This document shows positions 1 to 64,000 of a stretch of 64,000 nt of DNA, in pieces; within the stretch, counting starts at the first letter, position 1, and each line of letters starts with the position of its first letter. Origin of the DNA: a virus (lineage: Duplodnaviria > Caudoviricetes); the IMG/VR virus record IMGVR_UViG_3300020576_006644, positions 48,624 through 112,623 of that record; one strand, written 5' to 3'. The position numbers were made by a program, and so were the translations under genes. The notes under the pieces were generated by a model. That model was not told where the DNA came from. It worked only from the letters and a program-made list of their open reading frames with translations, and made no database searches.

Positions 1-896
1 TGCTTCGCCGCCTCACGAGCCGCCTCGAAGAGGCGGTCGGGGTCTATCTCGTCTGGGTCCGTCCCGCCCGGCAGCCGCAGGGCCGAGAATCTTCCGCTGC
101 CGCCCTGACACAGGGACAGCATGCGGAGCTGCTGGGCAAGCCCCCAGCCGGCCAGCCACGCATCTCCGTCCAGCGCGAAGACGACTGGGCGCCGGGCCTC
201 CAGCAGCATGAGCTGTTGTTCCGAGCTCGGCATACCTAGCGCGCCAGCGGCGTCCCCGCGGTCCATGAGGAACATCGCGTCCATGGACCCCTCGACGATG
301 ACCAGCGGCTCCTCGGTCTCCCGGTGCAGGTGCTCCCCGCCGAAAAGGAGTAAGCCCCTTTGCAGTCCGGTACTATAAAGGTAAGGAAGCGGGTGCTTCT
401 TCTGCCAGCTCCTGCCGATGAAGCCGAGAAGCTGTCCGTCCGGCGCCCGCAGCGGGATGATCACCCGCCCGTACCACTTGCTCCCAGGTACCAACACCGC
501 CCCGATCCCGTACCGGCGGCGCTTGGGTTCGTCTATCCCGCGCCGGTTGAGGAACGCCCGCGCCTCCGCGCCGTTCCGTGATGACTTCCCCGGCTCCTCG
601 TCGAGCAGGTAGAAGCCGGCAGGCAGCTCGGTAGACTCCTTCGCCCCGTCGTCCGCTAGGTGGTCGAGCTGCCTCCGCACCGGATCGTCGATGAGGTCGA
701 GATAGCCAGCGGCCCGCCCGCGCAGCCCGCAGCGCTTGCAGTGATAGAAGCCGGTGGGGGAGTGGAAACTCCAGCTTTTTTTGGTGTCTGTCTTGCCCGC
801 TCGCTCGGGGCAGGCCAGACAATTAGCGCGCAGCCAACGCGAGTTTCCGCTGGCCTTAGCGTCTGCAACCATTGAGGCGACGAGGGGGTGGCTCAT
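1..896 (-). CDS. DNA primase (Zn-finger + TOPRIM, DnaG-type), runs off window start
   Basis: Not in the ORF track; manual translation from ATG 896 (ATGA overlap with the 893 stop) gives CLAC...HCKRC, GRVIIP, GFIGR, VIVEGSMDA and ALDGD motifs. Confidence 0.85.
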   Translation of the reverse strand, partial: MSHPLVASMVADAKASGNSRWLRANCLACPERAGKTDTKKSWSFHSPTGFYHCKRCGLRGRAAGYLDLIDDPVRRQLDHLADDGAKESTELPAGFYLLDEEPGKSSRNGAEARAFLNRRGIDEPKRRRYGIGAVLVPGSKWYGRVIIPLRAPDGQLLGFIGRSWQKKHPLPYLYSTGLQRGLLLFGGEHLHRETEEPLVIVEGSMDAMFLMDRGDAAGALGMPSSEQQLMLLEARRPVVFALDGDAWLAGWGLAQQLRMLSLCQGGSGRFSALRLPGGTDPDEIDPDRLFEAAREAAK

Positions 897-1522
897 ATCG
901 GCCCTTGAAGCGCTGTTCGGGCGATTCCAAGCAGAAGATCGCGAAAGGGAATCGGGGTGGCAGCTCGCTGCCACCCGCTCATGCGCTGGCAGATACCCGT
1001 TTTGACGGCCCGCCGCCGCTCCTCCGTGCTGTGAAAGCCCTGATCGAGTCTCACTGTCGCGGCTGATTTTCCCCACAGGAGTTCAGGCAGCTCACACCAC
1101 GCGGAATAGAGCCACGTCGCCTTACGTGCTTTATGGCCGTAGTGCCCTTGTTCAACACAGCAAGTCCAGCCGATCCCGTCGCCTGCCGGAACCCAGCCGC
1201 CAATACGCGGTGGTTTGTCTAACTTAAACGCGGGCCACGCAGCCGAGGCCTCGGGATGCTCAAGAACACCACCCCACTTGCGCACGGCATCCAGCGCCGA
1301 CGCAAAACAACCTCCGTCGTCGCCCTTAATCTTCCGCACCTTGCAAGACGGACCGCCGTACCAATACCGACCCCAACGCTGGCAGGGCGAGTGACAAACC
1401 ACCGGATGGGGTCCCGCATACCGTCGCGCGTCTCGCTTTTCGTCCCACGGGTCTACGTCATCGAGGCCTATGTAGCACCCGTTCGGCTGGACGTACAGAG
1501 CTGCGACAATAGGGTGGCTCAC
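893..1522 (-). CDS. Short phage C5-cytosine methyltransferase-like protein
   Basis: VVCHSPCQRW (PC catalytic motif), GGVLEHP (ENV-like motif), Q..YGH.ARK.TWL; canonical FxGxG motif not seen. Confidence 0.55.
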   Translation of the reverse strand: MSHPIVAALYVQPNGCYIGLDDVDPWDEKRDARRYAGPHPVVCHSPCQRWGRYWYGGPSCKVRKIKGDDGGCFASALDAVRKWGGVLEHPEASAAWPAFKLDKPPRIGGWVPAGDGIGWTCCVEQGHYGHKARKATWLYSAWCELPELLWGKSAATVRLDQGFHSTEERRRAVKTGICQRMSGWQRAATPIPFRDLLLGIARTALQGPI

Positions 1523-1701
1523 GCCTGTTTCTCCGCCGCCTTCTTATCGCGGTAGCGCTTCTGCTGCCGGGCCAGCTTCTCCCTGTATTTCTTGTCCTCG
1601 CACTCGTGGCAACGCTTGGGAAGAACCCCGGACGGCTTGTGAATGACATTCCGCGGACGGGAAGGTCTCCCGCAATTTTCGATACACATCTGCACGGTCA
1701 C
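1519..1701 (-). CDS. Small Cys-containing basic protein
   Basis: GTGA overlaps at both ends; CxxxC...CxxC. Confidence 0.5.
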   Translation of the reverse strand: MTVQMCIENCGRPSRPRNVIHKPSGVLPKRCHECEDKKYREKLARQQKRYRDKKAAEKQA

Positions 1702-3182
1702 ACCCCCGGCCAGAACTGGTGCTGCTTGGTTTTCCACCCGCGAGGATTCTCCACCCACGGGTAGGGGTCGTCCTTGATGCGGACCACCTGCGCGCACTCG
1801 TAATATTTGGGGAGCGCTGGAGTAGAGCTGCCCATCTGCCCCCCCTGGCGCCCCTTGTCGAAGTAGTAGACGTTCCCGTGCTGGATGGGGTGCCAGTTGA
1901 GGGTCAAGCACCAGTCCGCGATCCGTTTCTTGCGAACAGAATCCGCTGCCTCCTCCCCGGTGAGCACCTTGAACCGTGCCATGTTCCGGGCGCCCTTGGC
2001 CTGGCTGAGCGTGGCCACCACCCGGCAGAGGCTCGGGTTCTCCGTCGGGTCCTCCTGTCCCCCTTTTGCCTGGAAGGCGAAGTAGGCGTACAGGAGCCCG
2101 AAGCCCTGGTAGGTGTTCTGCGTGTCCTTCTTGGCCAGCTTGTCGAGGCCCGGGAAGTCGATCTTGGTGTAGTTGACGTGCTCGTCGGCGTCGATGTAGA
2201 TGAGGTCCGCACGCTGCCCGGCCCGCCGCTCCTCCTCCGCCACGATCTCGAACAGCTCGTTGGCCGTCGTCACCGTCGACTTGAAGTGGTGGAGCTTCGG
2301 GGCCACGATCTGCTTGTTGTCGAGCAGCCACTTGTACCGGACCTGCATCTCCTCGTCCCATTCGGGCTGATCCACCGCCGCGTCCATCGGCACCCCGGTG
2401 AGGTTCGACACCATGCGCAGCACCTCGTCGCCGCGGACCACCTCCCCTGTGAGGTAGATCGCGAACTGCTTGCGCCGGGCGGCCGAGCAGGCGTGGTGGT
2501 TTGCGAGCATGCTCTTGCCCTCCCCCGAGTATCCGACGGCGAAGCCGAACTTTCCCTTCTGCGGACCCCCTCGCATGAGGCCGTCGAGCTCCGGCACCCC
2601 GAACGGCACGCGCGGGAGCCGAGCCAGCGCCAGGGCCCGGCCGATGTCGTCGACAGTGACCGAGCTGTCCCCGAAGGTAGCCTTCCCGACGCCGACCACG
2701 TCCAGCGCCGCGGTCGCGGCTCGCAGCTTGGCGTCGGCGATGTCCCGCCTCTCGGGGTCGTTCGTGGAGCTGGCCTCCACGGCGTGCTTGACCTGCAGCT
2801 GCCGCAGCTGCCGCTTGATGCTGGGTGCCACCTCGGCGACCGCCTGGTCCTCGGCCACCTCGCACGGGGCCGAGACGAGGTAGTCGTAGCAGGCCGCGGC
2901 CCTGGCCCTGGTGATGCGACCCGCCTCGGTGCTCTTTCGCTGCACGCGCTGCAGCACGATCGTGATCCCCCCGCACCGAGCCGGGTGCCGCCCCTCCTTG
3001 GCTATCTCCCCCACCGCCTCGACGATGAGCCGCGCCTCGTCGGCCCCGAGCAGTTCCGCCACCCAGAACTTCCCCGCCCGCTCCCAAAAGGTCTCGGAGA
3101 CCACGGCGAGCCGCACCGCCTCGCGCTCCAGCTCGGGGCGCAGCTCGTAGGGGATGCGGGTTGGGTCGGCGGTGAGGCTCAT
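1698..3182 (-). CDS. DnaB-like (SF4) replicative helicase
   Basis: Walker A GYSGEGKS, PFGVPELDGLMRGG, YLTGE, LIYID, TLSQ, ADS..K.R.AD motifs; close to primase. Confidence 0.85.
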   Translation of the reverse strand: MSLTADPTRIPYELRPELEREAVRLAVVSETFWERAGKFWVAELLGADEARLIVEAVGEIAKEGRHPARCGGITIVLQRVQRKSTEAGRITRARAAACYDYLVSAPCEVAEDQAVAEVAPSIKRQLRQLQVKHAVEASSTNDPERRDIADAKLRAATAALDVVGVGKATFGDSSVTVDDIGRALALARLPRVPFGVPELDGLMRGGPQKGKFGFAVGYSGEGKSMLANHHACSAARRKQFAIYLTGEVVRGDEVLRMVSNLTGVPMDAAVDQPEWDEEMQVRYKWLLDNKQIVAPKLHHFKSTVTTANELFEIVAEEERRAGQRADLIYIDADEHVNYTKIDFPGLDKLAKKDTQNTYQGFGLLYAYFAFQAKGGQEDPTENPSLCRVVATLSQAKGARNMARFKVLTGEEAADSVRKKRIADWCLTLNWHPIQHGNVYYFDKGRQGGQMGSSTPALPKYYECAQVVRIKDDPYPWVENPRGWKTKQHQFWPGV

Positions 3183-3186
3183 GAGG

Positions 3187-4065
3187 TCAGCGCACCATAC
3201 CCGCGTGGGCCGCCAAAGAACGAGGCTTGACTTCTGCTGGCTTGAGCCAGCAGCCCCACACCCAGGTCCCTTGCTCGGCCATGGTCGCCATCCGCCGCTC
3301 GATGCCCGCCGCCGCGGTTCGCTCCCGCAGGTCCAGCGCTCGCAGGTCTTCGCCGGCAAGGCACGCACCCACCGACCCGATCGCCCGCTCGCAGCTCTCC
3401 CGGTTCGAGAAGCCCAGCCGGTAGATCGCCGCCTCCCGGGCCTTGGCCGCGTCGTAGGCCGGGGTGATGCCTAACTTCTTCGCCCAGGTCTCCCCAGGCC
3501 GGGCGGCGCCGGCGGTGAGGTCTGCGGCGGTGTGGCTGTACACGCGCAGGGTATCCGCCCGCAGGAGCCGACCCGGGTTAAAGATCGCGCCGATCGCCGG
3601 GAAGCTGCCGGAGGGCCGCCAGCTCGTCGCGCCCATCACCCCGAGCTTGGCCGCCACCGACCAGAGCAGCCAGCTGTGCGGGGCGACCTCGCGCGGCAGC
3701 TTCCCACCGCCGACAACTTCCTCCAGCTCGCCCCACGCCTCCCCGGCCATCACCGCAGCGGCGGCCACCAGCTTCCCGCGCTCGGCCGCCGCCCGGCCCT
3801 CCCCCTTCCGGGCGGCCAGGGCCATCATCCGCACGCGCGGCAGGAGCAGCGGCGGGCAGTGCAGCTGCGCGAAGCTGAGGTATGCCTCGACGAGGAAGGC
3901 CACCCGCTGCCCCTCGGTCCAGCTCCTGTCCAGCATCGGTGGGTGCGGGGCGCGGACCACCACCGGGTGCAGCTCAGGAAGAAGGTCCGGCCAGTGCGCG
4001 CGGGCGTACAGCACGGCGTCGGCCCCGACGAGGCGGCTAGAAGTCGTCATCGTCAAAGTCCTCAT
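3187..4065 (-). CDS. Hypothetical protein (start uncertain)
   Basis: Fills the gap in the minus-strand operon. Confidence 0.55.
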   Translation of the reverse strand: MRTLTMTTSSRLVGADAVLYARAHWPDLLPELHPVVVRAPHPPMLDRSWTEGQRVAFLVEAYLSFAQLHCPPLLLPRVRMMALAARKGEGRAAAERGKLVAAAAVMAGEAWGELEEVVGGGKLPREVAPHSWLLWSVAAKLGVMGATSWRPSGSFPAIGAIFNPGRLLRADTLRVYSHTAADLTAGAARPGETWAKKLGITPAYDAAKAREAAIYRLGFSNRESCERAIGSVGACLAGEDLRALDLRERTAAAGIERRMATMAEQGTWVWGCWLKPAEVKPRSLAAHAGMVR

Positions 4066-4492
4066 CGCTGTCGTCCAACTCCCCGTCGTCCTCTAGATCG
4101 TCCTCTAGATCGTCGTCTTCATCTTCATCGTCCCAGAGATCGTCGTCGTTGAGCAGGCAGGTGTTGCACTTACTGGACATGATGCACCCACCACATACCT
4201 CGTCGTCGCAGACACTGCAGACCTCGGTATCCTCATCGTCAAGAAGTTTCTCCCCGCAGCAGTCGCAGTATCTTCCAGGTTCATCCGTCTCGTCGTCGTC
4301 AGCTATTTCCTCGTCTGGGTCTTCGCAGTCCTTGCACTCCCCGAGTGCGCAGCAGCCACGGCAGCAGACCCCGCCGCACTCGTGGCACGTCTCAGCCTCC
4401 CCCTCTTCGAGGATGTCGCGGCAGCAGGCGCAGGTGGTCGGCTCCCGCTTGCTATTATCGGTGGCCAGCTCCTGACTCTCCCCGCCGCTCAC
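4037..4492 (-). CDS. Cys-rich, highly acidic protein (two CxxC clusters, poly-D/E tail)
   Basis: Two similar CxCCxxxL-x-CxxC-x-CxxC modules; C-terminus almost entirely D/E. Confidence 0.7.
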   Translation of the reverse strand: MSGGESQELATDNSKREPTTCACCRDILEEGEAETCHECGGVCCRGCCALGECKDCEDPDEEIADDDETDEPGRYCDCCGEKLLDDEDTEVCSVCDDEVCGGCIMSSKCNTCLLNDDDLWDDEDEDDDLEDDLEDDGELDDSDEDFDDDDF

Positions 4493-5049
4493 AAGGCACC
4501 CCCCTCGACGCTGCGCAGCTTGGCGAAGTGCTTCCAGGCTACCTCCTGCAAAATGACCGCCACCAGTAACTCCGGGCAGCCTACGGGAACAAAGGACAAG
4601 ATCCCACCCTCGGAACGGCCGACGAACCACTTTGGGACGGCGCGGCGGCGGGTAGGGCCGCTCGACTTCCCTTCATTGGGACGCACGTCTTCGATCCGCA
4701 CGTAGCGGCAGTCGGAGCTGCCGTAGTAGCCCTTGACCACCGGGAGCGCAAGCCGCAGCCGCGCGAGCCGGGGCTTGGCAGCTGCCGGGTCGACATCGCA
4801 CAGCCCGCCGGTGACGAGCCGGTTGAAGGCCCGCTCGGTGGTGCGAGCGGAGAAGGCGGCCTTGGCCGACAGCTGCCCCAGGTCGTAGGTCCCGCCGTCG
4901 CGCCAGGCCAGGGCGAAGGCGTCGCACTGCAGCTTCTCGTTGGCGGCCTTGTCGAAGCCTCGCGAGAGCAGGTACTCCCGCGCCTGCCGCCGCGTCCCGG
5001 CCGACAGCCGGAAGCTGACCCCGTTTGTCTTTCCCGTGTACCCGTTCAT
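4489..5049 (-). CDS. Putative winged-HTH DNA-binding protein
   Basis: LGQLSAKAAFSARTTERAFNRLVTGGL; RBS GGAGGGG. Confidence 0.55.
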   Translation of the reverse strand: MNGYTGKTNGVSFRLSAGTRRQAREYLLSRGFDKAANEKLQCDAFALAWRDGGTYDLGQLSAKAAFSARTTERAFNRLVTGGLCDVDPAAAKPRLARLRLALPVVKGYYGSSDCRYVRIEDVRPNEGKSSGPTRRRAVPKWFVGRSEGGILSFVPVGCPELLVAVILQEVAWKHFAKLRSVEGGAL

Positions 5050-5060
5050 CGTCCCCTCCT

Positions 5061-6530
5061 TTATCTGGAAAACAGCTCGCAGTTGTCGCAGTTCCCGCAG
5101 GGCTTTCCGGCCTCCTCGCTGAAGTAGGAGCGCAGGAGCTGCGAGCGGCACCTTCGGGAGCGCAGGAACTCGTCGAGCTGCCGCAGGAGCCCGAGCTGCC
5201 GCTCCTTGCTCTGCTCGAACTTGTCCTCGGTAAACCCGTACCTCTCGGAGTACCTGTTCTGGGTGAGGTCCTTCCCCGAGGTGATGAGCCACTTGCGGGT
5301 CCGGTAGTCCTTCCCCGAGTCGTACAGCGCCACGGCCACCGACGGCTTGCCATCCCGGCCCCCGCGCCCGGCCATCTGGTAGAAGTCCTCGATGCTCTTG
5401 GGCAGCCCGTGCATGACGACCACTCGCACGTCGCTCCGGTCCACCCCCATCCCGAAGGCGCAGGTGGCCACCACCACGTCGAGCTTCTTGCCGAAGAACA
5501 GCTCCTCGACCTCCCGCCGCTGACCCTTGCCCGTCATCCCGGCGTGGTAGTGTCGCGCCTCCCGGCCCTGCCGACGCAGGTAGTCGGCGATGTCCTCAGC
5601 ATCCTGGCGCCGGAGCGTGTAGACGATCCCCGCCCCGCCGGCCGCAAGGTGCTTGTCGAGCAGGTTCCGAACCGCGATGATCTTGCTGCCCCCCTCGCAA
5701 GCGCGGACGCGGTAGCTGAGGTTTGGGCGGTCGCAGGACAGTCGGATCACCCGCGCGTTGCGCATCCTGAAGCGCTCGCGGATGTCTTCGACGGTGTCCT
5801 CTGTGGCGCTCGCCGTCATGGCGATCCACTGCGTCTGCATTCCGATGTTGCGCCGGTCGAGCAGGTCGCGGGCGAAGCGATAGGCCGGACGGTACGATAA
5901 CCCGGCCTCATGCCCAGCAACGTGGCACTCATCCAGAGCGACGAGCCACGGGGGGTTCGCTCGAAGTTGCGCGGCAAAGCGCGGGTCGTCGAAGCGCTCC
6001 GGCGCCGCGTAGATGAGGGAAGCCCCCGGCATGGCGGCAATGGCGACAGTCAGCTCTCCTGGGGTGTACTGCGAGGTGATGGCGATTGCCGGGATGCCAC
6101 GGTCTAGCGCCTGCGTCACCTGATCCCGCATGAGCGAGATGAGCGGGGACATCACCAAAACTGGCCTGTCCACCCGCATCACCGATGGCACCTGGAAGCA
6201 GGCCGTCTTGCCAAACGATGTGGGCGCTATGCCTACAATGTCCTCACCCGCCACCACGGCGTCGATGATCTGCTGCTGCCCCGGCCGGAACCGGGGGAAG
6301 CCCCACACACTGCGCAGCGCCGACAGCGGATCGGAGAACGGTCCCGGCTTTGGCGGCAGCTCCAGCGAGAAAACCGGCTCCGCTGGTGGCGCTGCCGCCG
6401 CTTTCTTGGCCTTCGGTGCCTTGACCGCCAAGCCCGACCCGCCGCAGGCCGGGCAGCTCGCCATGAGCAGGGGGTTCCCCGCACACTGGAGGCATTTTTT
6501 GCGGGAGGCTGCTGGCTTGGTGGCGGTCAC
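5061..6530 (-). CDS. recQ: RecQ family DNA helicase
   Basis: WGFPRFRPGQ, PTSFGKT, SPLISLMRDQV, DECH, MTASAT, DRPNL, YHAGM, VATCAFGMGVD, YQMAGRGGRDG and C-terminal Zn motif CGNCDNC. Confidence 0.95.
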   Translation of the reverse strand: MTATKPAASRKKCLQCAGNPLLMASCPACGGSGLAVKAPKAKKAAAAPPAEPVFSLELPPKPGPFSDPLSALRSVWGFPRFRPGQQQIIDAVVAGEDIVGIAPTSFGKTACFQVPSVMRVDRPVLVMSPLISLMRDQVTQALDRGIPAIAITSQYTPGELTVAIAAMPGASLIYAAPERFDDPRFAAQLRANPPWLVALDECHVAGHEAGLSYRPAYRFARDLLDRRNIGMQTQWIAMTASATEDTVEDIRERFRMRNARVIRLSCDRPNLSYRVRACEGGSKIIAVRNLLDKHLAAGGAGIVYTLRRQDAEDIADYLRRQGREARHYHAGMTGKGQRREVEELFFGKKLDVVVATCAFGMGVDRSDVRVVVMHGLPKSIEDFYQMAGRGGRDGKPSVAVALYDSGKDYRTRKWLITSGKDLTQNRYSERYGFTEDKFEQSKERQLGLLRQLDEFLRSRRCRSQLLRSYFSEEAGKPCGNCDNCELFSR

Positions 6531-6538
6531 AGTTGTCC

Positions 6539-6796
6539 CTATTTATTCAGCAGCAAGCAGATTCGTTTACTAATCCACATAGAGCTGACTCGCCGCCATC
6601 CGCTGGACTTGTACTTTTCAATCAACAGATCGGCCATTTTTTCATCGGTTGAAGCGAGAGAGACAGTCCGTTTACCCAGCGCGAGGGCCTTGTTAACGCG
6701 CGCTATTTCTTCGTTTATCCGCTTGCTAGAAACGGCTGCTTTCTCTGCCGCGTCCGGTGAATACGCAGCCACCTTTTTCACACGTTTTGGGGTCAT
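6539..6796 (-). CDS. Hypothetical basic protein
   Basis: ORF just downstream of an SOS-box-like promoter. Confidence 0.55.
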   Translation of the reverse strand: MTPKRVKKVAAYSPDAAEKAAVSSKRINEEIARVNKALALGKRTVSLASTDEKMADLLIEKYKSSGWRRVSSMWISKRICLLLNK

Positions 6797-6831
6797 CGAG
6801 TTCCAGCTATCTCATCCGATCGCCACGACCC

Positions 6832-6853
6832 GCAAGCCGGGACGTTTGTTCAG
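6832..6853 (-). promoter_or_regulatory. LexA-box-like operator fused to -35
   Basis: GCAAGC-CGGGAC-GTTT-GTTCAG. Confidence 0.6.
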
Positions 6854-7255
6854 CTACCAGCAACCGCCGGTGCAAACCGAAGGATTCTTAGCCTTGCAGT
6901 AAGGGCGGTGATTCACGGCGATATCGTCATCCCGCCGCTTCTTCAGCTCCGCCAAGCAGGCCCCACACTTAGTGACCGCGTCCTTCCCGCCGATCAGGTC
7001 CGCCAGCTTGTGGCCACAGGGAAGCCCGGTCCCTTCCAGCTTGGTCAGCCACTCGTCGGCGATCTTGATAATGGATTCCGGGGTCTTCTTCTGCAGATCG
7101 ACAATCTCGTTTTCTAAAGCGAGAATTTCGCAGTCGGCGTGATGTGGGAATGGATCTGGCTGCGGGTGTACTGCACCAGTTAGCTTCCGACACACCGTGC
7201 ACAAGTACCCGCGGAAGTCACCACTTCCCCACCGGGTTTCTACAACGATCTTCAT
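6854..7255 (-). CDS. Hypothetical Cys/His-rich protein
   Basis: ORF track; operon context. Confidence 0.55.
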   Translation of the reverse strand: MKIVVETRWGSGDFRGYLCTVCRKLTGAVHPQPDPFPHHADCEILALENEIVDLQKKTPESIIKIADEWLTKLEGTGLPCGHKLADLIGGKDAVTKCGACLAELKKRRDDDIAVNHRPYCKAKNPSVCTGGCW

Positions 7256-7266
7256 GAGTCGAACTC

Positions 7267-8094
7267 CTATACAAGCCCCGGCGGCAGCTCGACGACCACA
7301 TCCTCACCTTCGAGGAAGTCCAGGTTGAACAGACCCCACGGGGCGTAGACCGCGAGATTTATCTTCGCGATGATGACCATCACCTCGTCGATGTCCTGCC
7401 CGTACAGGCGCAAGCAGCGGTTGCTCGCGTGCAGCAGCATCCGGGCCGAGCCCATGGCCGGGTCGCAGACGCTCTTGGGTCGCGTGTCCTCCCGGCCGCC
7501 GATCTGCGTCCGCACCATGAGCTCGCAGATGGGATGCGGGGTCGGGAAGAACTTGTGCGGGCCGCCGCCGTAGCGGATGGCGCCGAGCTCACCCAGGTAG
7601 TCGCTCGGCCGGCGCAGCCATTGCCCGAGGTCCACCTGACGGTACAGCTGCTCGGACAGATCGTCGGAGAGCCCAGGGTCCGCGCTGTGGACGCCCAGAC
7701 CCCAGCCGAGGAACCGGGCGAAGTCCCGGTAGCTCGTCCACTGCCCGCCGCTCTTGTCGCACAGCTCCAGCCACTTTTCCGTCTGCCGCAGCACCGCAGG
7801 GTCGGCGTTATCAAAGTCGACCTGCGGGATGGGGTCGCCGGGCAGTCCGCGCAGATCGACGACCCGGGCGAGGTAGCCCCACCTGTCGGGGAAGCCGGTC
7901 TGGCTCCCGGCCTCGGCGTGCAGCGCCTGGACCAGCAGCCGCAGCCACCCCTTGAGCCGCCAGGGCTTCACCTCGTCGCCGATCATCGGCATGCGCCCGG
8001 TCCGCAGGAGGTGCCCGACGGCAGATAAGGGGTCCGCGCCGAGAGCAATTGCTGTGGCGGTCAGCTGGGCCTGGGCGGTGATCTGCTCAATCAT
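7267..8094 (-). CDS. N6-adenine methylase-like protein (SAM-binding half only)
   Basis: FFPTP...VCDPAMGSARML...LYGQDID as in type I HsdM-like MTases; stops before any NPPY/F motif. Confidence 0.7.
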   Translation of the reverse strand: MIEQITAQAQLTATAIALGADPLSAVGHLLRTGRMPMIGDEVKPWRLKGWLRLLVQALHAEAGSQTGFPDRWGYLARVVDLRGLPGDPIPQVDFDNADPAVLRQTEKWLELCDKSGGQWTSYRDFARFLGWGLGVHSADPGLSDDLSEQLYRQVDLGQWLRRPSDYLGELGAIRYGGGPHKFFPTPHPICELMVRTQIGGREDTRPKSVCDPAMGSARMLLHASNRCLRLYGQDIDEVMVIIAKINLAVYAPWGLFNLDFLEGEDVVVELPPGLV

Positions 8095-8357
8095 TTCTCC
8101 GCGCACCCTTCTGCCGGCAGCGCCGGCGCCTGCTTGAAAGCCACCCCGGCCTTTATCCCCTCGCGGCCCGCAAGAAAGATGTCCATCTCCCTTAAGACCG
8201 TCTCCTCCATCTCTCCGTGGCAGTAGGCCCGAAAGACGTAGGTAGTCCGCAGGATTCCAGCCGCATGCTGGGTGAACAGGTCGACCTGCCTCCCGCAGCG
8301 CCCGCAGGTCGGGATAGGGAGCATGCAGCTCTCGGGGAGCGGTTCGAGGTGGAGCAT
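8091..8357 (-). CDS. Hypothetical protein
   Basis: ATGA overlap; CxxC. Confidence 0.5.
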   Translation of the reverse strand: MLHLEPLPESCMLPIPTCGRCGRQVDLFTQHAAGILRTTYVFRAYCHGEMEETVLREMDIFLAGREGIKAGVAFKQAPALPAEGCAEK

Positions 8358-8361
8358 CGGG

Positions 8362-8739
8362 CTACTTGACCTCGGCCCCCAGCTTGAACTCCACCGCATG
8401 CTCGGTCACTTTCCCGTCCACCACGCGCAACCCGCTGTGGCTGTCTCCGTCCTCCCAGGTCAGCAGCAGGTCTGCCGAACCCCAGGTGGCGGCGAGCGCC
8501 TTGCGCAGGTTGTCCTCGCTGCGGCCAGAACCCTCGCCGCGCCAGCGCACCCGGGTTATCTCCAGCTCCTCGGTCCGCCCCGGCAGTTCTTCGACCTCTA
8601 TGACGCTTCCATCGTCCTCAAGGAAGTTTGCCTCGGGCAGCTGGCCCTCCAGCTCGTCACGCAACTTTTTGCGTACCTGCGCGTTTATGCGCAGCCGCTC
8701 CTCGCCCAGGTAGTCGATGCTTCCGATGTTGTAGGCCAT
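8362..8739 (-). CDS. Hypothetical acidic protein
   Basis: RBS AAGGAG; GC-rich third codon positions. Confidence 0.65.
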   Translation of the reverse strand: MAYNIGSIDYLGEERLRINAQVRKKLRDELEGQLPEANFLEDDGSVIEVEELPGRTEELEITRVRWRGEGSGRSEDNLRKALAATWGSADLLLTWEDGDSHSGLRVVDGKVTEHAVEFKLGAEVK

Positions 8740-8753
8740 GGCCTTCTCCTTGT

Positions 8754-9335
8754 TCAGAACAGGTTCTGCTGCGCTGGCGCCGGCTTCTGCAGCTCGCCAA
8801 TCGGGATGTGGATTTTTATCGGCGCTGCCGAGTTCCGCCAGGTGTGAGCCGTGCCCCCGTCTGCAGGAACCGACCCGCGGCCGAAGGTCTGAGCAATTAC
8901 AATGTCAACCACACCCACTCGAAGGTTGCGCGCGTAAAAGCCATCATCGTGGAAAAACTGTGCGCCATTCTCATCGGCGTCAGAAAGATCCTCAAAGCTG
9001 CTCTGCCGACCCACCGCTTGCAGGACATGCGAAAAGTTCTTGTGATAGTAGGTCGCCGTGTTGCCCACGTCGGTATTTGGATAACTGACGGTCCCGCGCG
9101 AACCCCACACCGCGCACGGGAACCACAGCGTCAAGCTGTCCACCTCCCCCGCGAGCCACAAGTCTACAGCGCAGTGGTCCCCATAAGGAGCGCCGCCGCT
9201 CACCAGATCCCACGGGCGCGGGATGTTTTGCAGCTGCTGGCGGACCACATCTACCATCCCGAGATAGATCGGGTAGCTGAGCCGCGCCGCATCCGTCTTC
9301 CGCCCCGCGGTGCCAATGACAGCTACGCGGGTCAT
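8754..9335 (-). CDS. SLOG superfamily (YspA/DprA-like) nucleotide-binding protein
   Basis: VAVIGT.GR, LVSGGAPYGD, F.ARN, GGTAHTW motifs. Confidence 0.7.
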   Translation of the reverse strand: MTRVAVIGTAGRKTDAARLSYPIYLGMVDVVRQQLQNIPRPWDLVSGGAPYGDHCAVDLWLAGEVDSLTLWFPCAVWGSRGTVSYPNTDVGNTATYYHKNFSHVLQAVGRQSSFEDLSDADENGAQFFHDDGFYARNLRVGVVDIVIAQTFGRGSVPADGGTAHTWRNSAAPIKIHIPIGELQKPAPAQQNLF

Positions 9336-9574
9336 GAGTTCGGCACTTCCGGCGCGTCAGCCCTCCGGGACGGCACCACGCGCAGCCGCAGCTTGCACGG
9401 GCCGCCATGCGCTCCAGCTGGTATCGACATGTTGACGAACCCGTGGTAGCGGCGGAACTTCCACCAGTGCAGCCAGCGGCCGAGCTGCCACCACCGCGGC
9501 TCCCAGACCTGGACCCGCTGCGGACCCGACCCGGTGAGCAGCTCTACACCGTCCCAATCGGTTTTCTTGGTCAC
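9332..9574 (-). CDS. Hypothetical Trp-rich protein
   Basis: Overlapping start/stop coupling at both ends. Confidence 0.5.
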   Translation of the reverse strand: MTKKTDWDGVELLTGSGPQRVQVWEPRWWQLGRWLHWWKFRRYHGFVNMSIPAGAHGGPCKLRLRVVPSRRADAPEVPNS

Positions 9575-10101
9575 TTCCAATCCTCCGGCGGCGGAACGGG
9601 ACCAAACCACGGCCCGCTGACATCTTCCACGGACCGCACGACACCGCCATGCAGGAAGACGAGTCGGTTGCTGGACGGGGCAACCTCCCAAAGCCGGTGC
9701 TGCCGCCAGTACCAGCCCGCTTCGGTCGGCACCTCGACGCGCGGGTAGAGCGGCTTCTCATACTGCACCACGACCTTGGGCACCTCCCCGGTCAGCTTCT
9801 TCTCGACCCGATCGAGCGCCTCCATGAACGTGGCGATGGCACCGGGATTACGGAAAGCCAGCACCACGAGAGGACTGTGCGAGGAGGTTGCTTCTCGGGG
9901 TACTAGTTTGCCGGGCTCTCCTGGTTCGCGGAGCGGGACCAGCTCAACACCTGGAATCTGCGGCGCGTTCTCCGGGTCGAGCGGGTCCTTGCACCAGCAG
10001 TTACCGACGCGAACCATCCGGTCGCCAAGGATGACGACAACCCCGACGAGATCACCGCCGTCCTCCTTACCGCCGACGAAGAAAGTGGGCGGAACGGTCA
10101 C
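9571..10101 (-). CDS. Hypothetical protein
   Basis: Coupled ORF. Confidence 0.6.
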   Translation of the reverse strand: MTVPPTFFVGGKEDGGDLVGVVVILGDRMVRVGNCWCKDPLDPENAPQIPGVELVPLREPGEPGKLVPREATSSHSPLVVLAFRNPGAIATFMEALDRVEKKLTGEVPKVVVQYEKPLYPRVEVPTEAGWYWRQHRLWEVAPSSNRLVFLHGGVVRSVEDVSGPWFGPVPPPEDWK

Positions 10102-10448
10102 GACGACTTCCTTTTTATGGCGGTTATTCCGCGACCAACAGGCACGCCGCGAAGCTGCGCAGAGAAGCCGGCCATCAGACGGTCAACCGAGGCGTCCGCT
10201 TCTTCTGCAATCTTGTTGAGCCCAGCGTCGTCCGCCACGTCCTTGTAATCCCGCTCCAGCTTCTTGAGAGGAACGCTGCGGCGGACATTGACGCGGCCGA
10301 CGCGCCGCAGCCGCACCACATCCCCCTTACGGCTGGTGTCCAGGGCGTAGACGTACCAGACGAGCCCTTGCAGGTCTTCCTTGTACTTACCCAAATGCTT
10401 CTGGGCCGCCGGGTCCTTGGCGAGCCACGCCGGGCTAGAGCTTTCCAT
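10098..10448 (-). CDS. Hypothetical protein
   Basis: Coupled ORF. Confidence 0.6.
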   Translation of the reverse strand: MESSSPAWLAKDPAAQKHLGKYKEDLQGLVWYVYALDTSRKGDVVRLRRVGRVNVRRSVPLKKLERDYKDVADDAGLNKIAEEADASVDRLMAGFSAQLRGVPVGRGITAIKRKSS

Positions 10449-10767
10449 CGCGAATCTCCTGGGCGAGCTGGGCCTGCAGCATCATCTCGATGGCGCTGAA
10501 GTCGGTCTCCATGACGACCTTCCCCACAAAGCGGTCGACGCCCGGATCGAACCCAGGAACGAAGAGGCCGCCCTTGAGGCGGAGTTGGTCGATCGGTAGG
10601 TACTGACGGACCACGGCCTCCTTGGTCGTGAACCGGCTCGCCAGCGCCGCCCGCACCCGGGCAGCGATTGCCGGGTCCTGGTAGGCGACCCAATACGTGG
10701 TTCCCACGAACAGCTCGACCGCGCCGGGCCGACAGAGCGTCCCGACCGGATAGTGCATCACCTGCAT
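10435..10767 (-). CDS. Hypothetical protein
   Basis: RBS GGAGG; downstream of SOS-box-like operator. Confidence 0.6.
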   Translation of the reverse strand: MQVMHYPVGTLCRPGAVELFVGTTYWVAYQDPAIAARVRAALASRFTTKEAVVRQYLPIDQLRLKGGLFVPGFDPGVDRFVGKVVMETDFSAIEMMLQAQLAQEIRDGKL

Positions 10768-10813
10768 GGTTTGTCCCTCCTGGGGAAGATCTGCTCAGAT
10801 CACGGTCGGGCTG

Positions 10814-10835
10814 GCAATACTGGACGTTCGGTCAG
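10814..10835 (-). promoter_or_regulatory. LexA-box-like operator fused to -35
   Basis: GCAATA-CTGGAC-GTTC-GGTCAG. Confidence 0.65.
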
Positions 10836-11368
10836 GCCTGACTGTTCGGCGGGGCCCATACCAAGGCGAAAGAGTCAAGTGCCTGCGCCTGCCTGTCGGT
10901 GGTCTTACCTGCGCAGGCTGAGTGCATCCGATAAAAGGCGCAGCGCACACGGATAGCAGGATCATGTGGGGTGACGGACACAGTACGAACAGGCTTATCG
11001 CGCAACGGCAATGCGCACACCGGACACGCGCCGTCTAATCCCGGTTCATGGGTCGGAACTTCCTGATCAGGGCAGTCAAAATAGCCGATACTCGGCTCGA
11101 CCTTGTAGGGTTTGGTCAAAAGGATCGAGGTCAGCACGTAACCTTTGCCGTTTTGCTCCAAGCCCCAACTCAAGCTGTCGTTGTCGAGCACTACTTCAGT
11201 GTAGTGTCCGCACTCATCGGCTTTAATGCGGTCAGTCCTGGTGCCCGACCACCACCGCCCGCGAGCACGCCAGAAGACGTACTCACTGTTCGCCACCGCC
11301 CGTAAATGGTCCTCTATTTTGTGCTGCCTTTTGGGTCCGAAATAATTCTCCACATACGCGCAAGCCAT
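10832..11368 (-). CDS. Hypothetical protein
   Basis: RBS GAGGTG; C-terminal CxxC...H..C. Confidence 0.55.
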   Translation of the reverse strand: MACAYVENYFGPKRQHKIEDHLRAVANSEYVFWRARGRWWSGTRTDRIKADECGHYTEVVLDNDSLSWGLEQNGKGYVLTSILLTKPYKVEPSIGYFDCPDQEVPTHEPGLDGACPVCALPLRDKPVRTVSVTPHDPAIRVRCAFYRMHSACAGKTTDRQAQALDSFALVWAPPNSQA

Positions 11369-11439
11369 GGTTCACCTCTGGATGTTAAGGACGCGATCGG
11401 GGCAGAAATTGGCGAAAATATTTTAGTGATCTCGTTCGG

Positions 11440-11916
11440 TCAGGCCGGGCGGCGCTCCGCGTCCCAGCTGAAGAACTCCACCCGACCGTTGACGGTAAGC
11501 CGACAACGGAACCGCTCGTCAAAGCCGCGCGGCAGGCTGTCACCCTCCACCACGATGAGGTCCGACCGCAGTCCCGCCACCGCACCGCACTGTCTCGTGA
11601 CGGTCAGAGTCGGGTTGGTCTTGTCCCACCCAGCGACGCACAGCCGCACGCGAGTGACCGATTCCAGGAGGCCATCGGGTAGCTTTTCGCACACCGACTG
11701 TAGGAAGCGCTCTGCCGCCCGCGGGAAATTCTGAGCGATGAACAGCACCCGCAGCTTGGGGTTCTTGACGATCTCGTTGGCGATCTGCTGGAGGGTCACG
11801 GTTCGTTCCTTTACCCACGCCTTGAATTTACTTTGCACTGCGGCCAGCTCCGCACGTGCAGCGTCGTTCTCTTCCACCAGGGCTACAAGATCTTGAACAG
11901 AAATTTCTTCACTCAC
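11440..11916 (-). CDS. Hypothetical protein
   Basis: GTGA-coupled ORF. Confidence 0.55.
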   Translation of the reverse strand: MSEEISVQDLVALVEENDAARAELAAVQSKFKAWVKERTVTLQQIANEIVKNPKLRVLFIAQNFPRAAERFLQSVCEKLPDGLLESVTRVRLCVAGWDKTNPTLTVTRQCGAVAGLRSDLIVVEGDSLPRGFDERFRCRLTVNGRVEFFSWDAERRPA

Positions 11917-12527
11917 CGCTTCTCCTCCCGCTTCGCCGCCGCCAGCGCCTGCCGGTGCGCACAGACCTCGCAACCTTCACCCTGACCCATCTTGTGGCCG
12001 TGCATCTTCTCCGAGACCCGGATCGCCAGCTCGTACACGGTGCCTTCGCCGATCAGGTCAAACGTGAGCCCCGCCTCGGCTGGCGTGCGAGCGGCGCGGA
12101 AGATGTGATCCCACACCCGCTTGCGCAGCGCCCACTCCTTGGCCGGGACAGCAGTGTCCGACGAGTTCTGGTAGTGGAAGTCCCTGAACTTGGTCTTCGG
12201 GAGCAGCTTGTCGAGGGTGTCGCCGCCGAAACCGAAGAACTGCACGAGCAGCACGTCCTCCCGATCGATCTGCGTCGGGTAGACAACGGCGCTGCAGGCC
12301 GGGTTCTCCAGGGCCGCGCCGTCGATCACGGCGAACCGCTCCCCACGCTTGAACATCTCGCGGAGGCCGTCGGTAAACGCGCCGAAGTCGAAGTCCTTCG
12401 GAGACCACTCCGCAGCAACATTCGAGATGAACTCGTCCCACAGGTGCTTTCGCATCCGGCCGAGGAACGGCAGGAGCTGGTGGAGCGTCCCCTTGTAGAG
12501 GTAGGCGTCGTAGATCTTGGTGCTCAT
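11913..12527 (-). CDS. Hypothetical protein
   Basis: Coupled ORF with GC3 bias. Confidence 0.65.
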   Translation of the reverse strand: MSTKIYDAYLYKGTLHQLLPFLGRMRKHLWDEFISNVAAEWSPKDFDFGAFTDGLREMFKRGERFAVIDGAALENPACSAVVYPTQIDREDVLLVQFFGFGGDTLDKLLPKTKFRDFHYQNSSDTAVPAKEWALRKRVWDHIFRAARTPAEAGLTFDLIGEGTVYELAIRVSEKMHGHKMGQGEGCEVCAHRQALAAAKREEKR

Positions 12528-13015
12528 GGAAAACAACCCATCTTCATTTGACTAGCGATAACCATGTCGGTTATTTCAAACCACTTGTCTAACATCCCAT
12601 TATCGTCTTGTTGATGTCTGAATGCGCGTATCATCCCTGAGTCGCTAACAGCATCAAACTTCTTGGCATCAAAAGCACCCATCTTCATGGCGTTATACGC
12701 TTGAATTTCGTTAAGCAACATATAGGCCCTAGGCTTATTTATGTCTCTGTACCTAGTAATCCCATATTGGCATACATCCACTACACACGCTTCTTGTTCA
12801 AGGCGTATCATGAGGACTTTATGGTCCCCCTTGGACATAGCGATAACCCCCGCAAGCCATTTGCGTGCTTTGGCCTCTTGTCCTTTACAACTTGCTAGAA
12901 AGTAACTCGCTATGGCCGGACCAGCCCAGCAGTTGTTTGCAATTTCGTGCTCTTGAGCTGTCTCATAAGCCTTACATTCCCTCCGTTCTTTAGCGGAATA
13001 AAACTCTTCAAGCAT
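12524..13015 (-). CDS. Hypothetical protein, AT-richer than its flanks
   Basis: 163-aa ORF in visibly lower-GC DNA. Confidence 0.6.
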   Translation of the reverse strand: MLEEFYSAKERRECKAYETAQEHEIANNCWAGPAIASYFLASCKGQEAKARKWLAGVIAMSKGDHKVLMIRLEQEACVVDVCQYGITRYRDINKPRAYMLLNEIQAYNAMKMGAFDAKKFDAVSDSGMIRAFRHQQDDNGMLDKWFEITDMVIASQMKMGCFP

Positions 13016-13027
13016 AGCTGCAATCCC

Positions 13028-14773
13028 TTAGTTAAAGTAGAACGGTAGACCCTGCTGTAACCACTTGATAGTGACCTCGTCGGCTTGCTCTCCTTCGCGC
13101 ATCGCGTCGAATGACACCTTGCAGCGGCCAAAACCCCCGGCTTCCTTCATCCCCTCCTCCATCGCGCGGCAGACCTTTTCGACCAGGGCGAAATTCGTCT
13201 TCTTCTGCCCGATGCGCTTGATGGCGAAACCGTCGGAGAGATCGAAATAGAGCCGCAGCTTTCCAGCGCACTTGTCCCGCAGGAAGTCCTGACCGGCCAC
13301 GATACCGGCACCCTCGATGTGGTCCAGGGCGAGGTAGATCGCCTTGCGCGCCTTCTTCTCCGCGGTCTGAAGGGTGTCCTGGGGATCGATGACGACGCGC
13401 AGCTCAGTGCCGTTGGCCGCCGCTACCTTGCCGCGGGCGATCAGCTTCCGGGCGAGGCCGCCGTTGCCGTCCGCGCCGAACAGCGCCACCGGGATGTCAG
13501 CGATCGGGTGCGCGAGGACCTGCTCAACGAAGCCGGCAACTTGCCGCTTGGTGTTGCCGACCGGGTACTCTAGCGGCGCCGCCGGGTAGGGACTCGGCTT
13601 GGCTCCGCCGAGCAGCGGTGTCAGTGTTTTTTTGACCAGCTTGCGGGCCGCCGGGAGCATCGTCGGCTGCTTGAGCTGCGTGGCCACCGGCACACCAGCA
13701 GCGGCCAGGGCCTCGCTGGCGATCATCATGTAGGGGTCGAGGCCGCGGGCGGCCCAGCCTTGCAGCAGATCCCGAGCCCGCGGCGCGTCGGCGATCATGG
13801 CGGCGTTGTGAAGATTGCAGGCCACCATGTCCAGCTCCACCGCGTCGGGGAGCACCATGTGGCGGTAGCGCGCTTTGATGTTTCCCGGGGAGCTGAGGGC
13901 ACCGACACGGGTGGACTCGCTGTCCGGCCTGCCGCCGACCAGGGACCGCCCGACCGCGGCGACCTTGGCGATGGTGGCGGCACTCTTGAGGTCCTTGTCC
14001 GCGAGCGCCTGGGTGATAGCGGCTTTGGCCGGCTCGGCGATCTGCGCCTTAAAGGAGGGGAGTGGGCGGTACGCCTGCATACGGCGCTTGCGCACCGGGT
14101 TCCTGCAGGCGGCGATCTGGGCGTCCACCTGATCGAGCAGCTTCTGGACCTTCTCCACTGGGAGCGTCTTTCTCGGCTTGCCGGTGGGGCTGTCGATGCG
14201 GACCGGCTGGTCGATGACCCCGCGCTTGAGCTTCTCCCGAAACAGCTTGATCTCCGCCACCAGCGCCTCGTTCCAGGACAACGCACCAGACCGGCACCAC
14301 CCGTGCTGCCCGAACATCGGCTGCTCATAGTCCTTCACGTCGAGCTTGAGCCCGGCCACCTCTAACTCGCCGGCGAGCTTGGCGAGGGCTGCGGCCGGGC
14401 TCGGCTCACTGAGCAGCGGCGACAGGTAGCTGAGCCCCTGCATTCGCATGTAGCCCTTGTGCCTGCGGCAAGCCGATCGCCCGTAGATCATGTCCTGGAC
14501 GAAGTACAACCTCGCCCTGGCGGCATCGGTAGTGGTTCGCCACGTCTTACCCACCCCGAGAAACAGGAGCGGATAGAAGGTGTGGAGCATCTGCCACAGG
14601 TCTGAGTTGATGAACAGCTTTCGGTGGCGGGTGAATAGTTTCTCTCGCGTGTCGGCGCGCTTCTGCGCGGCCTCGGCGAGGTCTTTTTGACGCTTAGTTC
14701 GGTCTTCTCCAGCGACTACAAAACACACCGCTGGCATTGACCCGTTGACAGCAGGGTCCAGGTTCGAGTACAT
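13028..14773 (-). CDS. Divergent family A polymerase-like protein
   Basis: Ordered motifs ELDMVACN (A), GLDPYMMIA, RKLVKKTLTPLLGG (B), FDLSDGFAI (C); own promoter TTTACA-18-TAGATT at 14799-14828. Confidence 0.5.
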   Translation of the reverse strand: MYSNLDPAVNGSMPAVCFVVAGEDRTKRQKDLAEAAQKRADTREKLFTRHRKLFINSDLWQMLHTFYPLLFLGVGKTWRTTTDAARARLYFVQDMIYGRSACRRHKGYMRMQGLSYLSPLLSEPSPAAALAKLAGELEVAGLKLDVKDYEQPMFGQHGWCRSGALSWNEALVAEIKLFREKLKRGVIDQPVRIDSPTGKPRKTLPVEKVQKLLDQVDAQIAACRNPVRKRRMQAYRPLPSFKAQIAEPAKAAITQALADKDLKSAATIAKVAAVGRSLVGGRPDSESTRVGALSSPGNIKARYRHMVLPDAVELDMVACNLHNAAMIADAPRARDLLQGWAARGLDPYMMIASEALAAAGVPVATQLKQPTMLPAARKLVKKTLTPLLGGAKPSPYPAAPLEYPVGNTKRQVAGFVEQVLAHPIADIPVALFGADGNGGLARKLIARGKVAAANGTELRVVIDPQDTLQTAEKKARKAIYLALDHIEGAGIVAGQDFLRDKCAGKLRLYFDLSDGFAIKRIGQKKTNFALVEKVCRAMEEGMKEAGGFGRCKVSFDAMREGEQADEVTIKWLQQGLPFYFN

Positions 14774-14919
14774 CTTTACCTACGAGGCAGCGGGTCGGAA
14801 TCTACCAAGATCTTCGGCTCGGTGTAAAGGGTCAAACGACCAAAAGTCCCCTTCAGCAAGGGCAGCGGTTATGGCCCCGGCGGTAGCGCGAGTTGCCGCC
14901 GGGGCTGATCGCCTCCCTC

Positions 14920-15678
14920 CTAGGGCTTGGTCCAGGTGATGAGTACCGTCGAAACGTCGGTCCCCTCCTTGGAGAAGGTCCCCGCCGGCAGCTCCTCGAT
15001 TTCCCCGCCGATCGCCAGGGCCTCGCGCAGCCCCTTATAAAGGGCGGTCTCGCGGAAGGTCACGCCGGCCGAGGCAATTGCAGCCAGCCGGCCACCGGGG
15101 CGGAGGAACTTCATCGCGTGCAGGATGTGGCGAGCCTCCTGCCCCTTGGAGAACGGCGGGTTCATGACCACCGCGTCGTAGGTCGCCTCTGGCATCTTTT
15201 GAAGAAAATCGCCGCCTTGCGTGCAGAACCCCGCCACGATTAACTTTGCGGCCCGAGCTGGGTCCTGCTCGTAGCAATAAACCTGAGGGGTGATCGCCTT
15301 CGCCTCCGCCGCGATGCGGCCAAGCCCGGCGGACGGCTCCAGCACAAGATCGCCTGCCCGAACAGCCCAGGCCACCATTCGCTTGGCCAGCTCGGGCGGC
15401 GTCTGGAAGAAGTCCCCGGCGAACTTGGTCTTGAACTCCCCGGTGAGGAGCAGCGCCTCGATCTCGTCTGTCGGATCGTGATCGAACAGGTGCCCCTTCA
15501 CCTTCTTGTTCCAGCTGCCACCCAGGGCCTCCACCGCCTCGTTGAAGGCCACGTAGACCTTGCGGTCTAGCTGCCCATCGGTGATCCGCGCCACCCAGCA
15601 CATCGGACCCTGCTCTACCACCAGCCGGCTCAGCACACCCAGGACTTCCGGGGTTAGCTTCTTAATCGACTTCGCCAT
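14920..15678 (-). CDS. SAM-dependent DNA amino-methyltransferase (N6A)
   Basis: FFQTP, VLEPSAGLG, VVMNPPF, LRPGGRL motifs. Confidence 0.85.
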   Translation of the reverse strand: MAKSIKKLTPEVLGVLSRLVVEQGPMCWVARITDGQLDRKVYVAFNEAVEALGGSWNKKVKGHLFDHDPTDEIEALLLTGEFKTKFAGDFFQTPPELAKRMVAWAVRAGDLVLEPSAGLGRIAAEAKAITPQVYCYEQDPARAAKLIVAGFCTQGGDFLQKMPEATYDAVVMNPPFSKGQEARHILHAMKFLRPGGRLAAIASAGVTFRETALYKGLREALAIGGEIEELPAGTFSKEGTDVSTVLITWTKP

Positions 15679-15737
15679 GTTCACGATCTCCACGTTCAAA
15701 GGTTGAGCACCCACCAAATCTGATTACCCACCCGATC

Positions 15738-16206
15738 GCAATCCTGAACATCCACCCAGCCGAGCCGTTCCCACAGGTACGACCACGGGTACAAAAATCC
15801 TGGTCAAACTAAAATCTCCGACGGAACTACCGGAAAAGAAGTCACACACTAAACGGGGGTGGTGGGTGGTATCTAGGGGGACTAGGGCGGGCAAGGGGCC
15901 GGAGGCGCGGCGGGCAGCCGGCAGGGCGTTTTAAGGGCTGCAGAGCCCGGTGGCCGAGTTTTAGGGTGTCTGGGTCTCCGGTTTTTGTGTCTCGCCTTAC
16001 ATTTTGGACTCCTGTCCCCTGCGGTTTGGGGCTCTAACCACCCTGCCGGCTGCACCCCAACCACCACCTCGTCCCGTTTAGTAGGGTGACTTCTTTTTGG
16101 ATGTCCCCGTCGGTGAGTTTTGCGTGACCACGATCTTTTGTGTGTCTGGGTGGGTTTGTGTCCAATCTGGGTAAGCTGGGATGCTGACCAAACGTCCAGG
16201 ATTGCC
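15738..16206. repeat. Long imperfect inverted repeat in the divergent intergenic region (candidate origin)
   Basis: Arm 15791-15869 matches the reverse complement of 16057-16141 (shared AAAAGAAGTCAC..ACTAAACGGG, CCGACGG, TGGTCA); operator-like sites at 15738-15759 and 16184-16206. Confidence 0.75.
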
Positions 16207-16231
16207 TTGGCTGATCGGGCGGCTGTAGCGT
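16184..16231 (+). promoter_or_regulatory. SOS-box-like operator + leaderless sigma70-type promoter
   Basis: CTGACC-AAAC-GTCCAG, then TTGCCT-18-TAGCGT, 7 nt before ATG 16239. Confidence 0.65.
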
Positions 16232-16238
16232 CCAGCTC

Positions 16239-17297
16239 ATGAAACCGACCCACTACCAGATCCTGGGGATCGCCAAGACCGCTGCGGCTGAGGAGGTGAA
16301 GGCCGCCTTTCGCAGGCTGGCCCGGCTGAACCACCCCGATCGAAACCCGGGTGACAGGGCAGCCGAGGAGCGGTTCAAGCTGGCCGCTGCAGCCTACGAG
16401 GTGCTGTCCGACCCCGCCAAGCGTCAGCACTACGATCGCTTCGGCACCGCGGCCCCGATCGTCATCCCCAGCCGCAAGGGCCGCTACCTGATAGAGGGCC
16501 AGATCGCCTCCGGGGACCTCGCCGACATCTACAAGGCCAAGCGCGAGGCGGACGGGTGGCAGGTCGTCCTCAAGGTCGCCCGGTCGCCCGCGGTGAACGA
16601 CCTCCTGGCGGCCGAGGCTGCGCGGCTGAAGGACCTGTTCCCGATCGCTGCCTCACCGATGGGGCCCGGGGTCCGCTACCTGCCCAAGTTTTACGACAGC
16701 TTCCAGGTGGATGACGGGACGCGGCGGCAGGTGCTGGTGCTGGACTACCTCGCCGACTTCGCCACCTTCGAGCAGGTTCGGTCGCACTTCCCCGCCGGGG
16801 TGGCCCTGGAGCATGGGGTCTGGATGTTCAACCGCCTGCTGGAGGGCCTCGACTATGCGCACCGCCAGGGGCACGTTCACGGGGCGCTCGTGCCGTCGAA
16901 CGCCATGGTTTGGCTCGACCCCATGGGGCACCTGTGCAAGATCATCGACTGGAGCTACGCCGGCAAGGTCGGCGAGCGCGTCAAGGCGATTTCCCCGAGC
17001 TGGCGGTCGTTTTACCCGCCCGAGGTCCTGGGGAAGCAGCCGGCCACCGCGGCGACCGACATCTATATGGCGGCCAAGCTCGTCGGCTACGTCCTGGGTG
17101 GCACCGAGGCGAGTCACTGGCTCCCGTCGGCCGCCCCCGACTACTTGCGGCGGTTCTTGACGGGCTGCTGTCTGCCGGACCCGCGGCAGCGCCCCCAGGG
17201 CGCCTGGGCCGCCCACGAAGAGTTCCGCGCCTACATGCAGGCGCATTACGGGCCGAAGAAGTTCGTGCCCTTTACCAACCCGGGCTGGGCCCGGTAG
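16239..17297 (+). CDS. J-domain (DnaJ) fused to Ser/Thr kinase-like (pseudokinase) domain
   Basis: HYQILG...HPDRN...AYEVLSD..KR..YD; kinase [24 protein letters not shown]. Confidence 0.85.
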
Positions 17298-17316
17298 ACG
17301 ACAAGGAGAAGATGCC

Positions 17317-18339
17317 ATGGGATACGCAAACTACAGCGACGATGCGGCGGCGGCACGGGTGACGAGCCGGGTGGCGGATGGCAAGCCGGCGGTGGCCAGC
17401 TACACGGCGGACGTGCGCAGCGGCGCCGCGCCGGCCAAGGCGCACAAGGACCTCGACCCCAAGGGGATGCTGTTTCGCGAGAGCCGCGACAGCGCCAACC
17501 ACCCCGAGTCGGTGCCGGTGATCATTGGCCTGGACCAGACCGGGTCCATGGGCCGGGTGGTCAAGCAGATTCAGAAGTCGATCACCCCGATCATGAAGCT
17601 GCTGGTGGACAAGGGCTACCTGCCCCACCCCCACATCATGGTGATCGGTATCGGTGACAGCCCCAACATGGAGGCGGCCCCGCTGCAGGTCAGCCAGTTT
17701 GAGAGCGACGACAAGATCGAGGCGTGCATCGACAGCATCTACATCGAGGGCAACGGCGGCGGCCAGAACAAGGAGAGCTACCAGAACGCCGCCTACGTCG
17801 CCGGCTTCAAGACCCGGACCGACCACTTCGAGAAGCGCGGGCAGAAGGGCTACTTCTTCATCATCGGCGACGAGATGAACCACCGCTTCGAGCGGCAGGA
17901 GCTTATCGACCTCATCGGGACGGCGGACGAGCGGGGCCTCTCCGAGGAGCTGACCACCCAGCAGGTCTACGAGCGGGCCAAGGAGCGGTATCACATCTTC
18001 TTCGTCCTCCCCAAGAACGCCCAGAACGGCGGCAACCCGGGTATCAAGAACCACTGGAAGGTGCTGCTCGGGGAGGAGAATGTGCTGGAGCTGGCGGACG
18101 AGAACGCCGCCGGTGAGTTTATCGCCGCCCAGATCGGCCTGTGCGAGGACCGCACGGACCTGGACACCATCGCCCGCGACATCGTGGATATCCACGGCGC
18201 CGGTGCGCACTCCCACGCGCTCGTGGCCGCCGTGACGGGCGGCGTGTCGACCACCTACAAGGGGCAGACGCTGGCGCGTGTTCCGGCCGGCAGCCTCACC
18301 CCGTCCACCAACAACCCGGTCAGCATCGACCGTTTGTAA
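17317..18339 (+). CDS. von Willebrand factor A domain protein
   Basis: MIDAS-like DQTGSM, GIGD, GGG..ESY, IIGDE. Confidence 0.8.
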   Translation: MGYANYSDDAAAARVTSRVADGKPAVASYTADVRSGAAPAKAHKDLDPKGMLFRESRDSANHPESVPVIIGLDQTGSMGRVVKQIQKSITPIMKLLVDKGYLPHPHIMVIGIGDSPNMEAAPLQVSQFESDDKIEACIDSIYIEGNGGGQNKESYQNAAYVAGFKTRTDHFEKRGQKGYFFIIGDEMNHRFERQELIDLIGTADERGLSEELTTQQVYERAKERYHIFFVLPKNAQNGGNPGIKNHWKVLLGEENVLELADENAAGEFIAAQIGLCEDRTDLDTIARDIVDIHGAGAHSHALVAAVTGGVSTTYKGQTLARVPAGSLTPSTNNPVSIDRL

Positions 18340-18400
18340 GGGCGAAGCGGTGCGCGGATCTTCATCTTTGGGAGATCCGCGCACCCACAAGGAGGCGCTC

Positions 18401-19771
18401 ATGCTCAGAAAAACTTTGGCACCCCAGGTCGTTCTGCTCTGTGGCCTCGGGTTCGGCGACGAGGGGAAGGGTACGACGGTGGATTTTTTGACCGAGCAGC
18501 TCGGAGCACACACCGTCGTTCGCTATAACGGCGGCCCACAGGCGGCGCACACCGTCGTGGAGAAGGGCCGGCACCACGTCTTTGCGCAGTTCGGCTCAGG
18601 GACGCTGCTGGGTGCACGGACCTACCTCAGCAGCCACATGCTGGTTTGCCCGTTCCGCCTGCAGTCTGAGGCCGCCGCGCTGGACGCGATCGGCATCCGT
18701 CGGTCCCTCGACATGGTGGCGATCGACCGGGCGGCGCCGCTGGTGACGCCGGTGCACAAACTGGCCTGCCAGGTGCGGGAGCTGGCGCGCCAGGACCGGC
18801 ATGGCTCCTGCGGGATGGGCATCTGGGAGACAACGCGGATCGCTCGGCAGAACCCCAAGATCGCCCCGCGGGTTGGGGACTTGGAGGACATCGACCTTCT
18901 CATGGAGAAGATTGAAGCCCTGCGCCTGGAGATGCTGTACGACGTGTGCGACGACGTGGTGGCAGCAAGGGAGACGCCCCGGCACGCCGCAGCTCAGAAG
19001 GTCTATCAGGAACTCGACGACCTGGACCTGCCCGCGCTGCGCCAGCGATACGCGGAGATCGGTAAGGAAACCACCCTTGGAAAGTACGGCCTGGTCGACA
19101 GCGGGTACTTGGGTGATCGTCTCCAGTCTGGCACCACGATCTTCGAAGGGGCACAGGGTGTGTTGCTCGACGAGACGTGGGGATTCCACCCGCACACGAC
19201 GGGCAGCACGACCACCTTCGCTAACGCCGAGGACATCCTGTCGGACCTGGGGTACGGCGGGGAAAAGTACCGGATCGGGGTTCTGCGCAGCTACATGACG
19301 CGGCATGGCCAGGGTCCGATGCCGACGGAGCTGCGCACCCTGGCGTCCGAGGAGGTCCACAACAAGACGACCCCATGGGCAGGGGACTTCAGGCACGGGA
19401 TACTCGATTTGGTCCTCCTCCGCTACGCCATTTCCGTGGTCGGCGGTATCGACTCGCTGGCGCTCACCCACGCGGACCGCTGGTCGAAATACGGGACCGC
19501 CTGCGTGTCGTACTCCCCGGTGTCGCAGCGCTATTTCCAGCTCGGCGGTGCGCTGTTGCGCCGGTCGGAGTGCCCAGACCTCGGTTACCAAGAGGGGCTG
19601 GGTCGTGCGGTCGCGGCTGCCCATCCGGTGTGCAAGTCGGGAGATCTCATCGAGATCGTCGAGGATCAGCTGCAGGTCGATGTTTCCGTCTTGTCGAGCG
19701 GCCCTGGGCGCGGCGACAAGTGCTGGCTGAACAAACGCGCCGGATTGCCGGCCGCGGCTGCCTGCGGGTAA
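18401..19771 (+). CDS. Adenylosuccinate synthetase-like (PurA family) enzyme, atypical substrate loop
   Basis: GFGDEGKG, VRYNGGPQAAHT, FEGAQG.LLD, YMTRHG.GP.PTE, LTH.D. Confidence 0.9.
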   Translation: MLRKTLAPQVVLLCGLGFGDEGKGTTVDFLTEQLGAHTVVRYNGGPQAAHTVVEKGRHHVFAQFGSGTLLGARTYLSSHMLVCPFRLQSEAAALDAIGIRRSLDMVAIDRAAPLVTPVHKLACQVRELARQDRHGSCGMGIWETTRIARQNPKIAPRVGDLEDIDLLMEKIEALRLEMLYDVCDDVVAARETPRHAAAQKVYQELDDLDLPALRQRYAEIGKETTLGKYGLVDSGYLGDRLQSGTTIFEGAQGVLLDETWGFHPHTTGSTTTFANAEDILSDLGYGGEKYRIGVLRSYMTRHGQGPMPTELRTLASEEVHNKTTPWAGDFRHGILDLVLLRYAISVVGGIDSLALTHADRWSKYGTACVSYSPVSQRYFQLGGALLRRSECPDLGYQEGLGRAVAAAHPVCKSGDLIEIVEDQLQVDVSVLSSGPGRGDKCWLNKRAGLPAAAACG

Positions 19772-19796
19772 CGTCCCTCGTTACAAGGAGGTTGAG

Positions 19797-19964
19797 ATGG
19801 ACCAGATCGTTGAGCGGTTTGACGACAGCCCGGCCAGCAAGCTGAGGCAGTACCTGGAGGACAATCTGCACCTGCGCGTTGTCGCCATGACCGGCTGGGT
19901 GGCGACCGATGGCGAGGAGTGCTTGATCGCTGTGTTCGAACCCAAGTCGCGGGTGGCGTTGTGA
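19797..19964 (+). CDS. Small hypothetical protein
   Basis: RBS AAGGAGGT; GTGA overlap with next gene. Confidence 0.55.
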   Translation: MDQIVERFDDSPASKLRQYLEDNLHLRVVAMTGWVATDGEECLIAVFEPKSRVAL

Positions 19965-20605
19965 CAGACGGCAGCGAGTTCGACTGCAAGGGTGGGTGCC
20001 GTCGGCGCACCGCCAACCTGAGCGGGACCTGTACCGACTGCCGGCGCGAGGGCTGCGGTCGGATCGTGATGGGTCAGAGCGGAGACTGCGTCTGCCCGAG
20101 CCTTGAGCATCACGATCACCTTGTCGCGCAGGGCCGGCTGCGCTTCGACAAAGTTCAAGGCCGGCTCATCCCGCCGCTCCGCGTCGAGCATCCCTTCAGC
20201 CTCGATGTCCCGGTCTACGCCCCCGAGCACCTGGAGTCGCGCATCGCCGCTATCGTCAAGGGCTTCGACGCCGAGCGGGTTCACAAGGTGATGACGATGC
20301 TCGACTGGCGCTGGGGCGGCAGTGACATGCCGGTGGGTGGCGTCCCCACGGTCGAGCAGATCAGGGAGAAGGCCGCCGGACTGCTGCGCTGCACCGTCTC
20401 CGACTTCGCCTCTGGCAAGATCGGCGCTGGCGGCGGCTGGGGCACCGGCGGCCTCAAGACCATCATCTCGGAGCGCGGGGAGCTGGCTGTCACCTTCGAG
20501 CTGTGTGACGCCTTCGAGCAGCTGCAGCACTGCGACGAGGGGGGTGCGCCGCTGCCGGCCGGCTACCTGTGCGTCGGGGACCCCAGGACCTGGAGGAACA
20601 CCTAA
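19961..20605 (+). CDS. Hypothetical protein (Cys-rich N-terminus)
   Basis: Coupled ORF. Confidence 0.55.
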   Translation: MTDGSEFDCKGGCRRRTANLSGTCTDCRREGCGRIVMGQSGDCVCPSLEHHDHLVAQGRLRFDKVQGRLIPPLRVEHPFSLDVPVYAPEHLESRIAAIVKGFDAERVHKVMTMLDWRWGGSDMPVGGVPTVEQIREKAAGLLRCTVSDFASGKIGAGGGWGTGGLKTIISERGELAVTFELCDAFEQLQHCDEGGAPLPAGYLCVGDPRTWRNT

Positions 20606-21003
20606 TGGGCAAGTGGAGACTCTACAAGCACCACCTGGGCGACTACATGCGCCGGTGGATCTTCCAAACCCCATGGGGCACCATCCACCTTCACCACATC
20701 CTGCGCAGTGACGGTGATAGGGCGTTCCATGATCACCCCTGGAACTTCACCAGCAACCTGCTCTCCGGTGGCTACACCGAGCTGCGACCCGCCGGGTACA
20801 ACGCGACCACAATGCGGGTCTGGCCCCGCTGGAGCATTGTTCGCCGCAAGGCGACTGATCTACACCGCTTGATTCTCGACAAGCCCGTCTGGACGCTGGT
20901 TTTCACCTCTAAGAAGCTGCGGGAGTGGGGCTTCGTCGAGGACGGCAAGTGGACTCACTGGCGCGAGTACGAGAAGCGCTACACCTCAAAGGCCCTCACA
21001 TGA
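20605..21003 (+). CDS. Cupin-fold protein
   Basis: LHHILRSD...HDHPW.F.S..L.GGY.E...HR...WTL...REWGF pattern. Confidence 0.7.
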   Translation: MGKWRLYKHHLGDYMRRWIFQTPWGTIHLHHILRSDGDRAFHDHPWNFTSNLLSGGYTELRPAGYNATTMRVWPRWSIVRRKATDLHRLILDKPVWTLVFTSKKLREWGFVEDGKWTHWREYEKRYTSKALT

Positions 21004-21350
21004 CCACCTGGAAGAAGACCAAGAAGCGGCGGGCGCAGAAGGCCCAAGAGCAGAGGCAGGCGACGGCTTCGGCAGCTCGCCACGAAGAGAATCTGCGGGC
21101 CCGCCAATCTGCCGAGGAGGCCAGCTGGCAGCGCCAGCGCGAGATGATAGAGGCCCGGCGAGCCGCCAATCTCGCGGCCCGGGTGGAGAAGGCCGACGAG
21201 GCGCTAAAGCCGGAGGCCCCATCGCCGCCGCGACCTGCACTCCAGCTTCGCCGCCGGCCGCTGCACCTCATGAGCATGTTGCTGGCCCCGCTGCTGCTCG
21301 GGGCGGGGATAAACGCGCTGTTGGAGCCACCACCCAAGGAGAAGCCGTGA
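21000..21350 (+). CDS. Hypothetical protein with C-terminal hydrophobic segment
   Basis: ATGA-coupled. Confidence 0.5.
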   Translation: MTTWKKTKKRRAQKAQEQRQATASAARHEENLRARQSAEEASWQRQREMIEARRAANLAARVEKADEALKPEAPSPPRPALQLRRRPLHLMSMLLAPLLLGAGINALLEPPPKEKP

Positions 21351-21733
21351 GCGAGCCCAAGCTGCTGTTCTGTGGGGTCCGCGACGGCGGGGACTTCTGG
21401 CATCTGGAGTGCCGCTTCGCCGACGGGCAGAAGTTTGCCGCGGTCCAGGTGGACAAGGACCACGAGAAGCTGGCTGACGAGATCGCGGCCTACCTCAACA
21501 CCCGTAAAGAGAAGGAGCAGGCGCTGGGCCTCGCCGAGATCCGCATCCGGCAGCTCGGGGAGCAGCTGGCGGCATGCGAAAAGGCCCTAGCCGAGCGGGA
21601 TGTGCGAGTCCTCGTTCTGACCCGGTTTGTCCTCAATATCCGCGACGGGTGGGACTGCGACGAGGACGCTCACCGTCATCGGACGCCTTGCCGCTGCTGC
21701 GAGGCTGAGAAGCTAGTCGGCCCCGCCTCGTGA
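21347..21733 (+). CDS. Hypothetical coiled-coil protein
   Basis: RBS AAGGAG; coupled. Confidence 0.6.
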   Translation: MSEPKLLFCGVRDGGDFWHLECRFADGQKFAAVQVDKDHEKLADEIAAYLNTRKEKEQALGLAEIRIRQLGEQLAACEKALAERDVRVLVLTRFVLNIRDGWDCDEDAHRHRTPCRCCEAEKLVGPAS

Positions 21734-22042
21734 ATTGATCCGCTTCTTCATCCGCTCCCGCTGCACCCACGGCCTGTCCCGCCTCCAGTAGATCTCCACC
21801 GGCTCCGCCCGCTGCAGCGCCGCCCTCAGTTCCGGGGTGGCGTGCAGCACGAGTAGCAGCGCCTCCAGGTTTAGCCGCCCATCCGCGAGGCAGATCCGCC
21901 GCTTCCCCGTCTCGATGAGGGAAAGCAGCGTGTGGCTGCACCCGGCCACCCGCGCCGCAGCTCGCAGCTTGACGCCGGCGGCGATGCGAGCCCGGTGCAG
22001 GAGCAGCCCCGGGTAGGGGGGTGGCTCAGGCGCGATCGCCAT
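21713..22042 (-). CDS. XRE-family HTH protein
   Basis: ARIAAGVKLRAAARVAGCSHTLLSLIETG. Confidence 0.7.
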   Translation of the reverse strand: MAIAPEPPPYPGLLLHRARIAAGVKLRAAARVAGCSHTLLSLIETGKRRICLADGRLNLEALLLVLHATPELRAALQRAEPVEIYWRRDRPWVQRERMKKRINSRGGAD

Positions 22043-22511
22043 TTTCCCTGGAAATGGCTACCGGCCGGCTGTCCCCGCGCACCCTGACCAAGACCGGCTG
22101 CCCCCACCTGAAGGGGTAGAGCACCGAGTCGTTGAGCAGGTGGACGAGGCACAGCCCCTCCTTTAGCTCCCCGGTGGCCCAGATCGACTCGGTGTTTCCG
22201 TCCCAGTCGCGGAGAGCTACCTTGAACTCCCCGTGCTGCGCCCGGAGGGTGTCGATGAACGCCTTGTCGGGGTGCAGCGGCGCGCGGATCGAGAAGGGCG
22301 GCGGGTCGTCCTCGGGTTTCCACGATGATCCTGGCGAGGGGACCATCCGGCGGCGCTCTTTGAACAGCGGCGGCAGCTTCTCCTTGTGTTGGTCGCAGTA
22401 GTAGGCGTCCCCGGCGTAGTCTTTGTTGGAGATGTGTAGGTAAGGGTCGACCAGCACCACGCGGGTGGTCGCGGGGTCAGGACATCCGATCTCTGCACAT
22501 TGGGTCTTCAT
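22026..22511 (-). CDS. Hypothetical protein
   Basis: ATGA-coupled to the transporter gene. Confidence 0.55.
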   Translation of the reverse strand: MKTQCAEIGCPDPATTRVVLVDPYLHISNKDYAGDAYYCDQHKEKLPPLFKERRRMVPSPGSSWKPEDDPPPFSIRAPLHPDKAFIDTLRAQHGEFKVALRDWDGNTESIWATGELKEGLCLVHLLNDSVLYPFRWGQPVLVRVRGDSRPVAISRENGDRA

Positions 22512-23896
22512 GCCGCCCTCTTCATCTTGGGGACCAGCCGCAGCTTGGCGATCTGCTTGCCGGCCGCCTCCCACCGCTGCACGGCCTCCAGCTCCTTGGG
22601 TGGCTGCCCCGAGCCGACGAGCCTGGACAGCGGGCGCCACAGGAGCGCCACCAGCGCGGCGCCGGAGAGGCCTACCCCGGCCAGCACGGCGAAGTAGCCC
22701 GAGTGCGACAGCGCCGGCCACGCCACCCGGCCGATCTGCCCGGAGACGAAGCCGCCGACCGAGCTCGAAAGTAGCCACACGCCGAGCAGGAACCCACGCA
22801 GCCGCTGCGGGGCGAGCCGCGCCACCAGCGCCGTTCCGATGGGGCTCACGAGCAGCTCTCCGATGGTGATGAGCAGGTAGAAGCCGAGGAGCCACGCGAT
22901 GCTGACGCCCTTGGCGCTGCCGGCCGCCCCGACCCGCAGGAGCGCCGCCGCCGCCGCGGACAGCAGCAACCCGGCGAGCAGCATGTGGATGGGGCCGATC
23001 GGTGCGCCCTGCCGCCGCCGGTTCAGGGCCTTGACTGCCCACTCGATGACCGGGGTGAGCACCAGGATGCCGATCGGGTTGATGGCGTTCGTCAGCGTCG
23101 CGTACTCGGCTAGCCCGGCGACGCACTCTTTCGCCCAGAGCGTCAGCGACCCGCCGTCGGCGAGGTATACCGCCCAGAAGAGAGACGCCACCACGGAGAC
23201 CGCCACGATCGCGGCCACGCGCCGCCCGGTGTCCGCTGGGTACGAGCCACGGTTCTCGCTGGTGGCGTCGGTGTCGAGTGGCTGGTCGAGGGCCTGGGCG
23301 AGAGGGGAGCGGTTGTCGACGAGGTGCCGGCGGAAGGTCCAGAAGGTGGCAAGGCCGATGCAGTGCCCGACAGCCGCCGACCCGAAGGCGAAGCCCCACC
23401 CGAGCCGGGTGACCATGACGGTCCCGAGGAGCGGCGCCACCATGGCCCCCAGGTTCACCGCCAGGTAGTAGCGGCTGAAGGCCTGCTCGTGCCGCGGGTC
23501 GCCCTCCTTATAGAGGGCGGAGAGCAGCGACTGCATGTTCGGCTTGAAAAGCCCATTGCCGACGACGATGAACCCCATCGCTAGGATGAGCGCTGTCCGT
23601 GACTCCACCGTCATGATGAGGTGGCCGGCGGCGATGACGCACCCGCCTATGAGCACGGCCCGCTTGAGCCCGAGCACCCGGTCGGCCAGCAGCCCGCCAA
23701 AGGGCGGCGTGAGGTAGACAAACCCCTGGAATGTGCCGAACATCTCCAGCGCCTGCGCGTCCGTCATCCCGAGGCGCTTGGTCATGTAGACAACGAGCAG
23801 CGCCCGCAGCAGGTAGTAGCCGAACCGTTCCCACAGCTCGGTAAAAAATAGGACGAGGAAACCTGGAGGGTGACGGTTTGGCAGCTGCTGCGGCAT
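22508..23896 (-). CDS. Proton-dependent oligopeptide transporter (POT/PTR2, MFS)
   Basis: ELWERFGYY (ExxER), GGLLADRVLG, GNGLFKPN, YYLAVNLG, GELLVSPIG; many TM segments. Confidence 0.93.
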   Translation of the reverse strand: MPQQLPNRHPPGFLVLFFTELWERFGYYLLRALLVVYMTKRLGMTDAQALEMFGTFQGFVYLTPPFGGLLADRVLGLKRAVLIGGCVIAAGHLIMTVESRTALILAMGFIVVGNGLFKPNMQSLLSALYKEGDPRHEQAFSRYYLAVNLGAMVAPLLGTVMVTRLGWGFAFGSAAVGHCIGLATFWTFRRHLVDNRSPLAQALDQPLDTDATSENRGSYPADTGRRVAAIVAVSVVASLFWAVYLADGGSLTLWAKECVAGLAEYATLTNAINPIGILVLTPVIEWAVKALNRRRQGAPIGPIHMLLAGLLLSAAAAALLRVGAAGSAKGVSIAWLLGFYLLITIGELLVSPIGTALVARLAPQRLRGFLLGVWLLSSSVGGFVSGQIGRVAWPALSHSGYFAVLAGVGLSGAALVALLWRPLSRLVGSGQPPKELEAVQRWEAAGKQIAKLRLVPKMKRAA

Positions 23897-23983
23897 GTTG
23901 GGCTCCTTTTGGGTGATCGCTTCCTCAAGGGTTTGTTGACGATCACAAGCACAACACGGGTGCTGCCGAGCTGGCAATGCTGA

Positions 23984-24262
23984 ATGTGGGAGCAGCGCTT
24001 GACGCACGTTCAGTATTGCGGCGAGGGCGGAGATCTGGGCGAATGGTGGGAAAGGAGAAATTGTATGGAAGAGGAACTTGTAAAATTACGCGCGTGGGCG
24101 TCACAAGCGGCACCGATTATTGAAGCGCTAAGGGAAGTTGAAGAATTGCGAAGGGCTTGGAAACAAGCCCCTGACCATGAGAAAAGAGAGCGGTTTGCGG
24201 CGCTTATTTTGAAGGAAATATCAATCGTGAGCATCCCGCTTCCACCGAAAGGAACACCATGA
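23984..24262 (+). CDS. Hypothetical protein (start uncertain)
   Basis: AT-richer ORF coupled to next gene. Confidence 0.45.
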   Translation: MWEQRLTHVQYCGEGGDLGEWWERRNCMEEELVKLRAWASQAAPIIEALREVEELRRAWKQAPDHEKRERFAALILKEISIVSIPLPPKGTP

Positions 24263-24900
24263 CTCCCATCCAGTCACTCATCCTCAAGGCCGTCTGCATC
24301 AACGTCCCGATCGGCATCCTGCTGCTCGGGCCGAAGGACGCGGTGCTCAAGTACATCTGGGCGCACCGCCACGACGATAAGCCCAGCCTTCGCATGTGGC
24401 ACTACGAGACCTTGGCGGTCTGCGCGCTTGTCGCCGCGGTCGTCCTCCTGTCGGGCAACGACCCGGTGGAGTGGGTCGGCTTCGCCGCGCTGACGCTGGC
24501 CCACGGGCGGAACTCGGTGATGTTCCGGCTCACTGAGGCGCAGCAGCACTCAAACCCCGTCGACCCGCACCATGTGGAGTGCTGGCGGTGGAACACCATC
24601 TACTTCCTGCTGGCTGAATGCTTCTGGGCGGCCTACTTCGTCCTGCACCGGAGCTGGGCGGCGCTGGCCGGGGTGGTGATCTTCGTCGGCTACGGGCAGT
24701 GGAGGCGGTGGTATGGAAGGCGCTCGCTGAAGTGGTTGGAGAAGGCCTTCCCGAGAGGCGGCTACCGCGAGCTGCCGATCGACCCAGCGAAGATCAAGCC
24801 CGCGCAGGTCAAGGTCGTGATCGGTTCAATCGACAGTACATGTGACCACGGTTATGCCGACCGGGGCTTCTGTGCGATTTGCCGTCCTCCTGAGACCTAG
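24259..24900 (+). CDS. Membrane protein
   Basis: Several hydrophobic segments. Confidence 0.65.
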   Translation: MTPIQSLILKAVCINVPIGILLLGPKDAVLKYIWAHRHDDKPSLRMWHYETLAVCALVAAVVLLSGNDPVEWVGFAALTLAHGRNSVMFRLTEAQQHSNPVDPHHVECWRWNTIYFLLAECFWAAYFVLHRSWAALAGVVIFVGYGQWRRWYGRRSLKWLEKAFPRGGYRELPIDPAKIKPAQVKVVIGSIDSTCDHGYADRGFCAICRPPET

Positions 24901-26396
24901 ATCTCCCCGATCCCCACGATCTCCGCTCGCATCCCCTTCTCTTCGTAAGCCCTCCTCCTCGCCTCCGCGTGTCGGCGCAGCCACTGCCCCGGCAGCGTGA
25001 GGCTGCGCCGCTTGGCCGCCTCCGCCTTCGAGTCCTCGTCGGCGAAGTCGAATATCGTCACCGACTCCTTCTTCCCCATCTCCGCGCAGCGCCGGCAGTT
25101 CTCGGTGCGGCAGATGCGCCCCCCGCGCCCCCCGCGCTGGATGGCCTCGATGGGGCTGCGCCCAGAGGCAGCGTTTATGCACCAGTAGGCGTGGATGATG
25201 TCGGTGTTCTGCTTGAAGATCTTTGAGCAGATGATGTTGTCGATCTCCCCGCGCTCGAAGCGCTCAATGAGGTCCTTGCGTGCCTCCGAGCTGTCATCCC
25301 CGAAGACGAAGGCGGACTTTATCCCGACGTGTTCGGCGATCTTGGCGAGGTAGCGCCCGTGGTCGATGTCGCGGACGAAGGTGAGGATGCCCGTCTTCTT
25401 GCGGCGCCAGATCTCGGCGACGAGCGCGTTCCGAGCCTTGGACAGCGACACGGCTCGCTGGTAGCCGTCGGAGCTGTAGTGCGGGGTATCCGGCTGGTCG
25501 CAGCGGACCATGACCACCCGGCACTCGGAGATGATCCCCTGCGACTCCAGCTCCGCTCGCGGCACCCGGTAGACGATCGGTCCGAACTGCGCTCGAACCG
25601 CCGCGTCCCGGTTGTCGCTGCGCCCCCCGACGGTGGCGGATAGCCCGATGCGGACGACGCAGCGGGGCATCGCCCGCAGGATGCGCTGGCTGCGCGGCGA
25701 GCCGCTCATCTGCACCTCGTCGTACAGCACCCAGCCGACCTGCCCGAGGAGCTCTAGAGCCTTTGGCGACCACCTGTCCCCGTCAAACTGTTGGTCGATG
25801 GTGGCGGGGCTGGCGACCGTGATTCGCCGGTCCCCTTGCCACAGCCCGTCACCGATGAGGCCAGGATCTTCCCCGCTGCGCAGCGCGATGCGGCCGGGCT
25901 TTGGTGATTTTGTGCGCCCATCACCGTCGAGTATTGCGCGGGAGTCGTATTTTGGCAGCGGGTCGCCGAGTTGGTGGACGCCGCCGATGTCGTCGCAGAG
26001 GACCAGCCCGCGGCCGAGCAGCGACATGGCCAGGGCCGCGATGATCTCACCCTTGCCGCCGGCGGTGGGCACGTCGATGCAGCCGACGACAGCTCGCAGC
26101 GCTGCCTCGACGGCCTCGCGCTGGTGGGGGAGCAGCCAGGCGAGCGGCAGTTGCCGCCGCCCAGGGAGGGTGCGGAAGTCGTTTCTGGCAGCGCCGACCC
26201 CACGCGAGCGCAGCGCCGACTCAGCCTCCTGCAGCAGCCCGATCGGGAAGCTGCGGGTCATGGGGTCGTACAGGCACATTCGCTCGGGCCGCCCGCGGCG
26301 CTTGCCGAGGTCGTAGGTCAGCTCCTCGTGCAGCGCCTGCAGCTCTTCGGGACTGCCGACGGCGCGGACGATCGCGGGGTGGACCTGGAGAATCAC
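24897..26396 (-). CDS. Superfamily 2 (DExH/UvsW-like) helicase
   Basis: PTAGGKG, YDEVQ, GLSAT, QRGGRGGR, IFDF.D. Confidence 0.88.
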   Translation of the reverse strand: MILQVHPAIVRAVGSPEELQALHEELTYDLGKRRGRPERMCLYDPMTRSFPIGLLQEAESALRSRGVGAARNDFRTLPGRRQLPLAWLLPHQREAVEAALRAVVGCIDVPTAGGKGEIIAALAMSLLGRGLVLCDDIGGVHQLGDPLPKYDSRAILDGDGRTKSPKPGRIALRSGEDPGLIGDGLWQGDRRITVASPATIDQQFDGDRWSPKALELLGQVGWVLYDEVQMSGSPRSQRILRAMPRCVVRIGLSATVGGRSDNRDAAVRAQFGPIVYRVPRAELESQGIISECRVVMVRCDQPDTPHYSSDGYQRAVSLSKARNALVAEIWRRKKTGILTFVRDIDHGRYLAKIAEHVGIKSAFVFGDDSSEARKDLIERFERGEIDNIICSKIFKQNTDIIHAYWCINAASGRSPIEAIQRGGRGGRICRTENCRRCAEMGKKESVTIFDFADEDSKAEAAKRRSLTLPGQWLRRHAEARRRAYEEKGMRAEIVGIGEI

Positions 26397-26689
26397 AGGC
26401 CCTCAGAGGTGACTGGCGCCGGGCCACGGAGGATGATCTCTTGAACGTAGACCCCGTCTCCCTCGGTGGGTGTCCACATCCATCCGGTCTCGACGTACTT
26501 GCGCACTACCTGATGAAGCAGTGCTACACGGGTTTTTATCGGGAGGTCTACATGTACGACATCGCCAAACCCTTTGAATTTGGCTCGGAGTTGGTCGTCG
26601 ATGTGCTTCTCAAGGGCGGCAATTTTTGCGTCTCGTCTGGCGTGTTCGGCCGCTGCTAGCTCGGCGCGTAGCTGGGTGGGAGTGACCAT
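26393..26689 (-). CDS. Hypothetical protein (resembles 6539-6796)
   Basis: Similar size and KY..xGW motif; follows an SOS-box-like site. Confidence 0.55.
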   Translation of the reverse strand: MVTPTQLRAELAAAEHARRDAKIAALEKHIDDQLRAKFKGFGDVVHVDLPIKTRVALLHQVVRKYVETGWMWTPTEGDGVYVQEIILRGPAPVTSEGL

Positions 26690-26720
26690 GCACCGACGTA
26701 AGCACCATCGGCGGGGGAGG

Positions 26721-26742
26721 GCAAGCCTGAACGTGCGGTCAG
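26721..26742 (-). promoter_or_regulatory. LexA-box-like operator fused to -35
   Basis: GCAAGC-CTGAAC-GTGC-GGTCAG. Confidence 0.65.
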
Positions 26743-27293
26743 GGCAGCGTAGCCTTGAGCCAGTCAAGCACGCGGCTGGCCCGGTGGTAGTGCGGCGAGG
26801 TCGGGTCCTCGTAGTACATGATGATGTCGGCCATCTTCTCGATGTCTTCGCGCGGGAGCGGCGGCACCGCTTTGTCGGTGAGCCGGTAGCCGCAGCTCTT
26901 GTACCGCCCGCCGGCCTTCTCGATGTAGCCGTGGTGGGTGAGGACCTTGATGTGGTCGTTGACCCCGTTGGTAGAGCGGGCACCGAGGGCTGCGCCCAGG
27001 TCGCGCAGGGTCGGGGGTTTGCCGCCGCTCTGCCGCGTGAGCTCGATGATCTTGCGGAGGTAGATGGCGGCCCTCGGCGCCAGATCCGGGTAGGCGGGGT
27101 CAGGACTGACCGAATCCCGTCGCGGGTGCCACGTTTTGGCCGCTTCGGGGACCGGGCACCAGGCGTACAGTGTCTGTGTGGTGACGCCGAGCTGGCGGGC
27201 GGCGGCGCAGTAGTTGCCGTACTTCTTGCGGATCCCCTCGTAGCCGAGCGCTGTCGTCTCGGCCCGCATCGGGTGGTGCTTGTACTTGTTCAT
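26739..27293 (-). CDS. LexA DNA-binding-domain repressor with extra N-terminal HTH, no S24 peptidase
   Basis: PPTLRDLGAALGARSTNGVNDHIKVLTHHGYI; N-terminal AAARQLGVTTQTLYAW. Confidence 0.85.
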   Translation of the reverse strand: MNKYKHHPMRAETTALGYEGIRKKYGNYCAAARQLGVTTQTLYAWCPVPEAAKTWHPRRDSVSPDPAYPDLAPRAAIYLRKIIELTRQSGGKPPTLRDLGAALGARSTNGVNDHIKVLTHHGYIEKAGGRYKSCGYRLTDKAVPPLPREDIEKMADIIMYYEDPTSPHYHRASRVLDWLKATLP

Positions 27294-27325
27294 GCTCGGC
27301 AACATGCCCGCAGCCGCCGCCGGGG

Positions 27326-27353
27326 GCAATCAGGAACGTATGTTCAGGATTGC
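27326..27353. promoter_or_regulatory. Palindromic LexA-box-like operator between divergent lexA-like and RNA ligase genes
   Basis: GCAATC-AGGAAC-GTAT-GTTCAG-GATTGC. Confidence 0.75.
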
Positions 27354-27386
27354 AATCTCAAGCCGGGCCAAGTTTCAATGCGGCGT

Positions 27387-28247
27387 ATGGGATACCTACA
27401 CATTGAAAACTTGTATAAGTCGCAGGACATCTTGCTCTTTCGGGAGTGCTACGCCCTGGAGAAAGTCCACGGCACGAGCGCTCACGTCAAGTGGAGCGAG
27501 GGCTGCGTCCTTAATTTCTTCTCGGGTGGTGAGTCGCACGAGAGGTTCAAGGCCCTCTTCGATCAGAATGATCTGACGAATCGCCTCCGGGCGCTCACGC
27601 ATCCAGACATCACCATCTTTGGTGAGGCATACGGCGGCAAGTGCCAGGGTATGTCCGCGACTTACGGTCCCGAGCTGCGCTTTATCGCCTTTGACGTGAA
27701 GGTTGGCGAGTATTGGCTATCGGTGCCCGATGCGGAGCAGGTCGCTACAGCTCTCGGGCTGGAGTTCGTCCCATACGTCCGCTTACCGACCGACCTCTCC
27801 AACCTAGATTGGTGTCGGGATGCCCCATCGATCCTGGCGGCGAATCGCGGATGTGGGTTAGATAAGAAGAAAGAGGGTGTCGTTCTCCGCCCGCTTGTTG
27901 AGCTGACCAAGAACAACGGCGACCGGATCATCGCCAAGCACAAGCGGGACGAGTTCCGTGAGCGCGCCACACCGCAAAAGGTCATCGACCCGGACAAGCT
28001 GAAGGTTCTCGCCGATGCGGACGCCATCGCCGCCGAGTGGGTGACGGAGATGCGGCTGGCGCACGTCATCGACAAGATCTGCCCCGTACCCGACATTGGA
28101 GCCACCCCCAAAGTAATCGCCGCGATGGTGGAGGACGTGGAGCGCGAGGCGGCGGGCGAGATCGTCGTCAGCAAGGAGGCCCGTGCCGCCATCGGCCGCC
28201 GCACGGCGCAGCTCTTTAAGGCGCGGATCGCCACCATCCTCCGCTAG
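27387..28247 (+). CDS. RNA ligase (Rnl2 family)
   Basis: EKVHGTS (motif I), FGEAYG, FIAFDV, EGVVLR, IAKHK. Confidence 0.88.
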   Translation: MGYLHIENLYKSQDILLFRECYALEKVHGTSAHVKWSEGCVLNFFSGGESHERFKALFDQNDLTNRLRALTHPDITIFGEAYGGKCQGMSATYGPELRFIAFDVKVGEYWLSVPDAEQVATALGLEFVPYVRLPTDLSNLDWCRDAPSILAANRGCGLDKKKEGVVLRPLVELTKNNGDRIIAKHKRDEFRERATPQKVIDPDKLKVLADADAIAAEWVTEMRLAHVIDKICPVPDIGATPKVIAAMVEDVEREAAGEIVVSKEARAAIGRRTAQLFKARIATILR

Positions 28248-28954
28248 TTCTCCCCCAGCGCCTCCTTCAGCGCCCACCGCAGTCCCGCCTCCAGCTTGAA
28301 CTTCCCTCGGGCCCCGGCCCGCTTGCAGGCTCGCGACAACAGCGCCTTCAGCTCCCGCTGCCCGGCCGCCGTCGAGCAGCTCACCTCCAGCAGCGGCGAC
28401 TGCTCGCTGCGCTCCGCCGGCGCGTCAGCGTCTCTCGAGCCGCTCCCGGCGTCCGGGTCCGGCAGGTCGGGCAGCTGCGCGCCGGCGCCGTCGGTTCCCG
28501 GCTCCACCCCGAGCAGCAGGTCCATGTCGGCGCGGTCCCAGCCGGCCGCGGCGTACAGGTCCTCGCGCGACCAACCCTCCCCGTGGAGGAACTTGAGGTC
28601 GGCGGCCACCACGTCCTGCCGCGGCTCCCCGCGCCAGCGGTTCAGCGCCAGCCGCAGCGCCCGGAGCTGTGCGTCGGTCATCGACTCGGGGTAAACGAGC
28701 GCCGGCAGCTCGACAAGGCCAGCCACCCGGGCAGCTCGGAGGCGGTGGTTGCCGTCGACGATGTCGTACTGCTTGCCGGGTAGGGCTCGGAGGGTGATCG
28801 CCTGAGCGAAGTCGAGCCGCCGCACCGCCTCACATAGACCGGCGAAGGATGCCTCATCCATCGAATTGGGATTTTCGTCCGTCGGTGTGTCTTGGCAATC
28901 AGCGACGGGGACTACGAGCTGGATGGGGCGGGGCGGGGCTTTCGAGGGGGACAT
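28244..28954 (-). CDS. ParB/Srx N-terminal domain protein
   Basis: NPN.M, IVDGNHRLRAA, LNRWRG. Confidence 0.8.
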   Translation of the reverse strand: MSPSKAPPRPIQLVVPVADCQDTPTDENPNSMDEASFAGLCEAVRRLDFAQAITLRALPGKQYDIVDGNHRLRAARVAGLVELPALVYPESMTDAQLRALRLALNRWRGEPRQDVVAADLKFLHGEGWSREDLYAAAGWDRADMDLLLGVEPGTDGAGAQLPDLPDPDAGSGSRDADAPAERSEQSPLLEVSCSTAAGQRELKALLSRACKRAGARGKFKLEAGLRWALKEALGEN

Positions 28955-29022
28955 GCGCCGCAGGGTAGCGCGGGCGGGCTATCCTCTCCAGAACAAACCC
29001 CCTAGAGGAGAGGCGCAAGCCC

Positions 29023-29433
29023 ATGTCGAACAAGACCGCGACGATGACCTTCCAGCTCACCTACGTCGGCCCCGACGGCGACCAGGTGGTGATGCCCCAG
29101 CGAGCCATCCAGTCGAGCTACCAGGCCCAGGAGCACGGCTCCATCGACATCCCCGACGCCACGGCTGCCGCCACCGTCTACAACGTCCCCTTCGGCGGGA
29201 TCACCGTGGACGCCGAGGCGGGCCTCATCGAGAACCGGACCGGGCAGCCGCTGGAGGTGAAGATCAACGGCGCCGCAGCGACCAGCCAGACCATTCCGAA
29301 CGGGGGCGTGTTCGCCTGGGCCAATCCCGTGGCGAGCGGCGGCACCCCGATCCTAGCTATCTCGCTCAAGACCACGGCGATGCAGGCCGGGGTCGGCTAC
29401 ATCAACTATCACCTGTTCGGGGACCCGACTTAA
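29023..29433 (+). CDS. Beta-rich hypothetical protein (possible virion component)
   Basis: RBS AGGAGAGG; T/G/A-rich composition. Confidence 0.65.
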   Translation: MSNKTATMTFQLTYVGPDGDQVVMPQRAIQSSYQAQEHGSIDIPDATAAATVYNVPFGGITVDAEAGLIENRTGQPLEVKINGAAATSQTIPNGGVFAWANPVASGGTPILAISLKTTAMQAGVGYINYHLFGDPT

Positions 29434-29654
29434 TCAGGGCGGCCCGCCGCACCCAGCGGTCCTTGGACTTGTGCCGCTGGCATTCGAGGCAGGGCGGGCA
29501 GCGGCGCTTCCCAGGAGCGGGAGGCGAGCCGCAGCCGGCCTCGACGCAGAGACCGGCTGCTACCCGGGCCGCGTAGGCAGAGGAGGCCCAGGCGGCGCGG
29601 CAGGCCTTCTTGTTCGGGTTGCGGGGGCGGGACACGGTGCCGATCGTAGACGAT

Positions 29655-30281
29655 CTAGTCCCAATAGGCAGAGGTGCTGCGCCAGTCGGGGTAGTGCTCC
29701 CCGAGCCACGCCTCACACTGCTTCTGCGCCACCTCCCGCTTGCTGGGCGTCTCCACGCCGGTTTCCTTGTCGCGGCAGCCGTAGCGGTCTGCGTCGGTCA
29801 GCATCTCGATCCGATCGCTGGTGAACACCACCTTGTCCCCGTCCTTGACGACGCACATGGCGATTTTCTCGTAGTCGGGGTGTCCGTAGCTGTCGGTGCT
29901 GAAGCGGGTGTCCATGTGCAAGCGCGCCCCGCGGTCGTAGAAGGCGGCCTTGTAGAAGATGCTGGCCCGCTTGCGGCCCTTGTCGTCCAGGAGGTTCGAC
30001 CACATGGAATGGTCCGTCCGCTTGATCGACCACCCGGCCGGCAGCTCGGCGCGCTGAAAGAGGTCGTCACCGTCGACCGGGCCGAGGCGCATGACACCGG
30101 CCTTTTCGAGCTCGTCCCACGGCGAGCGGGTGGGGAGCTGGGCGCTTCCGGTGGCTGCTGCAGCAGCCAGCTCGGCCTGCCCGCGCGCCTCCTGCGCTTC
30201 GATGGCGGCGGACGGGTGCTTACCCTCCATGTTAAAGAGCATGGCTTCGAGCAGGATGCTTTCGGGACTGGACTGGTTCAT
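29655..30281 (-). CDS. Conserved-looking phage hypothetical protein
   Basis: RBS AAGGAG; LPAGW..TDHSMWS.L.D..GR.RA.IFYKAAFYDR. Confidence 0.7.
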   Translation of the reverse strand: MNQSSPESILLEAMLFNMEGKHPSAAIEAQEARGQAELAAAAATGSAQLPTRSPWDELEKAGVMRLGPVDGDDLFQRAELPAGWSIKRTDHSMWSNLLDDKGRKRASIFYKAAFYDRGARLHMDTRFSTDSYGHPDYEKIAMCVVKDGDKVVFTSDRIEMLTDADRYGCRDKETGVETPSKREVAQKQCEAWLGEHYPDWRSTSAYWD

Positions 30282-30345
30282 GGGGGCGATCTCCTTGTTT
30301 GGTGAGCAAGGAGATCGTGTAGGAGGGTGGGGTCGGCTGTCCAGA

Positions 30346-30361
30346 CTGGACGTTTGGTCAG
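30346..30361 (-). promoter_or_regulatory. LexA-box-like operator
   Basis: CTGGAC-GTTT-GGTCAG, the reverse complement of the 16184 site. Confidence 0.65.
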
Positions 30362-30874
30362 CTAGACCGGGCCGGCGGCGGCGAGCTTCTGCTCGATGTC
30401 GTCCTGCGCCTGCTTGGCCTTCTGCGGGTCGCTGGTCAGCATGCGCGAGGTGGCGACGGCGACCTGCCCGGTGGGGAGCTTGACCTTGACCCACCCGCCG
30501 GTGACGCCGAGCACCTCGCCCTGGGCCTGGGCGACCTTGGGCCCGTGCAGCACCGAGGCGCGCTCGTACTCGCTGCCGACGAGGAAGACTTTCGCTCCCT
30601 TGTCGAGGACCGGGCCGATCCCGCGCCCGCGGCGGGGGCTCTGCAGCGAGTCGATGCCTGAGTGGCTGCGATAGGGGGCCTTCCACTGCTGGAGCAGCTT
30701 GTCGGCCGCCTGGTGCAGAGCGGCAAAGCCCTTGTCTTTGGTCTCGGCGGCGGCGTGGGCGAGCAGGCTCGCGAGCCCGGCGGTGTGGAGGTCCATGCGC
30801 TCGCGGAAGCGCTCCGGGTAGGGGCGGGTGATCTTCTTGGCGGGCGCGGGGGTGGTGGTGGGGATGCGGGCCAT
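30362..30874 (-). CDS. Hypothetical protein
   Basis: RBS GAGGT; GC3 bias. Confidence 0.6.
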   Translation of the reverse strand: MARIPTTTPAPAKKITRPYPERFRERMDLHTAGLASLLAHAAAETKDKGFAALHQAADKLLQQWKAPYRSHSGIDSLQSPRRGRGIGPVLDKGAKVFLVGSEYERASVLHGPKVAQAQGEVLGVTGGWVKVKLPTGQVAVATSRMLTSDPQKAKQAQDDIEQKLAAAGPV

Positions 30875-30972
30875 GTGAAACCTCTTATTTACGTTGTTTT
30901 GAGCTGCGAAAGTGCGGCTCTCGTGTGTGGGGGAAGTTAGACCTTGCGGTTTGCGGTGGCAAGGGCAAACCA

Positions 30973-30988
30973 CTGAACGAACGTCAGG
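30973..30988 (+). promoter_or_regulatory. LexA-box-like operator
   Basis: CTGAAC-GAAC-GTCAGG, before TTTACT. Confidence 0.5.
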
Positions 30989-31027
30989 TATTTACTTTGG
31001 GTGGCTGGTGGTGTTTGAGTCTTAGCC

Positions 31028-31210
31028 ATGGACAAAGACATAAAAGCCGCCGTTGACTACGTGATGAACCTTGTTGGCGACAAGAGCATCCCGCTGGACG
31101 CGCTTCGGATGATGATCGAGGATCGCATTCGTATGGCATGCGCCGACACCCTCCGCTGGCAGGCCGGTATGCTTCAGACTGCGGCTGGTAATTTGACGGC
31201 CCGTAAATGA
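31028..31210 (+). CDS. Hypothetical protein
   Basis: ORF after promoter. Confidence 0.5.
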   Translation: MDKDIKAAVDYVMNLVGDKSIPLDALRMMIEDRIRMACADTLRWQAGMLQTAAGNLTARK

Positions 31211-31512
31211 CAGGTGTTTGGCAGTGGCTGACCACTGCGCCTAATCCAAGATCACCTCGTACCGGGTACGACGCTGGCCAGCGTAGTTGGCGCCTGCACG
31301 CTGTTGATGCCCTGGACACGGAGAAGTTTGCCGAGATCAGGGATCGGAAATCGGCTTGCGGTATCACTCCGTCTCATGGGTGGTCGCTTGACTTATTTAT
31401 CGAGGATAAGTGTGAGCGCTGTCTTAAAAAGGTGGACCCGCGTGCTTATGCAGATGTGTTGATGGTCCAGAGACGGCGTGCAAAGCAACCCGGTTGGCTG
31501 AAACCGGCATAA
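31207..31512 (+). CDS. Hypothetical protein (Zn-binding-like)
   Basis: H...CG...CERC; ATGA-coupled. Confidence 0.55.
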   Translation: MTGVWQWLTTAPNPRSPRTGYDAGQRSWRLHAVDALDTEKFAEIRDRKSACGITPSHGWSLDLFIEDKCERCLKKVDPRAYADVLMVQRRRAKQPGWLKPA

Positions 31513-31684
31513 AGGGTGACAAATGGCCGACTATCCAGTGATCCACTCGCGGGAGCGGGTGACTAACCAAGCCGAGTGTGACCTGCGGGACGCGGTCCAC
31601 GCGGTCGTCTTCGACAAGGCGCGGGATCTCACGTTCGGGGCGCTGGGCAAGGTTCGCAAGACGTTTGGGCTGAAAGGGTAAATC

Positions 31685-31960
31685 ATGGCTATTCGCTCTC
31701 CGATGGTTGATGTTCCAGGTCCTAAAGTGATGCACCCGCAGGTGTTTGCCCTGACTCGCAAGGCGGACGAGACGGGTGTGAGCGGGACCGGGATCGTCCT
31801 TGATGGGATCGTGTTCCCGTCCGGTGACTGCGTGGTCCGCTGGCGCGGCGCCACCCCGTGCATCCAGGTATGGCCCTCTTTCGAGGCGTTCAAGCGCGTT
31901 CACATCGATCCGCACCCGGACAACAAGACCGAGGTGGAGTGGTATCACGTCCAAAAGTAG
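31685..31960 (+). CDS. Phage hypothetical protein
   Basis: F.L.R..DETGVSGTG.V..G..F..G....W pattern. Confidence 0.65.
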   Translation: MAIRSPMVDVPGPKVMHPQVFALTRKADETGVSGTGIVLDGIVFPSGDCVVRWRGATPCIQVWPSFEAFKRVHIDPHPDNKTEVEWYHVQK

Positions 31961-32026
31961 CGTGCGGGCGCTTCCTTTTAGGAAGCAGTAACCGCTAGGT
32001 ATGGAACTGATGAGGAAAAAAATTGT

Positions 32027-32353
32027 ATGCGTTATTACGTGTACGTTCTTAAAGATCCCCGTTTTATTGGGATCGAGGCTATCAGGTACGTTGGTTCAAC
32101 AACTGTCAGTAAATTCAAAAGACGGTTGGAAGGGCACGTCTCTGGAGCAAGAACAAATTCAGGTGCTAGGCGAGATCCCTGGATAAGGGAACTTCTAGCG
32201 TGTGGGTTGAAGCCGACCATACATGAAGTTGGGCAGGCCGCTGACAAGCAGCACATGCAACGCATGGAACGTCAAGTCGTTCATGCTTATTTATCGGCCG
32301 GTTGTGACTTGCTCAATGTTTCGCTGATGAAATACCCACCTAAGGAAGACTGA
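32027..32353 (+). CDS. GIY-YIG-like nuclease
   Basis: YVYVLKDPR...RYVGST...RR..H...E...LLN; AT-richer DNA. Confidence 0.7.
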   Translation: MRYYVYVLKDPRFIGIEAIRYVGSTTVSKFKRRLEGHVSGARTNSGARRDPWIRELLACGLKPTIHEVGQAADKQHMQRMERQVVHAYLSAGCDLLNVSLMKYPPKED

Positions 32354-32355
32354 TC

Positions 32356-32571
32356 ATGCGCATCCGAGTCCTCAAGGCCCAGGTCGGGCTGACCATCAAC
32401 ACCGGCAACTTCAACAGCACCCGCATCGACCTCGGTGCCGAGGCTGACGTGGACCACCTCACCCTGGAGCAGTCGGCGTCGCCGCACGCCCAGCTCACCG
32501 AGGCGCTCAAGCAGCGCATGGTGGTGCAGGTCCCGTCGCTGAAGACCATCTCCAAGCAGGCTGGAGGCTGA
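32356..32571 (+). CDS. Hypothetical protein
   Basis: TINTGNFNS.RID pattern. Confidence 0.6.
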   Translation: MRIRVLKAQVGLTINTGNFNSTRIDLGAEADVDHLTLEQSASPHAQLTEALKQRMVVQVPSLKTISKQAGG

Positions 32572-32573
32572 CC

Positions 32574-32873
32574 ATGTCCGACGAGACCCGTAAGAAGCTG
32601 GCCGAGCAGTTCATGAACGCCGGCAAGACCGAGGAGCAGCTACGGAGGGACAGGAGCGCTTCGTTCTTCGAGGAGCTTCTCCGGGGCACCAAGGCGGCCG
32701 ATCCGTTTTACGGCATGCCGTTTCCGTCGGTGAGTCAGCCTGAGCCAAAGAAGCCGCCCGGCGATATCGTCGTCTGCAAGGGCTGCGGGCAGAAGAACCG
32801 GGTCAACTGTACCGTCGGTGAGCTGCTCCGCGGGAAGAAGCCCGTCTGCGGGAAGTGCAAGGGGGAGCTGTGA
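32574..32873 (+). CDS. Zn-ribbon protein
   Basis: CKGCGQKNRV...CGKCK. Confidence 0.65.
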   Translation: MSDETRKKLAEQFMNAGKTEEQLRRDRSASFFEELLRGTKAADPFYGMPFPSVSQPEPKKPPGDIVVCKGCGQKNRVNCTVGELLRGKKPVCGKCKGEL

Positions 32874-33076
32874 GCGGCCACGGCACCCGCTACCGAGGGA
32901 AGCGCTGCGGCAAGCAGTCGCTGTACTTCCCCGAGGAGATGCTCGCCGAGCTGCAGGCCGAGGCCCAGCGCCTCGACAGGTCGGTAGCGTGGCTCGTCGA
33001 GAGGGCCTGGAAGATAGCCAAGCGGCAGGTGATGTCCCTGTCGACGGAGAAGGAGGTAGAGGATGGACCCGGATAA
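32870..33076 (+). CDS. CdbA/CdbB-like (MXAN_4361/4362 family) ribbon-helix-helix protein
   Basis: KQSLYFPEEML.E.Q.EA.R.DRS..W.V..AWKIA, close to the recalled M. xanthus CdbA sequence. Confidence 0.85.
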   Translation: MSGHGTRYRGKRCGKQSLYFPEEMLAELQAEAQRLDRSVAWLVERAWKIAKRQVMSLSTEKEVEDGPG

Positions 33077-33569
33077 GCTGAGGAAAGCGGCGCTCGATTT
33101 AGGAGCCAGCGACGGAAGGCTCCTTCTGCAGATGGGCATTTATGGCGCGGTGCAGGTGGCGAAGGAGGCGCTTGGGCGGCTAGCGAACATCGAAGAGGTT
33201 CGGTTGCCATCCTACTTCGCTACCGTCGATGACATCCATGAGCGGGACCGCCACATGAGCGGCGTACCGAGTCAGATGGGGCGAGAGACGGCGGAGAAGT
33301 TGATCCGCGCACACAAGCACCGCGGGGAGTTGCTTGACGGTATCAAGGCGTGGGTAGCCGATATGGAAGTGGCTCGCGCCGAAGGTGCCCAGGAGCTGGC
33401 AACGGCGCTGGCGAAGATCAGGCAGCTGGAGGTGGGTATCGCCGCCTACCGGAAGCGCAGCGCCGAGATCAACAAGCTGCTCTCCCGTCAGGACCGCGAC
33501 CTCGACGACGCTGACGCTTGGGAGGCCAGCCTCATCGACGTGGACGGTAAGCCGCCGCAGAACTCCTAG
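33063..33569 (+). CDS. Hypothetical coiled-coil protein
   Basis: RBS AAGGAGGT. Confidence 0.55.
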   Translation: MDPDKLRKAALDLGASDGRLLLQMGIYGAVQVAKEALGRLANIEEVRLPSYFATVDDIHERDRHMSGVPSQMGRETAEKLIRAHKHRGELLDGIKAWVADMEVARAEGAQELATALAKIRQLEVGIAAYRKRSAEINKLLSRQDRDLDDADAWEASLIDVDGKPPQNS

Positions 33570-33604
33570 ACGCCGCCTACCCCGCGGCGCTACGCTCCGC
33601 GGCC

Positions 33605-34474
33605 ATGCCGCCGAGAAAGACCGCCGACAAGCCCGCCACCGAAGCCGTCCCCGTCGCTGCATCCACCGAGAGCAAGGAGCCGAAGAAGGCCCGGCTCCAG
33701 CGCCCCCCGCCCCCCGCCGTCGCCGACCTGCCGACAGCTGCGGCACCGCTCACTCGCTACGAGGCGTTCACCCCAGCTCGCGTGGACCGGGCCAGTGTGA
33801 AGGATGCCCCCTACAACCCGCGCATCATCGACCGGGCCGCCCGCGACCGGCTAGAGGAGAGCCTGAAGAAGGGGCTCTGGCAGCCGATCGTGTGGAACAA
33901 GCGGACGGGGAACCTCGTCGGTGGTCACCAGCGACTGAGCGTGCTCGACGACCTGCACGGGGGCAAGCCCTACTCCATCACGGCGGCGGTGATTGATGTG
34001 GACAGCGCCGAGGAGAAGCGCATCAACATCGAGCTCAACAGCCGCGACCTCATGGGGGACTACGACTGGGCCCGCGTCGAGGACATGATGCGGGAGCGGG
34101 CCGCCGAGATGCCCGGCGCCGACCTGGAGCGAGACTTCGGCCTCTCGTGGGCGACGCTGGAGCAGGCAAATGTCAGCCCCGAGCTGTACCTGCCTCCCGA
34201 GGACAGCGCCGAGGTGGTGGAGGTGCTGGAGGACGAGGAGAAGATCAAGGCCCTCAAGGACGTGAAGGCCGACCACAAGAAGAAGGCGCGCCTGAAAGCC
34301 GAGCGAGAGATCCTGCGGCAGATCGCTTTTGTATTGCCGGACACAAAGGGGATGGTGGAGGTGCGGCGGCAGATCATGGGCAAGCTGGGGATGCCGCTCG
34401 ACCACGGGGAGCCGTTTGTCGACGCCTGGCGCCTTTTGCGAGCGCTCGGCATCGAGGTGGCGGACGAGGAGTAG
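33605..34474 (+). CDS. ParB-like nuclease domain protein
   Basis: PYNPR, IVWNKRTGNLVGGHQRL, EEK..NI.LN. Confidence 0.85.
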   Translation: MPPRKTADKPATEAVPVAASTESKEPKKARLQRPPPPAVADLPTAAAPLTRYEAFTPARVDRASVKDAPYNPRIIDRAARDRLEESLKKGLWQPIVWNKRTGNLVGGHQRLSVLDDLHGGKPYSITAAVIDVDSAEEKRINIELNSRDLMGDYDWARVEDMMRERAAEMPGADLERDFGLSWATLEQANVSPELYLPPEDSAEVVEVLEDEEKIKALKDVKADHKKKARLKAEREILRQIAFVLPDTKGMVEVRRQIMGKLGMPLDHGEPFVDAWRLLRALGIEVADEE

Positions 34475-34556
34475 GCGCGGCGGGCAGCGCGGGGGTATCT
34501 TGAATCAGAACCTCGTATCAACCCATCGCCGCCTCGGGCGGCAAGGAGCAAGGAAC

Positions 34557-34760
34557 ATGGCAGAGTCTGGTGTTGCCGCTGCGGCGGCTCGTCGGGGAAC
34601 CCCCAAGGCGGTGGCCGGTCGTCTTCAGCGCGTGCAGGAGGCCCTGGGCCGCGCCGCCGGTCGCGCCGTCTCGGCTGGCCGCCGGGGCGCGGGTCGCCTG
34701 AAGCAGGTCATCGGCCGCTTCGGCAAGGCCCAGGGAGCCGCCGAGCGCTCCATCCGCTAA
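34557..34760 (+). CDS. Small Ala/Arg/Gly-rich basic protein
   Basis: RBS AAGGAG; between the ParB and PAPS-reductase-like genes. Confidence 0.65.
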   Translation: MAESGVAAAAARRGTPKAVAGRLQRVQEALGRAAGRAVSAGRRGAGRLKQVIGRFGKAQGAAERSIR

Positions 34761-34799
34761 CCCGTTGACCGGCGCGGCCCCGAGGCTGCATCCTGAGGC

Positions 34800-35672
34800 A
34801 TGACCTCGACCGCCCGGCTTCCCTCCCCCGCGACGCGCGCCCTGGCCCTGCTGGAGCGCGCGTTTCGCATTTCCCCCTACTTCCTCATCATGGCCAGCGG
34901 CGGGAAGGACAGCAACGTCCTCTTCCCCCTCATGCAGAAGCTGCAAGCCAAGCACCCGTCGGTGAGGCTCGGCGCCTGCCACTGGTACCTCCCGGTGCCG
35001 GGCCTTGACTGCGTGGAGCGGCCCATCCACGTCCTTCGTCGGCGGTTCAAGGACTGCCCCATCTTCTACGTCCCCCACTACACGCTCCCCGACCACCTGT
35101 GGCTCGGGGACATGCGGCCGAGGACCCGGGAGACGGGCCCCAGGGCCAAGACGCTCAAGGCCACCGAGTGCGAGGACGCTGCCAGGCTCTACTACGCCGC
35201 GCACCTGTCGGGGCTACCCGAGGAGGCCGTGAGCGCGGCTGCCAACAGCTCGCTCGATGCCACCGACGAGGACGGCAAGCGCCCGAGGGTCCATATCGAG
35301 GGGCTGTCCGTCGACCCGTGGCAGGACATCTGGGTGCTCGGCGGGCAGCGCAGCCGCGACTCGCTTGAGCGGCGGGCGATGATCAGCGGCTTCCGCAAGC
35401 AGAAGGACGCCTCGGGCATCGCCACCGGCGGCGCTGTGGGGCTCAACGTCAAGGAGCGTCGCGTCTACCCGGTCCACGACTGGACGGCGCAGGACGTGCT
35501 CAGCTACTGCTCAGCGACGGGGGTTCTTCCCGCCGCGCCGCTCGGGGGGCTCAACACGACGAACCTCGATCCGAGCAACCCTAAGGTGATGGCCGTCGTC
35601 CGCGATCGCTACCCCCGGGACTACGAGAAGGTGCTGGCTGTCTTCCCCGGGGCTAGGGCTGAGGGTGACTAG
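34800..35672 (+). CDS. PAPS-reductase/PP-loop family protein
   Basis: SGGKDS, G.R..DS..RR, YPV.DWT..DV. Confidence 0.82.
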   Translation: MTSTARLPSPATRALALLERAFRISPYFLIMASGGKDSNVLFPLMQKLQAKHPSVRLGACHWYLPVPGLDCVERPIHVLRRRFKDCPIFYVPHYTLPDHLWLGDMRPRTRETGPRAKTLKATECEDAARLYYAAHLSGLPEEAVSAAANSSLDATDEDGKRPRVHIEGLSVDPWQDIWVLGGQRSRDSLERRAMISGFRKQKDASGIATGGAVGLNVKERRVYPVHDWTAQDVLSYCSATGVLPAAPLGGLNTTNLDPSNPKVMAVVRDRYPRDYEKVLAVFPGARAEGD

Positions 35673-35872
35673 GGCGCGCACTCGTGCTTGGCGAGGCTCG
35701 TGCCCGTCAGGTAGATCTCCGTGCAGGCGCCGCACAAGACCCCGTTACCCATGTACTTGGGCGACGGTGTCTTCCCGCCCAAGTTCGCCTTCGCGGCGGT
35801 GATCTCATCGGGGGTCAGCTTGGCTGCGCGGTGCAGTTCGTTGAGGCGATATTCGTATGCGGATTGGGGCAT
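35669..35872 (-). CDS. Small Zn-finger-like protein
   Basis: CGAC...H.C; divergent from the 35910 operator. Confidence 0.5.
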   Translation of the reverse strand: MPQSAYEYRLNELHRAAKLTPDEITAAKANLGGKTPSPKYMGNGVLCGACTEIYLTGTSLAKHECAP

Positions 35873-35903
35873 GCATCTATAAAACAGGTTCAGCGACGGC
35901 AAC

Positions 35904-35933
35904 GCAATCCTAGACGTTCGTTCAGGGTTGACA
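35904..35933. promoter_or_regulatory. LexA-box-like operator flanked by divergent -35 elements
   Basis: GCAATC-CTAGAC-GTTC-GTTCAG-GG-TTGACA. Confidence 0.75.
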
Positions 35934-35965
35934 GGATGACGTTCGGTGTGGCCTATTCGAGCGAC

Positions 35966-36295
35966 ATGAGCCGGGAGCTGACCGTAGAGCGGGATGAAAA
36001 TGCGTGGTCTGAGTCCATGCCTCCGCCGACGGGGCTCACCCGCGATCAGCGTCGGGAGCTGAGAGAGGCGCAGGAACTACTGCGCAGGCAGGGGGAAGCG
36101 CTCGCCTCCGGCCGCAAGGCGAAGCGTCCTCGCCCGTTCACCTATACGTGGTCCGACCTGGAGGCGGCTTTCGGGCGCAGCAAGCGGCAGCTCCAGCGCT
36201 GGGTGGCCCGCGGCGACTTTGACCCGGCAGACTTCGCATCGGTGGCGAAGCTGCTGCGAGAGCGAGAAGCAAGTAAACAAGAAAGGAAAGAGTAA
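35966..36295 (+). CDS. Putative winged-HTH protein
   Basis: YTWSDLEAAFGRSKRQLQRWVARG. Confidence 0.6.
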   Translation: MSRELTVERDENAWSESMPPPTGLTRDQRRELREAQELLRRQGEALASGRKAKRPRPFTYTWSDLEAAFGRSKRQLQRWVARGDFDPADFASVAKLLREREASKQERKE

Positions 36296-36301
36296 CTACC
36301 C

Positions 36302-36412
36302 ATGAGGATTATCATCTTTGCGTTATTGTGCGTAACTGCGTTGGCGGCCTGTGGACCGGCTCCTCGAATGCGTTATCACCGCAGCATCGGCCCCGTTCAG
36401 CCAGAAGATTAA
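36302..36412 (+). CDS. Very small lipoprotein
   Basis: MRIIIFALLCVTALAAC lipobox (manual translation). Confidence 0.45.
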   Translation: MRIIIFALLCVTALAACGPAPRMRYHRSIGPVQPED

Positions 36413-36415
36413 TCG

Positions 36416-36437
36416 CTGCGCGCACGTTCAGGATTGC
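36416..36437 (+). promoter_or_regulatory. LexA-box-like operator fused to -35
   Basis: CTGCGC-GCAC-GTTCAG-GATTGC. Confidence 0.65.
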
Positions 36438-36469
36438 CTACCGACACGATCTAGGGTTTACGTGTTTCT

Positions 36470-36576
36470 GGGAGTAGTGCTCTCGCCCGCAGAATCTGCC
36501 GATCGCGAGGTGGCAGTGGGTCCGACATACCCGTTCAGTTCTGCAGGTAGTGCGGGTTGGATTCCCGCGGCTCCCA
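36470..36576 (+). ncRNA. tRNA-like structured RNA (107 nt)
   Basis: Acceptor-like GGGAGT/GCTCCC-A, T-arm GCGGG-TTGGATT-CCCGC, internal GCAGAA/TTCTGC stem enclosing two hairpins. Confidence 0.6.
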
Positions 36577-36592
36577 CTAAAAGGAGGTTGTG

Positions 36593-36976
36593 ATGAAGAT
36601 TGATGAGATCAAAGTAGGCGATGTCCTTGTCCCGCGGCGTTGGCGCGAGGACGACTCTAGCGATCTTGTTTTCCTCGACGCGATGGGCGAGTTCTGTGAC
36701 AAGCCGCAGGTAGTGCGCGAGGTCGACAGGTGGGACGACACGATCAGCTTCGAGGGGTGCATCGTTGAGGGTTTGCACGCTTGGTGGCCGGTCAGCTTCG
36801 TCGAAAGGGTGCGCAGCTCCCCGGCCCAGCGCCTTGCGCGTATCCAGGCGGCGGTAGGTCGTCTCGCCGCTACTGCCTCCGGCCCCGACCGGCTGCTGCA
36901 GCTCCAGCGCAGGATGGTGCGGGCGACCAAGGCGGCTGCGGATCTGGTCGTTGAGGAAGTCGCCAAGATGGGTTAG
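36593..36976 (+). CDS. Hypothetical protein
   Basis: RBS AAGGAGGT. Confidence 0.6.
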   Translation: MKIDEIKVGDVLVPRRWREDDSSDLVFLDAMGEFCDKPQVVREVDRWDDTISFEGCIVEGLHAWWPVSFVERVRSSPAQRLARIQAAVGRLAATASGPDRLLQLQRRMVRATKAAADLVVEEVAKMG

Positions 36977-37133
36977 TCGTGACCGCTCGCATCATTGCTG
37001 TAGCGCTGTTCGGCGCGCTGCTCGGGTGGAACATCTCCCTTGAGCTGCGGCTGCGGGAGGTCGAGGCGGTGATCAACGTCCCGCTGCGGGCGCTCACCTC
37101 GGTGCCCGCGGTGCTGCGAAAGCTGGTGAAGCC

Positions 37134-37433
37134 GTGAGGATTGCTGAGGCTGAAATACGCATTACGGAAAAACAGCGGCACCCTTTTTACATGGGAGAAG
37201 CCCGGCCTTTTGGCGAGGAATATCCAGATTCCGAACCGTGCGAGGTCATCCTCAAGATCCGTGGGACTGTCGCCGAGTGCATGACCCTGTTTCAGATGCG
37301 CGGGCAGGACATCAACCCGCCGACTCGTGCCGCCGCACCCAAGGACCGGCAGCCTCCCGAGCAGGGCGAGCCGGAGGTGGTGGCTTGCGTGGTCGAGCAG
37401 CCCAAGGCGCTGCCGCCCAGGAGGGGAAAGTGA
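37134..37433 (+). CDS. Hypothetical protein
   Basis: GTGA-coupled. Confidence 0.5.
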   Translation: MRIAEAEIRITEKQRHPFYMGEARPFGEEYPDSEPCEVILKIRGTVAECMTLFQMRGQDINPPTRAAAPKDRQPPEQGEPEVVACVVEQPKALPPRRGK

Positions 37434-37894
37434 TCACCGTCGAACACGAGCCACCCGACTTGGCCGAACTGCACATCCAAGAGCGGTGCTGCTTCTGCCG
37501 GGAGTTCACTCGGTATTGGGTCGTCAACATGGACGTTGCCTGCTGCCAGCGCTGCGCCCGTTACGCCGATCCGACCGATGTTCCTTCTAAGGAGGTGTGG
37601 TGCCGGCGGGAGCGGATCGCCACGGCGGAGGACCGGCCGAGCGGCTGTAGGGGCCCCGTCATCCCAAAGCCACCGCTGGGGAAGCTGCTGAAGTGGTGCA
37701 TGAAGTGCCAGCAAAGGCCCTGCATCGGTGACGGCTGCGCCGAGCGCTACCGGCTCTTGGCCCGCTTCGGTGTTCTGCACGCCTATGCTGATCGCAGCGA
37801 CATCGAGGAACGAGAGGTCCACGCCCTGCAGGCGCAGCTGGCCGCCGTGGGAGTCGACACCGGGTGGGAGATCGCGCCCAGGAGGAAGAAGTGA
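37430..37894 (+). CDS. Cys-rich hypothetical protein
   Basis: Several CxxC; coupled. Confidence 0.55.
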   Translation: MITVEHEPPDLAELHIQERCCFCREFTRYWVVNMDVACCQRCARYADPTDVPSKEVWCRRERIATAEDRPSGCRGPVIPKPPLGKLLKWCMKCQQRPCIGDGCAERYRLLARFGVLHAYADRSDIEEREVHALQAQLAAVGVDTGWEIAPRRKK

Positions 37895-38087
37895 AGCGCG
37901 AGATCAAGCTGGGTCAAATCGGCGGTGTCCCCATTTACGCCGACCTCTGGCATCTCTTGACTGGTGCCGTAGTTGTCGGCCTCGGGCTATTGGCGATGTG
38001 GTGCTTGCCGGCCAACGCCGGACTTGGGGCTCGTTTTGCTGTCCGCACCATAACGATCGCTGCGATCTGTTTTGCTGCGAGGGATAA

Positions 38088-38732
38088 GTGAGCGCAGAGC
38101 ACCTCCACTCCTGCCCCCGCTGCCTCGGTGTCGAGAGCTGCGCCTCGCCGACCTGCCTCATGCGGGCCGACCTGTCAGATATTGAACACTTCGGCGACCC
38201 GCGCCGCTGCGCGCCCTGCCGCCGCGCCGGCCGCAGCTTCACGGCTGCCGAGGTAGCAGCAGCTGCTGGGTGCCGCTCTGCGGACGCAGCGGCTGCGGCC
38301 AAGCGCGGGGACGTTGACCTCGGGTCGCTGTCGTCGGTCGCCAAGTGGATCGAGCAGCGCCGCGCCGAGCTCGGGAGCTACGTAACCGGCGGGCTGCAGG
38401 CAGCGCTTCGGGAGCTGCGGCTCGCTGGCGGCTGCGCCCAGGATCTGGGGTTCGGGGTCTTTATGTGGCTCCCGCAGGGCGGTGGCTATCTCTATGCCGG
38501 GGAGCTGGCCGGTCCACTCAAGGAGCTGGCGCTGTCCAAGTCCCGCAGCGTTGTCCGGCTGCCGCTGCCGCCGTTCAGCGGGCTACTCACCGAGCTGTGG
38601 CGCCGGTGCGAGACCGGGCCCGGTTATGACGCGGAGTCGGCCGCGCTTCGGCGGCGCTTGGGGGAGGTCATCGGCCACGACGATCCGGTGCTGTGCCGCT
38701 TGCAGGTAAGGGCGGCGAGGAGAAAGTCTTGA
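38088..38732 (+). CDS. Zn-finger + HTH-like protein
   Basis: CxxC clusters, then FTAAEVAAAAG...DLGSLSSVAKW. Confidence 0.55.
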   Translation: MSAEHLHSCPRCLGVESCASPTCLMRADLSDIEHFGDPRRCAPCRRAGRSFTAAEVAAAAGCRSADAAAAAKRGDVDLGSLSSVAKWIEQRRAELGSYVTGGLQAALRELRLAGGCAQDLGFGVFMWLPQGGGYLYAGELAGPLKELALSKSRSVVRLPLPPFSGLLTELWRRCETGPGYDAESAALRRRLGEVIGHDDPVLCRLQVRAARRKS

Positions 38733-38881
38733 GCAAGATATCGTTTATGTACCTTGGGATGGCTACTTACGCTCTTTTGACAGCAGCCACCACGACAACT
38801 GTAAACCCGTTTTTGGAAGTGTGTGTAGCTGTGGCGTTAATCATCGTAGCCTTTGCGCTGCGTAAGAAGGATGAGTAGAGA

Positions 38882-39091
38882 ATGGATGAAGATCTTGACG
38901 AACTGGTTTTAGCCGCCCGCAAAAAGCGAGCCGCGACGCGCGAGAGTATCATCCCGAACGCTGATCGTTATATCGAGCAGCTCATGGACAGCGTACCCAA
39001 GGAGCCGGAGCCGAAAAGTCTCTTTGAGAAGGGACAGCGGGCGAAGTGGGCCGAGGTGCGCAGCCTCCCGGTCTACCGTAGCCGGGACTGA
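38882..39091 (+). CDS. Hypothetical protein
   Basis: ORF track. Confidence 0.45.
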   Translation: MDEDLDELVLAARKKRAATRESIIPNADRYIEQLMDSVPKEPEPKSLFEKGQRAKWAEVRSLPVYRSRD

Positions 39092-39109
39092 GCAAACTTT
39101 CAGGATTGC
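39088..39109 (+). promoter_or_regulatory. LexA-box-like operator fused to -35
   Basis: CTGAGC-AAAC-TTTCAG-GATTGC. Confidence 0.6.
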
Positions 39110-39141
39110 GCTGTAGATCGGTGTCGGGCTACACGATGATA

Positions 39142-39357
39142 ATGAAAAACAAGCTGATCGCTTTGCTGTTAGTTTTATGTGGCTGCCCGGAGCACGAGTA
39201 CCAGTCTTCGGCTCCTGATTGCCGCGACACGGCGATCGCGATTCCCGCAAGCGGTGAAAAGGTGTCTTGCGAGCACGCTGAACAGGAGATGTCTGTGATC
39301 AAGGTAGACGGGCGGGAGTTTCTTCAGTGCATCTGCCGCCGTTACTACCGTCTTTAG
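39142..39357 (+). CDS. Small Cys-rich lipoprotein
   Basis: MKNKLIALLLVLCGC signal/lipobox. Confidence 0.55.
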   Translation: MKNKLIALLLVLCGCPEHEYQSSAPDCRDTAIAIPASGEKVSCEHAEQEMSVIKVDGREFLQCICRRYYRL

Positions 39358-39385
39358 AGTAAACAACCAACAAGGAGGACGAACG

Positions 39386-40408
39386 ATGTGGGTATTCGTA
39401 ATTAGCAGGAAGATCACCGGGGCGTTTACGGTTGAGCAGGAGCTGAACGCGCTCAACGCCGACTTCCCCAAGAACGTGTTCAAGCACGTCGGCAAGACGC
39501 GGGCGCTGGTCATGGTGCCAGTGGATGGCGACCCCCTGATCGAGGAGATCCAGCTGCTGGCCGACAACCCCCGCCTCGTGCCGGGAGGCGCTTCGCTGGC
39601 GTGGTTCCAGGAGGACCTGCGGGAGGACATCCTGCGCACCATTGAGGAGAACGAGGTGAAGAAGAAGTCCACTGACGACCTCAAGGAAGAGGCGATGAGT
39701 GGGTTTGCTGATCTCCTTGACGGCATGGGGACGCTGCGCGGCTTCGCGCGCCGTCTGCCCGAGGACCTCAAGCAGCAGATGCGGGACCACGCCAAGAAGT
39801 GCACGGACCCCGACTGCGGCGTTAGTCGCATCCTCGGCGAGGAGGACAAGGGCGAGAAGGCGGACGTGGCGCCGACCGGCGGCGGACCGTTCCATGTGGG
39901 CGACATCGTCCGGGTGCGGAAGTGGGAGGGTCGCGTCGAGGGCCTACTTTGGCGTGATGAAAATGGCCTGGGGATGGAGTCCCTTCTCGATAAGGACTTG
40001 ATCATCTCCAGCATTCAAACGGGCGACGAGCCGGGCAAGTTCGTTGCCGACTTTGAGGGGGTTCTTCCGTACGTCATCCCCACCTCCCAGCTCGATCTCG
40101 TCCGCCGCCCCAGCTCCGAGCCTGCGCCGGCCGCCGCCCCCGATGCGTTCTTCGCACCCGGCGACACGGTCTACGTCCGCGAATGGGAAGGGTATTGTCC
40201 GCGGGACGAGTACTTCGAGATGTCTTTTGAGCCTGACATGAAGGCCGCCATCGGATCTCCTCAGAAGGTGCAGTGTGTGACTGGAGGTGCTGTGGAGCTG
40301 GAGGGGTTCCCGAAACGTGGCTGGCCGTTTGTTCACGTCTCGAAGACCCCGTGGACCACTGAGCCCACCAACACCCCGACCACCCCCGACTCGCCGCAGC
40401 AGCCGTAA
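39386..40408 (+). CDS. Hypothetical protein with two similar C-terminal beta domains
   Basis: RBS AAGGAGG; F..GD.V.VR.WEG occurs twice. Confidence 0.7.
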   Translation: MWVFVISRKITGAFTVEQELNALNADFPKNVFKHVGKTRALVMVPVDGDPLIEEIQLLADNPRLVPGGASLAWFQEDLREDILRTIEENEVKKKSTDDLKEEAMSGFADLLDGMGTLRGFARRLPEDLKQQMRDHAKKCTDPDCGVSRILGEEDKGEKADVAPTGGGPFHVGDIVRVRKWEGRVEGLLWRDENGLGMESLLDKDLIISSIQTGDEPGKFVADFEGVLPYVIPTSQLDLVRRPSSEPAPAAAPDAFFAPGDTVYVREWEGYCPRDEYFEMSFEPDMKAAIGSPQKVQCVTGGAVELEGFPKRGWPFVHVSKTPWTTEPTNTPTTPDSPQQP

Positions 40409-40431
40409 TCCCCCTACAATTTGCGCACACC

Positions 40432-40686
40432 GTGCGCACCTTCAGCCTCCTCCCCCCTAAAACGAATCCCCGGTCCGTCATCGCCGAGCACCGCGAGCGC
40501 GGGCCGCGCCGCTACCACTACACCGCGGCGCTTGTCGCCGAGCTGGCCGGGGCGCCGCTGTCCGCTGTCCGCCGCGCCGCCGCCAAGGTCCCCGGCCGCG
40601 AGCCGCTGCTCGACTTGCGGTCGCTGCGCAGCGTCATTGCCTGGGTCTCCCGGCAGCGGGCATGCCGCGGGCTTGGTGCGCTGTGA
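40432..40686 (+). CDS. Small HTH-like protein
   Basis: YTAALVAELAG...DLRSLRSVIAW. Confidence 0.5.
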   Translation: MRTFSLLPPKTNPRSVIAEHRERGPRRYHYTAALVAELAGAPLSAVRRAAAKVPGREPLLDLRSLRSVIAWVSRQRACRGLGAL

Positions 40687-41753
40687 CCGCCAGCAAGCGA
40701 GACCAGCGGGAGGAGCGGACCTTCGACAGGGCCGTGGAGCTGCTCGACACCTACCCAGGCGACTTCCCCGAGGTCAGGCGGCAGCTGCAGGCCGAGGTGC
40801 AGCGCATGCGAGGGAAGGCCGGCGAAGATCTCGACATCACCAGCGAGCAGCAGCTCAAGACTTGGTGGGAGCAGGGCCTTGTCCGCCAGGTCCGCCTGCG
40901 GGCCGTGGTCGCTCGCCCACCTATTAAGGAGACGATCGCCGACCGGCAGTTGACGGCCCGGGAGCGAACGAAGCAGCGAGTGCCGAGGACGTTCGACCGC
41001 GCTGCTGAGCTGCTCAAGCAGCAGCCAGGGCAGTTCGAGCGCGTGGCGGCGGCGCTCGGCGGCGAGCTCAAGGCCCGGGACCTGGAGCCGGTGGACGCCG
41101 AGCAGCTGCGAGCCTGGTGGGCGCGCGGGCTGCAGGAGCCGGACGGTGATGGGGGCTTCAGGCAGGTCCGGCCGCCTATCAGCGACGAGGTGCAGAACCA
41201 CATCGCCCTGCGCGAGGAGCAGGCGGACGCCGAGGCGCAGACCCTGCGGCGGCGGCTGAAGGCCGACGCGGCGCTCAACGGGCTCAAGGCCATCGGCGTC
41301 CTGGCCATGGAGCAGGAGCAGATCCGGCGGCTGCGGGCGGAGATGACCGGCGCCGGCAACAAGGGGGTGGGTCTGGACAAGGTGGCCCTGGCCCTCATGC
41401 GCGGCATCGCCGACGACCTGGAGGATGCGGAGCTCAGCCCCGAGAAGAAGTACGACTGGCTCATGCGAATACTCAAGCTGCAGCAGGCCCTCATGGCGGC
41501 GCAATCGAGCGTCATCACCACCGAGGCCCTCATCGGTGGCGGCGACCGGACCATGATCCTCGGTCTGTCGGTGGGCGGGATGCCGGTCGGCGGCGGCAAG
41601 GACGCCTCAAGCACAGGCAGCGACGGGGAGGCGATCTCCAGCGCGGACCTGCGGCAGCGGGCGCTGGAGGTGGCCAGCTACATGGAGGACCTGGACCGGC
41701 TGTCGCAGGGTATCGAGTCGGCGATCGAGGCGGAGGTGGCGGCGGAAGGCTAG
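40683..41753 (+). CDS. Helical protein with internal duplication; candidate terminase small subunit
   Basis: RTFDRA.ELL...PG.F...QL..WW..GL twice, then coiled coil; TerS role is inference only. Confidence 0.4.
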   Translation: MTASKRDQREERTFDRAVELLDTYPGDFPEVRRQLQAEVQRMRGKAGEDLDITSEQQLKTWWEQGLVRQVRLRAVVARPPIKETIADRQLTARERTKQRVPRTFDRAAELLKQQPGQFERVAAALGGELKARDLEPVDAEQLRAWWARGLQEPDGDGGFRQVRPPISDEVQNHIALREEQADAEAQTLRRRLKADAALNGLKAIGVLAMEQEQIRRLRAEMTGAGNKGVGLDKVALALMRGIADDLEDAELSPEKKYDWLMRILKLQQALMAAQSSVITTEALIGGGDRTMILGLSVGGMPVGGGKDASSTGSDGEAISSADLRQRALEVASYMEDLDRLSQGIESAIEAEVAAEG

Positions 41754-41971
41754 TTCTCGAAACCGAGCGCCTTGCGGATCTTGCGCTTTGTGGACTCGGG
41801 CGGGGTCGGCTTACCCTTGTCCCAGCTGGCCTTGGTCCCGACCGGAGATCCTTTCGGGGCCGCTTCGATCTCGATGTACTGCTTCTTGGCCTTGTCTTCG
41901 TTGGGTTTCTCCGCATGGACCAGAGGTAGGAGGGAAAGCAGGAGTGCGTAGACGATGATCGTTTTTTGCAT
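41750..41971 (-). CDS. Small secreted protein
   Basis: Signal peptide MQKTIIVYALLLSLLPLVHA; operator half-site GCAATCCTGAAC at 42018. Confidence 0.55.
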   Translation of the reverse strand: MQKTIIVYALLLSLLPLVHAEKPNEDKAKKQYIEIEAAPKGSPVGTKASWDKGKPTPPESTKRKIRKALGFEN

Positions 41972-42074
41972 GGTGTGATCCTTTCGCAAAATACATCACC
42001 CGATCTGCGTGCTGCTGGCAATCCTGAACATCCGTCTTTAGGCCGCCGGGGCGGCGCCGCCCTATCCTCGTGGC

Positions 42075-42401
42075 ATGCCGGTCTTCCAAGCGTACGTAGA
42101 TGTGTCCGACGATGCCTACCCCACCGACCCGCAGGTGGTCATACCATTCACGCCCGACAGCTTCCTCTTTATTAACCAGGGAGGGAGCGACGACGGGGCG
42201 GATACCCCGAGCGTGGTGCAGATCGCCTTCGACTCGGTGCGCAGGCACCCGGACAGCAGCCTTGTCGACGACTGCAGCGTGGACGTGAGCGGCCCGGGGC
42301 AGTCGCTGGCCGTCAACGAGCGGGCGACGCGGGTGTTCCTGCGCAACGTCGACAGCGGGGCCGGTACCACCATCAAGATCATCGCGAACAAGGCCAAGTA
42401 G
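42075..42401 (+). CDS. Hypothetical (possible virion) protein
   Basis: TATCCT-6-ATG leaderless start; beta-rich. Confidence 0.6.
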   Translation: MPVFQAYVDVSDDAYPTDPQVVIPFTPDSFLFINQGGSDDGADTPSVVQIAFDSVRRHPDSSLVDDCSVDVSGPGQSLAVNERATRVFLRNVDSGAGTTIKIIANKAK

Positions 42402-42971
42402 ATGGCGGGCCTAGCAGAAATAGGCGGTGGTGGCGTTCCGGCGACGGGCTCCACCGTGGTGCTCGCCGGAGATGCGGTGGGGAACTCCGCCTCGAATACG
42501 GTGGTGAGGATCCGCAACAACCCGGTGGGGGCCGGCGTCCTTGGACCGGGAGATGCGGGGAAGTTCCTGCGCTGGGACGGGGTGGAGTGGGCCGCCGCGG
42601 CCGTGGCCATCCCCGGCTTGACTGTGACCGGGGAGCTGGCCGCGCTCACCGCGCCGAACACGTTCGTGTCCCGGCTGGCTGCTGGACTTACCGCACACGA
42701 CGGTACCGAGGCCAGCGCCGCCGCGCTCCTCGGCGGCGGGATGTGCGTGGTAGGGGGTGCGGCAGCGGCGACCGTTGAGTACTACCCGCCGGGCCGGCTC
42801 GCTCCGGTGGGCGCGACGGGCTGGACCCAGGATGTGCCGCTGTTTCCCAACGCTGTCGGCGGGATGGTCCCGCGCGGCGACGCCACGCTGACGGGGATCT
42901 TCAGCCGCGAGTGCGGCGTCTACGACGGGGTTTATCTGGCGGTGTCTATCGGCCAGGTGGAGGGATTTTGA
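42402..42971 (+). CDS. Gly/Ala-rich tail-fibre-like N-terminal protein
   Basis: LAGD..G....NTV..IRN.PV...GKFLRWDG..W pattern. Confidence 0.5.
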   Translation: MAGLAEIGGGGVPATGSTVVLAGDAVGNSASNTVVRIRNNPVGAGVLGPGDAGKFLRWDGVEWAAAAVAIPGLTVTGELAALTAPNTFVSRLAAGLTAHDGTEASAAALLGGGMCVVGGAAAATVEYYPPGRLAPVGATGWTQDVPLFPNAVGGMVPRGDATLTGIFSRECGVYDGVYLAVSIGQVEGF

Positions 42972-44176
42972 TGAAAAAGCTGTTTCTAGTCGCAGCCGCC
43001 GCACTGTTCGCACTCGCTGCACCCGCAGGTGGTCAAACCATCGTGCGCTGCCGCACCTCGGGCGGCTCCGCGATCGACTGCACGGCACCCCTCGGCAATT
43101 CCTATGTCAACTGGGCCTCCCCAGGCGCTATCGGCAGCGTGACGCCGGCGGCGGTCACAGCGACCACGTTCACAGGCAGCGGGTCCGGGCTGACCAGCGT
43201 TCCGGCTGCCTCCGTCACGGGGTCGCTGTTCGGCGTCACGATCAACTGCAGCAGCAACACCTGCAGCAACATCGCCAACGCCTCCCTGACAAACAGCTCG
43301 ATCACGCTCAGCTGCACCGGCTTGTCGGGGTGCGGGACCGTGGCGCTCGGGGCGACCATCTCGCCGGCGGTCGTCTACGGGACCGGGAGCAACACGGCGA
43401 CGCAGGGAAACGACACGCGGCTGCCTCCTGCGCCAACGGCCGCGAACAAGCTGCTTTATGATACCGGTAGCGCCTACGCTGAGACTGCGGCCTGCAGCTC
43501 GGCCAGCACGGTCTTGGTGGGTGGGTCTCCTCCTGCCTGCGCCGCCGTCCCAGATGCAGCGCTGTCAGCAAACATCGTCACGCTGACGGGCTCGCAGATT
43601 CTCACAAACAAGACCCTGAACTGCGCTAACAACACATGCACGGTGCGGCTCGGTTCAGATGTGAGCGGCACGCTGCCGAAGGCAAACGGCGGATTCGGCC
43701 AGAGCGTCGCCTCAGGGCTTACTTTCGGGCAAGGCGTTTACGTTGACTCGTCCGGCGTACTGCAAATTGGGAATGTTCCCTTCGAGTTCGATCTCTCCTT
43801 CTACGGAGGAACCACAACCAATGAGTATGCTATCTATCCCGGCAACGGGACAACGGTTCAGCTGTCCGCGGTCGGCACCCCGCTGTTTCAGTCCGTGGCG
43901 GCAGGAACCTGCTTTCTGCTGACCGCTCAGTCGGACACGCCGAGTAGCGGAACCGTCACCTACCGCCTTCGTAAGTCCACAAACAAAGGTGGGTCATGGA
44001 GCGACCTTTCGACCTCTGTGACCTGCAGCTACACCAACGGAACCACGACTTGCAGTGACACGACCAACCTCGGGGTTATCGCTGCTGGCGATTGGATCCA
44101 ACCCACGGTGCAATGGACCGTCTCGAATGGGCTTGGGTACTTCGGGGGGGTGCGGTTCAAATGTCGCTACAACTGA
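42971..44176 (+). CDS. Thr/Ser/Gly/Cys-rich fibre-like protein with Sec signal peptide
   Basis: MKKLFLVAAAALFALAAPAGG; FTGSGSGLT, LTNKTL, GTLPKANGG fibre-type repeats. Confidence 0.65.
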   Translation: MKKLFLVAAAALFALAAPAGGQTIVRCRTSGGSAIDCTAPLGNSYVNWASPGAIGSVTPAAVTATTFTGSGSGLTSVPAASVTGSLFGVTINCSSNTCSNIANASLTNSSITLSCTGLSGCGTVALGATISPAVVYGTGSNTATQGNDTRLPPAPTAANKLLYDTGSAYAETAACSSASTVLVGGSPPACAAVPDAALSANIVTLTGSQILTNKTLNCANNTCTVRLGSDVSGTLPKANGGFGQSVASGLTFGQGVYVDSSGVLQIGNVPFEFDLSFYGGTTTNEYAIYPGNGTTVQLSAVGTPLFQSVAAGTCFLLTAQSDTPSSGTVTYRLRKSTNKGGSWSDLSTSVTCSYTNGTTTCSDTTNLGVIAAGDWIQPTVQWTVSNGLGYFGGVRFKCRYN

Positions 44177-44742
44177 CAGTGCGCGTATCTGCGATCGTTT
44201 CATTGCTCGCAGGATGCGGAATTTACGCCCCAGACACGCTTGACGGCAGCCCGCGGTGGAGCCTTGATCGGCCCTTCTTCATCGACGTGTCCTCGACTAT
44301 GCCGAAGGCGCAGTTAGTGCTGGATGGCATGCGCCGGGCCATTGGCCACGCCGGTGGCACCACCACGGTGGACGAGGGTTCCGTCCAGGTCATCACGTTG
44401 ATCGACACCGACGGATCGTACTGCCAAAAGAAGGGCGTCGAGGCATTCGCCGCGCTCCCGGCGAGCGGCAAGATCTACTTCTGTCACAGCTCGCTCGTCC
44501 TATCGAGCTATACCATCCACGAACTGGACGACATTACCACCCATGAGCTTGGGCACGTCCTGGCCAACCGCGGCTTTCACTTGGGCGGAGAGCCCGATCC
44601 GGGCGACTGCCCGTCGCACGCGATCATGGCCTCAAATCGCACCTGTCGCACTTCGGTCGAATACACCTCCGAGGATCGTGACTACATCTGCAACTCGCAC
44701 AATGTCACCGGGGGAATTTGCAACCCTGGGAGGTCTACATAA
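44161..44742 (+). CDS. Metzincin-like zinc metalloprotease lipoprotein
   Basis: Lipobox LLAGC; HELGHVLANRGFH and AIM Met-turn. Confidence 0.75.
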   Translation: MSLQLTVRVSAIVSLLAGCGIYAPDTLDGSPRWSLDRPFFIDVSSTMPKAQLVLDGMRRAIGHAGGTTTVDEGSVQVITLIDTDGSYCQKKGVEAFAALPASGKIYFCHSSLVLSSYTIHELDDITTHELGHVLANRGFHLGGEPDPGDCPSHAIMASNRTCRTSVEYTSEDRDYICNSHNVTGGICNPGRST

Positions 44743-44903
44743 GCCAGCCCTGACTGCGGGGACAGCTGGTCCCGCTTCCAGGACTTCGACATCGACACCA
44801 CCTCCGGCTACACGGGCCTTGCCCAGAACGGCGGCCTCACCGTGTTCGCCGACCGCGCCGGGGAGTCCGAGATCTGGGGCTACCCGGTGAAAGGACCCCC
44901 GCT

Positions 44904-45317
44904 GTGAACCTCACCGAGCTGTTCAACTTCCTCTCGAACCTCAACCCCTGGTCGGTCCTGGGCCTGGCCATCGTGTGCGCCACCTACGCCTACACCCAGC
45001 GCTCGCGCGAGCGGCACCACGACAAGCGGCTGGCGTTCATCGCCCACCCAGGCCGGACCCCGGAGCAGCTGGCGGCCCTGGCTGGCTACCCGCTCCCGCC
45101 ACCGATCAAGGAGCCGTCCAGCGGCAAGCTCGCCGCCCTCATGCTGCTCCTGTTCACCTCGGCCTTGGCCTACCGCGCTGGTGAGGGGGTGGTGCTGGCG
45201 CGGCTGCAGCAGGCGGTGCCGACTGGCCTCTTTGCCCAGAAGAAGGCTCCGATCGGCGACTTTCAAGCCGACCTTCGGCCGGACGGTTTGCCGGTCGGCA
45301 CGCTGGTTAGCAGGTAG
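44904..45317 (+). CDS. Two-TM membrane protein (holin-like?)
   Basis: Two hydrophobic segments; RBS AAGGA. Confidence 0.5.
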   Translation: MNLTELFNFLSNLNPWSVLGLAIVCATYAYTQRSRERHHDKRLAFIAHPGRTPEQLAALAGYPLPPPIKEPSSGKLAALMLLLFTSALAYRAGEGVVLARLQQAVPTGLFAQKKAPIGDFQADLRPDGLPVGTLVSR

Positions 45318-45478
45318 ATCCGTGTGTTCAAGCAACGCGGAATGCGTAAAGCCTGCCGTATGTAGGAATGGTGTGTGTCAGACGGTAGCGGTGGAAGCGG
45401 AAGCAGACGCGGTAAAGCCTGATCCTTTGGTGTGCGAGGATCAGGCGTCGATTAAGACCGCCGATCGTGAAATTGGTC

Positions 45479-45817
45479 TTACCAGAGCTGATTTATAATC
45501 GCTTCCACAGACGATCTTTTCATACCTAAACCACCACAATCAAGAATGTAGTCAAACTGCGCCATCGCGCGGCCTACGTCTCCTTTTTTGTTCCACACGT
45601 CAATAATGCGTTTACCTAATTCGTCGCAACTAAATCCGTTAGGATGCGACGCGAGCATGCAAAAATCGGCGCTGTCAGGATGTTTGAAGTACAGCGCGTG
45701 CGTGTCTGCTTCCTTTAGAACTCGCACCTGAAATGATCCGTTGACGTGCTCTTTTAGGCGAAGTACCTCATGGTTATTAGAAGGAAGAATAGATCCGCCT
45801 ACATTCGCTTTTGCCAT
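45479..45817 (-). CDS. Hypothetical protein (AT-richer island)
   Basis: ORF track. Confidence 0.6.
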   Translation of the reverse strand: MAKANVGGSILPSNNHEVLRLKEHVNGSFQVRVLKEADTHALYFKHPDSADFCMLASHPNGFSCDELGKRIIDVWNKKGDVGRAMAQFDYILDCGGLGMKRSSVEAIINQLW

Positions 45818-45821
45818 AGTC

Positions 45822-46031
45822 CTAAGCCTTTCCTACCAGCTGAGCCGCTTCGCCTAGCTTGATTATCGCGTTCGTGAAGCCTAGCTTCATCTCCGGACCA
45901 AAACCAGCGGTTATCACGTCCTCACGCGCATCCGCCATCGCTCGCTCAGCATCCTGAACTAGGCGCAGCGCCTTAGCTCGCTTGCGGTCTATGCGGAGGA
46001 CTAGAGCTCTCTGTTCTTTAGGTGTGAGCAT
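45822..46031 (-). CDS. Hypothetical protein (AT-richer island)
   Basis: ORF track. Confidence 0.55.
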   Translation of the reverse strand: MLTPKEQRALVLRIDRKRAKALRLVQDAERAMADAREDVITAGFGPEMKLGFTNAIIKLGEAAQLVGKA

Positions 46032-46038
46032 GGTTAAG

Positions 46039-46182
46039 CTAGCGCTTTTTATTAGCTTGGCTGTACTTCTTAACCATCGCTACGATAAAATCGTTTTCTT
46101 CTTTGGTAAGCGACTTTTTGGCGTCAGCCACGCGCTTAGACCAAGAATCTTCTTTGACCAGCTTGGTTTTCTTGTTCGCCAT
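46039..46182 (-). CDS. Small basic protein (MANKKTK...)
   Basis: Manual translation; first gene after the leftward sigma54-like promoter. Confidence 0.5.
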   Translation of the reverse strand: MANKKTKLVKEDSWSKRVADAKKSLTKEENDFIVAMVKKYSQANKKR

Positions 46183-46214
46183 GATGTCCAAACAACCTAG
46201 CACGCATCATGCCA
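46178..46214 (-). promoter_or_regulatory. sigma54-type promoter (leftward copy)
   Basis: TGGCATG-ATGC-GTGCT; 32/37 nt identical to the rightward copy. Confidence 0.65.
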
Positions 46215-46356
46215 GATCCTAAAGTCCGCAAAGATCAAGGACTTCATCTAGTGTAGCCTGCGCAGATCCACAGTTTTCTGATACGCAACCTCAGTTTCCT
46301 AGAATCACGTCGCTGGTCAAATACCGTGCCAACTTTTACACTCGGAAGTTAGGTAA

Positions 46357-46372
46357 CTGAAACTGCGTTCAG
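46357..46372. promoter_or_regulatory. LexA-box-like operator
   Basis: CTGAAA-CTGC-GTTCAG. Confidence 0.5.
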
Positions 46373-46456
46373 TAGTCTCAGAAAACTGAGGATTAGCCGG
46401 TTCGTAAATGGTTGAACCTTTTGTCTAGCCGTCGGTGAGCTTGTGAAGACGTGTGT

Positions 46457-46493
46457 TGGCACGATGTCTGCTATGTTGTTTGGTCATCATGGC
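46457..46493 (+). promoter_or_regulatory. sigma54-type promoter (rightward copy)
   Basis: TGGCACG-ATGT-CTGCT fits the -24/-12 consensus. Confidence 0.7.
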
Positions 46494-46788
46494 AAAGTCG
46501 CTCACACCACTAGAAGTAGAACAGATCATAAGCGGTACCTGGCGCTATCGGCAAGCCGCAAGCGAGGAAGCGCTTAAGGTGCGCCGCGAAGCGATGGCCA
46601 AGCATGAGGCACGCTTCAGTAAACTAGAGCAATTCAAGGCTTTAAGCAAGCAACGGCGTGAGGAAGTTGTGAGCGTGTTTCGCCAGACTTGCCTAGGTTG
46701 GCGCACGCCGATCGGTTACAGCGTAAACGGTAAGGTTGACCAAGCTGTCACTAGGTTGTGTGCGCAGGCTGCTAAAGGTTGGAAGTAG
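46489..46788 (+). CDS. Hypothetical protein (AT-richer island)
   Basis: First gene after the sigma54-like promoter. Confidence 0.55.
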   Translation: MAKSLTPLEVEQIISGTWRYRQAASEEALKVRREAMAKHEARFSKLEQFKALSKQRREEVVSVFRQTCLGWRTPIGYSVNGKVDQAVTRLCAQAAKGWK

Positions 46789-46792
46789 CATC

Positions 46793-47212
46793 ATGACCGC
46801 CATACGTAAAACCGGCCTAGTCCACTTCTACCGCATCATAGGTACACCTACGGTAGTCGCGGAAGTCCTAGAGCCTGGCGACCTAGCCAGCACGCACAGC
46901 AGCGTTACCACGGTGAACGGCAAGTGGTACGGTACGCTAGGTACGCGTGTACTTCCGAAGGAAGTGGATGTACTGCCGTACGGTAACGAGCGCCTTGACG
47001 CTGTGATGGCTCACAGAATAAAACAAGCGGATTTTATCCGCAAGGCGCTGGCTCAGTTAGTAGATGAGGTAGCCGAGCATTTTCAACGGACTACAGCGGT
47101 ATTTGATGGATACCGTTACGAGTGGTCAGACCAGATCTTCGCGGACTTCCTGTCAAGCCGCGACTCGTCGGCTAACTACCTTCCTGTTGAGTGGACAGAG
47201 TACAAGGAGTAG
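46793..47212 (+). CDS. Hypothetical protein
   Basis: Operon packing. Confidence 0.55.
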   Translation: MTAIRKTGLVHFYRIIGTPTVVAEVLEPGDLASTHSSVTTVNGKWYGTLGTRVLPKEVDVLPYGNERLDAVMAHRIKQADFIRKALAQLVDEVAEHFQRTTAVFDGYRYEWSDQIFADFLSSRDSSANYLPVEWTEYKE

Positions 47213-47217
47213 TCAAC

Positions 47218-47439
47218 ATGGCAACGGTTCACACAGTCGTTTACTTCGACGAGTCGCGCGGTAGCGGTCCGGCCGGCGACTGCTCGCACACTGCGCGGTT
47301 TACCAAGATCAAGCGAGCGCAGGACTTTGCCAAAGGTAAGTTCCTGTATGGTCAGCCTGCGACCGTTGACACGGACTCAGACGTTCCGGCGAAGTTGTTC
47401 GCGCGGTGGATGCGCGAAGGAAAGATCGTGCAAGGATGA
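47218..47439 (+). CDS. Hypothetical protein
   Basis: RBS AAGGAG. Confidence 0.55.
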   Translation: MATVHTVVYFDESRGSGPAGDCSHTARFTKIKRAQDFAKGKFLYGQPATVDTDSDVPAKLFARWMREGKIVQG

Positions 47440-47684
47440 ACGCAGAAATTGCAGCTATCGTGAATGAAGCGCTCGCTCAATATGGAGCAAAACTAGATCA
47501 GGATGATTTTATCGAAAAAAACGGAAGGTCTAGTATCAAAGTTGTTGTCCGAGGAAAGCGTCTACGCTTTGAAGGTGTTGGCGGCATGCGCGACGGAAGT
47601 AACATGCTTATGTCCAGCGGACCGATAACAGCTGACAGCGTTTGCAACTTCGTAGAAAAGTTTTGGTTTTGGAAGAAAGGCTAA
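47436..47684 (+). CDS. Hypothetical protein
   Basis: ATGA-coupled. Confidence 0.55.
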   Translation: MNAEIAAIVNEALAQYGAKLDQDDFIEKNGRSSIKVVVRGKRLRFEGVGGMRDGSNMLMSSGPITADSVCNFVEKFWFWKKG

Positions 47685-47686
47685 AC

Positions 47687-48142
47687 ATGTTCGACCTAGA
47701 TCTAGACAACCTACCGCGCGCAGTGCGAGCGATGAAGTGTCAAGCGCTCGCTGGCGAGCTTGCCAAGCTGCGCGCAGAGATAGTGCGCGGACCTAACGAC
47801 GGTGAGCGCGATCGGCGCAAGGAACTTGACGCGGCGGCAAACGCCATCGAAGAGGAGATCGCGCACGCCATCGGGACGCCGGAGCAGCGAGCTCTGGAAG
47901 CAGCGCAGTCCGTTCTCGAAGGCGCGCTTGCGCAGGCTCTCGCCGACTCCGCGAAATACGGGGCCGAGGGTGCGCAGGTTTGGCTTGACCGCTTGCAGGG
48001 GCTCAAGCTGCCGGCAAAGCAGCCGTCACCCTACACGAGCGAGGCGGAGGATAAGCTGGCTCGCGTTCGAGCTGCGCTCACCCTCCCCATCGTCGAGACG
48101 GCGCGCCTGGTGGAAATCCACAAGATCCTGGGTGACGCGTGA
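47687..48142 (+). CDS. Hypothetical helical protein
   Basis: Operon packing. Confidence 0.55.
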   Translation: MFDLDLDNLPRAVRAMKCQALAGELAKLRAEIVRGPNDGERDRRKELDAAANAIEEEIAHAIGTPEQRALEAAQSVLEGALAQALADSAKYGAEGAQVWLDRLQGLKLPAKQPSPYTSEAEDKLARVRAALTLPIVETARLVEIHKILGDA

Positions 48143-48384
48143 CAGCCGCCAGCATCGAGATCATCAAGTGGACCTACCCGCACCAGATCGGCACGCACAA
48201 TGCCTTGACGATGGCTGCCGGGATAGCCATCGGCCGCGGTAAGCCGGCCGACCCATCTCTGGCGATGACGACCGACGCCACCGGCTTCTCCCTCGCGCTC
48301 GTGTGGGACGACGACGCCGAGATCTGCCTGCGCGTGGACACCTCGACGTGGCAGGGCGCGCTGCGCCTCTTGCTCGCCAGCTGA
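48139..48384 (+). CDS. Hypothetical protein
   Basis: GTGA-coupled. Confidence 0.5.
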   Translation: MTAASIEIIKWTYPHQIGTHNALTMAAGIAIGRGKPADPSLAMTTDATGFSLALVWDDDAEICLRVDTSTWQGALRLLLAS

Positions 48385-48402
48385 ACGCACGTTCCGGGTT
48401 GC
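48381..48402 (+). promoter_or_regulatory. LexA-box-like operator fused to -35
   Basis: CTGAAC-GCAC-GTTCCG-GGTTGC. Confidence 0.65.
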
Positions 48403-48435
48403 CGGCTGCTCGCCAGCCGGGGTACACCGCGAGCC

Positions 48436-49392
48436 ATGACCAAGCCCCAGCCACTCACCTCTCCCCTCAAGTACCCCGGCGGCAAGCGCAAGCTGTTCGC
48501 CGAGATCAACAAGCGGCTCCCGTCGGGCAGCTTCAAGTACGCCGAGCCGTTCTGGGGTGGCGGCTCCATCGGCGTGCGGCTGGCCGGGGAGGGACGGCTC
48601 GTCCAGCTGGTGGCCGGGGAGGCGTGCGGTCCGGTGCGGGCGTTCTGGGAGGCGCTGGCTGGGAGGCTGAGGAATGTGGCCTTTGCCGATTTGCTTCAGC
48701 GAGCAAGCAAGCGGACGTTTGAAGACCCACAAGCCGCCTTCAACGACCATCGCGAGGCCTTGAACTGCTACGCGGCGAACGGGGTGCAGCCTGGAGCCTA
48801 TGACTACGCAGGCGCGCTGCTCCTCACCCTCAACAAGACCTGCATGAACGGCCTTGTCCGCTTCAACAGCAAAGGCGAGTTCAACGTCCCCATCGGCCGA
48901 CGGCAGGACGGCAGCTTCTACCGCTTCCAGCCGGACTTCGAGCACCTGGACCGGGTGCGAGCCGCGCTGGTCGGCGCGCAGTTTGAGGTCTGGCCCCACT
49001 GGATGAGCGTCCTGGGGCGGATTCCGCAGGACGACGCCAGCGGCTGGGCGATCTACGCCGACCCACCCTACACCGGGGGGTTCGTCGACTACACCGCCGA
49101 GGGATGGCACTCGGACGACGACATTGAGCTGTTCGAGGACCTGCGTACACAGGGTGAGCGTGGCGCTCGCGTCATCCTCAGCCAGCCTGACACCGAGTGG
49201 GCCAGGGACTGCTGCTCAAGCCTCCTCAAGGGCTGGCAGGTCGACAAGCTGGAGGTGGGGCGGCCCATCAACAGCGATGGCCAGGGCCGCGGGCCGGTGG
49301 GGGAGCTGCTCATCTGGAACAAGCCCGCCGAGACCGTTGTGGTAGACATGCGGCCGACGGTGGACGCGCTTTTCGACGAGGGACCCGTATGA
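48436..49392 (+). CDS. dam: Dam-like (D12 class) DNA adenine methyltransferase
   Basis: LKYPGGK, EPFWGGGS, NGLVRFNSKGEFNVPIG, YADPPY, ELLIWN. Confidence 0.9.
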   Translation: MTKPQPLTSPLKYPGGKRKLFAEINKRLPSGSFKYAEPFWGGGSIGVRLAGEGRLVQLVAGEACGPVRAFWEALAGRLRNVAFADLLQRASKRTFEDPQAAFNDHREALNCYAANGVQPGAYDYAGALLLTLNKTCMNGLVRFNSKGEFNVPIGRRQDGSFYRFQPDFEHLDRVRAALVGAQFEVWPHWMSVLGRIPQDDASGWAIYADPPYTGGFVDYTAEGWHSDDDIELFEDLRTQGERGARVILSQPDTEWARDCCSSLLKGWQVDKLEVGRPINSDGQGRGPVGELLIWNKPAETVVVDMRPTVDALFDEGPV

Positions 49393-49649
49393 GCGACGAC
49401 AACGAGATCGTCAGCCTGGAGGCGTTCCGGCTGGCTAAGAAGCCCCCGGAGCCGGCAGCGCCCGACGACAAGGCTGCGATGATCGACCTGCTGCTGAAAG
49501 CCGTCGGGGAGGTGGAGAGTGGGAAGTTGCGCGGGTTCGTGATCGCCCGCAACTACGACGGGGAGTCGACCGTCGAGTTCCGCGGACAGCATCACCGCCC
49601 GAGCGTGCTGTGGCTGTTGGAGCGCATGAAGAAGGCGATCCTCCCGTGA
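49389..49649 (+). CDS. Hypothetical protein
   Basis: ATGA-coupled. Confidence 0.6.
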   Translation: MSDDNEIVSLEAFRLAKKPPEPAAPDDKAAMIDLLLKAVGEVESGKLRGFVIARNYDGESTVEFRGQHHRPSVLWLLERMKKAILP

Positions 49650-49842
49650 GCCGAGACAAGCTGCCACGGCCAATCTTGGCCTTTTGGGGTCGCGTCACCC
49701 GCGCGCTCGACCGGGAGAAGCCCAAGGAGCGGCACTTCCCCGCCGGCTGCCGCGTGGAGGCCTGGGACTTCGGCGAGCGGCAGGTCCTAGTCCTCAGCGG
49801 GCGCGGGCAGGTGTCCACCTACTCGGGGGAGGCTCCCTCGGC

Positions 49843-50277
49843 ATGAACAAGGAGAACCTGATGCGCGTGCTCATCACCGGCGGACCCAAGACGGGCAAGA
49901 CGACCCTGGCCGAGCAGCTGGGCTCGGCCTATGGCGAGCCACTTCACACCGATGACCTGATTGGTCGCCTTGATTGGTCCGAGGCGAGTGCGAAGGTGGC
50001 GGAGTGGATGCAGGAGCCCGCGCCGTGGATCATCGAAGGTGTCGCCGTCCCGCGGGCGCTGCGCAAGTGGCTGGCCGCCAACCCGACCGGGAAGCCGGCC
50101 GACAAGGTGATCTTTCTCGGCAAGCCCTGGCAGGAGTTGTCACCAGGCCAGTTGGCGATGACCAAGGGACTGGTGACGGTGTGGAAGGAGGTCGTCGGGG
50201 AGCTGGTCGCCCGCGGCGTCGAGCTGGTCTTCGATCCCGAATCCCTCTTCGAGATGACCGTCACGCCGGCCAGCTAG
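49843..50277 (+). CDS. P-loop NMP-kinase-like protein
   Basis: VLITGGPKTGKTT, LHTDD, WIIEG. Confidence 0.75.
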   Translation: MNKENLMRVLITGGPKTGKTTLAEQLGSAYGEPLHTDDLIGRLDWSEASAKVAEWMQEPAPWIIEGVAVPRALRKWLAANPTGKPADKVIFLGKPWQELSPGQLAMTKGLVTVWKEVVGELVARGVELVFDPESLFEMTVTPAS

Positions 50278-50313
50278 CTTTCCGTTTCCCTCTCGGGTAG
50301 CCTCTCGGGCTGC

Positions 50314-51888
50314 ATGCCCGCTCTCGCCGTTGACTACCGCCGAAAATCCCTCGCTGAGCAGGAAGCCGAGATCCACAGGATGGAGCTCGGGGCGGCGCGC
50401 CGCAGCTCGGCGGCGCTCGCCCGCTACGTCATGCGGGACGAGAAGGGGCAGCCATTCAAGCAGGCGCCGTTTCACCGGGAATGGCACCAGCTGCTCAGCC
50501 TCTCGTCGCTGGCCTTCCAGCGCCAGCACGGCTACCTCCCCACGCAGCTGCAGCCCGGCGACCGCCTCATCATCGAAGGAGCGGCGGAGCTGGGCAAGTC
50601 GCTGCAGCTCCTGGCCTACTGCGCCTTCCTCATCGGCCTCGACCCCACGATCCGCATCGTCATCGTCAGCAAGAACAAGGAGAAGGCCGCCCAGCTGCTG
50701 TCGGCGCTGGTCAAGATCCTCGTCTCACCACAGTACCGGGAGGTGTTCCCGGGGCGGTCGGTGCAGGGCTACAACGTCCACACCATCCGCGTCAACGGCT
50801 GGGACGGGCGCAACCCGACGGTGCAGGCCTACCAGTTCAAGGGTGCCCCCATCACCGGCAACCGCGTCGATGTCGCCATCTTCGACGACATCCTCGACTC
50901 GGTGAACACCCGCACCGAGGACCTGCGGACCGAGTACTTCAACTTCTACAAGAACACCTTCATCTCCCGGCTCACCCCCAGGGGGCAGGTGGTCTTCGTC
51001 AGCAACAGCTGGCACCCGCGCGACCTCATGCACCGGCTGAAAAACGAGCCGATGTGGACCTACCGCCGCTACCCCATCTGGGAGCGCAAGACCCCGGGCG
51101 GGCCGCTCGTGTCCCTGTGGCCCGAGCAGTGGCCAATCTCCCGCATCGAGCAGCGCAAGGCTGAGTTCGCCGACGATGTGCGCTACTTCGAGCGGGTCTA
51201 CGAGTGCATCGCCATCGACGACACTGCCAGTGTGTGGGACCCGGCTTGGATAAAGATCGCCCAGGCGCAGGGGACCGGGCTGCGGATGGTCAGCTCGCTG
51301 GCCGAGGCCCAAGGGGAGTTCTTCCGCTCGGTCACGATCGGCGTGGACCTGGCCACCTGCCGCCCGCAGGCGCGCCGGCAGACCGACGAATCGGCTTTCG
51401 TGGTCAACGGTTACCGGGCCGACGGCAAGAAGCGGCTCCTGTGCGTGGAGGCTGGGCGGCTGCACGGCCCGCAGATCGTGGCCAAGATCAAGGACCTGCG
51501 GCGCCGCTTTCACCCCGCCATCCCGTGGGTCGAGGTCAACGCGGCCCAGATGTTCATCGCCGACTTCTGCAAGCAGCAGGGGCCGGACGGGTCAGACCCT
51601 ATCCCGGTTCGTTGTTTTCAAACAACGGCCCAGAACAAATACGACGCACGTTTTGGGGTCGAGGCGCTAGGTACGGAAATGTCCGCCGGAATCCACGTAT
51701 TCCCAGACGTGAAGCAGGGAGATCCATACTACGTGGAGTACCAGAAGCTGATCCAGAATATGATGACGTACGACCCCGGCGCGCACGCTGGAGATCGCTT
51801 GATGGCTTATTGGATAAGCAACGAGGGGCTACGTCTTGGAAGCGGCGTGACTACGGTTGTGCAGGGCGTGCACGCTGCGGCGCGTTAG
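50314..51888 (+). CDS. terL: Terminase large subunit
   Basis: Walker A GAAELGKS, ITGNRVDVAIFDD, WHP.DL, LWPEQW, RNase H-like GVDLA...TDES, GDRLMA. Confidence 0.9.
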   Translation: MPALAVDYRRKSLAEQEAEIHRMELGAARRSSAALARYVMRDEKGQPFKQAPFHREWHQLLSLSSLAFQRQHGYLPTQLQPGDRLIIEGAAELGKSLQLLAYCAFLIGLDPTIRIVIVSKNKEKAAQLLSALVKILVSPQYREVFPGRSVQGYNVHTIRVNGWDGRNPTVQAYQFKGAPITGNRVDVAIFDDILDSVNTRTEDLRTEYFNFYKNTFISRLTPRGQVVFVSNSWHPRDLMHRLKNEPMWTYRRYPIWERKTPGGPLVSLWPEQWPISRIEQRKAEFADDVRYFERVYECIAIDDTASVWDPAWIKIAQAQGTGLRMVSSLAEAQGEFFRSVTIGVDLATCRPQARRQTDESAFVVNGYRADGKKRLLCVEAGRLHGPQIVAKIKDLRRRFHPAIPWVEVNAAQMFIADFCKQQGPDGSDPIPVRCFQTTAQNKYDARFGVEALGTEMSAGIHVFPDVKQGDPYYVEYQKLIQNMMTYDPGAHAGDRLMAYWISNEGLRLGSGVTTVVQGVHAAAR

Positions 51889-52736
51889 AGGTTATTTACG
51901 ACTTTGGCGATAAACCGTTGGAGATTCTCCGGGTTGGCGATAAAGGCTATGGCGGTGTGCTCCAGATCGTCGGCAGTTAGATCCGCAACATTGATGCCCG
52001 CGTGAATACACAGTCGCACCACCGCTTTAAGAGCCTCTGCCTCTGATGCTGTAAACGACAAGACCGTGGGGTCCTTGGCTTCTTCTATCGCAGCCAGCTG
52101 GTCCCAATAGTCTTTGTTGTGCATATCCGGGTCTGGGCCTGCATCCACATGCGGCAGCCCGAGCTGGGTGTGCTCCACCGCTCTTGGTGCCCAGCCAACG
52201 GTCGTGTACTCCGCGACCTGCTGCGCACCACCCTGTGACAGGACCCGCTCCACGATCCGGGCGATGTCCTCGACGGTCTTGACCGCCTCCAGGTCCTGCA
52301 TGTCCTCGGGGATGTCGACCTCGAAGCGTTCCTCCATCGCCAGGACCAGCTCGACGAGCCCCAGGGAGTCGAAGCCGATCTTGTCGAGGACGGTCTCCGG
52401 GGTGACTTCGCCCACCGGCAGCTGCGCCTGCTCGGCGACCACCAGAAGCACCCGGTCCATGACCGAGCTGGTGTTCGGCGCGGCGACCCGCTTGAGCGCC
52501 TCCTTGGCCTCGGCGACCGTGATGCTCCGGGCAAACGGGGTGATGTCGACCTGCTCGCCGTCCACGGGCTTGACGCCGGCTGCCGCGAGCCGCCGCCCGA
52601 GCGCCAGGAAGGCTCCGCTGCCGAGGAAGGCGTGCGGGGACTCAGTGACGAACTGGCTGATCCGGTCCACGAGGTCAACCTCGCCCGGGGTGCGGCCGGT
52701 GATGGCCAGGGTGGCTATGGCTGCGCTGATCTTCAT
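51885..52736 (-). CDS. Acyl carrier protein (ACP) domain fusion protein
   Basis: Central IGFDSLGLVELVLAMEERFEVDIP...VKTVEDI with the phosphopantetheine Ser; unknown flanking regions. Confidence 0.8.
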   Translation of the reverse strand: MKISAAIATLAITGRTPGEVDLVDRISQFVTESPHAFLGSGAFLALGRRLAAAGVKPVDGEQVDITPFARSITVAEAKEALKRVAAPNTSSVMDRVLLVVAEQAQLPVGEVTPETVLDKIGFDSLGLVELVLAMEERFEVDIPEDMQDLEAVKTVEDIARIVERVLSQGGAQQVAEYTTVGWAPRAVEHTQLGLPHVDAGPDPDMHNKDYWDQLAAIEEAKDPTVLSFTASEAEALKAVVRLCIHAGINVADLTADDLEHTAIAFIANPENLQRFIAKVVNNL

Positions 52737-52751
52737 AGTGTCGTCTCCTTT

Positions 52752-52925
52752 TGGAAAGAGCGCGCGAACCAGCCCCGCTGAGGGTCAGGCTTTCCACCGC
52801 ACATGGTCGTGTCTTTCTCGCCTCCGAAGGAGAACCCGTCCAGCGGGGTTGCACCTCGGCAGATCGCTAAGTCGTCCCATCGGCATTGGGCACCGCAAAA
52901 GCGGCTTGTTCAGCCTCGCGCTCTA
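52752..52925 (-). ncRNA. Structured leader RNA or ncRNA upstream of the ACP-domain gene
   Basis: Terminal AGAGCGCG/CGCGCTCT helix, CCCCGCTG/CAGCGGGG helix, CCGC-TTTT-GCGG and CTCC-TTCG-GAG hairpins. Confidence 0.5.
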
Positions 52926-52952
52926 CCCTTTTCACCGATCCGCGTGCGCCGC

Positions 52953-52974
52953 ACAATCCCGAACATTCGTTCAG
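52953..52974. promoter_or_regulatory. LexA-box-like operator between divergent ACP leader and portal
   Basis: ACAATC-CCGAAC-ATTC-GTTCAG. Confidence 0.65.
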
Positions 52975-52998
52975 GGCGGCGCTGTATCCTGCCCTTAA

Positions 52999-54771
52999 AT
53001 GATGTTCTCCAGGCAAGCCGACGCGACCGCCACCGCCTTCCCCGTCTCCGCCAAGATCCTCACCGGGAACGATGTCCGGCACTACCCCTCGGGGCAGGGC
53101 GGGCTGGACTTCTCCCCCCAGCAGCAGGAGCTCAACGCCAAGTGGGCCTGGTACACCGGCAGCCAGTACGCCGGGTGCCGCTACGACTGGCAGGGGGCGC
53201 GGCTGGACGGCCCCACCAGCACCCTGGCCAAGGCGCTCGTCCCGCAGTCGACCGGCATCCCGCCGGGCTTCGCCAACATGGCGCCGCCGCGGATGGCTGA
53301 GCGGCGGCCAAGCGCGCCGCACCGCCTCGTTGCCCGGGTGGTGGACCGCTTCACCTCGCTGCTGTTCGCCGAGGACGCCCACCCCATCATCCGGGTGGTC
53401 GGCGACGAGGACACCGGGCACTGGCTCGCCAGCTTCGCCTCGACGAGCCGGCTGTGGGCCAAGATGCAGCTGGCGCGGACCATCGGCGGGGCGCAGGGCG
53501 CGGTGGCGGTCGGCTTCCGCTACATCGAGGGCGCGCCGCGCGTCGAGCCTATAGACGTGCGGTGGGGCCGCCCGATCTGGCTCGACAAGGAGGCGCTCAT
53601 CTTGCGGGCGCTGGATATCCGCTATCAGGTGCCGGCCACCATCCGCAGGAACAAGCGCAGCCAGCCCGAGACCTGCTACTACTGGGTCCGGCGCCTCATC
53701 TCCGATCAGGCCGAGATCTGGTACAAGCCGGTTTGGGCTTCGGAGTGCCCGGCGCTGACGCTGGATGACGGGACCAAGGTGGAGGCCGGCGACGGGCAGG
53801 AGCCTCCCTGGCGGCTGCTCATCGACGAGGGGCGCTCCGTCCGCCACGACCTCGGGTTCTGCCCGGTGGTGTGGATGCAGAACCTGCCCCACCACGAGAG
53901 CGTCTACGGGCGGGCCGACTGCGACGGGCTCTACGAGCAGGCCCTGGACCTCGACCGCCTCCGCGCCGGCATCTCGATGGCGTGCAGCGCCAACATGGAC
54001 CCCACCCTCGTCATGGAGAACGAGGACGGCGTCTTCCCCCAGCAGCTCCGCAAGGGCAGCGGCCACGGGATCGGCATCCGCATCCCCGGTAAGGTCAGCT
54101 ACCTGGAGATCTCGGGGGCCGGCATCCAGCTGGCCATGGACCACTTCAAGGAGGCGCGGGACAGCTTCTTCGAGGAGGCCGAGTGCTTGGAGTCGTTCAC
54201 CCGATCCGGCGGCCCGCCGCAGACCGCCTTCGAGGTGGGGGCCAAGCTCGGGCCGCAGCAGTCCAAGGTCAGCATGTTCCGCGAGCAGTACGGGCAGGGC
54301 GTCCGGCGCCTACTCGACTTGGCAATGCGGGCGGCCCGCGTCCTGGAGTCGCGCGGGGAGGAGGTCCGGCTGGAGCCGCGGATCATCAAGCCCGAGGAGG
54401 AGGGGGAGAGCGAGCGCGTGGAGCCGGTGCGCCTGGGGCCTGAGGGCAGCTACCTCGACGTGACCTGGCCGCCGATCAGCCGCCCGACCTCCGCCGAGGT
54501 CCAGGCCGCCGTCACCTCCGCAGCCGCCGCCGTCCAGGGGGGCGTCGTCGACCAGAAGACCGCCACCAAGTTCGCCGCCCCGTTCCTCGGGGTCGACGAC
54601 CTGAACGCGCTGCAGGCCCGGATGGAGAAGAAGGCCGAGGAGCAGCAGGCACAGGCGGAGCAGCTCGGGCAGCCGCCACCCGGTCCCGGTGGCGCGCCAC
54701 CCAAGCCGGCCGGTTTCCCCAAGCTACCCAAAGCTCCCAAGCCGCCCGGCGGGCCGGCAAGTCCGGGGTAG
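52999..54771 (+). CDS. Portal protein (SPP1-like)
   Basis: Position after TerL, size, W.Y.G.QY, HDLGFCPVVW..N, G.AD, Pro-rich tail. Confidence 0.8.
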   Translation: MMFSRQADATATAFPVSAKILTGNDVRHYPSGQGGLDFSPQQQELNAKWAWYTGSQYAGCRYDWQGARLDGPTSTLAKALVPQSTGIPPGFANMAPPRMAERRPSAPHRLVARVVDRFTSLLFAEDAHPIIRVVGDEDTGHWLASFASTSRLWAKMQLARTIGGAQGAVAVGFRYIEGAPRVEPIDVRWGRPIWLDKEALILRALDIRYQVPATIRRNKRSQPETCYYWVRRLISDQAEIWYKPVWASECPALTLDDGTKVEAGDGQEPPWRLLIDEGRSVRHDLGFCPVVWMQNLPHHESVYGRADCDGLYEQALDLDRLRAGISMACSANMDPTLVMENEDGVFPQQLRKGSGHGIGIRIPGKVSYLEISGAGIQLAMDHFKEARDSFFEEAECLESFTRSGGPPQTAFEVGAKLGPQQSKVSMFREQYGQGVRRLLDLAMRAARVLESRGEEVRLEPRIIKPEEEGESERVEPVRLGPEGSYLDVTWPPISRPTSAEVQAAVTSAAAAVQGGVVDQKTATKFAAPFLGVDDLNALQARMEKKAEEQQAQAEQLGQPPPGPGGAPPKPAGFPKLPKAPKPPGGPASPG

Positions 54772-54798
54772 ACCTGAGCGCGCGTTCAGCGCTACATT
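54769..54798 (+). promoter_or_regulatory. Leaderless promoter with LexA-box-like operator overlapping the -35/-10 spacer
   Basis: TAGACC-18-TACATT-6-ATG; CTGAGC-GCGC-GTTCAG at 54774-54789. Confidence 0.65.
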
Positions 54799-54804
54799 CC
54801 GCGC

Positions 54805-55191
54805 ATGGGTACATGCACTGAGAGGCGCTACAAGGAGCTCACCGCCCGGGAGTGGTGGGTGCAGGAGATCTTCGGCAAGAGGCCGTGCGACAGCTGCTCG
54901 GCCCGGCCGATCAACGTCCTTGCCCACATCACGCTCCCCGAGACGCGCGTGGGGCTCATGGACCCGATTGGGTTGGCTCTCGGGACCTACGGCGACCCGG
55001 TGGCGTTCAAGCCGGCGCTCGCCACCGAGCGCTACTACTCGGTGGGGACCCTGGCCGCCTGCTGCGCCTGCGAGAAGGCCATGGAGCAGGTGCTGGCGCA
55101 CCGCACCTCCAGCCGCGGGGACCTCGGCAGCTCCGCCTACGTCTCCTTCGATCGGCCGCCCACCGATCGGCTCGTGGTGCTGGCGTCATGA
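54805..55191 (+). CDS. Zn-binding hypothetical protein
   Basis: CDSC...CCAC. Confidence 0.6.
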   Translation: MGTCTERRYKELTAREWWVQEIFGKRPCDSCSARPINVLAHITLPETRVGLMDPIGLALGTYGDPVAFKPALATERYYSVGTLAACCACEKAMEQVLAHRTSSRGDLGSSAYVSFDRPPTDRLVVLAS

Positions 55192-55544
55192 GGCCGATGC
55201 ACATCCTGCTGGCGGCGCTGCTCGGGATGATGGGTGGCCTGGCGCTCGGCGACGAGCTGAAGCCGTGGCCCGGCCCGCCTGCGGAGCAGAAACCGGCCCA
55301 GCCGCCCGCTGCGGAGCCGGCCAAACCAGCGGACAAGCCCAAGGAGCAGCCCAAACCGGCCCCGCAGAAGAAGCCGCCTGCGCAGGAGGATGAGAGCGAC
55401 CCCTGCAGAGACGGTTGCGACGAGATGCGGCGGGAAGGACTTGCAGCTTGCAAGGATGCTTCTTCTCTGCCCCCGCCAAGTGATTGTCGTGGAAACATCA
55501 GCAACGCAGCTGCGGAGTGCATAAAACAGTGCAGGGGGTATTGA
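55188..55544 (+). CDS. Secreted Pro-rich/Cys-rich protein
   Basis: Signal peptide, PAEQKP-type repeats, six Cys. Confidence 0.6.
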   Translation: MRPMHILLAALLGMMGGLALGDELKPWPGPPAEQKPAQPPAAEPAKPADKPKEQPKPAPQKKPPAQEDESDPCRDGCDEMRREGLAACKDASSLPPPSDCRGNISNAAAECIKQCRGY

Positions 55545-56200
55545 TGAATAAAGTTCTGATCGCGTGTTTCGCCGTGTTTCTTGGTGCGTGCGGCGGGATC
55601 TCCATGAAGTGCCAGGGAAGCAACTGCGGTATCGTTGGTGGTGATGGTGGAACCACATCCGATATGGCAGGTTCCGCGTATGGTTGCGCCGGCAAGGGAG
55701 GCTTCAAGCCGGACCCGAATCCGCAGTCGGTCGTCTGGGCGTGTCCCGGCGAGTTCGCGGCTGGAGTGATCCGGCAGCGCTGTGCTGTTGGTTACAGGTT
55801 GTGCGGTGGACAACCCCTATACCGCGAGATTTGCTCCTACGACAATCCAGTCTGGAAGGGTTGGGGTGCGTTTGCTTACGAACTGATCGCTTCCGACGCC
55901 ACGCAAGGTAAAGGTGGAGCACTCGACCCAACTACGATGACCTGTGACTGGTCTAACAAGACAGGTCGTCGGTTGTTCGGTGCGTGTGGGACTACCGCGT
56001 GGCAGTACGCTGACACGGTGCAAGGGGACAACTGCGGGCAGATCGGGGGCTTCCTGAATACTTGCTGGATTGCTGGCCCAGATGGGGTTTTTCCGCAGAA
56101 CGTCTGGCGCTGCCCGGCGGCACCAGGCAACGGGGATGCTGACTTCGAGCTGCTCAGTAACCGCAGCGGCTTGGCTGGGGTCCTCTGCTGTCCGAACTGA
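55544..56200 (+). CDS. Cys-rich lipoprotein
   Basis: Lipobox FLGAC, many Cys, C-terminal GVLCC. Confidence 0.7.
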   Translation: MNKVLIACFAVFLGACGGISMKCQGSNCGIVGGDGGTTSDMAGSAYGCAGKGGFKPDPNPQSVVWACPGEFAAGVIRQRCAVGYRLCGGQPLYREICSYDNPVWKGWGAFAYELIASDATQGKGGALDPTTMTCDWSNKTGRRLFGACGTTAWQYADTVQGDNCGQIGGFLNTCWIAGPDGVFPQNVWRCPAAPGNGDADFELLSNRSGLAGVLCCPN

Positions 56201-56242
56201 CCTGCCCGCGCCCGCCCCCAGGGTATTCCGTACCCTCCTTGC

Positions 56243-56875
56243 ATGAGCTCTCGCTACGGCATCCTTAAAAACAATCAGCCGATTCCCTGCACGCTCCCCT
56301 TCCCGCTGGCGGGGGTTCTCAAGGGCGGCGAACAGATCAACACGCGCTACTCACCCGAGCGGCTCCGGCAGCTCCTCGACTGCCTGCCCGGCCCGCGGCG
56401 CCGCGTCCGCGAGCTGGAGATCTTCACCGGAAACGGCGTGCCGGCCGAGGTTCTGATCAGCGCCAAGTCGCCGCCGCGTGACTACTTCAAGGGGTCGGCC
56501 ATCACAGTGGGCGCGGTCAACGCCTTCATCGCGTTTGACCAGCCCATCGAGTCCACGAGCACCACGCAGCTGCTCGCGGCCAACCTGCTCCCGGGCTCCT
56601 ACAGCGGCTTCCTCACGCTCATCGGCTCCAAGGTCGGCGCCGCGGGTGTGTCGGCTTTCCGCCGCCTCATCACCTTCCAGGTGCTGGCGGATGGGACGAT
56701 CGACTCGTCCAACGCCGCGGCCTCGGTCATCGGGACCGATGTGGAGGTGGATGCGGGGACCGACATCACCCTGACCTTCACCACCACCTATATGGCGGTG
56801 CAGGCCACGGGCGTGGCAGCGACGACCTACAACTGGACCTGCGCCATCGACTTCACCCAGGTGCAGGGCGCCTAA
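56243..56875 (+). CDS. Putative virion structural protein
   Basis: Head module; beta-rich. Confidence 0.6.
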   Translation: MSSRYGILKNNQPIPCTLPFPLAGVLKGGEQINTRYSPERLRQLLDCLPGPRRRVRELEIFTGNGVPAEVLISAKSPPRDYFKGSAITVGAVNAFIAFDQPIESTSTTQLLAANLLPGSYSGFLTLIGSKVGAAGVSAFRRLITFQVLADGTIDSSNAAASVIGTDVEVDAGTDITLTFTTTYMAVQATGVAATTYNWTCAIDFTQVQGA

Positions 56876-56918
56876 CGACAACTTACCCGGGCGGCTCGGC
56901 CGCCCACGGAGCACGCAC

Positions 56919-57149
56919 ATGATGGAAAAATCCATGGGGATGGGGAAGAAGGTCGCCGAGTCGCTGGCTGGCAACAGCTCGATGCCGACCAACCGCGTCG
57001 TCGACAAGATGAGCAGCGCCCCGAACCCGACCCGCTTCGACCGCACCTTTGACTCGGCGGCCTGGCCGACCTCGGCCCCGGCCCGCGAGCAGCCGACTCC
57101 GATGCGCGTCATGTGGAAGCACGACGCCGCGCCGGGGGCGCAGGAGTAG
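56919..57149 (+). CDS. Small hypothetical protein
   Basis: RBS GGAG. Confidence 0.55.
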   Translation: MMEKSMGMGKKVAESLAGNSSMPTNRVVDKMSSAPNPTRFDRTFDSAAWPTSAPAREQPTPMRVMWKHDAAPGAQE

Positions 57150-57152
57150 CAG

Positions 57153-57536
57153 GTGTCCTGGCGGCTTGACGCGGCCGGCTCGCGCCGGGCTGTCCCCACG
57201 GCTGCGGACGACGACGGCATCGGCACGGTCATCATCCCGAGCGACAGCTCGGTGGTGCTGGAGCAGCTCATCTGCGTGGGGGAATACGACCTCACGAGCG
57301 ACTCGCCGCTCAGCATCAACCTGTCGGGCGTCTCCGCCACGGTCAACTACATCGTCCTGCGCGTCAAGGGCGGCTACGTCAAGGCCGCCCTCACGAGCGA
57401 CCTGGGCGTGGCGAACTTCTACGTCGAGCCGCGGCTGGAGCTGCGCTCGGACAACAACCCCTACACAGCCCTCACCCTGACGCGGCCCCTGGGCGTCGAG
57501 GTCACGGTCAACATTTTCGTCGGCAAACGGAGCTAG
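57153..57536 (+). CDS. Putative virion structural protein
   Basis: Beta-rich; head module. Confidence 0.6.
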   Translation: MSWRLDAAGSRRAVPTAADDDGIGTVIIPSDSSVVLEQLICVGEYDLTSDSPLSINLSGVSATVNYIVLRVKGGYVKAALTSDLGVANFYVEPRLELRSDNNPYTALTLTRPLGVEVTVNIFVGKRS

Positions 57537-57539
57537 TTT

Positions 57540-58349
57540 ATGACCCGCACCCTGCAGCAAGTCCTTGACACCGGCGGCCCCGACCTCTCGGCGTTCGCCT
57601 CCGCAGCCCAGATCGTGGGCCTCGGCACCATGCTGTCCCGGCAGCGCCGGGTGATCACCGGAATCAGCTCGGCGGCCACCCTCAAGCTGAGCAGCATCGA
57701 CGCTTCCATCCCCGGGATCAGCCCCGGCGGAATGGTGGTCGGCGTTGGCGGTCTGAATGCGCTTGGTCCGATGCTGGCGATCGGCGCTCCTTCGCAGGTC
57801 ATCCCCAATGGGTCGACCGGCCTCACGGTAGGCGCCAGCAACGCTGCTATCCGGCTGTTCGCCCGCGATGGGTACACCGTCCGCTACCTGCAGTTCGGCG
57901 GGGCTGGCGTGTCGGATTCGACCCCGACCTATGTTCGCAACAACCAGACCCTGGCGGTCTTCGTCTCCATCTCGGGGACGACCATCGAGGTCTGGGTGCA
58001 GCTGGCCACCAGCTCGGTCGGCGTCGCCACCAGCACCCCGGTCCTCATCAAGGCGGCGCTGCTCGCCAGCGCAGACGCCATGAAGGGGATCACCTCCATC
58101 GACTTCGCCGGCGGCACCGGCGGTTCGGCGGCGCTCGACCAGATCGCCCTGAACGCGGCCTACGGCATCTACCCGGCCGCCGTGGTCGCTGCAGGCGGCT
58201 CCAACCCCAAGACCATCGTTCCCGGCAGCTGCATTGTGTCCCACGACGGGAACCTGATCTCGCTGCCGCAGCCGACCACGGGCCTGACCCTGGACTACAT
58301 GCCGGCTCCGCGCATGCCGCTGGACTCGGTTTACGACACGAGCGCGTAA
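57540..58349 (+). CDS. Putative virion structural/decoration protein
   Basis: G/A/S/T-rich; upstream of scaffold and capsid genes. Confidence 0.6.
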   Translation: MTRTLQQVLDTGGPDLSAFASAAQIVGLGTMLSRQRRVITGISSAATLKLSSIDASIPGISPGGMVVGVGGLNALGPMLAIGAPSQVIPNGSTGLTVGASNAAIRLFARDGYTVRYLQFGGAGVSDSTPTYVRNNQTLAVFVSISGTTIEVWVQLATSSVGVATSTPVLIKAALLASADAMKGITSIDFAGGTGGSAALDQIALNAAYGIYPAAVVAAGGSNPKTIVPGSCIVSHDGNLISLPQPTTGLTLDYMPAPRMPLDSVYDTSA

Positions 58350-58438
58350 GAAAGCCGATCACCGCTTGAACCCGGCCCGGGACCTCCCCGGGCCGTGAAC
58401 ACACCCCGCTTCGGGCGGGAGGAGAGCGAGCAAAGACC

Positions 58439-59308
58439 ATGAGCGAGACGAACAACCAGAGCCCCTCGGCTGACAACTACATCCGCGAGCGCCGCCGCGG
58501 CTTTGCCCAGGGGCAGAAGGACCTGCTGGCTCGCGCCGGTGCCAAGGACGACCAGGAGCTGCTCGCCCTCATCGAGGCCGGGCGCAAGGTGTCCAAGGCC
58601 AAGCCGGCAGCGGAGGTCGAAGAGGAGATCCCGGTCAAGCCTGCCGCGGGCAAGAAGCAGCCGACCGAGGACGGCAAGCCCGAGCAGAAGGAGAACGAGA
58701 CCCTCAAGCAGTACGAGGCGCGGCTCGCGAAGATCGACGAGACCCAGGCCAAGATCTGGGCCCGCTTCGAGGCGGAGGACAAGGCCAAGGCTGAAGCCAA
58801 GGCCGCCGAGGAGCAGGCCGCGAAGGAAGCGGCGGAGGAGAAGGCCGCCCGGGAGCAGTACGAGGAGGAGGTCGAGTGGCTCAAGACCGTCGCCACCGGC
58901 GCCGGGGCAGTCACCGACGACAAGCGCAAGTTCAACCGCCTGGTCAAGCTCGTCGAGCAGGAGCTCGCCGACATGCCCAAGCGCGAGTTCGAGAGCAAGT
59001 TCGGCGACAAGGCCTCCGAGAAGGACCGGGAGGAGAACACCAAGAAGCTGCTCGCCGACCTGCAGAAGGACCACTCGGGGCTGTTCAAGCCCGCCGGCAA
59101 CGGCGCCGAGGGGGAGAAGAAGCCGGGCGGGTCAACCGGAACCTCGGTGACAAAGCCCGAAGGAGCCTCACCGGCCAGCGGCCAGCGCGAGCCGCTGAAT
59201 GTCCAGAAGCTGTCCCGCGAGCAGTACCGCGAGTACAGCCAGAATCCGACCAAGTTCAAGGAGCGCTACGCGGCGGGGCTCGTCGAGTACCCGAGCAAGA
59301 AGGCGTAG
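58439..59308 (+). CDS. Capsid scaffolding protein
   Basis: Charged coiled coil directly upstream of the MCP. Confidence 0.7.
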   Translation: MSETNNQSPSADNYIRERRRGFAQGQKDLLARAGAKDDQELLALIEAGRKVSKAKPAAEVEEEIPVKPAAGKKQPTEDGKPEQKENETLKQYEARLAKIDETQAKIWARFEAEDKAKAEAKAAEEQAAKEAAEEKAAREQYEEEVEWLKTVATGAGAVTDDKRKFNRLVKLVEQELADMPKREFESKFGDKASEKDREENTKKLLADLQKDHSGLFKPAGNGAEGEKKPGGSTGTSVTKPEGASPASGQREPLNVQKLSREQYREYSQNPTKFKERYAAGLVEYPSKKA

Positions 59309-59335
59309 CCACAACCCTTTAGGAGCAAAGAAGCC

Positions 59336-60829
59336 ATGACCGTCCCCAGCGCACTGTCCCCCTTCGCGGATCTGTTTCAGGACCGCGTGCTGATCCGCGA
59401 GTTCGAGGACTCGCTGCTGCCCAACTTCCTGTGGGACGCCGTGGCGCCCGAGGCGGACGTGTGGCCGGCGCACGCCGGGCTCAGCTTCACCATCACCAAC
59501 GACGGCTACTACCCGGTAGTGGCGACCACCTCGCCGACCACCGTGGACCCCACCCCGGTGAGCCGCCGCGCCGAGCAGTACGACATCACCCTGGGCAGCT
59601 ACGACGGCACCGACGACATCGACGCCACCCAGGCGCAGAACATGCTGGCGGACTACGCCAAGCAGACGGTCAACCGGCTGGCCATCCAGGCTGCCCGGAC
59701 GATCGACGCGGCGGCGCGCGGGCGCTACGTCTCGGCGGCCACCGCCGGCTGGACCGTGGTGGACGGGGCGCAGAGCGCCACCACTACGCTGCTTGTCAAG
59801 CGCCTCAACGGCTTCACCACGGCGCTGCCCTCCAGCGGCTCGGCGCTGCGCCACACCCCGGTGAGCGCCGGCAACCCGCTGCCGGTCCTCATCAACGGCG
59901 TGGCCAACACCGTCATCGGGTTCACCGCCATCAACCAGATCCCGATCGACCAGGGCGTCGGCGTCGCGGACGAGCAGGGCCCCGGCTACCTGATCCTGTC
60001 GGCCGCCGTGACCGTGGCCGACCGTGACCCGGTGATCGCCAGCAACGCCAGCTTCGTCCAGCGCGTCGGCGAGGGCTGGAACCGCCAGACCGGCCGCATC
60101 GACAACGTGAACGGGCCGCTCAGCTACGCCGACATCCGGGCTTGCCGGGCGCGGTTCGCCACCACGAACGTCAAGCCCATGCGCCGGTACAACAACTACT
60201 ACCTGGCCATGATCTCCCCGACCGCCTACACGCAGCTGCAGGGCGACCCGGAGTTCCAGCGCCTGGAGCAGGGCCGCGGGGTCGACGACTTCCCCTACGC
60301 CGCCGGCGTCATCGGCTACTACGCCGGGCACATGTTCATGGAGAACAACAACGCCCCGACCGGGGACACCATGGAGTGGTACTCGGCGCCGAACGTCCGC
60401 TCGCCGAACGTCTACGGCAGCTACACCCGCTTCGGCGTCGCCAACGCCTCGACCGACCCCTGCGGCATCGAGACGATCGTGGGCACCGACGCGAGTCGCC
60501 CCATCGACCACACGGTCATCTTCGGGGACGACGTGGCCAAGCAGTACTGGCAGCCGCACCCGATGCAGGCGCGCGTGGCCATGCTCACCGACATCGGCCT
60601 CGCCGGCGTGCTCGCCGAGCCGTACCAGGTCAGCAACGACGGGGTGGTGATCCCCATCGACTACACGGCCCTCATCATCATGTCGCCGCGCAACCGCCTC
60701 GGGGACAAGTACCCCGCGACGTGGTTGACCAAGCGCTCGTGGCAGATCAAGAGCGACCAGATCAGCACCCAGGGCGGCGCCATCCGCTACAAGCGGCTCC
60801 TGGCGATCGAGTCCTCGGCCGTCGGCTAG
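59336..60829 (+). CDS. Major capsid protein
   Basis: Strong codon bias, RBS AGGAG, position, YLAMISP..Y.QL..DPEF and G.IG.YAG..F.E patterns typical of HK97-fold MCPs. Confidence 0.75.
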   Translation: MTVPSALSPFADLFQDRVLIREFEDSLLPNFLWDAVAPEADVWPAHAGLSFTITNDGYYPVVATTSPTTVDPTPVSRRAEQYDITLGSYDGTDDIDATQAQNMLADYAKQTVNRLAIQAARTIDAAARGRYVSAATAGWTVVDGAQSATTTLLVKRLNGFTTALPSSGSALRHTPVSAGNPLPVLINGVANTVIGFTAINQIPIDQGVGVADEQGPGYLILSAAVTVADRDPVIASNASFVQRVGEGWNRQTGRIDNVNGPLSYADIRACRARFATTNVKPMRRYNNYYLAMISPTAYTQLQGDPEFQRLEQGRGVDDFPYAAGVIGYYAGHMFMENNNAPTGDTMEWYSAPNVRSPNVYGSYTRFGVANASTDPCGIETIVGTDASRPIDHTVIFGDDVAKQYWQPHPMQARVAMLTDIGLAGVLAEPYQVSNDGVVIPIDYTALIIMSPRNRLGDKYPATWLTKRSWQIKSDQISTQGGAIRYKRLLAIESSAVG

Positions 60830-60869
60830 CTAACTCCCGCTTGACCGCGCCGGCATCCCCGGCGCATCC

Positions 60870-61270
60870 TCTCCCTCGTGCTTCCCGCTCAGATCGAGAT
60901 TCTGGCTAGGTCCTGGCAACGGGGCCGTGTCGTGGCTCGCCCTGGCGGGAAGCGCTGCCCGGTCCTGCCAAGGACTGGGTTCCGCGGGCCGGAGGCGGTC
61001 GGGAAGGCAAGCCCGGCAGCCCGAGGCGCACCAGGCTCAGCCGCCGCGCGCAGAGTCAACGTCGAGGCCAGGCCATCCCAAACGCGAGCCCTCAGAGCAC
61101 CGGGCGCGAGCGGGCCGGGCAGCAAACGGGGCCGAGCGGGCGGCGGCACTTGCCCCCTGGTGTCAGGCGCGGAGCGCTGAGTAGCCGGCACCGCCCCTGA
61201 AAATCACGCTTCCGCAGCGGGCCGGTTCATTGCGCCGGCGACAGCGGGAAGGGGCGGTGCCGGCGGCGAG
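60870..61270 (+). ncRNA. Candidate large structured ncRNA downstream of the MCP
   Basis: Own promoter TTGACC-17-CATCCT (60841-60869); many hairpins; 15-bp closing helix GCCGGCACCGCCCCT/AGGGGCGGTGCCGGC. Confidence 0.45.
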
Positions 61271-61273
61271 GTG

Positions 61274-61531
61274 TCAGCCGCAGTAGCGTGGGAAGTCGAA
61301 CTTCTGGGTCTTGAGGGCTTCCTTGGCCAGCAGCGACAGCTCTGCGCTGGGTTGCTCATCGGCGGCGACCGCTTCGAGAACGCGCTGATACAGCTTGTCC
61401 TCCAAGCCGTGTGCCTTCTCGGGGTCCATATCCTTTACCTTCTTGATCTCCGCTACCGCGGCACGCACAACTTTACGGGCGAGCAACATGCTGATCTCCT
61501 TGTGCGAGCACATCACCATCTGAGCCACCAC
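61274..61531 (-). CDS. Small hypothetical protein (probable start MLLARK)
   Basis: RBS AAGGAG; D.E.AH..ED.L...VL pattern. Confidence 0.6.
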   Translation of the reverse strand: MVAQMVMCSHKEISMLLARKVVRAAVAEIKKVKDMDPEKAHGLEDKLYQRVLEAVAADEQPSAELSLLAKEALKTQKFDFPRYCG

Positions 61532-61534
61532 CGC

Positions 61535-61556
61535 GCAATCCCGAACGTATGTTCAG
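61535..61556. promoter_or_regulatory. LexA-box-like operator between divergent genes
   Basis: GCAATC-CCGAAC-GTAT-GTTCAG. Confidence 0.7.
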
Positions 61557-61578
61557 CCAGCCGGTGTAGGATGGCCAC

Positions 61579-62007
61579 ATGGCCCGCCATCATCACCGAG
61601 ACAACACCCCCGCTCCCGTGAACACCGCCGCCGTAGCTCCGCCGCTCGACACCGAGCCGCCGCCCGAGCCTGCCGACCCGCACCAGGCGGACATCGAGCT
61701 GGCCGCCGCAGCGCTGCAGGCCGACACCGGGACCCTGGAGGGAATCCTGGCGATCGAGGCCGGGCGGGCCGCCATGCTGCGGCTGGCCAAGGAGCTGGAC
61801 TCGCGCCTGGACCGCGCCAAGCGGGTGGTCGCCGAGTTCCGGCAGACGATCCGGGTGCTCAAGCACCGTCAATACACCGCCCGGCTCTCGGGCCTGTTCG
61901 CCCCGCCGGCCGGCGCCGTGTACAGCAAGCTGACCCAGCCGAACCACTTCGCCGCCATCGTCGGGGGCGGGAAGGTCGGCGTCGACTTCGAATTCGTGGC
62001 GGAGTAA
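61579..62007 (+). CDS. Hypothetical protein (head module)
   Basis: ORF upstream of the adaptor gene. Confidence 0.6.
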   Translation: MARHHHRDNTPAPVNTAAVAPPLDTEPPPEPADPHQADIELAAAALQADTGTLEGILAIEAGRAAMLRLAKELDSRLDRAKRVVAEFRQTIRVLKHRQYTARLSGLFAPPAGAVYSKLTQPNHFAAIVGGGKVGVDFEFVAE

Positions 62008-62013
62008 CCCGCG

Positions 62014-62430
62014 ATGCCGCTCACCACCGAGGAGAAGGTCAACATCCGGTTCCACATGGGCTACCCGACGCAGAGCCAGCTGCGCGCGATGGCCGCCGGG
62101 CTGCCGACCAAGATCCAGTCGAACTGGCAGATCGACGCGGTGCTGGAGAATCCTCTTCAAGAGGAGACGCTCCCGCTCATCCGCAACATCCTGTTCCAGC
62201 TCGAAGACATCATGTGGCACGACTTCCCCGAGGCCCGGCTTGAGCACAAGGCGGAGAAGCTGGAGGAGCTGACGATCAACCTCAAGCACACCGCGATGCT
62301 GAACCAGCAGTACATTTTCTGGCAGCAGCGCATGGCCCAGGCGCTGTGCGCGCCGGTCAACCCCGACTTCTCCGGCGTCAACGGCATCCTCGGCGGCGGG
62401 CCGACGACCAACTTCCAGGTCATCTTCTAG
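62014..62430 (+). CDS. Head-tail adaptor-like protein
   Basis: MPLT.EEK..IR.H.GYP start; position after MCP. Confidence 0.6.
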   Translation: MPLTTEEKVNIRFHMGYPTQSQLRAMAAGLPTKIQSNWQIDAVLENPLQEETLPLIRNILFQLEDIMWHDFPEARLEHKAEKLEELTINLKHTAMLNQQYIFWQQRMAQALCAPVNPDFSGVNGILGGGPTTNFQVIF

Positions 62431-62433
62431 CCC

Positions 62434-63030
62434 ATGGCGATCGAGGAGCCGCGCCGGCCGTTCACCCGGCTTGATCCCGACAGCTACCGGCGGACGCTCG
62501 CGCAGCGGCTGTCCGGGCGCCGGCTCGTGGACCCGCTGCGGAACCTGCTCACCCGCTTCGGCCTGCGCCACTACGAGGTCCGGGTCATACGGATCAGGTG
62601 GTCTGGCACCGACGAGCAAGGAAACCCGGGGCGAGGCTTAGGGGAGCCGTATCTCGACCTGAACCTGCTCGTTGAGCCGACACCTAAGATCGGCGGTGCC
62701 TCGCTCGGCGCGCTCGCCGAGAGCGTGGAGGGGGTAGGCGTCCAGGAGGTCGGGCAGATCACCGTCGAGCGGATCAGCACTGCCTACAGCGAGGCCAACC
62801 TGCGGGGGCTGCTGCGCGGGGAGCTCCGGCACCCGGCGGACGCCGAGGCCTACTGGGAGATCACCTTCTTTGGGGAGGGGCAGCCGGCGCGCCGCCGCTT
62901 CAACGTCGCCACGGTCCCGGGCCGCCACACCTTCGGGTGGACGGTAGTGCTGGAGCGGGCCGACGGCGCCGACCGCGACCCGCGAACCAAGGATCTGGCG
63001 CTGTCCAAGCCCGCGCAGGACCCGCTGTGA
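62434..63030 (+). CDS. Head closure/stopper-like protein
   Basis: Position and beta-rich composition. Confidence 0.5.
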   Translation: MAIEEPRRPFTRLDPDSYRRTLAQRLSGRRLVDPLRNLLTRFGLRHYEVRVIRIRWSGTDEQGNPGRGLGEPYLDLNLLVEPTPKIGGASLGALAESVEGVGVQEVGQITVERISTAYSEANLRGLLRGELRHPADAEAYWEITFFGEGQPARRRFNVATVPGRHTFGWTVVLERADGADRDPRTKDLALSKPAQDPL

Positions 63031-63476
63031 CCCCCGCCGATTACACCAAGTTCTGCCGATCGCAGGCGCGCGACCTGGAGGATAAGGTCGACCGGGCGCT
63101 CGGCCGCGCCGCCGCCGCGGGGGCCAAGCTCGCCAGGCAGCGGACGCGCACCGTTTACGCAGTGAACACCGGCCGCTTCGCCGACAACTGGCAGCCCGAG
63201 GACCGGGAGAACGGCTGGGCGATCGTGAACCCCACCCCCTACGCCGGCTACGCGGACGACGGGCGGCCCCCGGGCTCCCCGCCGCCCATCACAGCACTCG
63301 TCCGCTGGGCTGAAAAGAAGTTACGCGTGGCCGGGCCCGCCGCCTGGGCAGTTGCGCACAAGATCGCCCAGGACATCGCCGCCCGCGGCGTCCGCGGCGC
63401 GCACGTACTACAGTGGCTGACCGAGAAGCTGGAGCTGGTCATCCCCAACGAGATCGAGAAGGAGCTGTCCCGATGA
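63027..63476 (+). CDS. HK97 gp10-like neck protein
   Basis: VNTG.F...W, IVNPTPYA.Y..DGR.PG..PP...L..W...K pattern. Confidence 0.7.
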   Translation: MTPADYTKFCRSQARDLEDKVDRALGRAAAAGAKLARQRTRTVYAVNTGRFADNWQPEDRENGWAIVNPTPYAGYADDGRPPGSPPPITALVRWAEKKLRVAGPAAWAVAHKIAQDIAARGVRGAHVLQWLTEKLELVIPNEIEKELSR

Positions 63477-63643
63477 ACTCACTGATGCTGAAGGGCAAGA
63501 AGAAGACCAAGATGCCCGAGAAGATGGAGCCTATGCCGGAGGAGTCCGAGGGTGTGGTGGACCCCAAGAGCAAGAAGAAGCCCATCGGCGGTAACAAGAT
63601 GGGCATGATGCGGGCGGCCGGCTGCAAGAAGGGCGGGAAGTAG
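63473..63643 (+). CDS. Small basic protein
   Basis: ATGA-coupled; RBS AAGGAG. Confidence 0.5.
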   Translation: MNSLMLKGKKKTKMPEKMEPMPEESEGVVDPKSKKKPIGGNKMGMMRAAGCKKGGK

Positions 63644-63645
63644 CC

Positions 63646-64000
63646 ATGCTCAAGCTCGACCGCAAGGCGTTCGGGGGGCTCGGGCAGTGCACCAAGATGC
63701 CCGGTGACATCAAGGTCAAGTCGATGGACCTCCACAGCGGCGACGCGGTGCTCATCGAGGGTGAGGGTGTTTTCACCCACCGGCGCAAGGTCTTCACCCA
63801 GGACGAGATGCAGGCGGCGGTGTCCGCCGGCGTCGCTGCGCTGCGCGAGGTTCGCCCCGACTGGCAGATCGCCAACTACCCCGAGCTGAATGCGTGGCTG
63901 CGCTACGAGGTAGCCGCCGGGCCCGCCGCCGCCGATACCACCCCGGCCACCGAGCCTGAAGCCGTCGCCGCAGAGGAAGCGCCGGCGCAGGGTCACAAGA
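63646..64000 (+). CDS. Hypothetical protein, runs off window end
   Basis: Open frame from ATG 63646 (MLKLDRKAFGG...). Confidence 0.55.
   Translation, partial: MLKLDRKAFGGLGQCTKMPGDIKVKSMDLHSGDAVLIEGEGVFTHRRKVFTQDEMQAAVSAGVAALREVRPDWQIANYPELNAWLRYEVAAGPAAADTTPATEPEAVAAEEAPAQGHK

Follow-up and report, generated by a model that had tools for sequence, protein, structure and literature searches.

A LexA-type promoter–operator cassette at about 28 loci of a 112.6-kb phage, probably run by the phage's own LexA-like protein

Phage LexA homologues and dispersed operators

Genome-wide operator sets are known from the stoperators of mycobacteriophages, which work with proteins unrelated to LexA. Stoperators are oriented with transcription and lie within and between the genes of temperate phages. 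In Cluster A there are dozens of these short, asymmetric sites across the genome, all served by one phage regulator; the repressor reads the asymmetric sequence with two domains, and the sites act on elongating polymerase (PMC9283540, PMC6550527). Phage homologues of LexA are known from essentially one studied case, gp6 of the Bacillus thuringiensis tectivirus GIL01, a 15-kb temperate phage; this truncated LexA homologue acts at one site and switches on a single late promoter (PMC6182141).

The phage described here (112,623 bp) joins both features, carrying a LexA-type domain that has lost the damage-sensing half and some 28 cassettes in which each of two promoter geometries is tied to one of two gene classes. 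As in GIL01, a LexA winged-helix DNA-binding domain is encoded by the phage without the autocleavage domain; in the GIL01 system, host LexA plays a part as well. The gp6 palindrome is centred at −43.5 and overlaps the −35 element; the box centre on one face of our cassette, the GATTGC face, lies at about −45 to −46 relative to inferred starts. However, gp6 consists of little beyond the DNA-binding domain, whereas the regulator of this phage adds an N-terminal helix–turn–helix (HTH) and C-terminal helices. The gp6 site (GaCACAC GTGTGaC) is unlike the host LexA box, whereas the presumed site of the phage regulator is LexA-box-like and the protein, unlike gp6, keeps the LexA recognition helix. 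Instead of one site there are about 28, with two faces, in a 112-kb phage in which, unlike in temperate GIL01, no integrase or other lysogeny gene was found.

The many dispersed sites (29 matches at 28 loci in 112.6 kb) recall stoperators, and the regulator's two DNA-binding modules may parallel the two domains of the stoperator repressor. Unlike stoperators, the sites lie upstream of inferred starts, fused to a −35 element and with an orientation that follows promoter or gene class, and no integrase, as carried by the temperate stoperator phages, was found.

The 22-bp repeat and its two promoter faces

Across the whole phage, the 29 matches to a 22-bp weight matrix compare with 0.67 expected from first-order Markov shuffles, the scores being partly circular because the matrix was trained on 25 of the same sites; a stricter matrix cut gave 27 matches and 0 in shuffles. 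The palindrome CTGAAC-N4-GTTCAG, allowing two mismatches, has 25 matches in the whole phage and 16 in the window (the whole 64-kb stretch of DNA analysed, whose coordinates are used below), where 2.05 were expected and the maximum in 100 shuffles was 6. With gene calls and start codons from our own GC3-based script, 26 of the 29 matrix matches are intergenic, while non-coding DNA makes up 22% of the genome. Against shuffled and coding background the motif is enriched, and the 22-bp repeat is real and far above chance expectation. A match at 43846 lies within a gene and resembles a chance occurrence.

A sequence-only reading of the window had listed 17 positions of the palindrome. Fifteen of them form one family (6838, 10820, 15744, 16184, 26727, 27332, 30346, 30973, 35910, 36416, 39088, 42024, 48381, 52959 and 61541), and two members, 19727 and 23998, were absent from the list. 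The remaining two positions fall outside the family: 46357 is part of another repeat, a 132-bp inverted one common with genome positions 14597–14728, and 54774 is a box without GATTGC (54774–54789, plus strand; 16-mer score 15.8). The latter lies directly after the portal gene and 16 nt before the start of the next, gene 54805–55191, whose ATG comes after 3 nt, TACATT and a further 6 nt.

By information content, the true unit is an asymmetric 22-mer, CTGAAC-RNAC-GTYCRG-GATTGC, with a conserved ACGT at its centre. There are 31 intergenic copies of GATTGC, nearly all joined to a box, and only four more good 16-mer boxes occur without the hexamer; in an unbiased k-mer count, the words most enriched between genes were GGATTG, GATTGC, RGGATTGC, ACGTTC and CTGAAC. 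The earlier description of GATTGC as usually following the box directly holds for the eight plus-oriented sites, whereas elsewhere GCAATC precedes the box, with the hexamer on the other strand. The operator abuts the core promoter: on one face 2 bp separate its end from TTGC, and on the other the −10 element follows after about 10 nt (starts inferred). The proposal of a genome-wide set fused to promoters stands, corrected in that the unit is the asymmetric 22-mer, both faces are used and there are two promoter geometries.

On the GATTGC face, TTGC lies two bases from the box and, as had been suggested, behaves as a −35 element. A leaderless ATG lies exactly 31–33 nt downstream of the hexamer in 11 of the 29 sites (about 1.8 expected), and nine further sites have an ATG 45–48 nt downstream; the background frequency is about 0.02 per site for any one offset. 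The genes concerned are non-structural, namely those for replication (the DNA polymerase operon), a D12 methylase, a methyltransferase-like protein, a DnaJ-kinase, an RNA ligase and the regulator itself. At 16184–16205 (plus strand), GATTGC is followed by the −10 element TAGCGT and, at 33 nt, by the leaderless ATG of a DnaJ–protein kinase fusion gene (16239–17297). The cassette at 48381–48402 (plus) likewise has a −10 element, TACACC, and a leaderless ATG at 33 nt, here opening a D12-class adenine methyltransferase gene (48436–49392). At 30973–30994 (plus; score 21.7), TATTTA replaces GATTGC and an ATG lies 33 nt downstream, and at 39088–39109 (plus) the ATG at 32 nt opens a small ORF, with the next long ORF 276 nt downstream.

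At the longer spacing, an SD-led ATG lies 46 nt after the TATTGC of the cassette at 10814–10835 (minus strand; gene 10435–10767, minus), and another 48 nt downstream of that at 19727–19748 (plus), which is within the 3′ end of an adenylosuccinate-synthetase-like gene. A degenerate cassette at 15738–15759 (minus; score 24.8), consisting of CTGGGTGGATGTTCAG and GATTGC, is upstream of the methyltransferase-like gene (14920–15684, minus), which has MTase matches. The GCTTGC face of the cassette at 6832–6853 (minus; score 30.3) points left to a helicase gene cluster, and a cassette with TATTGC at 23998–24019 (plus) lies between a POT/MFS transporter gene and the next plus-strand gene. The one at 36416–36437 (plus) precedes about 245 nt without a strong ORF. 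A weak member at 30340–30361 (minus; score 16.5) combines a good 16-bp box with TCTGGA instead of GATTGC, and has an SD-led ATG 58 nt downstream.

The CTGAAC face of ten sites has a TAGGAT/TATCCT −10 element, no −35 element and then a leaderless ATG, such that TAnnnT is followed after 6–9 nt by the start of a high-GC3 ORF of 108–669 codons. The distance from box to hexamer is 9–10 nt in six of the ten and variable (1, 14, 21 and 23 nt) in four sites with a CTGACC/CTGAAC face. The annotated targets are structural genes (baseplate, portal). From the cassette at 52953–52974 (minus), this face reads 10 nt, TATCCT, 8 nt and the ATG of the portal gene (52999–54771), and the hexamer, GATTGT, is faced by no gene; from that at 61535–61556 (minus), it reads 10 nt, TAGGAT, 6 nt and the ATG of gene 61579–62007 in the structural block. 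Both faces are used at the half-degenerate cassette at 42018–42039 (minus; score 15.9), with an SD-led minus-strand ATG at 46 nt on the GATTGC side and TATCCT, 6 nt and the ATG of ORF 42075–42401 (plus) on the other. Two −35-like hexamers flank the cassette at 35904–35925 (minus; score 34.6), GCAATC to its left and GGTTGACA to its right, and the starts it serves are divergent.

Protein p4 of phage phi29 binds between divergent promoters, repressing the early promoters and activating a late one, and the MotA boxes of T4, centred near −30, substitute for the −35 element at middle promoters. The arrangement here, with a −35 element at early genes and a box at about −30 without a −35 element at structural genes, may be likened to both, although their protein families and site sequences are unrelated to the phage regulator and the cassette.

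The box sits rigidly beside the −35 element, GATTGC almost never occurs apart from it, the motif is asymmetric around its central ACGT, and a weak Sigma70_r4-like HTH is encoded elsewhere in the phage. These features would also suit a promoter element that RNA polymerase itself recognises, or that an alternative or phage-modified sigma factor or some other phage DNA-binding protein reads, with a coincidental likeness to a LexA box. We regard this as improbable. The two start distances (about −46 and −30) fit no single sigma contact, and the pairing of a LexA-like site with a LexA-type helix encoded between two such sites is hard to dismiss as coincidence. An ECF-type or phage sigma promoter was rejected, as a search of the phage for sigma region 2 was negative and, on inspection of the sequence, the spacing is unlike that of ECF-type GAAC-N16-17-CGT promoters. 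So was a universal promoter element: leaderless promoters with a TAGGAT −10 element but no box are also present in the phage, and the box is therefore better seen as the mark of a regulon. An RNA hairpin or terminator was also rejected, since the box is upstream of the inferred starts on both faces and has no U-tract, and the sequence itself is conserved rather than showing compensatory change. The window contains no tRNAs, and no Rfam family reached threshold in it.

The LexA-like regulator and the SOS box

The gene for the LexA-like regulator (26739–27329, minus strand; longest ORF 196 aa) has cassettes at both ends. At its 3′ end, a cassette at 26721–26742 (minus) has a minus-strand ATG 31 nt after GCTTGC. 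At the other end, between the regulator gene and the RNA-ligase gene, lies a two-faced cassette (27326–27353, assigned to neither strand; scores 27.6 and 26.4) in which GCAATC and GATTGC flank one box. Translation likely starts at the second ATG, at 27293, which would give a protein of 184 aa; the DNA is near-identical to that of a metagenomic relative (L010, described below) up to this codon and diverges after it.

The regulator is the only protein of the phage with a LexA DNA-binding domain (PF01726, aa 98–141, 33.7 bits against a cut-off of 23.7). The LexA-type winged helix (aa 85–145) is central in the protein rather than N-terminal, and the AF2 model adds an N-terminal three-helix HTH (aa 22–57) and two short C-terminal helices (160–193). 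The top Foldseek matches to this model were the LexA–DNA complexes 3JSO and 3JSP (66–68 aa, rmsd 1.5–2.2). The recognition helix, RSTNGVNDH(I/L)K, is exactly the one found in Myxococcus LexA; its E. coli counterpart is RSPNAAEEHLK. Unlike M. xanthus LexA, the protein stays below the threshold of the LexA equivalog model (TIGR00498; 26.7 bits, over the DNA-binding domain only, where 110.95 are required) and has no S24 domain, PF00717 having no match anywhere in the phage genome at E ≤ 0.01. RecA could therefore not inactivate it by LexA-type autocleavage. The idea that one LexA-type operator is shared across transcription units holds, but a lysogenic switch finds no support and was rejected, neither an integrase nor an S24 repressor having been found in the phage. 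In a library of 1.84 billion representatives, 2299 share the LexA DNA-binding domain by profile, many of them 80–250 aa long, and the regulator's architecture is rare (about seven clusters). A region-limited homologue search returned no cellular LexA, and a search seeded with Myxococcus LexA had only Myxococcaceae-type LexAs among the matches listed.

One kilobase from the regulator gene, at 28244–28825 (minus), a protein with a ParB-family N-terminal domain is encoded. parS sites, too, are 16-bp palindromes centred on CG, and the boxes might be partition (parS-like), replication or packaging sites for such a protein. We give this very little credence. The ParB match covers the N-terminal domain only, and 28 dispersed loci with fixed start-codon distances and two strand-specific geometries sorted by gene class amount to a promoter signature, not a centromere or origin.

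The consensus of the Myxococcus xanthus SOS box is CTRHAMRYBYGTTCAGS, and operators of this bacterium have been tested by EMSA (PMC9705874). The likeness of our motif to this box, proposed from the start, is borne out, although it may not be the host's box: 11 sites match with at most one mismatch (0.3 expected) and 22 with at most two, the fit being better in the same asymmetric orientation, and there are no exact matches. The phage consensus agrees with the M. xanthus lexA operator at 14 of 17 positions (PMC9705874), both having a conserved GTTCAG(S) half, a looser half and a central ACGT. The lexA box of M. xanthus lies downstream of the −35 element TTGACT (PMC9705874), whereas the phage box is upstream of the −35 element. 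The phage sites showed no excess of matches to the Gram-positive, actinobacterial or E. coli LexA consensus sequences.

Host LexA could read the phage sites, since the recognition helix of the regulator is that of cellular LexA. The functional binder might then be host LexA, holding an SOS regulon shut until its RecA-driven cleavage, with the phage protein modulating it as a non-cleavable mimic or a gp6-like late activator. GIL01, which depends on host LexA yet carries a LexA homologue, fits such a scheme (PMC6182141). We nevertheless consider it unlikely. No site matches the consensus exactly, that consensus is of M. xanthus and may not be the host's, and M. xanthus LexA directly controls only five genes (PMC9705874). 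In 301 Myxococcota genomes the 22-mer showed no enrichment, with 6 matches and 4 for a reversed control. Blanket repression of baseplate, portal and polymerase genes would block the lytic cycle, a difficulty for a phage that replicates with machinery of its own and in which neither an integrase nor any other gene for lysogeny was found. Moreover, the phage has its own S24-less protein with a LexA DNA-binding domain, encoded by a gene boxed at both ends, so host LexA and the SOS response are not needed to explain the set.

From the motif, its enrichment, fixed geometry and conservation and the regulator's domain content, all directly observed, we favour, with somewhat better than even confidence, the view that the cassettes are operators of the phage's own non-cleavable LexA-like regulator at roughly 28 loci. 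The gene network is real, and its control probably lies with the phage and not with the host DNA-damage repressor; the phage regulator is most likely what binds the box, both binding and the sign of its effect (activation or repression) being inferred. In this model, a LexA-type 16-bp operator (CTGAAC-RNAC-GTYCRG) abutting GATTGC would form a 22-bp composite promoter–operator. TTGC would be the −35 element of a sigma-70-type promoter that is directed away from the box and whose transcripts begin about 32 nt beyond the hexamer, and at ten sites the opposite face would be a second promoter with a strong TAGGAT/TATCCT −10 element, no −35 element and a leaderless start. The box centre would then fall near −46 on the GATTGC face, which by position resembles the class II activator site of GIL01 gp6, and near −30 on the CTGAAC face, a position comparable to that of a repressor site or of a box that, like those of T4 MotA, takes the place of the −35 element. 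The regulator would bind the box, autoregulate and co-ordinate the roughly 28 loci; a host LexA with matching specificity might occupy the cassettes too, but is not needed as an explanation. Counterpoints are that a dimeric LexA-type protein alone leaves the one-sided GATTGC unexplained and that the distance of the box varies on the CTGAAC face.

If this model is true, the fold of the host SOS repressor would have been converted into a phage's own global regulator, acting through a compact, portable bidirectional promoter–operator part; host LexA and its non-cleavable mimic from the phage might then interfere with one another, and the phage might repress the SOS regulon of its host. A more far-reaching and speculative extension is that a single LexA DNA-binding domain, once captured, directs the entire temporal programme of this large and probably lytic phage, occupancy of the two-faced cassette flipping between the −46 face (early, −35-containing) and the −30 face (structural, leaderless) at about 28 loci. 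Host LexA could couple this programme to the SOS response, and the extra HTH may read GATTGC.

Relatives and other genomes

Comparative support comes from one relative, a 14-kb metagenomic contig (L010) with seven sites and a regulator orthologue that is 56% identical. The sites occupy the same syntenic places and include the same odd variants; box, hexamer and −10 element are conserved and the spacers have diverged, as at the cassette at 16184–16205, where box, GATTGC and −10 element are kept. The odd variant at 15738–15759 recurs in L010 at 11660, and the site at 831, orthologous to the cassette at 30973–30994, likewise has TATTTA. The cassette at 23998–24019 has orthologous sites at 7566 and 7874, that at 26721–26742 one at 4180–4207, and the two-faced cassette is conserved at 3539–3566. 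The motif travels with the regulator gene and, in each of the two phages examined, lies on either side of it, which argues against host LexA as the functional binder.

An unrelated 46.7-kb phage points the other way. It has no gene for a LexA DNA-binding domain and yet carries the identical 22-mer, with the leaderless geometry too; this favours a shared host factor, host LexA among the candidates, although about two chance matches are expected in the collection concerned. Exact matches to the 18 specified bases occurred in two IMG/VR contigs, the number expected by chance on our own estimate; the complete leaderless geometry is present in one of the two, to which we attach no weight.

Megablast against 50,697 phage records found no relatives, and the portal protein matches only distant Ralstonia and Komagataeibacter phages. 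The terminase has two fragmentary matches in IMG/VR, at 27% identity, and only remote ones in 201 Myxococcota genomes; a search of the ESM Atlas with the POT transporter indicated no clear phylum. Searches for the regulator in IMG/VR and in 185,579 species genomes gave no match. Orthologues of the regulator also occur on contigs longer than L010, one of them of 70 kb.

A 22-bp cassette at gene boundaries

The recurrence of the box CTGAAC-N4-GTTCAG at gene boundaries, proposed in a sequence-only reading of this DNA, was borne out. Allowing up to two mismatches, the window holds 16 copies against 2.05 expected, with 16 reached by no shuffle, and the whole genome holds 25. After orienting 25 copies by their flanking hexamer, we derived an asymmetric conserved unit of 22 bp, CTGAAC-RNAC-GTYCRG-GATTGC, hereafter the cassette. 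Conservation is stronger in the box half that lies away from GATTGC, the central ACGT is nearly invariant, and 82% of copies have G or C just before CTGAAC. A weight matrix scanned across the genome returned 29 hits, which fall at 28 loci, whereas Markov shuffles yielded 0.67; 26 of the 29 are in non-coding DNA. The scan is partly circular, because 25 of the sites went into building the matrix. Left of the window it recovers 13 sites, all in a single orientation. In an unbiased k-mer count of intergenic versus coding DNA, GGATTG, GATTGC, (R)GGATTGC, ACGTTC and CTGAAC came out on top, beside Shine-Dalgarno words.

Fifteen of the 17 positions originally listed are members of this family. At 54774 the box is present but the hexamer is absent, and 46357 belongs instead to a separate 132-bp inverted repeat; family sites at 19727 and 23998 had been missed. 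The inverted repeat (about 92% identical; window 46265-46395 and genome 14597-14728) joins two low-GC islands and contains the box-like CTGAACGCAGTTTCAG together with a CTCAG-TTTT-CTGAG hairpin.

The window covers positions 48624-112623 of an IMG/VR virus record that is 112,623 bp long, with direct terminal repeats and 65% G+C. We found no tRNAs in the window, and a search of 50,697 deposited phages turned up no close relative. Genes were called with our own GC3-based script (135 confident genes, 78% coding), so gene starts and intergenic limits are approximate.

Promoter elements on the two faces

On the GATTGC side, the hexamer supplies a TTGCnn, and a -10-like hexamer (TAGCGT, TACACC, TAGGGA, TAGTAG and similar) comes 16-19 bp further on. 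At 11 of the 29 sites an ATG stands exactly 31-33 nt past the GATTGC hexamer and at 9 further sites, preceded by a Shine-Dalgarno sequence, at 45-48 nt, against a background of about 0.02 ATG per offset per site. Such phasing is as expected if transcription starts about 32 nt downstream, which would yield leaderless mRNAs or leaders of 13-16 nt, and it supports the proposed role of TTGC as a -35 element. Genes facing this side include a D12 adenine methylase (window 48436-49392 (+)), an RNA ligase, a methyltransferase-like gene, an operon ending in DNA polymerase, the gene for the phage's putative LexA-like regulator (26739-27329(-)) and, under a leaderless cassette promoter, a gene fusing a DnaJ domain to a Ser/Thr protein-kinase domain (window 16239-17297 (+)). 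The -35 role accounts only partly for the one-sided GATTGC. The two sites without a gene facing the hexamer still keep five of its six bases, and nearly every intergenic GATTGC is linked to a box.

The CTGAAC side carries a different arrangement. At 10 sites TAGGAT, TATCCT, TAGGCT or TACCAT is followed after 6-9 nt by an ATG that opens an ORF of high GC3 (108-669 codons), among them two baseplate-wedge homologues, one baseplate protein and the portal. The distance from box to hexamer on this face is 9-10 nt at six of the sites and 1, 14, 21 and 23 nt at the remaining four, and no -35-like hexamer was seen at any of the 10. Relative to the inferred starts, the box is centred at about -46 on the GATTGC face and about -30 on the CTGAAC face; an RNA-level role of the box was excluded, as on both faces it lies upstream of the inferred start.

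Cassettes are oriented by gene class, with GATTGC towards non-structural genes and CTGAAC towards structural ones; nine of the 10 CTGAAC-face sites lie in the structural arms, and this rule explains the uniform orientation of the left-arm sites. Several cassettes serve divergent genes simultaneously. One cassette left of the window, at genome 24989 (4989-5010 of L012, a stretch on that side), has on its GATTGC face a 74-codon ORF and then a small gene, while its other face drives a baseplate-wedge gene. Leaderless TAGGAT promoters without any box also occur in the phage, so the box is a mark of some promoters rather than of every one.

The putative LexA-like regulator and host LexA

The ORF at 26739-27329(-) encodes the sole protein in the phage with a LexA_DNA_bind domain above the Pfam cut-off. 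It matches LexA chains in the PDB by sequence, and its AlphaFold model (mean pLDDT 69.5) superposes on a LexA-DNA complex over 66-68 residues, with an extra three-helix HTH at residues 22-57 and two C-terminal helices. An S24 peptidase was found nowhere in the phage, and the regulator falls short of the LexA equivalog model by a wide margin. The full architecture is rare, with 8 clusters at 90% identity among 5.8 billion proteins and about 7 at 50% identity among 1.84 billion, the latter set holding about 2,300 representatives of the winged helix only. Cassettes flank the gene itself, a two-sided one at the 5' end and a further one at the 3' end. Within 1 kb of the gene lies another for a 193-aa protein with a ParB N-terminal domain only (window 28244-28825 (-)), which may be a nuclease or serve in partition.

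An orthologue of the regulator, 56% identical, is encoded on one metagenomic contig, L010, which carries seven cassette loci within the 14 kb examined, at both ends of the orthologue and at syntenic sites beside helicase, POT transporter and kinase-side genes. Deviant variants are kept there as well, including CTGGGTGGATGTTCAG and TATTTA in place of GATTGC, and pairwise alignments show conservation of box, hexamer and -10 with diverged spacers and flanks. The DNA 5' of the regulator gene is almost identical in the two as far as the second ATG and diverged beyond it, which suggests that translation starts leaderless at 27293 and that the apparent N-terminus 'MLPSM' is really promoter DNA. The POT/MFS peptide-transporter gene, full-length in the phage and retained at the syntenic place in L010 (window 22508-23896 (-); L010 7929-9401), is an unusual phage cargo.

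The boxes had been ascribed to a Myxococcus-type SOS regulon with one LexA-type operator. The M. xanthus consensus quoted for them is genuine (PMC9705874); 11 sites fall within one mismatch of it (0.3 expected) and most within two, with no exact match, although M. xanthus may not be the host. The fit is always better with the conserved GTTCAG(S) half placed away from GATTGC, and other LexA-box classes (Gram-positive, actinobacterial and E. coli consensus sequences) showed no excess among the phage sites. Over 65 residues the regulator is 38% identical to a Myxococcus LexA, which we located through its published promoter sequence, and the two have the same recognition helix, RSTNGVNDH(I/L)K (RSPNAAEEHLK in E. 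coli LexA); the helix positions vary among more distant members of the phage regulator family. Given this identical helix, the regulator and Myxococcus-type LexA would be expected to share DNA specificity.

The close fit of the boxes would also suit control of the cassettes by host LexA, as SOS operators. However, 301 Myxococcota genomes show no enrichment of the 22-mer (6 versus 4 for a control), nor does the single Myxococcus genome searched; the Myxococcota genomes searched yielded no related prophage, and the direct targets of M. xanthus LexA number only five genes (PMC9705874). Were a host repressor to shut off polymerase, baseplate and portal genes wholesale, this would be in keeping with a LexA-dependent lysogen such as the Bacillus thuringiensis tectivirus GIL01, but lysogeny functions were not detected here and an integrase was not found in the phage. 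A host factor is favoured by an unrelated complete 46.7-kb phage, L007 (IMGVR_UViG_3300044842_000216), which has no LexA-DBD gene yet carries a single 22-mer identical to two of the phage copies, at 1666-1687, followed by CACCAT, 7 nt and an ATG at 33 nt. We give this match little weight because, by our estimate, the collection that yielded it would contain about two hits to the search pattern by chance; a host factor common to both phages, transfer of a cassette or chance may explain it.

We conclude with high confidence that the cassettes are transcription-factor operators fused to promoters and, with moderate confidence, that their cognate binder is the phage's own non-cleavable LexA-like protein, with host LexA as a possible second reader. 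Of the original interpretation, the promoter-fused boxes and the TTGC -35 are supported, whereas several observations weigh against a simple host-LexA reading. The -30 position is one usually seen with repressors, or with a T4 MotA-style element that stands in for the -35. The GATTGC-face box, at -46, is close to the -43.5 site from which gp6 of GIL01, a truncated LexA homologue, activates its late promoter (PMC6182141). The regulator's extra N-terminal HTH might, speculatively, contact the one-sided GATTGC, given the hexamer's retention where no gene faces it and its nearly constant linkage to the box; a two-domain stoperator repressor (PMC9283540) offers a loose parallel to this pairing of HTH and winged helix. 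What is new is that a phage LexA homologue and a distributed operator set, each already known as a kind, occur together.

Possible DNA modification

A divergent adenylosuccinate-synthetase homologue (window 18401-19771 (+)) scores well below both the PurA (157 versus a cut-off of 402 bits) and PurZ (38 versus 300 bits) models, with no DatZ- or MazZ-like gene recognised next to it. Its presence could hint at purine modification in the phage DNA which, if true, would matter for any protein reading the operators.

GATC, mostly as GATCGG or GATCTG, lies 10 or 12 nt past GATTGC in eight cassettes of the phage (spacers at window 6800-6832, 10780-10814, 24020-24040, 36438-36455 and 41990-42018, for example), and similar copies lie downstream of the L010 cassettes. 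Within 45 nt, GATC occurs at 16 of 29 sites on the GATTGC side versus 2 of 29 on the other; it is over-represented genome-wide (675 versus 460 expected). With the D12-class adenine methylase itself under a cassette promoter, it is conceivable that these promoters are methylation-sensitive. The phage has three DNA-methyltransferase-like genes (window 7267-8094 (-), 14920-15684 (-) and 48436-49392 (+)), two with N6_Mtase/MTS matches and one of the D12 class.

Follow-up and report, generated by a model that had tools for sequence, protein, structure and literature searches.

LexA binds DNA as a dimer. To our knowledge, the only truncated phage LexA that has been characterised is gp6 of GIL01, a temperate phage with a Firmicute host. 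Dispersed-site regulation by phage proteins is known from mycobacteriophage L5, with its gp71 'stoperators', and from the Streptomyces phage phiC31, with its conserved inverted repeats. These are multi-operator repressor systems in which one regulator serves about 20-30 almost identical sites that lie at gene boundaries throughout the genome, in the direction of transcription. A further point of reference is MotA of T4, an activator of middle promoters. It is a monomer, it needs AsiA, and its box near -30 replaces the -35 element on promoters with a good -10.

In the Bacillus thuringiensis tectivirus GIL01, the truncated LexA homologue gp6 activates the late promoter P3 (Fornelos et al., 2018, PMC6182141). 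It acts from a palindrome centred at -43.5, which overlaps the -35 element (PMC6182141). gp6 has little beyond the winged helix and reads a sequence of its own (GaCACAC GTGTGaC) at one site. On the side of the myxobacteria, the SOS box consensus of Myxococcus xanthus LexA is CTRHAMRYBYGTTCAGS, and the regulon of this LexA is very small, as it directly represses five genes (PMC9705874).

The locus described here belongs to an uncultured phage, IMG/VR record IMGVR_UViG_3300020576_006644. The stretch of DNA that was analysed (64,000 nucleotides, called the window below) is the second half of this 112,623-bp record, which has 65% G+C; positions are those of the window unless given as genome positions. 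The 'direct terminal repeats' of the record were rejected. They are a 77-bp assembly overlap, as in a circular or circularly permuted genome, and therefore a T5-like long terminal repeat cannot be inferred. Neither a tyrosine integrase nor a serine recombinase was found in the phage, and there is no other sign of a lysogeny module. The phage has only a ParB_N-like protein in this respect, and it could conceivably be a plasmid prophage. The sequencing runs in which the sequence is present are from wastewater, river and sludge.

The regulator gene (family member P0001) occupies 26739..27293 on the minus strand, with its stop codon at 26739-26741, and encodes 184 aa. Its ORF starts at the ATG that gives MNKYK. 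An alternative ATG at 27305 leads to the 188-aa form of the gene callers; promoter geometry favours the MNKYK start. Pfam LexA_DNA_bind (PF01726) matches residues 86-129 (E 3.2e-8; 33.7 bits against a cut-off of 23.7), and a profile of the family aligns residues 71-139 with residues 4-71 of E. coli LexA (PDB 1lea; E 2e-10). The AlphaFold model of the protein (mean pLDDT 80) matches LexA N-terminal domains with Z scores of 10.3 (3k2z) and 10.1 (1leb), at an rmsd of 2.2 A over 70-72 residues, and Foldseek matches it to 3jsp with an rmsd of 2.1 A. These Pfam, profile and structure matches delimit a complete LexA N-terminal winged helix at residues 70-144 (26862..27086, minus).

The catalytic part of LexA is missing. 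Pfam gives no Peptidase_S24 match in the 184-aa protein, and this domain (PF00717) was not found anywhere in the phage. The LexA equivalog model TIGR00498 reaches only 26.9 bits, far under its cut-off of 110.95. An earlier note, made from the DNA letters alone, had described a LexA winged helix-turn-helix (HTH) without an S24 peptidase and proposed an HMM search as the check; the search bears the description out. Because there is no S24 domain, LexA-type RecA*-stimulated self-cleavage should be impossible, and the RecA-insensitivity that the note had proposed can be deduced from this absence. With both the S24 domain and the cleavage function missing, the regulator falls outside the LexA family proper. 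It also lacks the LexA dimerisation domain, which makes classical dominant-negative action via mixed dimers unlikely. On its domain content the protein is best classed with the truncated phage LexA homologues: like gp6, it is a phage-encoded LexA N-terminal winged helix that lacks S24. A phage mimic of LexA is thus no new idea as such: truncated LexA copies are common among phages, although gp6 is the one that has been studied.

Unlike gp6, however, the regulator has additional domains on both sides of its winged helix. The AlphaFold models place a three-helix, HTH-like domain at the N-terminus (residues 10-53, AAARQLGVTTQTLYAW; 27135..27266, minus). Its predicted helices span residues 10-25, 28-35 and 39-45 with a pLDDT of about 85, and the last two make up the helix-turn-helix. 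When folded alone, the domain finds weak matches to the HTHs of Hin, resolvase and homeodomains (Z at most 4.0), and all of the Pfam HTH matches in it are under their cut-offs. The extra N-terminal HTH of the earlier note is thus upheld as far as the three predicted helices go, but not by the Pfam and structure matches. It is plausible that this domain is an HTH.

At the other end, a two-helix hairpin replaces the S24 domain (residues 145-184; 26742..26861, minus). Its helices comprise residues 148-161 and 167-181 in the AlphaFold model, and this 40-residue tail is all that lies beyond the winged helix, in keeping with the short stretch that the note had remarked on. The hairpin is also the predicted homodimer interface. 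The homodimer model scores 0.48, whereas the best of 3 controls scores 0.00; in calibration, 20 of 30 proteins with structures solved as same-chain pairs, and 1 of 23 with single-chain structures, attained the mark for a homodimer. Between runs at least 66% of the contacts agree, with a partner pLDDT of 77 or more. In the model, residues 143-182 make up the interface, which belongs entirely to the C-terminal hairpin.

The winged helix carries the recognition-helix block RSTNGVNDH (residues 106-114; 26952..26978, minus). This is identical to the block of Myxococcus and Corallococcus LexA: 9/9 residues recur in the LexA of Myxococcus sp. CA023 and of Corallococcus llansteffanensis, both of them full-length proteins with S24, although the domain as a whole is only 38% identical to that of Myxococcus LexA. 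A scan for STNGVNDH over one genome per bacterial species was dominated by one phylum: among the best 80 loci, 56 are in named Myxococcota, 10 in unclassified 'Deltaproteobacteria' MAGs and 8 in Hydrogenedentota. The assignment of the block to myxobacterial LexA, which the earlier note had made, is therefore confirmed. An actinobacterial host, hinted at by leaderless promoters and a GAAC-N4-GTTC core, was dropped after this tally. To judge from the sequence, the host is probably a member of the Myxococcota.

What does the protein bind? Upstream of its gene lies a 28-bp palindrome, GCAATCAGGAAC-GTAT-GTTCAGGATTGC (27326-27353, both strands), with 12-nt arms that are complementary at 10 of 12 positions. 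It consists of two back-to-back cassettes with one common 16-bp box (27332-27347). GCAATC on one side (27326-27331) provides the -35-like TTGC of the regulator gene, and GATTGC on the other (27348-27353) provides that of a divergent RNA ligase gene (27387..28247, plus), the ATG of which follows 33 nt past GATTGC. The 28-bp imperfect palindrome on the -35 of the gene's own promoter is as the earlier note had it, and it is conserved upstream of every homologue with DNA. Its 21-nt core is the same in front of the genes of homologues whose proteins share only 50-60% identity. The palindrome is not a chance match.

The cassette has a 22-bp consensus, CTGAAC-RnAC-GTYCRG-GATTGC, which is an SOS-type 16-bp box followed by GA and a TTGC -35-like element. 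There are 30 copies with up to 4 mismatches in the phage, compared with 0-3 in shuffled genomes, and they are distributed across the whole 113 kb, at the starts of genes. TTGC lies 2 bp past the box in all 30. About 18 nt beyond TTGC there is a hexamer that often starts with TA, and the start codon follows GATTGC either after 33 nt (leaderless) or after 46-54 nt (with a Shine-Dalgarno sequence). An initial reading of the motif, as GCAATCC and then a box aimed at TAGGAT promoters, had to be reversed, as every site has a gene on the GATTGC side. In having one regulator and many dispersed sites at gene boundaries, oriented with transcription, this arrangement resembles L5 gp71 and phiC31. The regulators of those temperate phages are known repressors, but they are not of the LexA type. 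The set of sites is also larger than that of gp6, with about 30 in a fixed fusion to a promoter element instead of one.

A second cassette, CTGACCGCACGTTCAG-GCTTGC (26721..26742, minus), overlaps the stop codon of the regulator gene. It is the promoter cassette of the next gene, which encodes 98 aa of unknown function (26396..26689, minus) and has its ATG about 32 nt past the cassette, and it is conserved in relatives. Elsewhere in the window, a cassette with the consensus sequence, CTGAACATACGTTCGG-GATTGC (61535..61556, minus), has a divergent leaderless TAGGAT promoter on its other side, and the cassette at 52953..52974 (minus) has a divergent leaderless TATCCT promoter for a 590-aa gene. 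The cassette of a 318-aa gene (48381..48402, plus) is followed by an ATG at +33. Other cassettes lie at 35904..35925 (minus; 1 mismatch to the search pattern) and 6832..6853 (minus). Further cassettes in the window begin at 10835, 15759, 24013 and 54789 on the minus strand and at 19727, 23998, 30973, 36416 and 39088 on the plus strand. PHROG annotation of 20 regulon genes, intended to separate early from late ones, names only one, a baseplate wedge.

Two genes with cassettes have products that deserve mention in their own right. One encodes a DnaJ domain fused to a Ser/Thr protein kinase (352 aa; 16239-17297, plus). Its cassette (16184..16205, plus) is followed by TAGCGT at the -10 position and by the ATG at +33. 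The other, also preceded by a cassette, encodes a 499-aa homologue of POT/MFS peptide transporters (PTR2, E 4e-42; 22508-24007, minus). Such a transporter is unusual cargo for a phage, and it is also present on the related contig L009. Separately, an element of about 90 nt with a box-like TACTGAACGCAGTTTCAG is repeated at about 46290-46400 of the window (minus) and at 14,590-14,700 of the genome (plus). Perhaps this element is a promoter or regulatory site of another class.

The cassettes sit on two kinds of promoter. When the leaderless ATG is taken as +1, the box of the canonical promoters, those on the GATTGC side, spans -54 to -39 and is centred at about -46.5, a position that is read from sequence and could be off by a few bases. 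With that position, the predicted site would resemble the one that gp6 binds at -43.5 in GIL01, a palindrome at or near the -35 of a phage promoter. The other side of the box is occupied in about 10 divergent regions, where a good -10 hexamer (TAGGAT, TATCCT, TAGGCT) usually lies 10 nt on and an ATG follows 6-9 nt later. Here the box covers about -38 to -23, with its centre at about -30.5, again give or take a few bases. The divergent leaderless genes are mostly large, and one is the baseplate wedge gene. The two sides differ in their -10 elements. TAnnnT stands at the -10 position in 2 of 30 canonical promoters, whereas on the divergent side it occurs within 23 nt at 13 of 30 sites, against a background of 5.7%. 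The divergent promoters are reminiscent of those of T4 MotA, with the box centre in place of the -35 and a good -10. MotA differs in its fold, in being a monomer and in its dependence on AsiA, and no AsiA-like partner was identified in this phage.

How does the cassette relate to the SOS box of the host? When up to 1 mismatch to the M. xanthus consensus is allowed, 11 phage sites qualify (0.15 expected), and with up to 2 there are 32 (3.2 expected); none matches it perfectly. The phage boxes are within the range of Myxococcota lexA operators and are of the same type, including the asymmetry by which the GTTCAG half is strongly conserved. The regulator shares with Myxococcota LexA its DNA-binding fold, its recognition helix and probably its box type, while it lacks the S24 domain, the cleavage-site region and the LexA dimer interface. 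The context of the box differs as well. In host lexA promoters it fills the spacer between a TTGAC -35 and the -10, which is the classical repressing position, whereas the phage box is upstream of the -35 and carries the GATTGC extension. None of 401 sampled Myxococcota genomes yielded the composite cassette at up to 1 mismatch, nor did 5 named ones at up to 2, and it is therefore a feature of the phage and not a host promoter type. The host-type helix and box also set the regulator apart from gp6. In both phages, the truncated protein occurs alongside sites or specificity of host LexA.

The 22-mer CTGAACGGACGTTCGGGATTGC was seen once, without a mismatch, in an unrelated, complete 46.7-kb phage (IMGVR_UViG_3300044842_000216; L100:1666-1687). 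It follows directly on a long glycine/glutamine-rich structural gene, and the ATG for a 69-aa membrane-type protein lies 33 nt downstream. The regulator has no homologue in this phage. Perhaps its cassette works with host factors, or perhaps it could exploit a co-infecting phage.

A protein search (tblastn) with the regulator over 50,697 phage records returned nothing at E 1e-3, GIL01 not being confirmed among those records, and a DNA search of the phage collection gave no match. A first scan of bacterial genomes with the alignment of the whole family found no relative, and a scan of viral contigs found only three distant winged-helix matches, none with boxes. Full-length relatives are confined to metagenomic contigs. 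Wastewater metatranscriptome contigs hold relatives of the region, although such contigs cannot show expression or transcript starts and could reflect carry-over of DNA. Neither the protein family nor LexA-type regulators in myxophages were found described in the literature.

The relatives agree on one point. In every one with readable DNA the arrangement of box, GATTGC, 33 nt and ATG is kept upstream of the gene, down to 34% protein identity, and it is kept even where the gene neighbourhood differs. A related 30-kb contig carries more cassettes. One family member, P0011 (L093:884-1429), has TPYAVVCFF in place of STNGVxDH and a one-residue deletion, yet this protein with its diverged helix still has the same box, with GGTTGT, upstream.

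The regulator gene itself appears to be a mosaic. Its last 44 codons (residues 141-184) are 91-92% identical to those of relatives at the nucleotide level, with few synonymous changes, whereas the N-terminal two thirds are 52-70% identical. Extreme purifying selection on the C-terminal tail was considered and rejected, because this pattern is that of a recombination breakpoint. The sequences place the breakpoint near residue 140, between the winged helix and the hairpin, and indicate that the near-identical tail reflects recombination and not only constraint. Exchange is also visible in the neighbourhood. In relatives (metatranscriptome contigs and loci L005-L009), the RNA ligase gene (27353-28244) is swapped for about 300 other bases exactly from the edge of the palindrome, and the region of the 98-aa gene (26395-26693) is skipped or replaced. 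From these swaps, the cassettes mark the borders of exchangeable gene modules.

Which protein reads the cassettes? The whole phage has one LexA-type domain. No sigma region-2 domain was found in it, and no T7-type RNA polymerase, although the latter is a weak negative because the search lacked a positive control (the control genomes were silent). One sub-threshold Sigma70_r4-like match (genome 35004-35054) was assigned on rescanning to no Pfam or PHROG family. With one LexA-type protein, no sigma region-2 and no T7-like polymerase, the regulator is the best candidate. The homology of its recognition helix and the co-occurrence of protein and boxes likewise suggest that it reads them. Most likely, it is a RecA-insensitive homodimer that binds the boxes and autoregulates, and it is probably the master transcription switch of the phage. 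Our overall explanation, a RecA-insensitive transcription factor made from a captured LexA DNA-binding domain that reads the cassettes genome-wide, is one that we hold with moderate confidence.

In this proposal, the regulator would homodimerise through its C-terminal hairpin, and the two winged helices of the dimer would read CTGAAC-N4-GTYCRG. GATTGC is under stricter conservation than a -35 element would require, and the box half that adjoins it is the more degenerate one. A strict GATTGC next to a degenerate half would fit an extra contact, and the N-terminal HTH may, as a guess, supply it by reading this flank. The protein would autoregulate and set the transcription programme of the phage independently of the RecA/SOS status of the host. 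On the canonical promoters, with a box at about -46.5 and a poor -10, it would recruit RNA polymerase much as gp6 does. The roughly 10 divergent leaderless promoters, on which the box covers -38 to -23, it would block. This combination of gp6-like activation and divergent blocking is favoured because of the rigid spacing of box and -35, the poor canonical as against the good divergent -10s, and the lack of integrases. Whether the sign of regulation really depends on position, with activation from about -46.5 and occlusion from about -30.5, seems to us evenly balanced. If the regulator is an activator, and its own only promoter needs it, then its first expression would need basal transcription or host LexA.

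What if the protein does nothing but repress? A dimer on every box would cover or abut the -35s and shut both cassette promoters, for immunity or shut-off and not as a damage-inducible switch. LexA-family proteins are almost always repressors, and the strongest, doubly flanked site is found at the promoter of the regulator itself, which is the arrangement of classical negative autoregulation. The box overlaps the -35/spacer region of the divergent promoters. Even the strictness of GATTGC, with its -35-like TTGC, beyond the needs of a sigma factor would fit direct occlusion of the -35. Yet the canonical promoters look too weak to need repression, and a repressor that cannot be inactivated, on the promoters of structural genes, needs another mechanism of release. 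The phage lacks integrases of either type and other signs of lysogeny, and gp6, the characterised analogue, is an activator. We take a pure global repressor to be a serious rival, although on balance a rather unlikely one. This is also where the earlier note, with its repressor holding the phage regulon off, stands only in part. The regulon is there, as about 30 promoter-fused boxes, but repression is called into question by gp6 and by boxes at about -46.5 on weak-looking promoters.

Another counter-point to the simple picture is that host LexA, having the identical helix, could be the true or main reader of the boxes. The phage programme would then be wired to the SOS state of the host, with the phage protein as a modulator able to displace or outlast host LexA. 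It could, for example, sustain phage transcription after infection-induced cleavage of LexA, or counteract repression by LexA. In GIL01, host LexA and the truncated LexA do act jointly on one promoter. The match of the phage boxes to the operator range of Myxococcota lexA is also as expected, and the unrelated 46.7-kb phage with a cassette but no regulator, together with P0011, which keeps its box despite a changed helix, leave room for host LexA or the protein of a co-infecting phage as reader. It is harder to reconcile with host LexA that the GATTGC composite is missing from the 401 Myxococcota genomes, that a perfect M. xanthus consensus is missing from the phage sites, and that every relative with DNA keeps both protein and boxes. 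We consider this arrangement unlikely. The main idea of the earlier note turns the protein on the host: its chief role would be to occupy host SOS boxes during infection, so that recA, lexA and other SOS genes are held off after LexA is cleaved, or to compete as a dominant negative. Sharing a helix and a box type with host LexA while lacking the cleavage domain would suit it to this. However, some 30 phage sites, dedicated and bearing an extension specific to phages, argue for a role directed at the phage itself, the five directly repressed genes of M. xanthus LexA leave little to silence (PMC9705874), and mixed dimers would be impossible without an S24 domain. As the chief role, this is very improbable. 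Some silencing of the host SOS response by the regulator is possible. Since its presumed box is of the type read by host LexA, the two proteins should, as a by-product of the genome-wide cassette reading that we favour, interfere with each other at phage boxes and at the SOS boxes of the host.

Compared with the known truncated phage LexAs, what is new here is the added domains, the recognition helix identical to that of the host, and a regulon whose roughly 30 sites are all joined to promoters in one fixed way. The sequence itself shows the probable targets, some 30 sites that are rigidly fused to promoters and conserved across the phage lineage. This provides a working promoter map of an otherwise unannotatable phage. 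It also provides a candidate toolkit of promoters and operators for myxobacteria, in which genetic parts are scarce. Perhaps the picture can be taken one step further. In a myxobacterial phage that does not integrate, most transcription might run through about 30 bidirectional cassettes, with an uncleavable LexA domain as their two-way switch; host LexA would act first, and the phage copy would then take over. This extended scenario is a doubtful one at present. If true, it would amount to a regulatory takeover of the whole genome by means of a repressor taken from the host, with the phage programme freed from the host damage response. In any event, the locus offers a directly testable case of the DNA-binding domain of a host repressor turned genome-wide phage regulator, with possible interference in the host SOS response.
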